Assembly: GCA_965178125.1 (NCBI GenBank) | Contig: OZ237741.1 | Coordinates: 620,001 to 684,000, forward strand | DNA length: 64,000 bases | Direction: 5' to 3' | From: Bilabrum cf. latius | Lineage: Eukaryota | In this document: in pieces, positions 1 to 64,000 of the stretch | How the letters are laid out: each line of letters opens with the position of its first letter | Numbering within the stretch: position 1 is the stretch's first letter | Notes under the pieces: model-generated | Told to the model about the DNA's origin: nothing | What the model saw: the letters and a program-made list of their open reading frames with translations, nothing else | Database searches by the model: none | Translations under genes and position numbers: made by a program

Positions 1-97
1 AACATTGCAGCGAAAGACCTTCCATAATACTTATAAGTATACTTACTACTATTAAAGCCTTGATTTCGTGTACAACTACCTCTCTTTGCTGTCGTAG

Positions 98-590
98 ATG
101 TCGCGAAGTGTCCTCCGGTCCGTCGCGAAGCTCGGCGGCATAAACCGGAACTATGCCAAGGTCGCACAAGGTACGCCTGGTGCAGGGCTCAGCAGGGTGC
201 CTAGTGGACAAATGGCTACGAAAGTAAAGCGCATCTAGCACTGCTTTCAACGGCTGGCCCGTAGGTCAGGCGGATCGGCGGCACGGAGAGCACAAGTTGC
301 CAGGCGAGCTCCAAGCTGCCAAGAACGGACCTTCCTTCGCATTATACGTGCTCTTACCACCTGCTCACCGCGCCAGATATAAGAGTGTGCTCAAACACTT
401 CCACTATCTACCCCAGAGCAGCGCTAGCAACAAGCCCCACCGCACGGCACTACGCTTAGCAGAGGCTGCAAGGCCGCCATGGTGCGAAAGTCAAGTGGTT
501 GGGAGTCGGTGGTACAGGAGGAACAAAGGAAGGCATGGGACTCGTGATGCACATAGAGCATGTGCACGTAATACAGCTTGGTGTGCGTGA
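98..590 (+). CDS. Putative small basic protein, about 132 aa, join(98..170,265..590)
   Basis: ATG at 98; GTACGC...CCGTAG intron 171..264 splices in frame into ORF 297..590, which ends in TGA. The R/S-rich N-terminus (MSRSVLRSVAK) resembles a mitochondrial presequence. No family recognised. Confidence 0.35.
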
Positions 591-901
591 AGCAATTGCT
601 GTGGAAGGGCACTGTTACGGACAGGCATGGCGTGGCTTGCGGCCCCCTGTGTGCGAGCGGTATCCAGCGATGGAGAGGGGTTCTTGACGGCACGATCCTA
701 TGGATTGGAGCGGAAGCCGAGGCAAATGAAAAACTCGCCGATACAATGATCGCCCCATGTCTACATGCAAGAAGTAGACACACGAATCACGTGCCTACAA
801 TCCCACTTGCATTGCTTGGGCTGCTGCCGACCCACACGTTGAGCGCCGACAGTGGACACCGACTACATGCATCCCACTCGCGCCCCTCCCGCGAGCTCTC
901 A

Positions 902-3900
902 TCACGGCATCCCCGTGTCGGCGTACAGCGCCGCGCGCACCGCAGTGGCAAGCGCCTGGTCCTCCGGCCACACACCCGCGGTTGTGCCGTGGTCGTACCC
1001 CTTGGCCTGGAAGTCCTCCAGCGACATGCCGCACTCGGACACCTTCCCGTCCTGCGTGTACACTTTGTTCCCTGACGTCACCACATACGCGTCGTGGGGC
1101 GGGCACGTGCCCTTGCCATAGTCGCCCGAGCTCGTCATAACTAGCGTGTTGTTCTGGTAGTGGTCCTCCTGTCCTGGCAGCTGGGGGCACACGCTGAAGC
1201 CGTGTCCAACGTATGCCGCAACGTTGCTGCGGAGACTCGAAACGGCAAGATGGGACAAGAAATTCACGGATCAAAGTGTGATAGGGCGAATGAGGGTACG
1301 ACGTGGCGAGGAGAGCAGTGGTACTGACTGCCCTGTACCCTACTCTCACTTGACGTGGTGGTTGGAGTGCCCTCCGAAGTCATTCTTCATCTCATTACCA
1401 GAGAGGTACAAGACGTTGTAGGTCGAGTTGAAGTTGTTCGAGCCTGCGAGCGGTGCTTCAGGGATGTCTGGGAAACAAAATGAACTCGATACAGGCCTAC
1501 AAAGGGAGGAAAAAGGCCTTGTGCAGGCTGCTCACCGTCATCGTTGTCGATACCCTCCTGCGAGTCGCAAGAGCAGGTGTAGGACACAAGGAGCAGATGA
1601 GGGCGCACACACGTTACGGGAACACTATACAGAATTAGAGCAAGCAGCAAGCAGCAGGCCAGCACGCTTTCCAATCACCCGACCAGTGCAGTGGCTCACT
1701 TGGACATTGTACTCCCCGAAGATGATGTTCTGGTACAGCTGGTCCCACTTCTTGATGCTGGTGGGTCTGCCGTCCTCTCCGATCCACTCCCAGACCTGGC
1801 GGTCCCAGCTGTTGAACGGGCTGCGAAAAATAGAACAAGGAAATGCACGGACGCACTACGATGCACGGCTGGATTGCGATACGCGGTGGCCATGCACATG
1901 CAATCTAAGCAATTGGCATCGATGGTAGCCGTGGGCGTATCAGTGCGTCGCTCACCCGTGATCACTCGTTTCGCGAACCGAGGCAAACATGATGTTCCTC
2001 GACAGCAGGTGCCCACCGTAGAAGCCGTCGTTTTCATTAATGTGGGCTCTGGGCCCCATGAATGCGATATTTCGATCGATGATGTTCTCGGCAGACTTGG
2101 CAAAGAACAGGAACGAAGACTACTTCTCCCAGATCCCGAAGTGACGTGCGTAATTCGACGCGATCTTGGTACCCTTCGGGTAGTTGCCTGCTGTCGCGTC
2201 GGGACCCATGCCCGGAACACCAGCGCCATCCGAGTCTCCCCACAGCGCCACGCACGTGTCCCCCACCCACTCGAACTCGTTGTTGGTCACCTACGCCCCG
2301 CGAGCATACCCCGCGATCATGACGCCGTTCCCGTCGATCCGCGTGAACCTGCAGCTGTCCACCACAAAGTTCTCGGTGCCTTCCACATGGATGGCGCCCA
2401 GCCGCTCGAGACCCCAGTCTCCTCCTGAAGGCATGCCGTGGGGGTCCATGTACGTGTAGGCAGTGTCGCGGAATTCAATGCCACGGATGGTCACGTCCTT
2501 GAGGGGGTTGCTTTGTGAGGCGTTGGCGACGATGAGCTGCTTCACCAGTGTCGCCACGATAGCGCTGGACGCGCCCGGGCTCACGGGAGAGGACGGTGGG
2601 GGCGTCCCGCTGCTCTCGTTGTACCAGAGGTAGAGCTCCTGCGAGTCCTGGTCAAAGTACCACTCGCCGGGGGCATCGAGCTCCTCAAAGACGTTCTCAA
2701 TGTACATCTCGTCCCCCGAACTAGCTCCCCTGCGAAATGCTAACAAAGACGCAGCTCGTGCTTACGCGCGGGTAAGGAATGGTGATGAGACCCATATAGA
2801 GCTGGGTCAACGGGATCATCTTGAACAGGTTTTCGAAGCGGCCATACAAGCAACAAGGCGTCCTAGCAAGCAACACAAGCTCTGCGCGCACAGTTCGCTC
2901 ACCTGGCGCCCTGGAAGCCCCCCTTGGTAAAGTTGAAGGTGCCCGTGGTGGCATCGTACGATCCCACCTCGAACATCCACGACGCCCAATGGGCTGGGCG
3001 CATCGCCTGCACGACTGCGCCCGCGGCATTCTTGTAAGGCGAGTTGGGCAGCACGCTCTGGTCCGCCACCATGCTTGCCGGGACATGATAGGTGTACGCA
3101 CCGCCACCTGCGCAAAGAGCGAAATTGGACGGTCCTGGTGGGCATGCAGACTGAGCCGTCACCAACTCGAAGAAAACAAGCCGTGTAGCAGCGCAATGGC
3201 AGTAGGTTCAGCGTGTCCTGCAGGCGCCGGTCTCTCTCACCAGACGTGCGATTCCCGCACCAGTATCCAGCTGCGAGATAGCAAGGGAGAGTGAAGGGGT
3301 GTCAGGCCCTCACGGCACGTGCATGCGTCCATATGGTAAGCGGTGCCTATCGTGGCAGTGTGTGAGAATACGCCATGGCTGCAGTTATTGAGGTCGATTC
3401 TACTGCCGTGACTCACCTGGCGGCTGAAAGTGCTCGCAGCATCCGCCGACCCCGAGCTGAAAGGTCTGGAACGAATCGGAAGTGTTGCGGAACGGTGTTG
3501 GGGGATTTATCTCGACGGCTGGCTCCTTGGGGGTGTTCTGAGGTCCCCAGGACTTGGCTTTGAGGCTGGAGCCGAAGCCGTCGATCTCGGGGTTGGCGTT
3601 TGGGTACCTGGCGCGGATGGCACGTCCGCCGTCCACGCGTAGCCCCAAGATACCCTGCTTCTGAAGGGTAGCGGACGATACCTTGGCCTTCCAGATGTTC
3701 GGAGCGTACAAGTGCCGCCCCGACACGTGACCCTCTTGTTCCTGGGTGTCGTAGAGCCCGTCAAACCGGAACACGCAGTCGTAAGCGTACGACCCCTGGT
3801 TCTTGTCGTGCCACGTGAAGACGTTGCAGCCGCCCCCGGCAGTGAAGTTGGCCTTGCACGCGGCCAGGCAGGCCTGCCATGTGGTTTGCGTGCTGTTGAC

Positions 3901-4733
3901 CACCACCTTCCCGGGCGTGGGGCGGAACGAGTAGACTGCGTTGGTGTCCTGCTGTACCGGCCATGAGTCAACCTTGGAGGTGTTGTAGGGCTACCACTGG
4001 AGGCCATCGAGGGGGACGCCCCCGGAAACGATGGCCTTTTCGCCGTTGTAGTTCTGGATGGTAAGCCCAGAGTCCTCCGGGGTGAGCTCGAGGGTCTCCT
4101 GGGGGTAGAAGGTGCCCTCCCTCAGAATCACCGCCGCGGGGTTGGCAGCACCCGGTGCCTTGGACCGAGCGATCGAGACGGCCTTTGAAAGGGTCGCGAC
4201 TGGACTGAAAATCGTACCGGCGTTGGAGTCAGAGCCGTGGGCAGGATCGGCGAATACTTCGACTCTCGCACCCTCGACCGTCGGAAGTACGGCGGGGTGC
4301 CGCCGACCAGCCGGTGCGACTCCCACTGCATCTGCAGACACGTTGCAGCCCGAGGCAATGGCGTCTGGAGTGCCGTTTCTGCGGATATATAGTAGACATA
4401 GTTGGGATTGCGCAGCATGGTTTGGACATCGATCGGTGCGTATGCCGGACGCCAGATGACCATGGACTCATCCTCACAGCACGTCTGCCATATGTTGCAA
4501 CTGCTCTGCATCAATATTTGGCTGGGTGTGTTTTGCGTACTCGAGGACTATCTGCGTGTCAAAGGGATCCTGGACCGGGCTATAGTGTTGCAACTAGATC
4601 TGCCACATTTCGTGCAAATTGACACATCAAGTAGCGTACTTACGCCTCTCATAATACAATCGAATGACTTCTAGTCAGCATATGCTACGTTTACTGCTGC
4701 AGCTGCACAGGCAGCTACAAAAACGGTACGCAT
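902..4733 (-). CDS. Secreted right-handed parallel beta-helix (pectin-lyase-fold) protein with a PAN/apple-like Cys module, about 898 aa, 10 exons
   Basis: Exons 4733-4644, 4551-4478, 4378-3417, 3270-3241, 3107-2903, 2729-1956, 1820-1700, 1557-1536, 1443-1350, 1226-902; all introns GT-AG and phase-consistent. Signal peptide MRTVFVAACAAAAVNVAYA. Motifs VILREGTFY, RARYPN, YIENVFEELDAPGEWY, GIWEKQSS, GPFNSWDR, IDNDDGS. In-frame TAG at 4671, 3991, 2291, 2120. Ends TGA. Confidence 0.85.
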
Positions 4734-5230
4734 CTGTGTGGTTCAGTCGAAAAGATCAATGGGAGCGCATAGCGCAGTCATGAGGCAATATACAGTGAGC
4801 GCCCATAAATTTGCATTAGAACATATAGATTCTATGCGCCTGGGTCTCACTATTGCACAGATGCCCCGAATTCAGAGCGGAAAGCGGCCGTAGTACGCCG
4901 CAGCGGCGTGCGACAGCAGCGTCTCAATTATTGTGTTTGTAGCGTGGTTTTAGAGCAACGGACTCACTGGCGGTATTATGCACAAAAGGTGGCCACAACT
5001 GAGTGTTACCGAGCAGGGGGCGGATTGCCGCGTGCCTGCAACTGTGGCACCACTGGTGGCACTGGCTCCACGTATCCCTCCCCATCTGTAGGAGGTTCGG
5101 GCGGGGCTGGCAGAGCTGGTCAGGGGCCTGGTGCGAGTGGCCAATGATCCACCGATCGATCGGCTGGCTGTATGTACAGTCCACTGGCCCGCCCTCGGTG
5201 CCACACAATGCAAGCAACCACCGTGACGTG

Positions 5231-5400
5231 CACCACAGGAGCACTGTGGCACAGCATGGAGACTCCTTCGAGCACCACAGGAGCACTGTGGCACAGCATG
5301 GAGACTCCCTCGAGCACCACAGGAGCACTGTGGCACAGCATGGAGACTCCCTCGAGCACCACAGGAGCACTGTGGCACAGCATGGAGACTCCCTCGAGCA
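5231..5400. repeat. Minisatellite, 4 copies of a 42-bp unit
   Basis: Unit CACCACAGGAGCACTGTGGCACAGCATGGAGACTCC(C/T)TCGAG starts at 5231, 5273, 5315 and 5357, with no spacers. Confidence 0.95.
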
Positions 5401-5580
5401 TGACAGGCCCACGGCTAGCAGAGGAACATGGTCATCCCATCCGAGGCCGCGGCAAACTGTGGCGACCCCTCCTTGCAGGCCACCTGTTTGTGCCCCTCTC
5501 CCTTTGCATCCCAGGGATCGAGCCACTGGCAACTATTCGACATCCGGCCCGCCAATGCTGGCCTGGTCTGGTCTGGAGCC

Positions 5581-6805
5581 TCATGTCCCAGTGGTACCCC
5601 CTTCTAGAGCACTTCTGGTGTCACCAGGAGCAGCGCCTGGCCCATCATCACCACTCGCTGCAGCACCACCCGCCGGCGGCCCAGTGGCAGCAGCCTCCTC
5701 CAGGCCCCCCTTGCTCCGTGCAAGGGGCACGGTCGGCGCCTTGACCTCCTCCAGGCTTCGCTCTAGCCTCGCCCTCATGGCCCGCATGCGCTCTTCGTGC
5801 CCCAGCCGAATCTCATCTATGCGGGCCTTGCTGCGGTCCACGGCGGTCGCCGCAATGCCGTGCACCCTTCGAGCCACATCGCCCGCCAGATCGCTCGCCG
5901 TCCGCTCGTGCTGCTCTGCGAGCGCTCGCATCCTCCTGGAGTAGGCCTTGTCGGCATCGCGGCGGGTGTCCCGGGCTTGGGCGGCAGCCCCTGCTGCCAT
6001 GGGGATATCACCAGCTTCGAAGGCTGCGCTGGTATCACCGGGCGATTCTCCGCTTCCCGCACCGCTGGATGGCCCAGCGGCCCTTGCCCGAGGGCTTGCC
6101 TCGTCCTCATCGTGCTTGCTCTCACCTGCGCCTTGTGCTTGCGTGGTTTCGTCTGGGGCATCATCATTCAGTCCTCGGCCTTCAAAAGACACCAGCTCTG
6201 GCAACGCACCCGCGATCTCTGGTGGGCAAGCCGGGTATTTCGCCCCTCCGAGATCACCGACGCACGGGTTGTCCCGCAACCAGAGGTGCCGAAGGTGATC
6301 TTTGGGCAGAAACTATAACATGCCCTCAGTTGAATCGATCTTGTTGCTCTAGAGATCCAGTGCTTCCAGTGGAAGTGTCTCCAAACCTTTCAAATCTGGC
6401 ACTTGCAGCCGATTGTGAGACAGCATGAGCAGCCTTAGGCCTCGGATTGGTGCTAGTCTGGCCCCTATTGGCTCGCTGATAGAATTATGCTACAAATACA
6501 ACTCCTACACTGCGGTGAATTGTGCCAGATTTTGTCCAGCAGAACGGAAGCCTCAGTTTTCTAGACATGAATCGAGTGCTTTACAGTAGGGTCGGCACAA
6601 GGACTGACTCACGCCTATCAAACGGCTCCAAAGTGTCGGATACGCATGTGATTCCCAACCAACTCAGATTGAGCTCCTTAGCCTGCACCAATGCATCGGC
6701 CTGCTCTTCCAATGGGATGCTGCCAGCCCCACCATCCAGATTCTGCAACCACGCCTCGCGCACCATTCCGAACGTTAGGCGCTTGTCGTGCTCAGTACCT
6801 GCCAT
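5581..6805 (-). CDS. Leucine-rich repeat protein (SDS22/LRRC46-like) with C-terminal coiled coil, about 373 aa, exons 6805-6613 and 6509-5581
   Basis: LRR units ELNLSWLGI, LQELYLQHNSI, LRLLMLSHNRL, LEALDLQSNKI and cap LRHLWLRDNPC. Four in-frame TAG (6505, 6490, 6349, 6313). Intron GTGAGT...CCGCAG. Ends TGA. Confidence 0.8.
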
Positions 6806-7042
6806 ATTTACAAAAAAAAAGTACCACAGAAGCTAAGTAAAGAAACTCGAATTGGAAAATGCAATTGCGCCCAACGTGCAGCAGCTTTGACAGCGGTTGC
6901 AACCCTGGCCTCCCAACAACTCTGGGCATCCCTCCGATGCCAGCGAAGCTGAGCCAGCAGTGGCAAACTCCGGTCCAGCGTGTGACACGAAGCATGGGGC
7001 GCGGTAATAACGGGACGGCTCCGGAGCCAGCTCGAACCGAGA

Positions 7043-10000
7043 TCACGAGCTCGGCTCCGCGGCACCCGCGTCCTCCCCAGCCGCAGCCGCCTCCTCGCCA
7101 CCATTTGCCTCGCCCTCCGCCTTCTCTTCCTCATCGCCCTTCGCGGCAGCTGCCGGAGCCTCCTCGCTCGCCCCGGCATCACCCTCGGCCCCTGCCGATG
7201 CAGCAGGATCCGCCGCAGCGGCTGCGGCCCCCTCCTCGGCAGCAGCCACCGCCGGTGCTGCCTCCTCCCCGCCCGCCGGTGCCGCACTCGCACCTGTCTC
7301 TGCCTCGGCACCCGCGCCAGCCTCGGCTGCATCAGCCACAACTTCAGGCTCCTTGGGTGCAGCAGCACCCTCCCCTTCTCCTCCACCCACTGCCTCCCCC
7401 TCCCCCGCTCCCGCTCCCGCTTCCTCCCCGCCCTGGGCATCCATGCCCTGCGAGTCGCCCATCACGTGCGCAGCTCCGGCCTGGGCCAGAGCCTCGAACT
7501 TGGCCTGCGCCGCTTCCGGGTCCAGCACCCTCAGCACGTCCACCAGCAAGATGTCGGCCTGGGTGGTCAAAGGCGCGTTAACGGTCATCTTGATGGCGCT
7601 GTCGCCCTCGCGGATGAGGGCGGCGGTGACGTGGAGCCCGTCATAGGTCCGGCCGTACAGCAGCACGGCCTTGTCGGTGGCCTGCACGGCGGAGCAGCGC
7701 ATCACGGAGGCGACCTTCTTGAAGAGGTCACTGGGGTCCGAACCCTCTCCCGCGGCGACCGTGTGCGCCGCCACCTTCATGTGCTTGGCGGCCTCGCTCT
7801 TCATGATGGCCTTGTAGCCGGATTTGCTGAGCTTGATGGGCACCAGGATGGACGCGCTGGGCACGTGGGTCACGCAGTCCGCCGTCACCACGTCATCGCT
7901 CTTCGCCACCTTGTAGGCAATGCGGGTGGGCATGGCCAAAGAAGCAGAGCTGTGGTGCAGCGACACGGGGATGGACAGACGCTGCGGGGACGGCTTGCTC
8001 TCTCCCTTCTTGAGCTTGAGGTTGGTGGCGAGCCGCAGGCAGTCGCCGTCCGCCCCCATCGCCAGCCCCTCGATGAGCAGCGGGCCCATCATGGCGATGT
8101 CCACGTACTCAACCTTGCTCTTCTTCTTCTTGAGAGATACCTTGAGCGCCAGCTGGGCCTGGGCACCCGTGGGTGTGTCCGAGGCTGCTGTCTCGCCCGC
8201 TGCCACGCTGGCCTCAGCGGGGGGAGCGGCCGTGCTGGGCGGTACTACAATGTACTGCACCTTGATGATCTTGTCCTCGTGGAGGGTGAACACGTGGGGG
8301 GCAGCGAACGGTGAAGTGGCCTCTTCGGGGGCCTTGGGCTCCTCCGACGCAGCGGCCGGGGCGGCAGCTTCGGGCTCAGCAGGCGCAGGCGCACCGGCAC
8401 CGGAGGCAGGCTCAGACTCCTTGGACTTGGACTTGTCCTTCTTATCCTTCTTGTTCTTCTTGTCCTTGGAGCTCTTCTTGCTGCTCTTCTTGTGCTTCTT
8501 GTTTTTCTTGCTGGACCTCTCGGTGCGGTGGGTGCGCACGGGAAGTGCCTCGCCGGGCGCGAGCGGTTTGGTGATGTCCACCTTGGACAGCTCGTCCTCG
8601 GACTCAGGCTCGTCCTCGGAGTCCTCCGCTCCCGCGGGCATGCCCTCGTCGTCCTCCACGACCATGGCCTTGCTCTTGCCCTTGCGCCTGCGAGAGCCCC
8701 GCAGGTCCTTGAGGTCGCCAAAGATGGAGGTGGTGCCTCCGCTCACTGAGCCGAGCTCACCGGGCTTGAGGTCAGCCACTGGGATGTCGTCGTCATCGCC
8801 AGCGCCGCTGGCAGCTCCAGGGAACTCGAGGTCGTCCTCCTCACCCAGCATGAAGGGGTGCCTAGAGTCGCGCCCCTTCTTCCCCTTTTTGCCCTTGCCC
8901 TTCTTCCCGCCCTTGTCCTTCTTGCCGCCCTTGTCCTCGGCGTCGTCTCCACGAAGATCGTCCCACAGCTTGTCATCGTCCTCGTCCCCGCCAAAGCCAC
9001 CCCCCATGGCGACCGCACCGCCACCGGCGGCCTCGCTGCGCCCGGCCCCGTCCTCGTCGGCCATGCCGTACGAATCCTCGAACGAGATGCCTACGTACTT
9101 GAAGCCCTTGTCCTCCTCCTCCAAGTGCCCCCTCTCCTCCTCGTTGATCCAAGCGTCCAGGTCGAGGCCCTCCGGCACCGGCACCTTCCTCTGCGCCTTG
9201 GCCGCCACCGGCTTGAGAGGGTCCTCGAACAGCACCTCGAGGCCACGGGCAAGACGGATGGGCGTGGCTGGCTCGATCTCGTCCTCCTCCTTGGTCTCCT
9301 CGGCAGCGCCAGATGCGTCGCCTCCACCGGCGAGAGCCAGCAGCTCGGCCTCCTCCGCCTCCTTCTTGGCTGCCTCACTCTCGGGAGTTGGCAGCGGCTC
9401 GAACTTGACGCCCAGGCTGGCGAGCAGAGCCTGCGTGGTGGCGGCGCGCTCCTGCACCTCCACGTTCACGGACTGAGCAAAGGGGTTCAGGTGCTCTGCC
9501 AGCAGCTTGGCGGCGGCGCACACGGGCGCCTCCTCCTCACCGCCCTCGCCGGCGTCCACGGCCGCCTTTGCCATGGCCGCGGTGAGCTTCAGCGAGGTCA
9601 TGACGAACGCACCCTGCACCTTCTCGGGCAAAGACAGGGCGGCGGGCCGCATCATCGCGTCCAGGACGCCCATGTGAGCCCCCTCGTCGACCAGGTCGGC
9701 GTACTCCCCCACGATCCAGGCCGCCGAGAAGAGCACCCTGGGCAGTAGCTGCCTGGCGGCATCACCGCCGGCCAGCGAAGCGTCCCAGTTGCCGAGGAGG
9801 GGCAGGAGCGCCCTCACGGTGAAATCCCGCACAGCGGGCACGCGCACGGCCACGTTGACCAGCTGGTCCGCGATGAGCTCGCCGTGCTTGGTGCCCTCCA
9901 GCTGGGCCAGCCGCACCAGCACAGAGACGTACCAGGTGAAATCGGCGAGGAAGGCGTACTTGTCCCTGGCGCACATAAAGATGATCTTCTCCACTAATGC

Positions 10001-11554
10001 GTCCCTGTAGTGCCCCTCAGCGCCCTCCACGTACTCGAGAAGCTTCCGCACGATGTCGGGGAGGTTGCGCTTGGTGACCATGCCGCTGATCAGCTCCAGG
10101 GCCCGCAGGCGGATCGTCACGTCCTCATCGTCCAGGCACTCCAGCACCAGATCCCTGTGCTCTGCCACCACGCGTGCGTTGGAGACCATTAGGTTGCTGA
10201 GGCCCACCAGGCCAAGGTACTTGAGGTTCTGGTCGGGGTCGCGGATGAACTCGCGGAGCTTGTCGGTGCACAGGCGGATCACGGCGGGCGCGTTCTTGGC
10301 GTCGCTTCCGTCCGACCTCCTGGTGAACTGCAGGCAGACCGTGATGGCGTAGATGCACTCGTACATGAGGCTCTTGGCGGCAGTAGTCGCGACCTTGTTG
10401 GCCAGTGGCTCGAGGAGCTTGCGGGCCAGCCGGGGCTCCTCCCTGACCAGTGCGCTCATCAGCTTGGTGACCTTGATGAGCATCCAGTTGTTGTGGGAGG
10501 TGGTCAGGATCTTGAACAGGTCGGGGGCCAGGGGGAGGTAGTTCTTGGGACGCTTCCGCGCGAGCTCGCAGATCACGTTGACGGCGCATGAGACCACCGC
10601 CGGGTCCTCGTCCCCAAGCCTGCGCTTGAGGCTGTCAAAGGTCAGGCGCAGGCCCTGGGGGTACTGCGTGTACAGCTTGTACAGGACCAGGGTTGACTTC
10701 TTCCTGATGTATGGCCTGGAGGAGGTGAGCATCTTCTCGATGGTGGGGAGCAGGTCCCTTGCCAGGTCTGGCGTGGCGATGTTGGCGAGCGTGTTGACGG
10801 CTTGCCCGATCACGAACTGGTTCGGGTGCCCGAAATCGCGAGCGAGCAGCGCAGTACACAAGATGTTCACCTCGGTCTTCGGCGTGAACGTTTGGGAAGC
10901 CATCAGCGCCGCAGCTCGCTTCAGGGCAAACCGTTCCTGCGACGCACAAGATCATTGGTTCAGAGAGATCATCCGACAGTATTGCATTTGCACGCAGCAA
11001 TTGGGACTCTCGAACAGGAACAAATCACAGTGATTATGGACACCCCTTCAATACGAATCTGTAAGCACCAACATGATCAAGCTGGCAGCTTGAGCAAACG
11101 TACGATCGAAGCTGACGCGCGCGATTTGCATCCCCACGAATATGCGGCGACACCCTTGCAGCATGGAGCCCAATTAAACATATTTCAAAGACGACGCATA
11201 ACCGGTCATGCACTTAACCATCGGTACTCCGTGGTGCCGGTGGATCTGACGACTTGCACATGCACACGTCGTTGCGGCAACAAAGATCTCTGCCGTGCTG
11301 GCACTCACCTGGGGCATCACTTCGGTAACGTGAAAAGCAGCCCAAGATACATCTTCTCCAAGCATGTGCAGGTACGTCAACTTCTAGAGTGCGACACCTT
11401 TGGTGTGGATGTCTCGACCTCGCAGCTCGTCCTTGATCTCGGCCATGCACTTCTGGATGAATTCTTGCTCATTTCCACCGGCACTTCGGATTCCGCGAAC
11501 CATGTCTTTAAGTGAGCGCTTGAACAGCCCCAATGCCGCCATTGGGCTTGCCAT
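7043..11554 (-). CDS. AP3D1: AP-3 complex subunit delta, about 1379 aa, exons 11554-11309 and 10936-7043
   Basis: Adaptin-N motifs LFKRSLKDMVRGIR, KLTYLHMLG, WAAFHVTEVM, NNWMLIKVTKL, DPDQNLKYLGL, VEVQERA, LKPVAAKAQRKVPVPEGLDLDAWIN. One in-frame TAG at 11384. Ends TGA. Confidence 0.95.
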
Positions 11555-11703
11555 AGCTTCACAAAGCTAGCTTGATTTTGGCAAGAAGCCAGGAAACTGA
11601 GTATTTTGTTCTGTAGCGTGTGGATTGGAAGCGCTCGTCACACCAACATTCGAGAGTAGATTTTAATGAGCGCACAGAGACAACTCCCATTGCCACGCCA
11701 GTG

Positions 11704-14700
11704 ATGTGTATTGTCAGAGCAGTTGTATTTGTATTCTTACTTGTGGATACCGCCGTAGCTACGGAGATTGAAGCTGAGAATGTGTCAAAGTCTCCCGCAG
11801 CGCTTGCAGAGCAGTTTCGGCACAGCCTCAGGAGCGTTCTGTCTCGCGTCAGCACAATCCGTTTTGAAATTGAAGAATTTTAGAGGAAATCTAATTGGAC
11901 TGCTTCACTAGTGCGATAGTTTGCTTCTGTAGATGCGATATCTGCTGGCTCAAGCTTTCACCACGAGGTTGAATCTCCAGAATAGATTCGCCCTGTGCAG
12001 TCATCAGGGCCTCCATTGTTTATGGTGGCAGGGCGGGCTGGAGAGTCATGCCACCAAGTGTGCCACTCTATTGGGCGGACCTGCAGAAGGCATTTTATGC
12101 CCGTTGCAAACACGTGCGAAGCAATGCGAGGTGGTTTCGGATGCAAAGGACCGTGCTTGTTCGGATATGGTGAAGGCCATCCAGCAGCCATATTTCGTCG
12201 AAAAGCTCCAAGCAGGGAAGCGCGTCCACCACCAAGCTCTAGACCACTGCTGGGCTCGCTGGGGCACGAGAGCCGCGATCGCAAGGCTGTGGGGGATAGT
12301 GCAGCCAGGGCGCTGAGCGGGGATGTAGAACCGGAACTTGGGGCGGCTCAAGTAGCAGAGCAACGCTCGAAGGATGAGGAAGCAGGCCACTCACCGCCAG
12401 CAAGGGATGCACCGGGATATGACGACGATGTGCTCGCAGACGATGGTAATGCCATTGAGGGTGAGGGCAGCAGCAAGTCAAGCACGCCATTGGGAGAGAC
12501 TGAGAGAGAATCAATTGCGCAGAGCACAACCGAGGCGGAATTTTCGTAGGATATCAAAGCCAAAGCTGTCAAAAGCACGCCAGCACCAGCGACTCATGCG
12601 ATAGGCAGCACATCTGAAAATACGGCAACGACAAGACCGCAGGATGAAAGATCTACCATTCACTCCAAGAGTATTGAAGGCAGCACCGAGCCAATAGACC
12701 GCGGCACAGATTCACGCATGTCTCACAATGCTACGTCTAGAGCAGGCGGCCACGCGCCTCACGATACGCAAGAGGAGACCGGCCTGAGCACAGGCTAGGG
12801 AGCAGCACCGGTCGGCATGCAGGACAGAGATGCGCAAGCCAGGCGGGCAGAGGCTACCTGTTTCGTGCACGCGGATCTGCCAGCGGTGCCTCACGGCCTG
12901 TACCTGGACCTGCTGCGTGCCTATGGAGTATCCATGGCTTGGCGAGGGGACGGCGCGCTGGAAGCGAGGGGCATTTCACGAGGGTATAGACGACGGTTGT
13001 TCAGTGAGCACCGGGAGAGCGCGGCTGCAGCTGCCTTGAACGATACGTCTAAGTCTTTGCAATGGAACGGAAGACAGGGTGAGGTGCCGCCTGTCCAGCC
13101 ACAAGGCCCATCAACAAGGGGCGTGAGCCCCCCGTCGTCCTCGGGGATACACCCCGTCGAGGCCAAGGGTCTGGTGCTTCCTAGTCCACCTACAGCAGTT
13201 CAATCCACTCAAGACAGCACCACCAGCATAAAGGCCACTTCAACTGGAAGCACCAGTGGCAGCAGCATCAATAAGAAGAGTGAAGCAGGAGTCCCTGATT
13301 CACCACAGGATTCGCAGCCCGCACTTGGGCCAAGGGAGGCCGCGTGGGAGGCCCTTCAGGCAGCCGTTCCAGTCGGACCTGCAGGCGAGGCCCAGGCAGT
13401 GGTGTGGTGCGATGGTTCTCATCCAAGCGAGGCCAGGCTGTGTCCGTGTGGAGAGCATTCTCTGCTGGTGGAAGCTGCGGATGCTCTTCGGCGCATCTTG
13501 CGCGAGGACGAGAGCGAGCGAGGGCTGGAACTAGAGGGCGTGGGGGAGCTGGAGGATGCCATGGGCCGGCTATCAACTGACTGCAAGGCCGGGTTCGTGG
13601 AACTGGAGCAATCGTAGCAGCAGCTGACAGAGCTGCGCGCCCGTTAGATGGATGCAGACATGACCGACGCGCTGCTGCAGAGTCTCAATAAAGTAGACTA
13701 CGAGTCGGGGACAGTGCAACTGCCTGATGGGACCAGGCTTCCATTCCAGGCTGCAATGGACCAGCTCGCTAGCTTACTAGCGAAGCGTGGCAAGAACGCA
13801 GCTGCGCCGCCGCGAGCCTCCACCAGTCCTGGTCAGGCCGCCGGGGACGCGAGCGCACCACGTGCTGGCCCAGCCGAAGATAGTAAGCGCAGATCCCACA
13901 CTCATGGACCCTTGCCGCATACCACCCTGGCCAAAGACCTCGAGTCGGAAGTTGACGTTGGCAGCGGTGAGGATTCGCAGGAGAGCGTCCTGGATACTCT
14001 GCTGGGCCTCATGACTGGATCCACGCGGCGGCGGCACGCGGTGGAGGACGCGAAGGAGCAGGTCACGGGGCACGGACCAGGGAATCAGCCATCACTGTCC
14101 GCGTGGGAGCAAGCCGCCCTGCGCACCGGAAATGCGGAGACCAGAGCTGACAGGGAAGCAGACGACGATTTCGAGGCGGCTGGGGCTGGCCATGGGACGC
14201 AGCAGGGGCAGCGCAGCTCAGCCGACCCTCACGATCCAGCAGTCACGGGAGGTGGCACGCGGCAAGGATCGGGCTCGTCCGCCGCAGTGGGGCTTGGGAA
14301 TCTCCTCGACCTGCCCGTGCAAGATCCTGCCATGCTCAGCTACAACGAGCACCTGCTGCAGGACATCGCGTGCCTCCTGGCCGCTGCCGCTGTGGGGGGC
14401 GTGCTGGCGTCCTTCATTGGCGCGCCTCCCTCTTTCGGATACCTGATTGGAGGGGCAGCCATCGGGCCCTCTGGACTCGGCATTGTCACGCAGCTGGCCC
14501 ATGTCGGCACAGTGGCGCAATTTGGAGTCGTGTTTCCCCTCTTTGCAAACGGACTGCATTTCAGCACGTTCTAGTCTGGTAGCTAGCAAGCGCCACGGTA
14601 GCCAGCTGCTGGCAGCGCAGGAAGTCAAAGCCGAGAGCTGCTACCCACTGATAGCAGCACGCTAGGCTGGGCCCCGTCACTGACGCAAGGCATCGACGAG

Positions 14701-14715
14701 GCCGGCTCGATCCCA

Positions 14716-14749
<34 letters not shown>

Positions 14750-16161
14750 CCAGAGATAGCACCCGGTCCCCCTCGAGGGGCAGCGCCGGGGCAGCGGGAG
14801 CCCCCCGGGTAGTCCCTACTGCAAGTAGCCCCAGGGCAGGGCACGATGATGCTGCAGCGAACAGGGCAGTGGCCGCGCTGGTAGCACCGGCAAGCCATCT
14901 GCGGCAAGCCGCTGCGACTGCCGTCATCCTAGCCGTCGCTTTCTCCGCTTCTGCGGCCCTGGCTGCCCCCGCCCTCGGCCTCGCCCCCGACCCGCTGCAG
15001 GGGGCTCTTATCGGACTGGCCGCGTCGCTGTCTTCCCCAGGTGTGACGATTGCAAACCTCTTGCAGGAGCGGTGTGCGCACGCGCCTGCCGGGCGCCTGA
15101 GCGCGGGCACGCTCGCGGTGCAGGACCTGCTCATGGGGCTGCTGCTGTCCGTGCCACACGTGGCTGCTTCCAGGAAGCAGGAGGTGCCGGGAGCCTCCAC
15201 GCTGTCTTTCGCTGCCAACGCCTTGATCCGATCCATGTTCGCGTTTGTGCTTGTCGTGATGGTGACCGTGGTGGTGGGCCGCACCGTGGTGCCGGCAGCG
15301 GTCGGGGTGCTGGCCAAGCGGCAGGGCAGGGCGCCGCAGGAGGTCCTCTTCCTCGCCCTCGTGGCCCTGTGCATGCTGCTGGCGGTTGCGACGGACGCGT
15401 TCGGGCTGTCCCTGGAGATGGGCGCGTTCTTCGCCGGACTCATGGTGGCGGCAAGCCCGGTGGCGGAGAGCGTGGGGAGGCGGTTGCAACCTCTGGTGCA
15501 GGTGTTCGGCGGCATGTTCTTTGCTTCGATCGGGCTCATCATCAGCCCCGGCTTCGTGTGGTCCCACGGGCAGCTGATTCTGGGGGGTCTTGTGGCCGTG
15601 ATGGCGGCCAAGGCGGCCACTGTTGCGCTCGCGGGGCGAGGGGCTGGGCTGCCGTGGGGGGAGGCCAGCCTGGCTGGACTGGCCCTGGCGCAAGTAAGCG
15701 AGTACTCCTTGATTTTCACGGGCAAGGCGCACGCGATGGGACTGCTGTCCAGGAGAACGTACCTGGTCGGGCTGACGGTGACCGTGGCCTCACTCGTCAC
15801 ATCCCCGCTGGCTGTGGCTCTGCATGCCGTGATGAGGGGGGTCAGGGTAAGGGCGGGCAGCACGGTGCTGCTGGGGGCCCATGAGGGCGAATTGGACCGG
15901 GCGGGGGCGGTGGGCGTGGCGGAGGAGGATGAGGAGTCTGCAGCAGCGGGCGCTGCCGGTGGCGTGAGGTCACTGGCAGGCCCCCGTGCCCAAGGACCGA
16001 TCAAGGACCGGCAGGACGGTATCGCGACGACGGCCGGGCTTCCCGATCGCGTCGATAAACAAGAGGAGCAGCAGCCTCTTGTCGAATCAAAGGGGGTCGG
16101 CGAGCACGAGGCGAGTGCCCACAAGCGACGCATCATGGCTGCAGGTGAGCAGGATTGGTGA
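11704..16161 (+). CDS. CPA2-family K+/H+ antiporter (KEA4-6/TMCO3-like) with long N-terminal region, about 1485 aa, single reading frame
   Basis: ORFs starting 11620, 11995, 12817, 13648 and 14869 share one frame and are separated only by 10 TAGs. Signal peptide at the start. CPA2 motifs GYLIGGAAIGPSGL, VAQFGVVF, GTLAVQDL, GLSLEMGAFFAG, FFASIGL, LAQVSEYS. Ends TGA. Confidence 0.85.
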
Positions 16162-16235
16162 GGTTGAACGCGCTCTGCTGTGCTGGCATACACCATCAGA
16201 CAATCATGGAAGGTCGTACATAATCGATTCATTTG

Positions 16236-16660
16236 TCATTGCCGCCCCTCTGTGGCTTCAGCCTGCTTCCTTTCCCGTACAATCCTCTCCATGTCCTGGT
16301 ATGTGGCGTGGTCTGGAAATAGCAACACCTTACTCGTATCAGTCGTAGCTGCCAATCGAGACATCTGCGCATGTACGTCGATAGATTCGGAAATCGATCG
16401 GGCATGGAGGGTGAGCGGAAAGACCACTGGGCAAGCAGACGTTGCAAGACATGGGGCAGAACGGTTGCGGTCCTCACACTCTCCTCAGCGTGGTCATCAT
16501 GATCGCCGTGACTGTGCTACTCAGCTTCCCATGTCTTCAAGTAGTATGAAGCACATAGTGGCACAAAGTACAACGCAAAGAGCTTTGGTGCCCACCCAAC
16601 AATACGCTCATACGCGATCGCGTGGTCCCCCGCGAGCTTGAACAAGCGAAACGAGCTCAT
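16236..16660 (-). CDS. Small single-TM hypothetical protein, about 103 aa, exons 16660-16478 and 16364-16236
   Basis: ATG at 16660; hydrophobic segment LFALYFVPLCASYYL; His-rich linker; TAG at 16517; phase-0 intron GTGAGG...GCGCAG. Ends TGA. Confidence 0.55.
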
Positions 16661-16886
16661 CCTTCCTCCAACTAGCAGCCTAAGATTTGAATAAAAAGGC
16701 TCGTGTCCTATTTTCTGCTACCTGCCGACCGTAAAGCCGGTCACTCGGTCAATATGGATGGCAGTCAAAGTCTGGATTCTTTCAATTATACAGTGTAATT
16801 TCACCTTCACAATCGTCATCTTGCGGCAGTGATCCGCGGTTTCGTCGATCAGATTCTTCCAGCGATTTCTGTCGATAAAAGGCGAC

Positions 16887-18101
16887 ATGCCCTCGATTGG
16901 GCAACACAAACACGATATTATACTATTGAAGCTCCCAAGTGTAGCAGATAATAATGAAGTTAATATCAAGCTTGCGGCCTCATCGGCTGCTTGGACTAGA
17001 TTGGCACATACCAGCAAAATTCTCGATAGAATTGAGTCCGGAGGCTTTCGGGGTACATGGCAAGACCGATAGGACCAAAATGTGCTGGATAGTCCAAGAT
17101 CAAGGCTGAATGCTGCCCAAAGAAATGCTATTCTGAGGCTGGCATCGCAGCAAGAAGCCGCTATCGTCGCAATGCGACGCAGGCGGCTAGAGGCGGTGAT
17201 CGCAGAGCAGGAACGAAATCAAACCGAGCTCAAGGGATAGATTAGACTTGTGCAAATATTTTGCTTTTTCCAGGGCATACTTTGCGTCTTGGACCTTGGA
17301 CTAGGGCGAGCGACCGGTGCCGGTGTTCTTGCTATTATCGTGGGACTCGTGGGGGTCGGCTGGTCGCTACACTTGGCTGTCGCTGCGTACTGCGCATGGA
17401 GCTACGTCGATGCGTTCGTGTAGGTTGCACGATTATTTCTGCCGCACCCTTTCGGTGTAGACTCGCTGCAAACTGAGGTTCCAGCTGCCGCGGCATTGAC
17501 AATCTCGTTTCGGATTCTACTGGGGTTAGTCGCCGGATCATTGGCAGCAATCGTAGTCGATAGGTTAGCAGGCTCTAATATGCTGCAATGCGTGTGGTTT
17601 GGCTGCGTCGGGAGAGGCTCGTGCGCTGGATGCAGCTCGAATCCTCTGGGCGACCGCAGTGGGTTGGCGGCTTCCGAACACCGTCTACCTGCTAGGAACG
17701 GAGCTTTCCGTCGAGACCGATCCCCAGTGGATATTACAGTACTTCATAATACCATCTAGTCGGTATAGACCTCGCAGTAGAGCTCCATGTTGCTTCGGAC
17801 AAGATCTCGGCGGAATCTTCACCACACCACAGCTGGATTGCTGCGGAGGGGAGAATCCGCAAGGCTTGCCGAGCTGCGACTTGCTGCTGCTGAGAACACG
17901 CGGTCCAGCAATGATCTTGTCGGTGGCGCATCGGAGGCCCAAGCTGACCGCGCAAGCGACGCGTCGACGACTAGTGATGAGGGTGGCTCTCTGTCTCATC
18001 AGTCAATCCCACTGGATTTCCGAGCCTCGGCGAGTGAAGCACGGGACGGAGATACTACAAGCATAAATCCTCTTACAAAGAATGGATCAGGGCGACACTG
18101 A
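16887..18101 (+). CDS. Hypothetical multi-pass membrane protein, about 404 aa
   Basis: One frame broken only by six TAG (17070, 17238, 17421, 17757, 17766, 17778). A predicted coiled coil is followed by 3-4 hydrophobic segments. Ends TGA; start codon uncertain. Confidence 0.65.
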
Positions 18102-18238
18102 GCCGCTTGGCCAGGCTATGAGGAGAGGTGTATGCGCCGAGAATCTGGGTAGACCAGCGTGCGACGGAATGGTGCACAGTTTGATCGTTTAATTTGCATG
18201 GCACTATAAAGCACCTGCTTGATTTTGGTAGATGACCC

Positions 18239-21204
18239 TCACTGGGGCGATATCATTCGCACGCACGCTTCCGCTGCCTATGAAGCCTCCTCTGCACCCG
18301 CGCGAGCTCCCGCGTCAGCTGCCTCCTTGGCCCAGCCGGCCAGCTCTCTAACACCATCGGCCCCATCCACGTCGCTCCAGCACTTTCTGTCAGTAGCAGC
18401 TCTCACCCCCGTACTATCCAGCACGGCCAGCTGCGACGCCGCAGTGGAAGGCGCGCTCCAGCGCACCCCGCGGAAGACAGCGGCGGGCGGCGCGAACCAC
18501 GGCAGGGCAAGCGCCACGTATCCCCCATCGGAGGCCGGAAGCATGACGGCCTCGCCTGTGCGCGCGCACCGATCCATCGCTGCCATGATATCAGAGGCGG
18601 GAACCATCGGACAATCCGCGCCTAGCAGCAGCGTCGGCCCGAATGCGCCCCCCTCCCCCCCTCCGATCGATCCCGACATGCCCTCGGCAGATGCTGCGAG
18701 CACGCTGGCCCCCTCTGCCTCAAGCACCTCCCCTGCTTCCTCAAAGCACCCCACCGTGTCGCCTTCTTGTTCCCTGCGCGTGGCATACCCCCCGCTCAGC
18801 TGGGACCGCAGAACAGCCGCAGACAAGACGTCCGAGAGATCCCGCTCACCTCGCACCACCGCAATCGCCACACCAGGCGCCTTCATCTCCAGGTCCGCAG
18901 CTAGCCCCGCAAGGGCTTGCACCGCTTCATCCGGAGCGCCCGCACTACCGGTCTTGCCCCCCTCTGCCCCAGCCAGGACGGACTTGGCGCCCGCCGCGGC
19001 CGCCCCTGGGTCCATAGATGAGTCACCGCCGCCTGCCTCTGCCCCAGTACCCCGGGGTAGGGCGCACAGCAGCTGAACTCCCCCGGCGTATCCCGGCTCG
19101 CTCGTCACACCGGCGCATGTGGCCAGCAAACACGCGCGCGCCACAGCTGCGGCGGCCCTGTCTGCCGGGTCGGGCCCGCCTCCACCGGTGGATTCGCCGG
19201 CTGCAGAGCCAGAGCCACCCTTGCGAAGCGCTGCAGCGAGACGAGTTTTGCAGCGGCCCGGCAGAGGCAGCTTGCCCACGACCACGACGTTGCCGGCAGC
19301 AGGCGAGCGCGAGCCTGTGGCTGCTTCCCCCTTCGAGTTCAACCTGGACTTGACCCCACGCTCCACGATCCCGCTCGCCCGCCCAACGACCAGCTCCACC
19401 ACCCGCCCCACAGCAGCCCCCGGGGCACCCCTCGAGGAACCTTCGCTGGAGCCCCCTGCACCCGAGGCGGCGGCGCCAATGAACCCGGCCCTAGTCACCC
19501 CCTGCGAAAGCGCCACCCTCGCCAGCACCCCCGCATCCCGCAGCAGCACCCGTCCGCTCTCTCGCAGCACCGCGGCCACCTCGTCGGCAGCGTCCCCCGC
19601 CAGGAGCCGGATCGCGCCTGCATCGTCGCCGGCTGCAGCCCCGGCCGACCCGTCGGTCGAGGCTAGACCGCCGCCTGCCGCAGCCGCGATCCGGAGCAGT
19701 TCTGCACCAACGGCCCGCAGCACAAACCCGGTCCTAGCCTCCTCCTCCTCAGCAACCGACCCATGCGCACTCGTCACACCGCTGGAAGAAGCGCCTGTAG
19801 AACCGGAAGACGAAGACTGGCTGTGGCCGCACGCCCCCATGTGAGCCCGCATCGCCGCCGCCACGCACTCCCTGGCGCACCTCGCCCACGTGCTCGCGTT
19901 CAACCTTGCCCTGCCTGCCTTCTCCCCCTGGATGAAGCGGGCATAGCCCCCCTGGTACACGCTCACGCCCCCCATCTGGTGCGAGGGACCGGCGCGCGGG
20001 ACGTGCTTGTCCCTGCCCGCGCCCCCTCCAGTGGTGCCCACGCCAGTGGCGGTCTCGGCATCTGCGGCCTCGAGGGCGGCGGCACGCGCGGCTGCTGCGA
20101 GAGCCGCCGACACAAGGTGTGCCGCCAGCGTACCCGCGTCGAGGAGCGGAGGACCCATCCCGGCCTGCGGGGCAATCGTCACGCGCACGTCGCTGCCGTC
20201 GTCTTCCCCGTCGTCGCTGGGGGCCCTCGTCTCCTCAGGTACTCCGCCGCTGCTGCCACCCCCCTAAGGGGCAGTGCCCGGTGCAGGGGCAGTGTCGGGC
20301 AGGCCCAGGGCCTGCATGAGCGTGGCCTTGGCCTTGGTGTCCACGGGGCCCTCTTCCATGGCCCAGGGGTCAGGGGCCCCGCCAGCCATCGCGGCCCCTC
20401 CCGCACCGCTACCGGGAGACCACGACTCGTCGTCCTGCCTGCGACCGGGTCCCACCGCTGCGATGTGACGAGTGGTTAGGCCACCCAGACATGGTGCGCT
20501 GCGCTGTTCCCTGCACTCCCCGAGGAACCGAGCAGCGGCGGACCGCGCGGCCGTGTCGCCCTCAGAGAGACAGGCCTCCACTGCCGCCTCGAACTGGCGT
20601 GCGCTCGCCCACGCGCTCGGCTGGGAAGATGCGCTGCGCTAAAGGGCGGCAAACGGGCGGGCTGATGGGCTACCGGCTCGAAACACGGACGAGAAATCTC
20701 CAAGGAGGGTCCCGACCCGTCGACCCAGGCACTCGAACGAGGCGTCGCGACCGACAGCGTCCCGGACGGCCGTGTGGGGCGTCACGTGCGCAAGAGCGAC
20801 CAGGCCATCAGCAGGGTCGTGATGCAGAACCTACACACCTCCCACCATTGATCCGGCCGACGGTACGCCCTCCAAAGCCTTGAACGCCGCGACGAGGGCC
20901 GAAGCCCTGGTGCCACGGGCTGCACCATTGTCCGCCATCGCCAGCACTCGCGCCTCCCTCAATAGCCCAGTGAGTCGCCATTCTTCTGTACCTTGTTCTT
21001 TCATTGCAGATTCCTGCGTAGGACGCGTGCAGTAGGACAAATACACTGCAGATCTTGTGGACGAGATCGTGGCCTTCCATGCGAACAGACCTAACTGCTT
21101 ACCTGCTTTGCTGCAGACCACATCGCTTTGCTGTCGCCACCAAGGCCTGATTTAAGATCCACTACATGCTCCCCTAGGTCTAAAACGCTGTCTTCATTCA
21201 GCAT
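18239..21204 (-). CDS. Fusion of a degenerate methylthioribose-kinase/APH-like region and a C-terminal DUF2064 (nucleotide-diphospho-sugar transferase/CofC-like) domain, about 958 aa, exons 21204-21103 and 21013-18239
   Basis: DUF2064 motifs VVVGKLPLPGRCKTRL, LLGADCP, PASDGGYVAL, FRGVRWS, WSDVD. TAG at 20831, 20639, 20264, 18278. Intron GTAAGC...ACGCAG. Ends TGA. The kinase similarity is weak and judged by eye. Confidence 0.7.
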
Positions 21205-21293
21205 GGTAACTAGAAAGGGTAATTTTGCTCGCAAGATTCGAACGGCCGCAAACTGGACCCGGAGCGAGCGATCTGGATTACGGATCGGCTCGA

Positions 21294-24200
21294 TCACCTG
21301 CCTCGAACCAGCGGCGAACCATCGCTATCGCTCTGGCTCGTGCCCAGATCCACCCCGGATGAGCCCCTCCTGCCCAACTGCCTCGGCGGAGTCGCCTCCC
21401 AGCTTGCCTCGGGCATCGTCTCGAGCGCCTGCCCGATCCCAGCCCCCAGCTGCTGCCTCTGGGGCATGGGAATAGCCTGCGCTGGGCCACCAGCGGCACC
21501 CACACCCCCCTCCTCTGACGGAGACACCTAATTAGTTGTTCTCTGGGCCTAACCACCTCCCCTCAACACTGCCCTCGCCACCTGCGGGGACATCTGCCTG
21601 CTGGCCCGCCGTGGCCCTGCCAGCAATGAGGCCCAGCACCTCCGGGCGAACTCCCCATCGTCCACCCCGAAGCTTGTTCCCTGGGCCCCCTGCACCACGA
21701 AGTGCAGCGCGTTCGCCAGCTGCCCCAGGGCGTACCCTTGCCTTGGTGACACGCACGGGCCCACCGTGCCCACCGGCCCGCCGGACCCCGCGAACCGCAG
21801 CATGTGAGACAGCTCGCACCAGATCGCCAGCACTGGACCCGCCCTAGAATCCAGGCCGCGCTCCGGCCCCAGGATCGTGGACCGCCGCCGCCCAGAGCCT
21901 GTGGTATCCTCGGGATTGCCCTCCCCATCGCCGGGTGCTCCGCCGGGGGAGGAGGATCCAGAGAACAAGGAGTCGGATGACTCGGGTCGGTGCTGGGTGC
22001 CCCACTGCTGCTTTAAGATGTCTACGGCAGGCGATCCCTTTTCTTTGCGCAGCTCGCCCATCTCGCCCGGGGCACGGAACACGCTCAGCTCCCGCATGCT
22101 CGAGTCCGCTGGCGAGTCCTGTGCGGTGACCGAGGGGCTGCGGCGGCCGCGGATCCGGGGACTCGAGCCGGATGCCCCGCTCCTCGATGGAGGACCCTGC
22201 CCGGTGCTAGACGCCCGGGAGCGCGCCGCTCCGGCCCCCTCCACCACCTGCTGGGGGACATCCCCGGGGGCCTGTGGCGGGAGCGAGGGCAGCTGCGGCT
22301 CCTGCTGCTCCCCGGTGCCCCCGGGTCTCGGCCCCTGGAGCGTGTGAGACTGCCTGCGGCCCATCACCCTGACCTCCTGCTGCAGCTCCCTCACTTGTTC
22401 CCTGGATAGGACCTTAACTCCCCGCTGCAGCCCCAGGCACCGGCACACGAGGTAGATGAGGCAGGGCAGGAAAGCGTCAGCATCGGCCCCGGACTGGGGA
22501 CCCCTGCCACCCGGGGAGCCTGCCCCAATCTCCGCGCTGTCTTCCGTGGCGCGCATGCTCTGCCTCAGGTGCCGCATGATCGCCATGCACGCGCTCTCCG
22601 CGCGGGCAATCTTCGACAGGGAACTGGCCGTGCTCCTGACCCCTCGCAGCTCCCCCGCCGCCACCCGGAATGGGAACCCCCTGTCCTTGCGGCACACGGC
22701 AGGCACGTCCAGGTCGTCGTAGGTGCACCACGACAGCATCCGGCATCGCAGGGCGAGGCGCCTCTCTGCAGCCCGGTCGTCTGCAGCCGGTCCGGGGGGC
22801 CACCGCGGCCTGCCCCCCCTCACGCACTGGGCCTGGAGCTGCTCGCACACCTGCACGGCTTCATCGGCGAAGGGACCGGCCCCCTGGCACACTGCCGCGG
22901 GCGTGCCCGGAAGAAGCTCCACGACCTCTTTGACGGTGAACTTAAGCTCCTCTCGCATCAGCGGCCGCAGCAGCTGCCCCAGCGAAACCGCCTCGGACTG
23001 CGCGAGGGCTTTAGTTAGCTCTGCCTCGGCCATCTGGAGGGCGGGCAGCAGAATGGCGCCCGGCACGGGCAGCTTCCCACTGCGCCACTGCTCTGCCCCC
23101 CTCTGCACCTGCTGCTGCTGCTAACGCGGCTGCTCGTCATCGTCAGAGGGTCGCAATATTCTTTGTTCCCCGGAGCTGGTCCCCACCGCACCCCCAGCCG
23201 CGTCAGCCGTGCCACCACCGGCAACCCCTCCGGCCCTCGAGGCCCCCTAGCCGGCTGCTCCCGAGTTGCCCGCCCCAAACAGCAGCACCGTGTCCGCGTC
23301 TTCTGCCCCTGAAGCGGGCGCGCTGTGCAGCCGCCTTGCGGCCCCGTCAACCCCGCCGGCGCTGTTGCCTGCGTTCCAGCGCCATGGGTCCCGGTCGTGG
23401 ACGGGCCTCGGGACAGTGGAGGCCCCCGGGGCCCCGTCAATGAGCGGGAACGGCGTCTTCCACGGCTGCTGCAGGCACAGCCACTGAGCCAGGGACCAGA
23501 GCATGGCCCGCGCCTCAGACCCCGCAGCGTCCCACGGGCTGTACATGCACCCCAGCACGCCCAGCGGGGCTCGGACGCGACCTGCAGCCTGCCCCACGCC
23601 CGCACCCGCTCGGGGCACAGCCCGCCCAGCGCTCTCGGGTCCTCCTTTCTTTTGCACCGCGGTGGACAGAGAAAGCCCTGCCGCCTCTCGGGCCGCGGCC
23701 TTCTGCGCGAACCTGCCCCTGCGACGCTTGACGGGAGCCTTCTTCTACCCCTCTGCCTGCGCTCCCGCCGATGCCCCGCCCTGGTTGGAGCCCCGGCCGG
23801 CGGCCTCCTTGATCTCGGGAGGGACGGGCTCTCCCTGGGCCTCCAGCTCGGCGATCTCCGAGAGGGCCTTGACTCTGACGGGGTCCCACGCGGTGCCTCC
23901 ACGGGCTGGGCCTGCCGATGCTGCGGCGGGCGCTTTCGCGCCGCTAGCAGCCGCTTGCTCCGAGGCTGTCAGTCTCCGGTGGACGTCCCTGGCGATGCGC
24001 TGTCCCTCCGCCTCGGCCATCTTCCTGAGAACCGCCACGGGGTGGGAAGGGTCGCTCGGGGGCACCGCGTCCCTGCCCTCTCCAGAGGGGGCCACCTGGA
24101 ACACCCGGAATCGCAGCTCCGACTCCGCCTCGGTCTCGAATTCACGGAGGTCCCAGAGGGAGCGGGCACGGGCCAGGGATGCGGGTGCGAAGGGATACCA

Positions 24201-27200
24201 CGTCTCGCCCCCAGCACCCCCGCTGCCCGTGCCCCCAGTGTGGGGACCGCCAGGGTTCGAGGTGACACCCCGCGACCCCGCACCCGCCCCGGCCCCGGCG
24301 TCGCTCGCCCCCGCCCGAGTGGAGGGGCTGGCCCCGAACAGGTCCTGCTCGCTGCGGCCGCGAGCTCTACGCGCGGGGGAGTTCTTGGCGGAACCCAGCT
24401 TCCAACTCGAGCCGCCAACCGGAGAGGACCCGGGTGCCTGCGGGGCCGTGGCCTGCCGCTTGGCAGCGACAGAGGACCCCGGGCCCCCGCCCTCGGTGTC
24501 GGCGCTGGCTGATGCTGTGCCAGACCTGGCAGAGCCGCTGCGAGGAGACCCCTGAGCGGTGCCTCCCCTGCTGCTGCCGGCCTGCAGACCACCAGACACC
24601 CCGCTGATGCCTCTGTCGTGCCCCCCTTTCGAGCCAGGCTTGGAAGCAGACGCACCGGTGTCCCCCTCCCCGTCACCTTCACCGTCACCAGGTGCGCCAG
24701 GCACCGAAAGGCTGCAGCTGCCCGTGGCACTCCCCGGCCCGGAGCTGCCTTGGCCTCTAGTCACGGACCCCGCCGGGGTGAGCAAAGCCTGTGGCAATCG
24801 GGGGGAGTGCCGGGTGCCTCCCTGCAGGCCCTTCAGCGAAGATAGAGGGCCCTTGCGAGCCCTGCCCTGCCGCCCCCCCATGCTCTGACTGCCCTCTTGG
24901 CCCCTGCCCGCAGCAGAGGCAGACCCACTCGCAGTCGACATGCGGTCCCCGTCCTCCCTCAAGCCAGGGCCGTGGCCGTTGGTGGAGGCGCTGTCCGGTG
25001 CGAGCAGCCCAGGGCTGGCACCGCCCGCGCCAGCCCTGCTGTTCAGTGTTCCCTGGGACTGCTCGGAGACCAGCCGCTGCCTGCCCCCCTGCGTGTGCTG
25101 CGAGTAGGACCGGTGCTGCCTCGGCCCAGAGTGCGCGGTCCCTGCCACCGACCCAGCCTCAAGCTTCCCCCCTATGCTGCTGCTGCCGTCCCCAGTACCC
25201 GCGCCCCCGCTGCCCTGCCTGCCCGCCTCGGGGCGCTTCCACTGGCGTCGCCTCTGCCGCAGCTCGGCGGGCGTGAGACGGGAACCGCTGCGGCGCCGCG
25301 TGTGCGCCCCCTATGTTCCGCTCGCGGCGCCGCGCCCCAGCGCCGAAGGTGCGTATAGCCGCCCCGGAGACCCGTCCCTAGATGCCGACCCGTCGCCGTC
25401 GTAGGAACGCAGCCTGCCCCCTGTTGCGTTGTAGCTCGTCACGCTGCCGGTGGCGTCATCTCTCCCACCGCTGCTGGGAGGACCGCCCATTCCGATTCCG
25501 ATTCCGTTGCTCCCCATATCCCCAAGCGCCGGGGATGAGACAGATCCGTGCATGGAGTCGTGTCCTGACCCGGGAGTAGAGGGGGAGCCACCCCCGCTGA
25601 GGGCCACTGGCCGCCCCCTTGCGGGAGATGCTACGTGCCCGTGAGCCGATGCGCGATGCACAGCAGCCTCAACGCCCGCATCACTGTTCCCTGCGCCCGA
25701 TAGCCTCTCCCGCAGAGCAGACCTCGGCGACTTGGACGCCGTGTGAGCAGAGGCCCCTCGAGACCTCCTCCGCCTCGAGCCAAGGCTAGACCGACGCCGG
25801 CCAGACGCCGCCCCTACCCCTTGTTCCCCATCTCCGGGCGCTGGGCCACCGCCCATGCCCAGCATCACGTCCATGGCCCGCATCGCGTCCTCCAGAGGGG
25901 CAGACAACTGCCTGTCCTCCTCGTCGTCCTCATCATCACCTGAGGACGAAGGGCCCGGCGAAGGGCTCGAAGCAGAGCCATCCATGTCGCTGCCAGTGCC
26001 CCCAGACTCGGCCTAATCGCGATGGGTGTCCTGCTTGGGACGAGCACGGTGGCCGGGGATGGCAACTCCAGCGGCTGCGGGCGGGTCCGCCCACTGCCTG
26101 ACGCCGTGCCCAGCCCCAGCCACGGCCCCTTCCGCCCCAGAGTCCTCCTCGTCGTCAGAGAAAAACATGGAGGAGCTCGCAGGCCGCAGCGGGGGGCGAC
26201 CGCCTGCAGGCACGTCTCCGTCGCCCCCAACCGGGGCCGTAACACCCCTGTGGCCAGGCAAGCTCGGTGGAGCCACCACACCGCCGCCACGCGCATTGCC
26301 ATGCGGTTGCAAGTCCCCAGGTACAGCTGCACGAACTCTAGATTCTGGCCCAGACATCCCCATCCCTGCTACCATTCCACGGACCATGCCATGGCCATCT
26401 ACAGGGCCAGTCCCCTGTCGCCCCCTTGCTGGCCAAGGCATGGGCCCTGCGAGCTGCGGCTGCGGCTGCTGCAGCTGCACCGGATGCACTCGAGGTGCGG
26501 ATCTGCGGCTGCCTACACCGGCGCCACGCCTAGACCCAACTGCGGAGCCCGCTCGATGCCTAGTGCCATGCAGAGCCGCCGGGACGTGAATGCCAGCGGG
26601 CTGCCTGGCGCTTGGTGCCCCTGACGACGCCAGAGCGGCAGGCCCAGGGGCAGTGGTGGGGCCCTGGAGGCGGCGCCTCGACTCACCTGGGAGAGATGCT
26701 CGGGACCCGCCCCTCGATCGCGCGGGCGGTGGGATGAAACCGGCGCTGCCCGCCAGGTCGCCGGTGGAGCCACTGTGTGGGAGTCCACGGCCTGTATGTG
26801 TTCCGCCTGCCGCACCCGGAAGCGCCAAAGAAGGCATGCCGCCAGCACCTAAAGACTATCCAGCTTTTGATGATGCACCTCCACTACTTTGAGAGTTGAC
26901 GTCCCCGTAAGGTTTCCTGAAATCGGTCTTCATTCTCATCCCAGACGACCGCGACAGGGGCGGCTGTCCAGCCGCATAGATGTGGGGAGACTGGTGCACA
27001 GGAAGCTACCCAGCTATAATATCGCTATCATCACAACCAGCTTCTGCGGATTTTCGCGCGGCATCGGGCCGGGGCTGCTGCAAAGGGTCGTTCGTGGCCA
27101 GTCGTCGGGGCAAGGAGGACTGCGACACAGTCGAATCTACCGAAGAAGCCCGGCTTCTCAGACCATTACTAGCAGTTGACTGTGCTTGCGCAATTCGAAT

Positions 27201-27218
27201 TCCAACCGCACCCTCCAT
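21294..27218 (-). CDS. VPS9-domain protein (Rab5-family GEF) with very long low-complexity N-terminus, about 1974 aa
   Basis: One frame with nine TAGs (27006, 26856, 26013, 25311, 23745, 23247, 23121, 21549, 21528). VPS9 motifs AAGELRGV...SKIARAESACMAI, GADADAFLPCLIYLV, QGYALGQLANALHFV. Ends TGA. Confidence 0.75.
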
Positions 27219-27743
27219 AGGTTATGCAAGCAAACCGTGTGAAGCAGCCAGATGGTCTGCCGTGAAGTCCAGTACGCTTCAATTAAGATACCAAGCGCGA
27301 TGCATGCCACTCGAGCCAATCTAACTAGCTCAGTTTATGGCACTCTTTGGGTTCGTCTTATGCCAGCTGGGTTTTGTTTGGACATGCGCGACGGTCCAAA
27401 GGGTCGTTGTGACGATTGCAGCCGGTGCCAGTGGAAGTGCCACAGTGTGGTGTGGTGGTCGCCAGCCAAGCTGACGGATTCTCTCATGGAAGTTGGAGTG
27501 AATTTGTGTAATCTTACCGTTAAATTCAAAGCAACGACAAGCACACTTCAACTGGCCAAAAGGACTTGCTCCCCCCACAGGACTGCGCTAGGCCAGGGGC
27601 CTGCACAGCTGCGAACCACGCCTCTCCCAGGAGGGCCGCCGCAAAGCAGCGAACGGCCGCTCCTGTACGCACGCGGCCTCCTCTGAGCACCACCCATGGC
27701 CAGATCAAGTGACCAGCCGACTCGCGCCCGTATCCCGCGCCGC

Positions 27744-28932
27744 TTAGTGCTTCTTGTTCTTGGTCTTGTTGAGGAGGCTCTTGTGGATGAAGGGGATCAC
27801 ACCACCGCCGGCGATGGCTGCGAGGGAGAGGGAGAAGAGAGGAGAGGGGGCGAGGCAAGGGCGCGGTGGAACTGAACAAAGACATCATAGCATAGTATGG
27901 TACAACAAATAAGTGGGCCGGAGGGATCAGGCGCTCCCTTGTGTTCTCTCTGTCTCTCACTGGCCTTGACGAAGGTGTCGAGCTCGTCGTCACCGCGGAC
28001 GGCCAGCTGGATGTGCCTGGGAGTGATACGCTTCACCTTGAGGTCCTTGGAGGCGCCACCGGCCAACTCGAGCACCTGTGCAGGGAAATATGAGAGCACG
28101 GAAGAGGAGAGGGGCGTGCTGGTGGCACGTGGTCGGTTGGACTCGGGGCAGCGTTTGCAGGGATGTGAACCGGGGCGATTCCTTTCCAGCTCGATTTTGG
28201 CAAGCCACTCACCTCAGCGGTCAAGTATTCCAGGATAGCTGCTGTGTACACGGCAGCCGTGGCACCAACTCGCTGCTGGTTGGCAACCAGAGTCTTGAGG
28301 AAACGGTGGATACGTCCGACCGGGAACGTCAATCCAGCCCTCTGCGACCTGGACGTCGGTGTCTTCTTCGAGGAAGGCCCCTTGCCACCCTTTCCGCCCT
28401 TGCCACCCTTTCCGCCGACTGCAGTGATTGTGGCGGGGCGCAAGGCAATGACGGTACTTTTTGTAGAGAGCGTAGTCGATTCAAGTTCAAAACGGCGGTG
28501 TGCCAGCTAAATCGCCCGTCTCTGGCCAAATTGAGCATAGAACAAATCGTACATCGCCAAACAAGTAAATAAGCTCACTCTTGCCACCTTTGCCGCTCTG
28601 CGAGGTGGGTGGAGACGCTCTGGAAGGGGAATCGACGTGCACATGTTCGAAGTTCGAACTGCAATCGCTGCTACGGCGCAACTTTGTACCCAGCGCAAGC
28701 AGGGATCAAAAAGCGGCACGTAGTATATGATAGGCTGCACTTTATCAGCTGGTCCAATAGAACTGGAGGCTGCCCTACTACAAGTGGCACTCGTGCCGTC
28801 TGGTCACCTCTGCAAGCTATCCTCTCAGGTTCGAAAACCTTTTCGGCGATTGAAGTGCTTCTGTATGCTCCCAAAACGCGCAAGGGAGATTATATGCATA
28901 TGTTGATATTGGCTCGAATGCTACCTCACCAT
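27744..28932 (-). CDS. H2A.Z: Histone variant H2A.Z, about 138 aa, exons 28932-28930, 28597-28579, 28418-28213, 28075-27961, 27817-27744
   Basis: [73 protein letters not shown]. Ends TAA. The first exon (ATG only) is inferred. Confidence 0.95.
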
Positions 28933-29090
28933 ATTGCTTCTGTGTCTGTTGACTTGGATATGCTTCGATTAACCGAAGCCGTTTGGGATTCTGATTTAAT
29001 AAAAGGGTACGCAACATTAAAGTACTGTTTATTTTTCTGTTGCGAACACTTTGAAGACGATGCAAAAATCGGGGCCCACTTTCTGATAGA

Positions 29091-30056
29091 ATGGCAGATG
29101 CTGGCAGGGGTACGTATCGAAGCAGTGCTAGTGTGGCTTCTGGGGCCAGCAGTGCCGGGAATAGTGCCACGATCAGGGATGAAGCGTAGAATACCGCACA
29201 GGTGACAATGCGCGCAGTCCATGCTGTGCGAGACTCTTTGGATGATGTTCGAAGGGCCGAGGATGAGGTTGGCGGCAAAGCAATGCACTGTCCAATCGTG
29301 TATGGGAGCATCAGCTTTTGGCTTGGCAACACAAAGGCGGGTTCGGCCTCGGAGCATACTCACCGATGGTCCCTGTACGTTCGTGGGGCGGATGGACGGG
29401 ACATCAGCTACTGCATAGAGAAAGTTGTGTTTACATTGCATCCCACGATTCCTAACAATGTCCGGGAAGTTACATGCCACCCTTTCGAGGTCACAGAAAC
29501 GGGGTGGGGAGAGTTCGAGGCTATGATATCGGTGCACTTCAAGGATTTCACGCCAGAGGCCATGGTTGGCAAGAAAGAATTCCGGCCCCCACCGATCCAT
29601 TTCGCCCATACTCTTAAGTTGTACTAGGGAAGCCAGACCCCAACCTCAAGCACGGTTGGAAAGCCCGTCGTATCGGAGTTCTACGATGAGCTAGTGTTCA
29701 ACCAGACGAGCGACTGGGCTGGTGTGCAGGCCAAGGCCTCCGGAGAGGGCACGTCGGCGAGTAGCGAGAAGGACAAGAAAGATGACAGCGATGGTACCGA
29801 AGTAAAGATCCCGGAAGGCGCGTCGGTGGGCCTCAAGTCCCTGCTCGGCGGCCCGACCGCCTTCCCTGGGCACCCGCACATGCACCACATGCGGGAGTGG
29901 AGTGCCGCGGGAGATCTGGCCACGCTTGGGATGGCGCATGCGTTCGTGGAGGGCGAGATCGCTAGGCTGCACGAGCGCCTGTCGAGGGCCGACGCAGAGC
30001 TGTCCCAGCTGGGGGAGGACCTCGAGGTGCTGGGCTGGCCCACAGGGAGCGTGTGA
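29091..30056 (+). CDS. YEATS4: YEATS-domain protein (YEATS4/GAS41/Yaf9-like), about 321 aa
   Basis: PIVYGS, HTHRWSLYVRG, IEKVVFTLHPT, PFEVTETGWGEFE, HTLKLY[TAG], VVSEFYDELVF and a C-terminal coiled coil. TAG at 29187 and 29625. Ends TGA. Confidence 0.85.
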
Positions 30057-30194
30057 TGAAGAGCTGTCCCAGCTGGGGGAGGACCTCGAGGTGCTGGGCT
30101 GGCCTACAGGGAGCGTGTGATGAAGAGCTGTCCCAGCTGGGGGAGGACCTCGAGGTGCTGGGCTGGCCTACAGGGAGCGTGTGATGAAGAGCTG
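29997..30194. repeat. Tandem triplication of a 64-bp unit spanning the YEATS stop codon
   Basis: Units begin at 29997, 30061 and 30125 (GAGCTGTCCCAGCTGGGGGAGGACCTC...GTGTGATGAA) and differ at one C/T position. Confidence 0.95.
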
Positions 30195-30769
30195 CTTCCA
30201 TACTTTGCCCGCTCTCGGTGCATGGCACGCTGCCTTGGCGAGAGGGAATGGCACTTTGCGATTTGGCATTGCAAGGTGCAGCACTTCGTACTTGAGGCAT
30301 CTGCGTTGCTGGCAGCCCGGTGTCCAACCTGCGAGCCAGTCAGGAAAGAAGAAAGCTTGCGGGATTGCTGAGCATGTGACCCACTCCGAGGATGCACCGT
30401 GACTTGTAGCTCCGGCGACTCCCCTGGTGCATTTGGGATGGCAAGACCTCCCCAGTGGTCGGCGGAGGGGGCCGGCGGTTTGGTCCAGACGCTGGCAGCA
30501 CGCATGGCCAATAATCGTACATTGGCCATGCTTGGTATGCTTACGGCATGTATGCAGGGGTGGTGCGATGAAGGTATAGGCTCTGTTCTTGTGCGAGCCG
30601 CAAGCTGCAGCATGCTGCATGCATGCCAACCGGCAACATGCAACCCGGAGTCCCAGCCCCAACGACCGTTGCTGGTCGTCTCACCGTGTTTGAGATGGGC
30701 CGAGCAGCTTCTAGACCGCGAGGTCGATCTCAGGAACAAAATATACAGGCGGGTGATGTAGCTAGTAGC

Positions 30770-32716
30770 ATGGAGAAGTAGCCTACGAGCTCCAGACCCA
30801 ATAATGTGCTCATTGTGTTCGTGTTACTGTACGCCTCCTATACTGCTTTCTACATTGGCAAGCGAAACTATTCCAGCCTGAAGAGCGTGCTCGAAAATCA
30901 ATGCATTGGTCATAGTACTGCTGACAATTCCACAACGGCGTCTTTGTTTGGTATGACACCTGGCTAGTCTGGGCTGCTGCAGTCTGGATTTGAGCTCTCA
31001 AACGCAGCTGTCAAGCTTGTGTCTGGGCCATATATAGACCAAGCTGATCCAGCTCCACTCCTTGCTATATCTACTGGCCTTATTGGTGCCGTGAACGGGT
31101 TATTGGCGGTGGGAGGTGTAGGTGCCGTTGCCATGTTTGCTGGCAGCTCGCCAGCCTTGGTCAGCGTTGCCCTGACAGCCATATGGTCGATCAACGGGGG
31201 TCTATAGGCCCTGGGGTGGCCTGCAGTATCTCGATTGCTCACAGAAACCGTCCCGAAGGAGGAAAGGGGGCTGCTATATGCGATCATGAGCACGTCCCAG
31301 AACGTAGGTGGAGCTCTGGGGCCGTGGATTGTTGGGGCGGGGAGACAGGCTGCGAGTGCCATAGGACTTGTGGGTGCAGCGAGTGCCAACGGTGGCAGGC
31401 TGGAGTTTTGCGATGTGGGATACGGCTGGGTTGGTCCTTTGCTGCTGCCCGCCATCGGCCTGCCATTTCTCGGTGTCCTGCTGTGGATGTACCTGCCCCG
31501 CACCCAGAGCACGGCAGGCGAGCAGTCGGGCAACTTGGAGGAGCAGTCCATCGCCAAGCAGGCCGCGCCTTCCATGCTGGACGCGGTTTCAGACGTGGCC
31601 TCTGACTGGCGCCAGTGGGTGGTGGCAATCGCGTACCTGCTGCTGTCCATACCTCGCTCCGTGCTGGCCGACTCAGGACTCAGCGCCATGCTCAACGTCA
31701 GCCCGGGGGCGACAGACGTGTCTGCGGGGATGGCAGTGTCCGCCCTGGAGATCGGCGGGTTCGCGGGTGGTATCGGTGCTGGCTTGCTCAGCGACAGGCT
31801 GTTCCGAGGGAACAGGTCGATGGCAATCGCAGTGATGCTCGCTGCTAGCGCTGCTGCTCTCCCCACCGTTTTCGCGGCGTCGCACAGCGATGCGGCTGGC
31901 ATACCCACGCTGTTCCGCCTGCTGGGCCTGGGCGCATCTTGGCGCTCTACCCTGTGGTGGGCACTCACAGGGGCTGCAACCTGCGGGCCACACGTCCTGC
32001 TGGGACTGCTCGCTCGTGAGCTGGCTCCACGTGCACAGTCCACTGCAGGCGGGCTGGCCAAGGCTGCTTCGCTGGTTGGGGCGTCTATTGCAGGCGCACC
32101 CGTGGGGGCATTCCTGACGCAGCTCAAGGCCAGCGGGATGGCGCTGGACGGTCTCGGCGAGAATGAGGCCCTGAGCGAGGCGTGGGGGGCGGTGGCTTTC
32201 ATCTGTGCGGGGTGCTGTGCCCTGGCTGCGGCGATGGTGGCATACCTCAGTGCCTTTGAGCATGATAATGGTGCCGAGGAGGGGTCGAGTTCGGGCGCTC
32301 GGCCTGCAGGAGTGGCAGATGGCTCCCAACAACGAAGTCATAACGAGACAGCAGTGAATACAGCAGGGAACGAAACAGGACGCGGAGGCGAAAGTGTGGC
32401 CGACTCAGGTGAGTCAACAGGAGCCAAGTCCAATGGGAGCAACAGTTCAGAGGGCTAGGACCAGGCAGACAGCCAGCAGAAGCAGCCAGCAGCAGGCAGC
32501 CCAGGGGCCGAGACGGGCGGCGACAGGGACATGCCCAGAGAACAGGCATCACAGCAGTCCACCAAGCGCCGCCCACGCTCTGCCAGACACGGAGCAGCTG
32601 CCTCATCGAAGACTCCCCGGGCCTCCTCCCGCAAGTCTCCCGCCGCTCGAGGGGCAACCAGGAGCACGAGCAGGCGGGCCGCTTCTAGGCCGAGGGGCAA
32701 GAGGAAGCAGCAGTGA
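30770..32716 (+). CDS. MFS organophosphate:phosphate antiporter family transporter (SLC37A4/G6PT, UhpC/GlpT-like), about 648 aa
   Basis: YTAFYIGKRNYS, WSINGGL[TAG]ALGWP, ERGLLYAIMSTSQNVGGALGP, LEIGGFAGGIGAGLLSDRLF, GPHVLLGLLARELAP. TAG at 30779, 30965, 31205, 32456. Ends TGA. Confidence 0.85.
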
Positions 32717-32880
32717 GAGGGGTTGTGCGGCACCAAGGGGTGCGCTCCGGTCCTGGGGAAACGTAAGTGGGTGTGTGTTACGAAATGAGTTGAGCTGTTG
32801 TGTCAGACACTGCACGCAAGCAAAACCCCGAGCCCAGCCCATGCTTTTCACGGATCCGATCCGATCCGATCCCGTGCTCT

Positions 32881-35835
32881 TCAGACCACCTTGAACCATT
32901 TCTTGAGCTTGACGAGCATCCTGACCATGTCCTTCGTCACCTCATCCCTGTAGTGCTCCTTGAGTGCCTCGATGCTCTCCCGGGAGATGTGGCTCACCAG
33001 CGGGTCCTCGTGCGTGAAGTGCTTCCCGGCCTCGAGGGAGGGGTTGCCGTACCTATCCGTTGCCGTGATCTGCACGGCGGCTGCCTCACCCGCCTTGATC
33101 TTGGGCTTGTCGATGTCATCCTGCTTCATGCTCGTCACCACACCCACCCGCATGATCTTGTCTCCCTTGAGCACAGCCAGGGGAGTGCCCACACGCAGCT
33201 CGCCGCTCTCCACGTCTACGCCCAGCAGCATGGGATTCCTCCTCTTGAAGATGCCATCCTTGCGAACCGTGACCACCGCGGGGAACACCGCCTTGTTGCC
33301 CGACTCGGTCCGCTTGCTCATGCGCCTCTCCTCGGTGTACTTCTCGAATGCATCCGTGAGGTGGTAGATGATGTCCGCCGTGAAAATCCGCAGGCCGCAG
33401 GCAGTCGCCTCGTCGTGGGCCGCCGGAGTGATGTCCACGTCGAAGCAAAGCATCACTGCGTGATCGGGAGACCTGTCAAGCATCACCGACGCCTTCTTCA
33501 CGTCGTGCGCGTGCACCGTGCCGATGGACACACCGGAAACGGGAACAGGCGGCTCGTGTGTCCTGAGGTACTCTAGGAGCGCCTCGAGGGAGCCGATGGT
33601 GGACGCCTGCACCCACACCCCGATGGGCTTCATGTCGAACGACTTCATCACCGAGTCGTAGTCCCGCTGCACCTCGTGCTTGAGGTCCTCCACATCGTCT
33701 TCAGCGTGCTTGATGAGCATCTGGGTCCCGGCCAGTGCCTTCTCCAGTCCGTGAGCGCAGATCTTCACGCCCATGGCACCCTTCATCTCCTTGTGGTGCA
33801 CGTAGGCACCCTTGACACGGCTTTCCTTGGCTGGCTCCGGGGTCAGCACGCTCCTCACGGTGGTGACCAAGGGCCCTTCCATGGTGCACACAGCCACCTC
33901 GTCGCCCTCGCGGATGCGACCGCCCACCAAGCACACGTCGATCGTGGTGCCCAGCCCGGAGATCTCCTTGACCTCCATTACCGTGGCCTGCGGGAAGTCC
34001 ACGAAGGCGATCCTGTCCTTGAGCTGCTTCTGTGAGTACTGGATGAGCAGCATGAGCAGGTCAGGGATGCCCTCTCCCGTCATGGCAGACGTGGGCACCA
34101 TGGGGATGTCGCCCTCGCTCAGCTTGAAGGTCTTGTCGAAGTACAGCCGGGCGTTGAGACCCTGCGTCTAAAAGGCCGCCACGGTCCTGCGGACCCTGTC
34201 GTCGAAGTCGGAGATGGTGATCTCTGACTGCTCCTTGAGGCTGTCCCGGATGGGGTTGAACCGCTTGGACTTCCACTCGTGCACACGGTCGCACTTATTG
34301 AGCGCCACCACGAATGGGGTCCCCCTTCGCCTCAGCATGTCGAGGGACTCGAGCGTCTGCCGCTCCAGCCCGCCCTCCTTCTTCATGATGTCCACCACGA
34401 GGACCGCAATGTCGCACAGGTTCTACCCCCTGCTCCTCAAGTTATGGAAACTCTCGTGGCCGGGGGTGTCCACGACCAGGATGCCAGGCACCTTATACTT
34501 GAAAACCTTCTCGCGGTTGATCTTCTCCGTCTGCTCGCGCAAGCGGTCGATCGGGAAGAAAGTGGCTCCGATCTGCTGGGTGATCCCGCCCGCCTCGTGA
34601 CCCTGCACGTTCGTCTCTCGGATCTTGTCGAGCAAACTGGTCTTTCCAGTGTCTACGTGTCCCATGACGACCACCACGGGCGACCTCAGGTCCTTCTTGT
34701 CCTTGCTGGCCACGGCCTCCTCGAACCTGATTTCCCTGCGCAACCGACTCACTATCATACGGCGGCGGCGCGACACGGCAGCCGTCTGCTCCTCGGTCAA
34801 ACTAGTCATGCCAGCCCTGGTCAGGACGGCATCCACGCCTGTCGCGTCGGGGGACGCGGCGCCCCCTGCGGCTGCGCCCCCGGCTCGCTTCCCACCCCTC
34901 GAAGATCTGCCCGCGCCCGCCCCGCCCGTGGCAGCCCCGATGTCCCTGCCAGTGGCGGCAGCCATGCGCGCCTCCACCTCCCTGAGGACGTCCTCTAGCT
35001 CGTCCGTGAGGATACCGTCCACCTTTTTCTAGAATGCCACCTCCGCCTCGCTTGCCTGCACCTTCTTCTCCTCCTCGCTCACAGCGGCCGCGGCTGCCTT
35101 GCGGGCGGCCTCGTCCTCCGCCAGCAGAGCCTCCTCGTCATCTTCGTCCCACTCGCTGAAACCTGCGTCTCCCCCAGCGGCACCAGTCCCGTCCCCTTCC
35201 TCCTCATCTGCGAAGTCGTCGTCGTCCGCAAACTCCTCGTCCTCGCCTAGCTCCTCGTCGCCGCTCTCCCACGCCTCATCAACCTCATCCCCCGCCTCGT
35301 CCTCCTTGGCATCAGCAGCCGGGTCGGCAGCTGAAGACTCAGATGGACCCGGTCTGCTGTCACCGGCGCCAGAAGATGGCCCGTCTGCCAGGGCCGATGG
35401 GAGGCGATCCTCTTCCGCGAGCTTCTGCTTCATCTGAGCAGCGCGGGCCTGGCCTTCGCGCAGCTGTCTTGCTTTCTGAGCTTCGCGCTTGGCTGCTCTC
35501 TTTCGCTTCAATTCTTCATCCTGCTCCTTTGCTCGCTCCTTCTCGGCTTCCTCTTCGGCCAGCCGCCTTCGAACCGCCTTGAGCTGAGACTCCCGGTCGC
35601 GCTGCTTCCTCTTCTCCGCCTCCTCAGCGGCCTTCTTTGCTCGTTCCTCTGCAGCGCGTGCTGCTTTTGCGGCTCGCTCCTCCGCAGTCGGCTTCTTGCC
35701 CTTCTTCTTCTTCTTGGAACCGGCACCGGCGGCTTTGCTGTCGTCAAGCATTGCTAGCTGAGCAGCAAGCTGAGCTGCTGCATCATCTCCCGATGCCCCT
35801 GCGGCTGCGCCACTTCCAGATGATTTCTTTGGCAT
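32881..35835 (-). CDS. EIF5B: Eukaryotic translation initiation factor 5B, about 984 aa, intronless
   Basis: [72 protein letters not shown]. Four same-frame ORFs are joined across TAG at 35029, 34423 and 34168. Ends TGA. Confidence 0.95.
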
Positions 35836-36041
35836 TGATAAACGTCGCTCTTGTACTTGATGTGACCTGTATTCCACGCACTGCGGACTCACCGTTCTCC
35901 GGAATCTAAATACACGCAACTCCGATCTGTATTTATGGTCGAATCTGCAACTGCGAGAATTACACGGTATTGAGGCAATAAGTTTGCCTCGGTTCAACTA
36001 GATTCTTTTCAGCTCACATATTGCTGGTTTACCCGCGAAGC

Positions 36042-37807
36042 ATGGATTTTGACCAGAGTTACGTTGGCACAAGTCCCAGATTTGATCGAACGACTGGCGG
36101 CACCAGCTTTGATGCATCTCCTCGCGGAGATCTCGCCGGTGCAGATGGAGACGACTATTCTTCAGGAGCTGTAGCCGTACCATCGTCGAGGGGGGCTGGT
36201 GTCCGGGTGTCTGGCATGCCCTCGCAGCCAAAGGCTGCGCCTCGCAGCAAGGTACTGCTCATGGGCAAGAGTGGAGCGGGCAAGACGTCAATGAGGAGTA
36301 TCATTTTTGCAAACTTTGCTGCTAGACAAACCGAAAGCTTGGAAGCGACCCATAATGTGGAACGCTCAAGCCTGCGGTTCCTGGGAGATTTGGTAAGCTT
36401 CAGCATGCCTTGTCTGATGCAGCGGCACTTGCAATCCGACCAAGCCTGCCTTATGTTGATGGCATCAAAATTCATCGCAGGTTTTGTCGCTGTGGGACTG
36501 TGGTGGTCAAGACTAGCTGTACGATACGTATTTCAACAGCGAAAGGGAAGGTATATTCAGCGGCGTGGCTCTCATGATCTATGTGTTTTCCGTTGTTTCG
36601 AAAGAAATTGACAAGGACATGGAGTATTACAGAGGGACCATGGCTGCACTGCAGCAGTTCTCCCCGGATGCCAAGGTGAGGACCTCGCCGATGCAGCATG
36701 TCCAACAAGGCGGCTCTCGATCAGCATGGCTCATGCCAACTGCACACAAAAATTTGGCATCCACGTCGCGCAGGTAGTGTGTCTGGTCCACAAAATGGAT
36801 CTCGTGGCCAACTTGGAACGAGAGCGAAAGCTGGCCTTCCACGAGGAGGCCATCCGGGCCAACAGTGTGGCTCTCAGGTCCACGGGCAAGGGCGCCATGG
36901 GCGTGGACGTGCACCCCACCACCATCTGGGACGAGAGCCTGTACGCAGCATGGTCGCAAATCGTGCACCGGCTGGTGCCCAACATCAACTCTCTCGAGAA
37001 GAAAGTCCACAGCCTCTGCGCAGCGTGCGGTGCCGACGAAGCGGTGCTGTTTGAGCGCACTACCTTCCTCGTGCTGACCACAGCAAGCAGGAGGCCGCAC
37101 AAGGACGGGCACAGGCACGAGAAACTCTCCAACATCGTCAAGCAGTTCAAGCTCTCGTGCGCCAACGCGAGCGCAGAGTTCGCTGCGATGACCATCAGCG
37201 GCTCCCGCTTCAAGGCTGTCCTCGAGGCTCTCACGGAGCACACCTTCGTGTTGCTGGTGATCTCCGACCCGGCAGTGCGTGAGTATATGAGGTCTTGCCC
37301 ATCTGCATGGGTGCTTTGCTCACGCTTTCGTTCCGATTCCGTTCAACCCGCGCGTGCACCGTCCGCGAGCCCAACGTACTCTCTCCTCGTGCACTCGTCC
37401 CCTTGTATATCGCAGCCGAAGGGGCCGTGGTGCTGAACGTGAAGGCTGCAAGGCCCGCATTCCAGATCGCGCTGGACGGGGCCATCAGCGGCAGCAGCAG
37501 CGGGTCGGCGGGAGCCGGTCGGTCAGCTAGGGCTCCAGGCGCTGCAGGTGGTGGGGCAGCCACTGGCGGTGCAGGCGGCGGCAAGGGTGCCATAGAAGAA
37601 TCCAAGGCGGACGGTGAGACAGATGTTGCCCGTGGAGACGTGTCGAGGTCCAGCGGCGTTGCCTCGTAGGCTATAACCGCTGCCTCCTTTGGGGGCACTC
37701 CAGGGGGCGCGAGGGGAGGGGCCTTCGGGGATGCCTCCCTCGCGTCTCCTGCCAGGGGGATGGGGGCTGGCGCGGAGGGCAGCGGGTCTGGTGGGGGCCT
37801 GCGATGA
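36042..37807 (+). CDS. RRAGA: Rag GTPase RagA/B (Gtr1-like), about 480 aa, join(36042..36392,36481..36675,36774..37278,37416..37807)
   Basis: KVLLMGKSGAGKTSMRSIIFAN, LWDCGGQD, CLVHKMDLV, TTIWDESLYAAWSQIV, LFERTTFLV, HRHEKLSNIVKQFKLSC. TAG at 36514 and 37667. Ends TGA. Confidence 0.9.
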
Positions 37808-38017
37808 GGTGAAGTAGGATTATACGATGGCGGCCTCTGCCCCTCGTTGGTGGCTCGCGGCCCTCTCGTGACTGGGGTTGGAGCGGGTGTGTGAGGTCGG
37901 CTGTCTTCAAAACTTGAAATGCTACTTAGAGAGAGTATCTGGGGGTTGCAAATCAATTCGTGCCATTCATAGTCACCATAGGGACCCCGAATGCGACATG
38001 GACGGCACTCGCTGCCC

Positions 38018-38788
38018 TCATGTGAAGGTCTTCTTTGTCATGATCGTGTAGAACTCGTCGGCGTTGATCTCCCCGTCGTTGTCAGTGTCTGCTCGCTCGA
38101 TCATCTCGTGCAGCTCTGCCTCCGTCATCGTCTCTCCCAGCTCCTTCGCAACTCGCTTCAGGTTGCGCAGGCTGATCTTTCCGGTACCATCATCGTCAAA
38201 CAAGTTGAAAATCTTGTCAATGTCAGACCTAGAATCCTTATCGCTCTGCGATAGCGCATGAACTGAAAAAATCATACAGCAGTTGTCAATAACCAGTGAT
38301 GCGCAGCTAAAGCACAGCAATAGTCCGCGTCTACTCACCATTTTCGCTGTCATCATGTCCAAAAACTCGTCAAAGTCGATTGAGCCACTGGAGTCCTTGT
38401 CGATGTCCTCGATCATCTGATAAATCGTGGCATTCTTCGCTTCAAATCCAAGGCTTTCCATAGCGGCCTTCAATTCTTTCGGATCGATCGTCCCGCTGCC
38501 GTCGGTATCAAAGAGGTTGAACGCCTCACGGATCTCCTCAATCTCCTCTTCCGACAACCCCGGCCTGTCATACGCCCTTCCTCGTCGACGGGGTGAACCT
38601 CTGCCAGCTCCAGAAGAAGCCTGCGAAAGAAAAAGTTTTGCGAATGCTCCCGTTGCGGTCATCAGAAAGCTCCACGCAGACTCGTGGCGGAACCTGTACC
38701 TGTTGTGGTCCGTTCACTACAATCACAATGAAATCGACCGATTCATTGAGAGACAGTAAACTTTATCAAGATCATTAGCACTCACCAT
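38018..38788 (-). CDS. Centrin (4 EF-hands), about 170 aa, exons 38788-38786, 38620-38339, 38245-38018
   Basis: [71 protein letters not shown]. The in-frame intron 38338-38246 removes a non-homologous insert. Ends TGA. Confidence 0.92.
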
Positions 38789-39000
38789 CTCTCCTGAACT
38801 AAAGATGAGCGTATGCGAGGAGCGGTTGCCCGTTGGTGAATTGTGTGGTATTTTCTTTTTGTTGCGAATGGATTCGCCCCGAACCCCGGCACAGCGGCAG
38901 ATCTGAACCCCGGTCCCGCTCGAGTTTGCCTCACTCCACTGCATGAACGGGTGCAGCAAAGCCAAGTTGCGTGTTAAACGCCTTATTCGCTCATCAAAAT

Positions 39001-41092
39001 TCAAGTACGCTGCCTGGACTGGCTCCTGGTCACTCGCCGGGGTGCAGCAGACGCCTTGGACTTCTGGGCCCTGCGCCTGCCCCGAGCGGACGCCCTGGCG
39101 CCGCGCCTGGGCGCCTCCTCCTCTTCCTCGTCCTCATCTTCGTCGCCATCGGACACATCCCCTCCATCATCTCCGTAGTCCCCCTCGCTCAGCACGTCCT
39201 CCTCCTCGTCTTCCTCCTTCTCCTCCCGGGCCGCCTCCCTCTCCGTGGCGCCCTCCGCCGCCATCTTCGCCTTGGCGTCAGCTGCGGCCATGCGGCGGCT
39301 GCGGCCCCTGCTGGGGCTGTGCGGGGCCGACTTCATGACCCTGCCCCGGCCGCCTGCTACCTTCCTCCCCTTGCCGGCGCTCTTGCTTGTGCTCTTGCCT
39401 GTGCTCTTGCTGCCCTTCCCAGAGCCGGCCGTCTTGGCTCCCCTCTTGCCTGTGGCGGCCCTGGCCCTTGCCTTGGTCTTGCCCTTGCTGCCAGCTGCGC
39501 GGCGGCCGGCCGATTCCTCCTCCTCCTCCTCCTCCTCTTCCTGATCCTCGTCCACAACCTCAACGGCATCGCCCACCATCGCTGCCGCACCGCTAACCTG
39601 TTCGCCCTGCGCCCGCTACCGCCTGCGCCACCCGCCCATGACCAGCTGCTTCATCACGCGCCCCAGCTCGTCAGGCAGCAGCAGCGCCCCCACCTCGGGG
39701 TCAAACCGAGCCAGCATCGCATCACACAGCGCCCACGGGGCCGCGTCGCACACGCTCTCCGCGTCAAACCATGTCCGCAGGTCAACCCCGCGGATACCCC
39801 TCCACCCCACTAGAACCAGAAGTCTGGCCCCGCCGGCAGGACCACCAGCACCGGCACCCGTGGCAGCCCCCGAGGCAGGCACCGCGGAACCGGACCGCCC
39901 CACGCTGAAGCCGTGCACGCCGTCAAGCTCGGTCTCTCCCAGCTTGGGCACCACCACGTCCACTTCCTCCACGGCGGGGCGGCTGCGGCTGCGGCTCCTG
40001 CCCTTTCCTTTCGCCCGGGACTGGACCCCGGGCACCTCGACCTTGACGGATATCTCCTCACCAGCCCCACCCCCTGTCATCAGAAACTGCCTCACTCCCT
40101 TTGCGAGCCTGCCCACGTCCCATCGGTGAGCGGGCCGCAGCTCACCACTGCCTCCCTTGCCCTTGCCCTTGCCCTTGCCTTTACCTTTGCGCCTGCCACC
40201 AGCGGTAGACACGATGGACCACTCGCCCGGGCAATCCCTCGGCGCGCGCATGACGCCTCTCTCGGGAGAACCGACGCCATCCTCGCCGCCATCAACATCC
40301 CTGGCGGCTTCCTCTTCGTCCTCCTAGTCGCCCTCCATGGCCGCCCCACGGCCCCGGCCACGGCTGCGGCTCCTCGTAGTCCGACGTGTCTCGGAGCCGG
40401 CCCGGCGTCTCTTCGAAGCTCGACCCTCCGTCTCTGATTGCCCGGTGAGATCAATCTCCTCCTCATCCTCCTCATCACCGCTGTCCCTCTCAGCTGCAGC
40501 AGACCTGCTCTTGCGACCGCGCCGAGCGTTGCTGCGCGACCTCTTGGAGCCCGCTTTGCTCTCCGCTTCCCCATCATTAAATGCAACAGACCTACTACGG
40601 CTACTAGATTTACGCTGCTTTCTTTCTTGCGTTGCACGGTGCCGTCGCGCGAACATCCCGCGGCTGGACCTGTTCTTGCCGGTATCGTCGCTGCTCGCGT
40701 CGCCTTCATCTTCCTTAGCAGAGTCCTCCTGCTCTGCTGACTCTGCGATGTTCTGCAACTGCTGTAGAAGCAAAAGAGCCCCTTCATTAGATTCCGGGGA
40801 ACTAGGCTTCGTAGGCTCGTCGAGCTGCGTGCCATTGAGCAAAAGCAAGTGCAGCAAGTGCGTGCAAATATTATGTGGACCGAAATGAATGCCATAGGCC
40901 GCATCGCACTCGTATTCGCACCAAACTTACGATCAATTTATCTCCACAGATTCGCCATACGACCAACAGGAGCTTGTATATGGTGTGTCTGCGTACTTTC
41001 GGGCCTCGTGCAACGTCTGGGCTGATCGCAAACAGAGTTTCCCTCGCATCCCGGTAGGACACCCGCATGCGCCCGCTGCTTTCCTGTTGCAT
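39001..41092 (-). CDS. Hypothetical protein with alternating acidic and basic low-complexity tracts, about 661 aa, exons 41092-40931 and 40824-39001
   Basis: Three same-frame ORFs joined by TAG at 40324 and 39616. Intron GTAAGT...ACGCAG. Ends TGA. Confidence 0.65.
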
Positions 41093-41528
41093 ACATGGCA
41101 GAAATTTTCTTTGGAGCTATAGAACTCTGCTATCACCAGGCATGCCTGCAGGTGGCACGACGCCGTCGTTCAAACGGCCTACGAACAGGTTCCGCTGTTT
41201 GCGCGGCGCCGATTCAAAGAACCTGTGGCTCCGCACGAATTGTGGATCACAAAGTAAGGGCTGCTATGGCAGTACCAAGATCGGCACTTTCGCTGTTTCG
41301 ATCGCAGCCAGTAGAAAGTCATGCATTTGACGGCCTGGATGCATTCGCAAAGTGCCAGCTCCCTTCAGCCACGTCTTCGTGAGTGCTGCCAGTTCGAAGG
41401 AACGTGGCTTCTGCGACGCCGGGCCACTGCCACTCTGTTCGATGGTGTTATTGCGCCACACATCAAGTGATATCAAAGATCCGTGCTATCCCACGGTGAT
41501 TTTGAGATTCTCCCAGTTTCGCGATATC

Positions 41529-43985
41529 ATGAGGTACAACTCGGTGCGTTCCTTCTCGCGTGCTCGCAGTCGACGATCTGGAGGCCGGCCGGCTGCAGGC
41601 GTAAAGGCTGCAGTACCGGGTTCAGGCCTGCCGCATAAAGGTGGTGTAGCTCCCGCTGCGGTGGATATCCGCGGTGAAGCATCTGTGGACCTCGGCATCG
41701 GGTCCCAGCTGGCGAAGGCCGTGGGCGAGCGCAGGGATGGTCCCGAGGCGGCCCGCCGGACTTTCAACGGAAAGACCATGGCGCAGATCCAAGAAGAGCG
41801 CCGCAACCGCGCCAAGCAAGGAGCCCCTGCCATCGCCGCCCCTGCCGCTGCCACCCGGTTCCGCCCCAGCTCGGGGTGGTCCGGGCGCCGCACGCAGAGC
41901 GCGGTGCAGAGCTCTGGAGGAGGCGCCATCTCCACCGGCAGCTTCCCGTCTTTGGGAGGCCTCGCCGACAAGCAGCAGGCCCGCGTGTCTGCCCTGGAAC
42001 TCGCGGGGCAGCAGCAGGCCGCGAGCGGGCGCTGGGCCCTGCAGACCCTGGACGACGAGAGCGACGAAGAGGACGCCGAGGAAGAGGCTGTCGCGCTGCT
42101 GGGATCCGAGGAGGTGCTCCCTCCCGTGGATGCCGCCCCCCAGTCCCCCGCCCAATTCGCCGCTGCCGTTGCCAAGGCGCTTGACGTGAGTATGCTGCCT
42201 TCTGTCGCCAGTGCGTCGTTGCCCTCTTTCTCGCGCTCGTCCACTGTGCTTGTCTGCGTGTGGGTTTGTATTGGTTTAGTCGCACGATTTATCGGTTTTC
42301 GGGGGATCCCACCCCCGTTGGCTTTCATGCCCGTGCTAGATCAGCGGTCAGGAGCACTTGTGCACCTGGCCGGCTAGGCGTAATTAGCGCCCGCCTCGAT
42401 CCCGGCCCATGGTGTAACCTGCTGGCCTTTGCGTGCTTGCTCTGCCGACTGTTCGCCTGGTGTTGCGGGGGGTGGGCAGGGTGGGCTCCGGTCGGTATTC
42501 GACCGGCTGCCTGCCGCTACTGCCTGCTCTCCTGCTTCGCCGGGTGTCCGACTGGCGGTGCTTGCCGTCAGCAGGCCGCCATGGGCTTCCAACGGGTCGG
42601 GCGTCAGTCCGCCTTGGCGCAATCGTTTTGATTTCAGTTTTTGTCTCTGTCTTGCTGTGTACCCGCGCGATGCCTTGAACGATCTCTTCGTGGATCTTGC
42701 GCAACGCGCGGCGCTAGACTTCTAGCCCACCTGGCGATCTCGTGGCCAGAGCACCGAATGGACTCTGAATACGGACGATGTGTTTCTAATGCATTTCCAC
42801 GGGCTGACGTGCACGTCTATCCGGACCTACCGACCCGCCCGCCACCACTCGATCGCGCAGGATTTCTCCATGTTCATGAACGTGGACAAGTTCGTCACGG
42901 CCGCGTCCAAGACTTTGCCCCAGGACGGCCTCGGGGCCAGGCACCAGATTGTGCTGAGCGTGCTCACGCAGACCTTCGACCCGTCCATCTGGGAGGAGAG
43001 GGCACTGAGGGCCCTGCCCGACCTCGTGCTGGCGCTGCTTGAGAGGCACGTGGTGGACACCCGCATGTTCCGGCTGGGCGTGTCTCTGGCGCTGGAGCAG
43101 CTGCCCAGCCTGCAGACGGACTACCCCAAGGCCGACGAGCAGATGGGCCGAGTGCTGAGCGCGGTGGCCATGAAGGACCACCGCCTCTTCGGGCCGCTCC
43201 CCAGCATGGACGGCATGGACCTGGCCTCTTCCATGGGCGAGCGCATGCAGACCTCGGCAAAGCTGGCAGACGCCATCGAGGCAGCTGCCGCCGAGCAGGC
43301 CCGCAAGGAGGCGGACAGGCAGGAGCGCGTCAGGGAGAGGGACGAGAGGAGGAGGCAGCAAGCCGCCAAGGCGCAGGCCCTGTCTCAGGGAGTGGTCATG
43401 CCGGTGGCATCCGCCCTGGGCTCTCAGGCTGCTGGCGGCGGTGCCAGCCGCGAGGAGGAGGAGGAGAGGAGGAGGGAGAAGGAGGCTGCTGCGGAGGCGG
43501 CCCGCCAGGCCAAGCGGGAGAAGGCGGCGGCTGCGGCTGCCGAGAGGCGTCGCAAGAGGGAGGAAGCGGACAGGCAGGCCAAGGCGCGGGCGGCGGAGGT
43601 GGCCGAGCAGAGGAGGAAAAAGGAGGCGGCGGCAAGGGCGAGGCTGGAGGCGGAGGCTGCGGCGGCCTCGGCTAGCGCCGCCATCGCCGCCGCGCCTCGC
43701 GGGGACTTTGGCGGCAAGGGCTCCGGGGCGGACAGCGGGGCGGCTGCCGGGTCCGAAGCGGCTGGCGGCGGCGCGGCTTCCGAGCAGGGCGCGGGAGGTG
43801 CGGCGGCAGAGCTGGATGACCTGTACGCGGACGCCAAGCCCAAGGGCAAGAAGAAGAAGAAGAAGGGGAAGAAGGAGGGCGAGGCCGACCCGGCTGCTGG
43901 CGCAGCAGATTTGGAGGACATGTACGCCGATGCCAAGCCCAAGGGAAAGAAGAAGAAAAAGAAGAAGGCTAAGAAGGAGGAGTGA
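41529..43985 (+). CDS. MA3/MI-domain protein (eIF4G/PDCD4-type helical domain) with coiled-coil and Lys-rich tail, about 593 aa, join(41529..42185,42861..43985)
   Basis: The spliced product contains VAKALDDFSMF...LVLALLERHVV...FRLGVSLALEQLPSLQTDYPKADEQMGRVL, matching the MA3 pattern. The 675-nt GT-AG intron is phase 0. A small in-frame intron at 41534..41569 is possible. Ends TGA. Confidence 0.65.
42388..42603 (+). ncRNA. Candidate structured intronic RNA (long rod-like hairpin)
   Basis: Nested complementary arms around the apex CCGGTCG-GTATT-CGACCGG, with many G-U pairs on the + strand. No family recognised. Confidence 0.4.
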
Positions 43986-44289
43986 GTGAGCCCCTGGACC
44001 GGGATCTCGGCAACTGCACTTGCTGAGTGCGTCTGCGTACAACTCGAAGCTATTGCGTGTCGCAGCAAAAACCTCTTTAACTTACCATCATTGGAAATTC
44101 GGAATTCATGTAAGCGTTCGCCACACCGAAGTTTTCTGTGCATTATTCGATTACATGCATTTGGCTGTGTGTGCGCTACTCGGTGAGGCAGATCCCCAAA
44201 AGGCTGCGCCTCACACCACCAAGCAGCATCACAGGGTCGGCCTTAGCATAAGTAGGTGGTAATCTGCCTAGATTGCATGCCACTCTCGG

Positions 44290-47200
44290 TCACAGCCTGC
44301 GCTCCTCATCGCGATCACTGAAAAGGTCGTTTCTGGCGATGCGGTCAGACTAGGGGAAGTTGCCCAGGTTCGGGAGCACGAAAGGAACGTTGTCCTCAAG
44401 CACGCCAAACCACTCAGAGATGCCCTCCCAGAGCCCCTCCCAGGACATGGTAGGGATCAGGCGGCCCCTCCCAATGTTGAGCTCACTCCCGTCGCGGAGG
44501 TCGGTCGGGAACTTGCCGTGGACCTTCCCTCCACGGACCGACCCACCCATGACGAAGGTGTTGCCACCCCAGGCGTGATCCGTGCCTGCGCCATTACTAG
44601 TGATGGTCCTGCCGAACTCAGACGCGGCGACAATGGTGGTGTTCCTCCACAACCCCTGCAGCTTCATCTCCTCCATAAAGCTGGTCAGAGCGACGTCGAT
44701 CTGCGGGAACTTGTCCTCGAGGGTGGCAAAGGCGTCGGAGTGGGAATCAAATCCCCTAATTTCAACGTAAAACGCGTCTCGCTTCGATCCGAGGTACTGT
44801 CGCGCTGCCACGATACGAGCTGCTTGCTCCAGCTGCCGGGCAAGGCTTGATGGGTTGCTTCCGGCTGTCGCCTCGAATCGCTGCTTCAGTTCTCCGTGAG
44901 TGTCGATCGAATCCGCCAGTTCCTTGGATCTATGCAGCGCCCCCAGCATCTGGCGGGACCACGTGTCTGCGTGATATCCGGTGGACCCGTTCCTGACCAG
45001 CGACTCGATGGCGCCGTGCAGATGCTCCGTGCGGCCGTTCTCGTCGAACATCACTGCGCCCTGCCACTGGTCGATGATGTCTGCCGCTCCAGTTTCCGAC
45101 CCACCCACGGCAATGCTGTTGCCCTCGACCGAGTACACGCTGCAGCTACCTCCTTGCCAGGTCAGTGCATCCTTGAGCCGGCCCAGAATACCCTTGCCAT
45201 CTACGCCCTGCGCATGCACTGTCTACGTCGCCTTGGACTGCACGTTGTGCGCCAGCAGCTGAGGCGGCAGCTGCACACCGCCTGCATCGTACTGTTCCTT
45301 GGATACTGGCTCCACCATGGGCCCGATGTTAGCCACGAAGGCAGCCTCACCCTCGTCGTACAGCTCCTGCAACAGCGGCAGACGGTAGTGCACCCCGAAG
45401 GTGTCGCAGGGCTGCGTTCCCTGGGGAACAGCGATCTCCAGCAGCTGCGACCTGGGTAGCGCAACGTCGCCCCTGACCTCCTGGTACTGCGCATACATGT
45501 CCGTACCTTCGCAGCCCGAGTGGGGCACCAACATGTTGAACGAATCCACCCCGCCGGACAAAAAGAGGTACACGAGCACTTTGTAGTCGCTGTCCTCCTC
45601 ATTCTGCGTATTGGCCGAAGATTCATCCTGTTCATCGGCGATTGCACCGGCTGCCTGCCCGGATGCCTCGTGCATGCCTGCAACATGGAATTCCGGGGCA
45701 GCGACGATAAGCTGCAGCGCCGCATTGAGGATGTCTCTCTCAGTCCACGCCGCCTCCGAGTCGTTGGTCATGGAGACGAAGGTACCCTCGATGATGGATC
45801 GGGTCTGCTCGCTCATGCGGCCACCCGTCAGCACCAGGTCTAGCTCCTTGGTGAGTGCCGCGGCCTGGGCGTGCATGTCCTCTGGCTCCTAAGCAGGCAT
45901 GGGCGGGCGCCAAGACAGGTAACCGCTCCAGTATGCGTCCGGGTCCTCGCGTCGCTCGCGAAGCTTGATGCATGGAACGTAGCTGATTGCTTGCCCCAGC
46001 CCTCGGTCGCAGCTTGTCATCCCGTACTCAACCAGGGAGAGCATTGCGTTGAGCCATGTGATGGTAGTGGGCGTGTTCACAATCTGCGACTCGGGCGAAA
46101 CCAGCTGTGACTATGATATCTTGCCGACTGGACTGAAGTCCGACTGATAAAAGTTGAAGACGGAGGGGCTCAGGTATGGGGACTCCATCAGTCGCTGCTC
46201 CAGCAGCCGCATCTCCAGATCCATCCCGTCTCTGGGGCTATACTCCAGTCCTCGCAGCAGGTGCATCAGCTTGATCAGCGGCTCCCGCATGCGGCCGTGC
46301 GAAGGGTCCTGCTCCAGCGAGGGACTCAGGGCCTCCCTGTCCAGCAGCACCGCGGCGATCGTGGCTGCCATGTCGCCGTACTCTCCCGTCCCGAACGACC
46401 CGAACTGGCCGTCGATGAATGCGCCTGCAACTCTCTCCACGTACCCCGGGCTGGGATTGGACGTGGTGAACCGCTTGATCATGAAGTCGGCCACGAAGGG
46501 CGGCACGTTCTCGTGCTCCACGTACAGGTCAAGGGCAGCCTCCGTCTCGTGTTGCATGTCCCGGACGGCCTGCTCCCAGTGCGAGTTGAACTGAGGGGGG
46601 TTCCGGAACGCGAAGACAGCCTCGCCGTCGCCGGCCCCGATGCGGACGGTGCTTGCAGTGTTGGACAGCCAGCGCCACTTGCTCCTCACCTTGGCCCGGA
46701 AGATGGTGCGATCGTCGATCCCGTTCCCAACACTCTCGGCGTGTAGGAATACCGTCACTCCGTGGTCGTCTGCGAGGCGGGTGCAGGCCTCGGTGGAGCA
46801 CGCGGCGTATGTCCCGGCATCGAAGGAGGTAGGGTCTGGGGCCCCGATGTGGAGTCTGCTTGCAACCTCCATCCTGCTCTGTGGGACGTCGGAGAAGACC
46901 GTCTCTGTCACCACGGTGGCGTTGCACAGGAGCACGGCAGAGGGCTTCTCACCGCCGCCCGCCGACACGGATTCCCCACCCGCTTCCACGACTTTCTCGC
47001 AGGCGCTGGCCGGATAGGAGCCCGTTTGCGGAGTGGGAAATTCGCCTGACTCCCACAACACCCTGAAAGGATACATCATCTGGCCTTGCTGCACTCGCGT
47101 ATCCGCAGTGACTTCGTTCACTTCCTTTGCCCCGAATCGATGAATGGCGGACACGCGCCCGTCTTGTTGCACCTGCGCCTGGATCTGACACGGACCCGCG

Positions 47201-50200
47201 GCCCACTGGCGAAGAACGCGGCTGCTTCCGCATTCAAAATCGAATCGCCCGGTGTCACAAAGCATCTGTCCAGCCGCACTGCACCTTGCGCGAGCTTCAG
47301 CGTACGAAAACGTTTCTCCACCGTAATTGCCGCACGGAATCGAGCCGCGTGTCGTGTCTGGTGCCTGACAGCAACCACCTGCAGCCGCGTGCAGACGCTT
47401 GTCCACGCAATATCCGCTCTCGCCAGATCCACCAGTTGTTGGCTGCTGGAATCCGTCCTCCACGAAGGCGAACTCAACGCACGGTACCCTTTCGTACTCG
47501 TAGTACACGGGCGGCAGGCCCCCCGCCCTGTTGACCTGCACTACCCGGAGGGTCTCCACGTTGCACTCGGCGGCGTGGCAGTCGAGGTTCTCGTCGATGG
47601 TCACCACGGGCCTGAGCGTCCCGTCGCAGTCGGCGCCCTGGCCCCCCTCCCCGCAGAGGGCCTCGAACAGGGACGAGGAGGCAGAGTCAGGAGCAAAGTA
47701 GTCGTAGTCCTGCATCTCCGCGTCATCCGTGTGAAGAACTGGAACAGGACGTTCACCCAAAAAGCTGTACCTGGCTCCTTTCCTAAGGAAATGCCTCTCT
47801 GGCAGCGCCCAGCAGAGAGGCGTGAGGTCGCCGACGTGCCTGCCGTGCAGGTGCAGCTTGGGGAAGGTGTCACGCCACCTCGGGTTGATCAGCAGTGGAT
47901 CAATGTAGTTCGTGCTGCCGTCTCCCCACCGGTTCTCCATGTTCTCACGAGGCTCCTGCAGGTCAAAACCAGTCCACATGCGAGAAAGCTCTAGCACATC
48001 ATCAGTCACGTAGGTCGGCATGGGCTCTCCATTGTCGTCAAGCTTCTGCGTTCCGTTGGGGTGCAACTCCCACAGCCCGATGGTAAAGAGCTGCATGATC
48101 TCTCTCGCAAAGTTCTCGTCCGGATATAGCTCCTTCCTGGGCGAGTACTCGAGTGAAGATTGCAGGGACCGAGAGCCCAGGTACGTCAGCATAGTGGCCA
48201 TGGCGGGTGAGTAGCTGACCTCGCGCAGTGTATCCCTGTAGTTGCCGAAGGCGTTTCGCACGAATATGTCGTAGTAGTTCGTGTAAATTTCGATCTCGTT
48301 TGGGCGGCCGAATCCCTCTTGCGACACCACGAAGATCTGCGACAGGGCCCACGCAACCCTCTGCCGCAGCTGGTCGGGTGCATCCATGACAGCATTCAGC
48401 CAAGTGGCAGTCTTGGAGTACATGCCTCGACTACTCTAAAGGACCTAATCCAGCTTCTGAATCCTCAGGTCATCCGCCGTGGCGATTGCCATGTTGTACA
48501 TGTTGCCCAGCGCGGGATCGTTAGCCACCTCTCCGGGAGAGCCGCACGATTCTGCCACTGCGCCTTTCATGAGGCCCGTTGCATCCCCGGCATCGGCCCA
48601 CTCGGCCATTTCCGCAGTTCGCACCACACGAGGCAACGTGGCAAAATCGATGGGCTGGTTCCTCCTACCAATGTAAACGTGCCTTGACTTCTTGTCCTTC
48701 CAGCGGTTCGGCGTGTGCCAAGCAGGGAATTCCAGCGCCGCAGATCCGCGGAGTGCAAAAGCTGTGATGGGGTTTGGACGCCTGCCAGCATGCGCCTTGT
48801 AGTTTCCGCTATGAAGTGCAGTCCAGGCCGTGAAGTCGTACACGGAGTATTCGTCGCTGTGCACATGCCGCCAGCAGGTCCTCGTGACCCCACCTGATCC
48901 ATCGGTGGAGTTCTTTGAAACCAGAATCGTTACGCCGCGATCTGCGGTGGTGCACTGCGCCTTATCTTGTGAAAGCACGTCGACCACGTCGGCCCCGTCA
49001 TCCGCCTCGATCAGCAGGGCGGACAGCCAGGCGTGCGTCGTCTCGTCGATCTCGGCGTTTGACCCCTCCGATGGCTCGGCGGCATCGCCGCAATCTGACT
49101 CTCCTCCCAGTCGCATCCAGCGGCTGGTGGGAATGCTGCACGGAGGCCTCTCGTCTTCCACTCGGAGGCCAGTGATGTAGTGCACGTGCCGAGCAGATGT
49201 GCCGAAGAACGCCAGGATACCCTCGTCATTCAGCACCATGGGGGTGGAATCATACACTGCTTCGGTACACTTCTGCCTTCCAACGACGCATGTGTGCTCG
49301 TTTAGGAACGTTCGCGGCACGGTTGGGCACTGCTCCACCTGCGGTACCACATCGGCGGCGGGCGCTTGCACGTCGTTGCTGATGAGCCTTAGCCGCTGCT
49401 CGTGCAGCAGCCAGGACGAGGGGGCGCCGGGAGAGGAAGCAGACGTCCTCAGGAACGCAGGCCCGCTCGCGGGTGCATCGCACGGTTGCAAGGCCGAAGA
49501 ACGATGGATAAACACGTCCACGGCAGGGGAGGCCACTGGATCCACAGACACGGCTGTCATGGCCACGCGGGCACTGGCTGAGGCAGGAATGGAGTCCTCG
49601 GGAAAATCCACCGCTGGATTAGCGAACGTACCCTTGCATTCCATCCCGAAGCTAACTTCCCCGCCCACCTTCTGCTCCGCGTTGCAGATGGCCCAGGGCG
49701 CCTCACCGGGCATGCCTTCGAATGACGTCCAGTTTCTACCCACCCAGGTCCGGGGCATGCCGTCCACCGTAAGCACGCCGTCCGTGACATTCAGCAGCTG
49801 TCCCCTGTCCCATGTGGCGATGGCGTGTCTTCTCCATCTCGACTTTGCAGTGCAAGGGCCCCAAACGCCACCAGCCATAATGTCACCGTAGTTGTGGACG
49901 TTGACCCTCTTCCGGTAATAGGCCCTGTGCTCGGTGGCAGGGACATTCTCGATTTGCCCCCTGACCCACTCCGTTGCAGCGGAGTAGAACGGCCCCATAC
50001 CCCTCGGGGTCGCCGGGGGTGCACTAGGGGAAGCCGAGGGGAAGGCATCGATCGCAGACCGGGAGGTGCCGAACGTTGCCGTCTGCAGCATGCGCGCCGC
50101 GCGAACCTCGTGCGGAACATCGCCGTCCGCCAGCACAGGCCCAGACTGAACCCAGAACACGCTCCTGTCACTGTCTACGCCCTGTGTCCTCCTGCTGGCG

Positions 50201-51405
50201 GTAGCGGTTGCAACCTCGCCCCCAGGGGCAGGCAGTCGCACGGAGCACAATCCAATCCCGCGGGTGTCCACTGCGGGCGAGCAGTTAAACGCTATCATTA
50301 GAGGGGCCTGCGGCTCCCAGTCGTGCCCATCGTAGGATCGTCCAGCGGGCACAGGGGCACTCTCCTCAGTGCCCCCTGCGGAGTTGGGGTCATACCCCTC
50401 AGGGGTCCGGAACAGCCGGAGCAGCTGCCCAGGCTGCGACCTGGCAAGAAGCACGGTATTGCCAGGGAGCATTCCTGGGAGTGGCAGTCGCACGGCTTTT
50501 CCTCCCGGTACCGGCATCACGAAGGGCGCAGGTGACGGAGACACGCTCGGTGTGGGGGATGCGGTGGGCATCGTGGACGGTGAGGATGAAGGTGATGGTA
50601 GACCCGGCAATGCGTCGGCACTAACGCCTCCCACGCCTGTGAGAGAGTCAGCCAAAGGACCGCCTTGTTCCCCGGCATCTATCAGAGCCTGCAGCAGCCC
50701 TCCTGATTCGGCCGCTTCCTGTAGAGCACCTTCCACCGCTGCGGCCACGTCCTCCTCGGGCTGGTCCGGCATGTACGCCGGGCCCAGCCGCAGGGAGAAG
50801 GTTACCTCGACAGATGACCCAGATGATCCAGATGCACCCGATGGGCCGGAATCTCCGCCTTCGGCATTGCTGCCGCCCCCGATGAGGGAGGCAGGCGCCA
50901 CGCCGGTGACCGAGCACGAGCCCTGGGGAAGTCCAGCCGCTGCTTCGATTCCTTCGCAGAAATCGCGCGCGGCACGCGAATCAGGTTGGATGTCGTTCTC
51001 ACTGATACCTTGGAGTACTATGGATGCATCCACTAGAACCGAGTCGTTTGCAGCGCGCTACGGCGCGGAGAGGTCGCCATCGCCGCCTCCTGGCTCGTCG
51101 CCTGCCGAAAGCTGCCATCCGACGATGCCTGCAATTGCGGCCACTACCAGGATCACAGCGCCAATGAATATGTACTTCATCATGCCACAGTCAGAAGAAG
51201 TCGGGGCAGCAGACGCATGGGCTTTCTTGGCTGCTGGGAGGCTCCCGTTGGAAGCACAGCTTGCACTGCCAACAAACTGAGGGCCTCCAGTCCTTGCTGG
51301 GCCCCGATTTACTTGGTAGGGGTTCATAACCATTGCAAGAACGTTGTCTTGGATGACGCTTCCATCCTGGGCCTGGCGTGTCTGCCCCAGCTTGGATACT
51401 TGCAT
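44290..51405 (-). CDS. Membrane-anchored DUF1800 + DUF1501 fusion protein, about 2371 aa
   Basis: N-terminal TM YIFIGAVILVVAAIAGIVGW. DUF1800 motifs APDQLRQRVAWALSQIFV, PDENFAREIMQLFTIGL, TSNPSPGYVERVA, GRMREPLIK, SPSVFNFY. DUF1501 motifs LFLSGGVDSFNMLVP, GFDSHS, ASEFGRT, GTDHAWGG. Seven TAG (51058, 48445, 48436, 46111, 45889, 45223, 44350). Ends TGA. Confidence 0.85.
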
Positions 51406-52097
51406 GCTTACTTGGCTGATTTCCGCCTCTGCAATAATATTTTGGTGACATCACCGCAGACAATAATTGTCGAGTGGAGCTTGTTCATAGTAAACAAACT
51501 AGGAATGACTCCCTATTGTTCATGATCACATATATCTTGATGGGCATTAGTTGCAAGCTGCAGCTTTCATGTTAATTTCCAGCATTTGTACCACACTTGA
51601 GGAGTCGTTAAACTCACATAGGTAAACTGTTGGGTTTGCCCCAGCAGGTCTTTGCAAAGCGTATTCGATTTTTATTGATCCGTGAGGCGCAAGTCTGAGC
51701 AAGGCGCTTTCTGAAACGTAGCAGCCGTCGCCAAATTGTGTGGCTCCTGCACTCCACATAGCACAACTTGCGACCAACTGCCGCGCTCCCGCTCGCACGA
51801 GACGCCGCACGCGCTGTACCACTGCTAGGCCGCGGCTGCTACTCTAGGGAAAGCGCCGGAATACTTGACAGGCTGCTGCTTCTGCAATTTCACGCGCTAA
51901 TAGAAAGTGTCCATAGTCCAGCGGCGTAGGCGCTCCGTCGTTTGTCCGTCGAATCGGCGTCGGTGCTATGGGCCGAACCCAGCAGCAGCGACAGCAGTGG
52001 CGCTGCCTGTCTGCACGAGACTCACTGTGTGCTGCCGCATGCGCGCGCCTAGTATGTGCTTCCGGGCCTACAGTTCTTGAATATTTCTATCACTCGA

Positions 52098-55000
52098 TCA
52101 CACTTGGTTCCTTCCCGAGCCCTTGAGCTGTAGATCCTTAGACTCCGCCCCCCGACGAGCACCCACGCCTTGGGCATCCGTGGAATGGCCAGCCTCGCCT
52201 TCGCCCAGGTCCGAGCCACCTCCGGCCCTCATCGTTCCAGCCATAGGATTGGCCATGCACATCACCTGCTGCGGCCCACCGGTCCCTAGGTCCAAAACAC
52301 GCTTCACGGTAGAGCTGCTCCCTCCGCCACTTCCCCCATTGACTGGCTTGGAGGCCTTCTGCGATGCCTTGGGCAGTATCGAGGCGCGGCGCCGGTCCCG
52401 CTCCCGTTCTTTCTGATTCCGAATGGCATCAGGGCTCTCCGGGTCCTCTTGCAGCAGGGTCCACCAGAATAGGCCGAACAGGATCAGGAGGCACCCTATG
52501 CTCCCGATGCCCACGACGTACGTGAGGCCCAGCGCGGCAGAGTGCAACGCACTCTCTCTGTCCCGCATGGATGGGTGCTGCTGCAGGGCCGCTACGGTGT
52601 TGAGTCCCACCGCCAGTGCGGATAGCAGCAGCGTGCCCACTTTGCCCACCCTCTTCCACTCATACTCCTCGAGGAAGGGCGAGGCCGACTCGATCACCGC
52701 CAGTGCAACCAGCAGCACGAGCACCTGCGTGATCCCGGCCGCCAGCGCCCTCCCTGGGGCATTGGGCACCCACAGCCGCTCCAGCCCAGCGAGCATCAGC
52801 AGGACGGCCCAGTCGACGCACCGGACCCACGCCCTAGAGGCGCGGTAGTCCCCGTCCACGAAGTAGGCCAGCCGGTGCGTCTGCCGCAGGATCAGCGACC
52901 GATCACGCACCGTCTCCAGGATGCTGCGAGCTAGGGCAGGGGAAACAGAAACGCCGAAGGCCCCCATCATGCCACTGCGAGTTACAGTTGGGACAGATTC
53001 CGATTCGGAGGCTGTGCTGGTGCTGGGACCAGGACCCAGCAGGTCCGCCGCCGACGCTGTGGGCTGCAGCAGCACCGGGGCAGATGTGTACCGCATCGCA
53101 CCGTCGGCATCGCCATTGGCGGAAATGCCACCACTGGCACTGTCCCCGGCTCCCTTGCTCGCACACATGGGGGCGCTGAACTGCACTCCCGAGGTGGAAC
53201 CTCTCCGTGACAATCGGCCACCCCCGCCGCCTCCCGCCATCTTGTTGATGGAAGGTCCGCTCGTGGGGGCGGCCAGCTGCTGGGCGGAGGACTGGTCCGC
53301 TGCGTATGCCTGCCTCATCTGCCTGATAGTGCCCCTGGCCGCATCGTGCGAGAAGGGACCCGATGTATTCTGGGAGTCGACCGCCTTGGGACTGGCCGAT
53401 CCATCGGTCTTGCTTCCACTGGCTGGAAGGCCCCGGCCACTGCCTGTACATGACCACGCTCCGCAGCCGAAAGCATGCCCAAACTGCTCCCACCATGGCA
53501 GCTGCTTCGTCGTGCGACCATCGGCTGCCAGTGCGATCCTCAGCTGCAGCTCTGCAGCATCAAGCCGGGTGGCTGAGGGAGACACTCGGACGGTGCGATC
53601 AATCTCTGGCAGGATCCACAGCAGCAGCACGGCGGGATATCCTGCGACCACAATCAGGATGGCCATGATCGCCATGAAGACAGCAGCCCTGTGCGGCCCA
53701 TCCCGGAAGCACACTACGGTTGGATCACTCAGCAGCAGACTCACGTCCAGGTCCTCCGGGTCATGTCCGTAGCTAGCGAGGACCTGACTGGCGAGCGCCC
53801 GCTGCTCCGAGCCATCAGTGAGCACAGCGTCTCCGCTCCCAGTGTCACCAGCAAGCGTTGTCCCGTTGAGCCCAGCCCCCATCTAAGGCTGCTCCCCGCT
53901 AATCCCATCCGTGCCATTGCGCGATGCACTTCCGCTAAAAATACCGGCCTCTTCCGCTCCGGCGAGCGCCTCTGCAGGCAGCTACACCGACGCGATTCCT
54001 TCGTTCTCCGCTAGCCTCCCGAGAGCATACGGAGCCCTGCAGTCCAGCACCTGCACCACCGTGGTGCATGCAATGGCATATACGAGCGAAAGCGCGGTCA
54101 GGAACCCTCTGGCGCCCAGCCCGCAATGTCGCACCCCATCTCCTCTGGTCAGCCGCCTGCTTGCCTGCTGCGACAATCGCACGGCACCAAAGGTCTCTTC
54201 CACGGAAGTGCTTGGTGCAGGCCTCTTTCGGTTCCTATTGGCATGCCGTGCTTCTTCATGCGTTCCGCTGGCTACGTTCGCACTAGATGACCCTGCACCT
54301 GTACCTGCAACCAAACCCTTACCCTCGCCGAAGCCCTCACCCTCGTCGCTTATCTAACTGAGGCTATGTCCAGCCATCATGCGGCGAAGGGCCCGGCTGC
54401 GGGCCGCCTGGCCTGCTGCTCCACGGGACCGACGCGAAAAGGCATCTTTGCCACCGAAGAGCGGGGCGCCGGACTCGTGCCGGCCCACACGTCTTGTCAA
54501 CCGAAGGGTGTTGCTGCCACTGTCAGAGGGCAGCTGAGACCCCCACAGGAGGCCGTACGCGATTAGCGCCATCCCGATGGCAATCCCTAGCACCAGCATC
54601 TCCTGTGCCAGCTTCACCGCACCGATGCAGTCGGGGTGCACCAGGGCGGCACTCTCAAACCGGAACACGTCGAGCATCCGCACCACCGTGTAGTACCACT
54701 GGGGCAGGCCCGGCTGCACGGCCCGCCCTGCCTGCGCCACAGTCTGCAGCAGGGCTCCTGCGTACAGAGAGAACTATGCGGTGCGCTTGGCTGCAAGTCC
54801 AAGGGGAATGCCCCGAGAGTGTGCTACGATTCCAACCCCCACCATAAGCACGAAACAGGCTCCCGCCACGCCGCCTCCGTACACTAGGATCGGCTGCAGC
54901 AGCAGCCAGGCCGACGGCGAATCGGGGCACAACTGGCAGGAGCCATCCGATTCCGGATATCGCCGGTCCTCGCACCTGGAGCAGCCCGTGGACCCCTGCC

Positions 55001-58000
55001 TGAATCCTTCCCCGCACACCGCAACATCCTCCTGCTCGTCCCAGCCCAGGCACCTCTCCTCCGCTGGCGGTTCGCACCGCAGCACCAGCCCAGAGTCTTC
55101 GGACTCGGTCCAGAAACCGGGGAGCGGGTGGGCCTTGAATCCACCGGGGCACACCGCGCCGGCGGGGCATGACCTGCACGCGTCACCCGCGCCGAAGGCG
55201 CACACCAGCCCCGCCTCCACGGCCTCGCGGTCGGCGCAAAGCGCTCCCGGCTGCGGGAATCCCACGCACTGCTCCACGTACTCGATTCCCCCTCGCAGCA
55301 CAATTGCAGCGAAATCGGAGTCACCCGCGGCGATCGAGGACCCGTATGGCATCACCGGCAGCAGCACGTTATCGGTGCCGGACGAAATCGGCTGACCGTC
55401 TCCTGCTGAGACTGTGGCATCAGACGGGGCTGGCCCCATCACAACGCACCCGTTCAGCTCGCTTGAGGCATCGCTGCCAGAATCCGATGCTTCGCCCTTC
55501 CACTAAGCCTCACGCACTTCCAACGAACACAATGCAGTCAAAAGGGCCACTGTGCGAGCATCAGCCAAAATCACACCATTTGCAGCAGCTCCATCGGTGG
55601 ACTGGGTCACACTGCCGCTGATGGATTGGCTGACTCCGCGTGGGATACCAGCCACGATGGAGGACACATCAGGCGGCCAACCCGAAGTCGCAGGCTCGCC
55701 ACTTCCGCTCCGCACTGGAGGCCCAACAATCAGGACGGCACGCTGACTGCAGCTCTGGGACGGACCTATGGAGCTGCCGCCGGGAGCCTCAGCTGCAGCC
55801 CCCTCAGCGGTAGGGCATGCCTCGCTGGCTGGTGGCAGCTGCACGACGGCGGCAGTCGCGTCAGAAGTCGTCCACAGCACCTGTGCAGGCACACCTCCCA
55901 CGAAGACAAGCGACTAGGCCGCCAGGCACGGCACCCTTGCACCAGTTTGCGCATTCCTAGTCGCTACTTCTGCCAGCGGGCAGGTCAGCGTGACCTGCTG
56001 CGACCCGCTCACGACGATCTGAGGCGCCTGCCAGGGTTGCGATTGCGATTCCGAGTAGGTCTGCGCTGCGTCCAAGGCCTGTCGCAGCTGCGTGTCAAGT
56101 GCCACGGTGCTGGTATTGTCTACAATCGTGGTGGTTAAGATCCTCAGAGCTGCAGGCGGTGCAGACTTGACCCGGCGCAATCTTCTAGCGTCACTGTCAG
56201 ACCCGACCAAGGAGTTGCCTGCAGATGACACCCCGCTTGGCACGGACGTTGGCTGGTCGGCCGAACCCGACCCCCTCACCCCGCCCCACGACGACAGATA
56301 CCTGCTGTTGCGACCGAGCAGTTCTGCGGCCGATCCCGGTGCCGGTGCCTCATCCGTCGCGCCTGCTTCCGGCGTGCCCCACACTGCATCGGGCAGTCTG
56401 GTCAACATGTCCGCGGTCGCAGGCCACCGAATCGCCCGCCCAAGTACGGGGAAGGCCACGCCGAGAGGTCTCTGGTACCGTGCCCCGAACACTGGGCCCG
56501 GTAGTCCGGCCACGTCATCCGGAAGGACAGCTGGCCTGGCCATTCCAGTGACCCGCTGCACGAGAGCCTCAGCAGCGGCCCTCTCTGTGCTCTGAATGAC
56601 GCAGACCACCCACGAGCGGTATGCGCCTCCTCCTTCCGTTGCCTGGTCAATGTCCGACTCTGGACTGAGACTCACCTTAAGCTCCGCCAGCACCGCACCG
56701 CCTGCCTCCCACAGCAAGATCTCGTCGTCTCCCAGCAGCCTGACCGGCGGATCTACGAGGAAGGCACTCTCTGGCGTGGCTTCGAAAGCATCCAGCGAGG
56801 GTGTGCCGAAAGCGTCCGTCTGCAGCGAGTGCGCGAGGCAGGAGACGAGCAGTGCCTCGTCCACCGCGGGCTGCGCGGGGACATTGACGCTCACAGTGGG
56901 CGGTTCGAGGGCCTGCAGCGCCAGGGAACTCGCCCCGTCGGGAAACGGGCTGGTTCGAGTCACCTGCGGTGGGGTTCCCAGCATGCGGGCGGCTAGGAGG
57001 GACATGGGGTCTCGGCTCGATTCCGCTGCCGCCACCTCGAGATCGGTTTCATCCACGAGTACACCCACGCCGAAGCTGCCGCCGCCCGTGCCGCCCGGCA
57101 CAGCGGCTGCAGATACGTCACACTACCCCAAGGATAGATCAGCAGGCCGTCCTAGCGGCGTTGCAGCATTTGAATTCGCTTTCAGGTTGCGGCTCGATCC
57201 TGCCACGGCGGAAAAAGAGGCCAGCCGCATGCCCCCTTCGCCTGCTATCTGACCGGGCGGCACCCGAAGCACCGCCCCCACCTGCACCTCAACGCACACA
57301 CCCCCTGCTCCATTGGCTGCCATTGCATCAATCGCCTCCATCGCGGGCAGCCCGGCAAGGGGCCGGCCTGCGCCTGTCACAGTGTCCAAATTCAGGACAC
57401 TGCGGGCGTCTTCAAGAGCCGTCCAATTGGATGGGGTACTTGCTGGTACAAAGTGATCCAGCTCAAGTCCCTGCACAGACTCAGCTGCTGCCCTGGCCAC
57501 GTCAACTGCGGAGACATGCACTACCTGAGCTGCAGCAGTGATATCTGCCAGGATTGATCCTGCGGGTTCCTTGACTCCCACCCCGACTCTGGCGCCAGCT
57601 GCTAGCATTGAATCCTCGTTGCCTGCGACCCAATCCGCCACCCCACTCCCATAGGCCGCAGGAGCCTCTAGATCCAGCGCCACTTGATCTGTCAGTCCAA
57701 GCTCGTCTTGGCCGTTGACAGTCATGAAGCGGACCGAAACGTTGAGCCGATCCGGCAACCAGCCAAAGGCAATGAGCCCCTTGGAGGCCTGTCCCCCAAC
57801 CGGCCCCGCGATGGCCGCGGTAGCCTGAATGCCGCCAGACACGCCCGCCATCGAACCGTAGGCATCCAGGACGGCCCCGGAGCACACCCTCGCCGTCAGC
57901 AGCACCTTGGTTCCGCATGCCGCGGCAGTACCCGAATCCACGGGCAGCGGTCTGATGCCGGGGCACGAGAAAGAAGCGCCAGGTAGAGGTGTATCAGTGC

Positions 58001-61000
58001 TGCTGGAAGCAGACCTGACCAGCGGGCTGCCTGCAGGCCAAGGGCACCTCTCCTCCTGGCCGACCAGCATGGACACGTTCAGAGGCCGTCCGCGCAGCAC
58101 GATGGAACGATCCGGGCCTGCGACTGGCACTGCGCTCTCCAGGTTTGTGACGATGCTAGCGAGCGAGTACAGCCCCATTGTGATTCTGGGACTCACATGG
58201 ACCTGAACGCCTCTCCCGCCCCAGGTCTTTACCGCGTATGCATGTGTCCGACCGGGATATCCCACGTCTACGAGGATGTTGGCCTGCTCGAGCACAGCTT
58301 CGTCCGCGGACAACCATGAAGACGGCAAAATCGACAGATCGAGTGAAAAGACTCCATCGGATATCGTCGCAAGCGACGCGTTGAAAGCAGCCTCAATGCG
58401 CATGAAAGATGCGTATGAAAGGTGCAGAGGAGCCGCTGGAATCGTGCCCCGCAACTGTAGCGGAAGCGTGATGGTACCTGCAGCCTTGTCAGCACTGGCT
58501 GCACCGGCCTCTAATACCCGAAGCGCTGCGTCCAGCATCCGATCGGACCGTAGGGGCTGCAGCCGGCCCATGCTGGTGGGGCTCGGAATCACCTTGAGCA
58601 CTGGCAAGTCCACTCCGTCCAGCAGGTGCACCAGCTGGTCGTCATCCAGATCAGCAGTCGGCACAGGAACCCACACTTTTAGCTGCCCGCCGGCATCGGG
58701 CTGTCCCAGGCCAGCCGGTCCCGATCCCCCGGCATCTTCCGATGAGCTATGATCTGCCACTAAAGATATGGCCCGCCCATCCACAGTAATATCTACACTC
58801 ACGGGAACGATGACCTACAGCCTCAGGTCCTCTGCTGCCAACGAGGAGAACTCCAGGGTCTGTCGAACCAGGTCCCACGTCTAAACCGATGAATCGCCTG
58901 GAGGCGCGTATCTTCGAATAACCCAAAGATCGCGATCCCCACTCTCCACCATTCGCATTGCAAGAAGCTGCAAATGCTCCACGAGGAATCGGACGACTAT
59001 CCAAACCCCTCCAGAGTCAGCAAATAAGGCCCCAGCCCTACTTAGCACAGAGTCGGGACCCACAAAAACGACCGCAGTCGCGCCCTCCGACTCAGGCACC
59101 AGTCCGTTCGCATCCGCTCGCTGGGCGAGCCAATCGGCATCAGCCGGTGCCATGTTCACATCAATCCGCAGCTCGGCCAAAATTCCGTTTTGCAGGCGTT
59201 TGCCCCCGCCAAACCAGCTGCTGTGGCTCGGATTCTCAAGACGCACCGCCCGCCTATTGTGACTGCTGTGAAGCAGCAGTGCAGCGACAGTCGTGCTGTT
59301 GATCGAAGAAAGCGACTCTTGCCTGCGCGGCGAACCCGTCGAGTTGTCGCTGGTGGCGAGCAACAGGGGCAAGCCGTTGCCGTAAAAGTTCCTGACGACA
59401 GAGCAAGCGATGCCGTCCTTGTCGTTAGCCCACGCTTCCAGGTCTTCCAGCGAACTGGGACTTCTCCCGAGCAGCGAGTCGGGGGGATACTCTCCCACAT
59501 ACGCCGGGTCCATGTCGCCACCGGGATGAGAGGGCAGGTTGCGCGGCGGGGACCTCGGGGGGTGCATGGACGGCCAAAAGACACACACAGCCACTCGCAG
59601 GTTTGTCACGTTGCGGATCGGAAGCCATGGCATTTCGGCCTGCAGCTGGTACCTCAGCGCAGGGTGCACGGGAGTGCCGTTTGTGCTGTTCCCATCTGTG
59701 AGCACCCGATGGCTCGCAAGCTGCATGCCGCTATCCGTTGTCTCCGCCTACCGTACCGCATTTATCACGCTATTGTACTCTGCATCGCCTAGAAGAGTCC
59801 CGTTGATGCTCGCCAGCCGCGCCCAAGCCCTCCCCTCAAAGCTGTCACCCACCTGAAGGAACGCCAGGGCGCCGCCTCTGTAGATGGAAGCAATCGGAAG
59901 CTCTCCTCGAACAACCACCATCACCCCTGCCGCCTTGGCTTCGTGGACGTTCAGTGCATCTAGGCGCAACTGACCCGGAAGCGGGCCTCCTTCCGCGTCC
60001 AGGAGTGTCAGCGCCCTTGGAAGCAGCAGCTCTCCTCTGCCCAGGCACGCATCGCAGGCGGCTCGCACCTCCTTCTGTCCCGCACCCGTATTCCTCTGTG
60101 TCAGGAACCGGACAGATACGGGCGGCGTGCCGACGGAGAGGAAGGGGTGGTGCATGCCAGCGACTGTTGTCGGAATATCGATGGCAAGCCGGACGGGCAC
60201 TGCAGCGGGTGGCCCAAACACCTTCCCATCGGCTAAAGGGGAGCCTAAACGACCCATGTCCTCATGCAGCCGTTCCACAGCGGGACTCTCAGGCAGGTCC
60301 TTGAATAGGTGCAGGGGGTGCGCGCCACTCACCAATCGCATGCCAGTGAGTCCTCCGTCGTTCGGCACGGAGGCCGACACGTTCAAGAACAGACGAGTGG
60401 CACCCGCCCCGAGTCTATCGCTGTGTGAGAGCTCAAACTGCACCAGGCCGCCCCTGTTCAAGGACCAGTGCGACATGAAAAGAGTGCCCACGGAGGCAAT
60501 CTCCACCACCACTTTCTGGACCTATCCATCCCGCAGTCGCACCGGCAGCATGCATCCTGCGGTGCCCCGAAGAGCGTCCCGAGGGCACAGCATGGGCCAC
60601 ATGTGCGTGCCAGCTGGCCGACGGTGCGGCGGGTGTTCTGGGAGGGCGTGTCCCTACGGGCTGCGCTGCAGACAGAATGTGGCTCCGTACACGCCCTTGT
60701 AGTCCCCGTTATCATTCTTGCCCCCAATCACCACTACGTAACCTCCACCCAAGTGTGCCATCACGTGTCGGGAAATGCCTCCCGTGCCAGGAAGAACGGC
60801 GATGTCGCCCGTGGGGCTGAGCTGCCGCTCCCAGTGGCTGCCGTAGTCCCACGACCTCCAGCAATCAGCATACCGAGCTTTCTAGTTCATTCCATTGCCA
60901 GAGGCTATTCCGGGATCGGAAAAGTCATCCTCGCCCCCGCACAGCAGCACGCTATCATCCGGCAGACTAACTAGCTCTGTTCTCTGCCTGGGAGGCCAGT

Positions 61001-64000
61001 AGCTCCTGTGGTGTGCTCCAGCAGTCACAGTCGCGGTCGTCCAACTGAGGCCACCGTCGAACGAGGCTATCGCGGCGCTGGAAGCAGCTCGTCCGTTCTT
61101 TGCAACAGCTTCGTCGGCGCACCCAGCTGTCACAAACACGCCGCTTGGTGTGCCCGTGGCCGCATTCTTCTCGCATCTACCTGGCATCGCACCAACAAGC
61201 GTGTCCCAGCTCTACCCTCCATCTATGGATCTATACGCATCCTTCATTCTGGCGATTTCATACTTTCCACCCACCATGACTACGGTTGGATGACTGCTGC
61301 CTTTGGGAAAGACCGCCGCAGCAGCAAACTCGTCCAACTTTGGCAACTCCTACCTGTGAAGCTGCTCAAAACCACAGCATAAATTTCCGCGAAATGTGTG
61401 ATACTCCCTGCCGCTGCCTCCAGTCTCCGGATCGGCCTCTCCAACCACAAGCACAGTCTAGTTCCAGGCTATGTCGGGGGTAGGAAAATCTAAAGGGTTC
61501 TCCTGCACGTATGATTGAGCTGTCGGCACGGCAACTATTTCCCTGTGATGATCACCCCCAATGTCATCACCATCAAATACATAGAAGGACCACCCGAAGT
61601 CATCACTTCGCAACAATCTGTCTTCGTACCTGATTGCACCCGACTCATGCTTGTCACCATCATTGATAAGAATCGTTCCATTGGAAAGTACAGTCGCAGA
61701 CCCTCCCTCAATACTGAATGGGAATGTTGTCGATGTGCTCTGGTAGTTTTCCGACACTGTTTCCCAGGCACCGCCATCGCACGTACCTGGGCTCGACTTC
61801 CTCTGCGTGATGCTCTCCGCAAGTCGGGAGGCTTTGCCCCTGCCACGAGGACGGGCAAATACGGTCTATGCCTCCCTCAAAGACAGCTACGGCCCATTTG
61901 GCGTGCTAACCAATGATCCATCCAGGTCGCCACGAAACCTGGTGCCGTGGACTGCCACTGGCTGCATGGCAACGAGCCGCACAGCAGGTCCGTGCAGGTT
62001 GGTCAGCTGCGACAGTTCCCGCGTTGTGCGACGATATTGGCCTTTTCCGAGTTGCCTGGATGCTACCATGGGGTGGCTCCGGTTGTACTCTCCGGTGATC
62101 GGATCGAGTACGGCATGATCCGATCCGTGGTCGCACCATCTCGCGACCGTCGGCAGCTCCATGAGATAAACCGCCCCAAAGGGCGCGCCGGCTTCCTCCT
62201 GTTTGTACATTGGATTATCGTTGATGAACGCGGGGGCACCGGCGAGCAGCAGCGGGGTGGGCGACAGGGTTGCGTTCGTGAAGGGTGAGGCAGCCAGCGC
62301 AACGCCCTATCCAAATCGACCGGGTTCCCGCAGGTGCTCCGGAGCCGATATGAACCTCACACTACCGGGCACCACCAGCGGATGGTCAGCAGCATCCTGC
62401 GAGCTGGCATCGAGCCGATCCAGCACGGAGTCAGGCAGTTTCCCAGTCCCGGCATTGCCTGACATCCCCAGCGTGAAGAGAAGAATACCGCCTCGATCCT
62501 GTCTGTCGGGCGCAGTGCCTACATGCCTGTCAGAAGACATGCCATCGTCGAACGGGACTTCATAAGCACCCACTCCAAGCGCCACCTCTAGGAGTCCGTC
62601 GCCGTCCAGGTCCGCCGCAGAGACAGATGTGAACTCACCACCTCTCTGGTAGGGCAGGATCGAGTTGGGCCACATGCCACTGGCACGGCTCATTTGCTGG
62701 CCCAGCAGTACAACCCTATCGATAAACTAGGTAGCGGTGAAGGACAGGATAGCGAGCATGCGTGATGATGTCACATCGCCTGACGCCACCCATGGTACTG
62801 TTTGACCCCCAAAATTGGTGGAAGCAACCAACACGTCTGCCATCCCATCGCGATCGACGTCGCCAAGTGTTGCCAACGTGCTACCCAGCCCACTAAAACT
62901 GGCTAGCTTCTAGCCTTCACTGCTTCGGCTAAATCCAGTCACTAATGAAGAAGAGCTGTGGTATCCTAACCTTGTTGTGATGGGCTGGCGGCTAGCAGAA
63001 ATCGTGAGCGAGAAGATGCCACCCTTTGACTTGTAGTCAGCTGCACCGGCCAAGAATCCCTCAGCGCAGCCATCCCCATCAAAGTCCACGTTGGCCACGG
63101 ATACTCCAAATCTTCCGCCATTCCAGACACCCTAATTCAGCTTCACTTCATTCGCTAAAGGAACACCTTGGTTAATGGAGTTTGACATCGTGAACAGTGC
63201 AAACGTGCTAAAGTCCGGGGTCCCTGCGATAGGGTATGTTGCACGGCCGTCGGCATGCTGCTAAATCGCACCTCGGGCCACAGCAAACCGGTAAAACCCG
63301 CCCCTCCTACCGTACTAGTCTGGCTGTCCGATCGTGAAGATCACCTTGTCTGCTGGCAGATTTGCAGCGCCACGTGCATTCGTAGAGCACCCCATTGTCA
63401 CCGAAACCGAAGACCCCCATGCTGCGCCGATGTCATCAGCGACACCGTAGCCATCATCTCCAGCTTCCGCTGGTAACCCTGCTGCTAGCATCCTCCTGGG
63501 CCTGTAGGCCGCGTATCCAAGCCCGCCCCCGTACCCGTAAACATCTTGCCTTAGACGCACGCCGGAATCTCTCTGCTCAAACCCTGCCGTGCCCTCCATG
63601 CGATTCCTCCAATCGAGGAAAAAGACATACACAACCCCGTCTTGCTCCTTAAACGTGCTTTGTACGTACCTTTTTTCCCTGGGTTGACCTACAATTGCAT
63701 CCATCTGCCCATCTCCGTCTACATCGAACCAGAAAGCTGATGAACCCAGCCCAAAGCCATCTGGGTCACTGGAGCTCGGCACGTCTTTAGCCTGCCCAAA
63801 CTCACCTGTGGATAGCCAGGCGTTGTCCTTCTCCCGTGGATCACCCGCCTGTCCAGCCCCTCTCCCAAAGGCTCCCAGCAGCCGCGCAGGGAACGCCTAC
63901 GACGGACCGACCCACGCGCAGCCCCTGCACTCGACTGACACCCAGTCGCCGCCGTCCCCGGGAGACGCGCTGCCGCTCGTCGTGGGATACGAGACGCGGG
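52098..64000 (-). CDS. Giant cell-surface protein, 5-prime partial, more than 3960 aa: FG-GAP repeats, Asp-box repeats, IPT/TIG-like segment, Cys-rich region and C-terminal multi-TM domain
   Basis: Fifteen listed ORFs share one frame and are separated only by TAG (about 25). FG-GAP motifs DVDGDGQMDAIVGQP, NVDFDGDG...LAGA, GDVDRDGMADVLV, ADLDGDGLLEVALG. Asp-boxes RSDDFGWSF, RSIDGG[TAG]SW, SFDGGLSW, RSWDYGSHW. Cys-rich CPAGAVCPGG...PGFW. About 7 TM segments. Ends TGA. Confidence 0.85.

Follow-up and report, generated by a model that had tools for sequence, protein, structure and literature searches.

A nuclear locus in which UAG is probably read as glutamine and UGA ends nearly every gene

Genes across this locus run through TAG again and again, which raises the question of whether UAG is a sense codon here and, if so, which amino acid it specifies. 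By tallying codons over the whole window, i.e., the entire 64-kb stretch of DNA that was analysed (GC content about 61%), we counted 85 TAG codons in frame, spread over 15 of the 17 gene models, close to the ~84 in 15 of about 19 genes given in the earlier note. When TAA, TAG, and TGA were all treated as stops, the longest stop-to-stop frames in the window measured 1303, 871, and 775 codons. Reading TAG as sense extended the longest frames to 3967, 2387, 1976, 1546, and 1303 codons. Reading TAA as sense left the 13 longest frames unaltered, and reading TGA as sense gave a longest frame of at most 1447 codons. Nine long coding frames, together 14,203 codons, contained 65 TAGs but no TAA and no internal TGA, an absence that the earlier note had also claimed. 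The two off-frames of the same nine stretches held 102 and 89 TAG, 23 and 39 TAA, and 240 and 265 TGA. The in-frame TAG codons are therefore real and far above chance level. The gene models, with the features that matter below, are as follows.

902..4467, minus strand: right-handed beta-helix gene, multi-exon (exon frames 3388-4467, 2902-3207, 1955-2761, 905-1270); stop TGA
3991-3993, 2291-2293, 2120-2122, minus strand: the three TAGs of the beta-helix gene (120 homologues, 45-56% identity)
5581..6552, minus strand: LRR protein (Pfam LRR_4/LRR_8); 4 in-frame TAGs; stop TGA
7043..11554, minus strand: AP-3 delta adaptin (Adaptin_N, E = 2.9e-93); stop TGA
11315-11554, minus strand: AP-3 delta exon 1, with the gene's sole TAG at 11384-11386
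7043-10951, minus strand: AP-3 delta main exon, free of TAG
11533..16161, plus strand: Na+/H+ exchanger family protein, 1542 aa; 12 in-frame TAGs; stop TGA
16887..18101, plus strand: predicted ORF, 404 aa; 6 in-frame TAGs
18239..21004, minus strand: DUF2064-containing protein, 921 aa; 4 in-frame TAGs; stop TGA
21294..27218, minus strand: low-complexity protein, 1974 aa; 9 in-frame TAGs; stop TGA
27499..28418, minus strand: histone H2A (Pfam Histone), modelled without its 5' exon; 0 TAGs; stop TAA at 27744-27746
27818-27960, 28073-28209, and another from 28419, minus strand: H2A introns, from spliced contigs of runs X5, X6, and X7
29055..30056, plus strand: YEATS-domain protein, GAS41/Yaf9-like (PDB YEATS4/Yaf9, E = 1e-27); TAGs at 29187-29189 and 29625-29627; its TGA stop sits within a 64-nt tandem repeat
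30623..32716, plus strand: MFS transporter of the organophosphate:phosphate antiporter type; TAGs at 30779, 30965, 31205, and 32456; stop TGA
32881..35835, minus strand: eIF5B, 984 aa, ATG at 35835; TAGs at 35029-35031, 34423-34425, and 34168-34170; stop TGA
36216..37807, plus strand: RagA/Gtr1 GTPase (Gtr1_RagA, E = 4.7e-32); stop TGA
36392-36479, 36674-36771, 37279-37415, plus strand: RagA introns
36514-36516 (exon 2, GGQD[q]LYD) and 37667-37669, plus strand: the two in-frame RagA TAGs
38018..38790, minus strand: centrin; 0 TAGs; intron 38246-38338 and, in one run only, a second intron 38620-38784; stop TGA
39001..40656, minus strand: charged low-complexity protein, 551 aa; 2 in-frame TAGs (40324, 39616); stop TGA
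42429..43985, plus strand: predicted ORF, 518 aa; 1 in-frame TAG
44290..51405, minus strand: DUF1800-DUF1501 fusion protein (Pfam), 2371 aa; 7 in-frame TAGs, including 45223-45225; stop TGA
52098..63998, minus strand: giant FG-GAP-repeat membrane protein, >3966 aa, running off the window end; 25 in-frame TAGs; stop TGA

Two further TAGs were excluded from the tally: one at 3400-3402 in an unaligned tail of the beta-helix gene, which is probably intron, and a fourth in the long eIF5B ORF, upstream of where the mRNA begins. Pfam or PDB searches confirmed the families named earlier (eIF5B, AP-3 delta, RagA, YEATS, MFS, DUF1800/DUF1501, and LRR), and returned no family match for the ORFs at 16887-18101 and 42429-43985 or for the 1974-aa and 551-aa proteins. 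The claim that conserved sequence continues uninterrupted across the TAGs holds in the eIF5B and AP-3 delta alignments. The PDB match of eIF5B (E = 1.4e-176) is gap-free and colinear through 34423-34425 and 34168-34170, in the conserved C-terminal part, and AP-3 delta exon 1 aligns with AP3D1 residues 13-83 straight through its TAG (...GVAL[q]KLTYL...), which faces Cys in the solved AP3D1 chains. All 12 TAGs of the Na+/H+ exchanger fall outside the best-matched stretch of the transporter domain.

Open frames of this kind could also come from assembly errors, from UAG-to-CAG editing, from TAGs lying in introns, or from decaying pseudogenes. Contigs of sequencing runs were compared with the window. 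The X5, X6, and X7 contigs were spliced in H2A, RagA, centrin, and a fourth gene, the excised introns having GT..AG or CT..AC borders, and they differed from window positions 21001-41000 by no letter. They covered and kept all 20 TAGs of five genes. Each of the three eIF5B TAGs was covered in all three runs, with mRNA-length contigs at 32827-35872 (X7), 32832-34894 plus 34931-35868 (X6), and 30165-35872 (X5). RagA exon 2, which carries a TAG, was intact between two GT..AG spliced junctions in X5, X6, and X7. All nine TAGs of the 1974-aa protein were covered by X5, two of them also by X7, with no mismatching letters, and both YEATS TAGs by X6 and X7 contigs. At these sites, then, TAG was present, CAG was absent, and splicing left the TAGs in. 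With TAG retained in runs that have spliced contigs and no differing letters, neither editing nor splicing nor a faulty assembly is a likely source of these codons. Beyond prior plausibility, such artefacts are favored only by the fact that the runs are contigs, which drop rare variants, rather than raw reads, and the run types are guesses (X5 "probably DNA", X6 and X7 RNA). Still, one DNA-type and three transcript-type runs match the window without a differing letter, frames reach 3966 codons with neither TGA nor TAA, and a separate metagenome contig (L001) uses TAG in the same way, so that the probability of an artefact is negligible. UAG is in frame in most genes and is kept in transcripts.

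To identify the residue, we compared the likelihood of each amino acid over the 12 TAG sites with at least four aligned homologue residues. Glutamine ranked first (posterior 0.98), with Ser 4.5, Ala 5.2, and Glu 9.8 ln units below, and Leu was absent from the eight best-ranked residues. As a control, the same scoring decoded 60 of 61 sense codons correctly using all sites, and with 12 random sites its mean accuracy was 0.97 (0.975 for CAG). Three sites that had been put forward as Gln from family patterns bore this out. The beta-helix column at 2120-2122 (GIWEK[TAG]SS) was Q in 120 of 120 homologues, and the MFS column at 31205-31207 (NGGL[TAG]ALGWP) was Q in 6/7 and H in 1/7. At 45223-45225 ([TAG]TVHAQ), Q was the plurality among 119 aligned residues (Q 56, K 15, H 9, M 8, A 7, E 6, R 5, N 3), drawn from the best 150 of 9716 relatives of the DUF1800/DUF1501 protein at E ≤ 0.001. 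Seven other scored TAG sites were variable and hardly discriminated between residues. In the beta-helix column at 3991-3993, the 101 aligned residues included K 32, E 29, and Q 9. Other lines of the earlier argument fared less well. The LRR and YEATS families were right, but their sites say nothing about the residue, as they lie in repeats or poorly aligned stretches (the LRR alignment to PDB covers the repeat only). The occurrence of TAG inside CAG runs proved anecdotal, with Gln codons making up 5/152 (3.3%) of TAG neighbours against a background of 3.5% (p = 0.62).

Two columns were dominated by a residue other than Gln, which is what a reading of UAG as another amino acid, most plausibly Ser or else Ala, would predict. 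The eIF5B TAG at 34423-34425 faces S in 119/120 homologues, and the beta-helix TAG at 2291-2293 stands in a column with T 88, S 14, V 4, R 4, N 2, and A 2 among 120. Columns at least 70% non-Q make up 2 of the 12 scored TAG sites, compared with 4 of 98 CAG sites. Ser and Ala are also second and third in the 12-site likelihood, and UAG as Ser exists in nature, in the green alga Scotinosphaera (excerpt of PMC11687900). By contrast, the 12-site total favors Gln over Ser by the margin given above, and the column at 2120-2122 is invariant. The metagenome contig L001 provides a further comparison, as its eIF5B is 86% identical to that of the window over 619 aa. At both window eIF5B TAGs that could be aligned, L001 has CAG and no Ser codon, and this accounts for the TAG in the S column. 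Conversely, at five of L001's own six eIF5B TAGs the window has CAG, and four of these sites fall in columns with Q in 120, 120, 120, and 119 of the 120 homologues, among them that of the motif [10 protein letters not shown]. A related environmental organism thus has the same code, and a residue other than Gln is very unlikely. Judged from the alignments, UAG matches a single residue, which these columns identify as glutamine.

The stops of these genes complete the picture. TGA terminates 16 of the 17 gene models, and TAA the remaining one, histone H2A. The spliced H2A translation closes with ...[14 protein letters not shown] directly before the TAA, at a length that we take to be normal for H2A. 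UAA as a stop is supported by this one gene and by its complete absence in frame. The nine genes contain 408 CAG and 89 CAA codons, giving TAG a share of ~12% of Gln codons (65/562). If UAA and UAG both encoded Gln (table 6), with UAA rare merely through GC richness, the TAG/CAG ratio of 65/408 would lead us to expect ~14 in-frame TAAs from the 89 CAAs, and none occurs in 14,203 codons, even though the off-frames contain TAA. It is true that TAA is scarce in every frame (192 against 401 TAG and 709 TGA in all frames of the 64 kb) and terminates a single gene, yet with H2A ending at TAA we consider the table 6 assignment extremely unlikely.

Stop codons with dual meanings are known from Condylostoma and Blastocrithidia, for other codons, and UAG could likewise encode Gln inside genes and act as a terminator at some 3' ends. 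Because the models were built with every TAG read through, a terminator TAG near a 3' end would escape notice, and only 17 genes are involved. There are TAGs close to the TGA end in the DUF1800/DUF1501 gene (20 codons) and the DUF2064 gene (13 codons). The 3' end compared with homologues was that of eIF5B, which reaches the end of its alignment with solved chains and stops at TGA. H2A and centrin, judged by their translated ends, terminate at TAA and TGA, neither with a TAG, and L001 eIF5B terminates with TGA TGA. All 81 UAGs considered as possible terminators in Iotanema were classed as sense codons (excerpt of PMC5304391). Context-dependent termination at UAG is therefore improbable here.

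Overall, we put the probability at roughly 0.9 that the window comes from the nucleus of a GC-rich eukaryote in which UAG encodes Gln and genes usually end in UGA, rarely in UAA. The earlier reading of UAG as Gln with the other two stop codons retained, equivalent to table 15, is thus supported by frames, transcripts, columns, L001, and stops. Decoding would then fall to a tRNA-Gln(CUA), able to pair with UAG and not with UAA, that may have arisen from tRNA-Gln(CUG) through a single change in the anticodon. The release factor eRF1 would presumably have lost efficient recognition of UAG, and fresh TAG codons could then arise from CAG through a synonymous C-to-T change. No tRNA gene was found within the 64-kb window, nor any RNA family match.

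Reassignment of UAG alone to Gln is rare yet already described in several eukaryotes, and the code change proposed here is of this known type (table 15); what is unusual is its occurrence in GC-rich DNA with genes ended by UGA. One such reported case is the fornicate Iotanema spirale, with UAG as Gln and both UAA and UGA as stops (PMC5304391). It resembles the window in that UAG alone has moved to Gln, UAA stays a stop, and nuclear genes of ordinary kinds carry many in-frame UAGs; for both, a tRNA-Gln(CUA) is the predicted decoder. However, the dominant stop in Iotanema is UAA (PMC5304391), whereas in the window, at 61% GC, it is TGA (16/17, against 1/17 for TAA). Metamonad or ciliate names were absent from the best 120 eIF5B matches. 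The ciliates Protocruzia tuzeti, Hartmannula sinica, and Trochilia petrani also read UAG as Gln (PMC11687900), the same codon and residue with UAA unreassigned. Their GC content is 27.4-53.6% and they use UAA most and UGA least (PMC11687900), unlike the window, where UGA is almost the sole stop; its 64 kb contain frames as long as about 12 kb, and the introns measure 87-165 nt.

More distant parallels lie in table 6, where UAR encodes Gln in many ciliates, Ulvophyceae, hexamitin diplomonads, Streblomastix, and Amoeboaphelidium (PMC11687900). There too a stop codon has become Gln and UGA terminates, but UAA is not sense in the window. UAG alone has moved to other residues in the rhizarian exLh (Leu), Scotinosphaera (Ser), and TARA phyllopharyngean MAGs (Leu) (PMC11687900, PMC5304391). 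These share with the window the uncoupling of UAG from UAA and differ in the residue, for which neither Leu nor Ser matched the sites here as well as Gln. Finally, crAss-like and other gut phages use code 15 with TAG as Gln (excerpt of PMC9523058), employing suppressor tRNAs in bacterial hosts, whereas the window belongs to a eukaryotic nucleus and has both spliceosomal introns and histone genes.

With all three standard stop codons in force, the longest stop-to-stop frame in the window was 1303 codons. Reading TAG as sense extended frames to 3967, 2387, 1976, and 1546 codons, while reading TAA as sense left the 13 longest frames all unchanged and reading TGA as sense gave a longest frame of 1447 codons at most. 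Across nine long coding frames that total 14,203 codons and form a subset of our 17 gene models, we counted 65 TAG, 0 TAA, and 0 internal TGA, and the two off-frames of the same DNA held 102 and 89 TAG, 23 and 39 TAA, and 240 and 265 TGA, respectively. In total, 85 in-frame TAGs were spread over 15 of the 17 models, in good agreement with the earlier note, which had estimated about 84 such codons across 15 of about 19 genes. Alignments of eIF5B and AP-3 delta ran gap-free through TAG, with one residue per TAG, and TAG accounted for ~12% of Gln codons (65/562) across the nine long frames. Codon usage thus directly supports a sense reading of UAG.

Gene models in the window, with coordinates where assigned and the basis of identification
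AP-3 delta adaptin: main exon at 7043-10951, preceded by a TAG-bearing exon 1; Adaptin_N E = 2.9e-93
eIF5B: ATG at 35835; domain search and homologue alignment
DUF1800-DUF1501 fusion protein, 2371 aa: 44290-51405; domain search
Na+/H+ exchanger: domain search
DUF2064 protein: domain search
MFS transporter: domain search
LRR protein: domain search
Histone H2A: stop TAA at 27744-27746; domain search
RagA: exon 2 at 36480-36673; domain search
Centrin: domain search
YEATS protein: 3' end overlaps a tandem repeat at 29996-30194
Beta-helix gene, multi-exon: homologue alignment
Giant FG-GAP protein, a single frame of >3966 codons without introns, 25 TAGs: 52098-63998, open at the window end
Charged protein, 551 aa: contains GC-rich low-complexity repeats at 39109-39227, 39507-39564, and 40145-40196

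Four of the 15 TAG-bearing models had no family match and are represented by open reading frames only. The G+C content of the window was ~61%, ranging from 58 to 69% across 4-kb bins, and its gene content is typical of a eukaryotic nucleus. The giant FG-GAP protein carries its FG-GAP repeats N-terminally and, as judged by eye, hydrophobic and apparently membrane-spanning stretches near its C-terminus. The DUF1800-DUF1501 fusion is a member of an extensive family of ~2000-aa proteins (9716 matches at E ≤ 0.001); its best relatives were 35-49% identical across most of 1200 residues, and the few with a recorded source came from marine transcriptomes and metagenomes. Two tandem repeats adjoin genes. 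The first, at 29996-30194, comprises 3.1 copies of a 64-nt unit (99% matches) that includes the YEATS ending, ...GSV TGA TGA. The second, at 5230-5407 just downstream of the LRR gene, comprises 4.2 copies of a 42-nt unit (97% matches), one frame of which encodes repeated HRSTVAQHGDSLEH.

To follow the TAG codons into transcripts, we compared the window over 21001-41000 with contigs from four public sequencing runs: X1, a DNA-type run, and X5, X6, and X7, which yielded spliced contigs and come from two or three studies whose labels name organisms different from that of X1. No run showed a single differing letter, insertion, or deletion relative to the window, with the caveat that assembled contigs lose rare variants. 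In the contigs for H2A, RagA, centrin, and a fourth gene, canonical GT..AG introns (CT..AC on the minus strand) had been removed, from which we conclude that the locus is nuclear and expressed. We note that the RNA status of X5-X7 is inferred from this splicing, as X5 is tagged "probably DNA," the RNA label of X6 and X7 is a guess, and none is recorded as RNA.

Five genes in this region contain 20 in-frame TAGs among them, and the listed X5-X7 contigs spanned every one. All three eIF5B TAGs were covered in each of the three runs, and the X6 and X7 contigs resembled an mRNA, running from ~32830 to ~35870 and so extending 50 nt beyond the TGA and 37 nt upstream of the ATG. This extent places a fourth TAG of the long open reading frame upstream of the transcript. 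In addition, RagA exon 2, with its TAG at 36514-36516, lay whole between two spliced junctions in X5, X6, and X7. UAG is therefore present in mature mRNA, neither edited nor spliced out, and this retention directly supports its use as a codon.

Some features of the contigs were of technical origin or concerned their source. Long-range joints, such as that from 25938 to 35283, were taken as chimeras between GC-rich low-complexity stretches and set aside; the GC-rich repeats of the 551-aa gene caused both skipped stretches and such joints. X1 contigs were interrupted at the YEATS repeat, from 30025 to 30165. Runs assigned to two other organisms (B and C) contained spliced transcripts of the window organism in appreciable depth, so it was a co-cultured, associated, or contaminating partner there.

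Termination in the gene models relied almost wholly on TGA, which ended 16 of 17, with TAA ending only H2A. If TAA also encoded Gln, as in the table 6 code (UAA and UAG both Gln), the 89 CAA codons would predict ~14 in-frame TAAs at the observed TAG/CAG ratio (65/408). Because none was seen, we rejected this code, and the H2A terminator likewise speaks for UAA as a stop, an assignment based on that one terminator and the in-frame absence of TAA. Another alternative is that UAG both terminates and encodes an amino acid, as in Condylostoma and Blastocrithidia. No gene needed a TAG terminator: eIF5B matched solved eIF5B chains through to the end of the alignment, where TGA followed, while H2A and centrin ended on TAA and TGA, respectively, and contained no TAG. 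Still, the sample is only 17 genes, in which TAG was read through by construction, and UAG may also terminate in some contexts.

To determine which amino acid UAG specifies, we examined homologue columns opposite TAG in alignments of eIF5B (120 homologues), the MFS transporter (7), the DUF1800/DUF1501 protein (the best 150 of 9716), and the beta-helix protein (120).

Homologue residues in alignment columns opposite TAG
2120-2122, beta-helix: Q 120/120; for Gln
31205-31207, MFS: Q 6/7, H 1; for Gln
45223-45225, DUF1501 (best 150 of 9716 relatives): Q 56/119, K 15, H 9; for Gln
34423-34425, eIF5B: S 119/120; against Gln
2291-2293, beta-helix: T 88 and S 14 of 120; against Gln

The remaining seven scored sites fell in variable, mostly polar columns. 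A likelihood calculated over the 12 TAG sites with at least 4 aligned residues ranked Gln first, with a posterior of 0.98. Ser, the assignment known from Scotinosphaera, trailed by 4.5 ln units, Ala by 5.2, and Glu by 9.8, while Leu, as in rhizarian exLh, was outside the best eight residues. As a control, the same procedure decoded 60 of 61 sense codons correctly when all sites were used, miscalling only ATG (as Leu). When each codon was limited to 12 random sites, 97% of draws were right on average, including 97.5% for CAG, 85% for CAA, and 19% for ATG.

Q-plurality columns accounted for 3 of 12 TAG sites vs. 35 of 98 CAG sites, and columns at least 70% non-Q were found at 2 of 12 TAG sites vs. 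4 of 98 CAG sites. One of these, the Ser column in eIF5B, should be viewed against the divergence of this protein, which deviates at 29 of 225 positions where columns are ≥95% conserved; in this light, a change particular to the lineage at the Ser column is unexceptional.

Other sites contributed little to the assignment. The LRR and YEATS sites were uninformative because their alignments were repeat-only or poor, and the AP-3 delta TAG lay opposite Cys in solved mammalian chains, too few sequences to score. The earlier note had also cited TAGs inside CAG (polyglutamine) runs as a sign of Gln, but this argument failed, as TAG was not enriched there (5/152 neighbours, p = 0.62). Its inclusion of AP-3 delta among the TAG-bearing genes was correct for exon 1 alone (11384-11386, ...GVAL[q]KLTYLHMLG...), and the 1302-codon main exon lacks TAG. 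This absence occurs despite 25 CAG/CAA codons in the main exon, a number that predicts ~3 TAGs at the average share in the window; some genes may avoid TAG.

Further evidence for Gln came from L001, a 2516-nt metagenome contig and the single locus found in one metagenome scan, whose eIF5B was 86% identical to that of the window over 619 residues, with 573 of 674 aligned codons identical. L001 carried CAG at both aligned window TAGs, including the site in the conserved Ser column, indicating that Gln at this position is common to both organisms. Were the window TAG to encode Ser, a relative this far removed would be very unlikely to carry CAG at both sites. Conversely, L001 had six in-frame TAGs of its own, opposite window CAG at five and CGC at one, so that TAG and CAG corresponded in seven of eight aligned cases. 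In the columns of four of the five L001 TAGs opposite window CAG, Gln was present in 120, 120, 120, and 119 of 120 homologues; these invariant positions comprised both Gln residues of one 10-residue motif, that of GLExQT, and a further one. The L001 gene ended on TGA TGA. Both the identity of UAG as Gln and the sharing of this code with a relative are therefore directly supported. The change of code accordingly predates the ~14% divergence between the two eIF5B proteins.

The two eIF5B proteins also shared lineage-specific changes in the G domain (34380-34425), where the near-universal RGSS has become RGQN. After VDIM, both had a 3-residue insertion, KKE, and Lys in place of the His found in 118 of 120 homologues. 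An AP-3 delta search of viral contigs and an eIF5B search of genome contigs returned no more relatives.

Taken together, the in-frame TAGs described in the earlier note were borne out and persist in transcript-type contigs, and its reading of UAG as Gln with UAA and UGA as stops was supported by alignment columns, L001, and terminators, with two window sites in disagreement (S 119/120 and T 88/120). We consider UAG = Gln to be settled with a probability of about 0.93-0.95. By analogy with the systems treated in PMC5304391 and PMC11687900, a tRNA with anticodon CUA would read UAG and not UAA, and could arise from tRNA-Gln(CUG) by one change. In such systems, eRF1 is usually altered so that it recognises the reassigned codon less well, and similar changes might be expected here; a T32G change in eRF1 has been reported for Iotanema. 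The 64-kb window itself yielded no tRNA genes by ARAGORN, no Rfam matches, and no eRF1 gene among the models assessed by domain searches.

Apart from L001, the best eIF5B relatives were at most 56% identical, with oomycetes, plants, red algae, and fungi all near 50%, and no window-encoded protein was among the matches listed in three protein searches (eIF5B, MFS, and beta-helix). In an eIF5B tree, the window and L001 shared a long stem (1.09 changes per column) that had only environmental sequences as neighbours and fell outside oomycetes, fungi, plants, and red algae, although this was a quick search with 31 rows that left out 104 of 120 matches, and a single gene cannot place the lineage. 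We tentatively suggest, at somewhat less than even odds, that the UAG-to-Gln code arose independently in a eukaryotic lineage from which it had not been described, and that this is the first case both GC-rich and terminating almost solely with UGA. If true, UAG can cease to be a stop without AT bias or predominant use of UAA for termination, and the code is shared by two or more diverged clade members. Cases in which UAG and UAA differ serve to ask why both codons usually change together; one with 61% GC and UGA-ended genes would widen the conditions for UAG capture, and it fits the idea that tRNA(CUA) can free UAG alone. On a practical level, most genes of this organism or its relatives will come out truncated or split when annotated with the standard code.

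We found no description of a GC-rich non-ciliate eukaryote with UAG = Gln besides Iotanema in the openly visible literature, and one may exist in subscription journals or supplements. Amoebophrya ex Karlodinium was set aside as a comparison, being AT-biased and reading all three stop codons. According to the Discussion of PMC11687900 (2024), nuclear cases in which UAG and UAA differ are few: UAG is Leu in rhizarian exLh, Gln in Iotanema spirale, and Ser in Scotinosphaera, one oligohymenophorean ciliate has UAA = Lys with UAG = Glu, phyllopharyngean ciliates read UAG as Leu once and as Gln twice, and Protocruzia tuzeti reads it as Gln. The Gln cases make UAG = Gln alone an already known kind of code. 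As reported in PMC5304391 and PMC11687900, UAA is the main stop in Iotanema, rhizarian exLh, and the phyllopharyngean ciliates, the last of which have UGA as their least used stop and genomes of 27.4-53.6% GC (PMC11687900). By contrast, UGA is nearly the sole stop in the window, and its 61% GC lies above the phyllopharyngean range.
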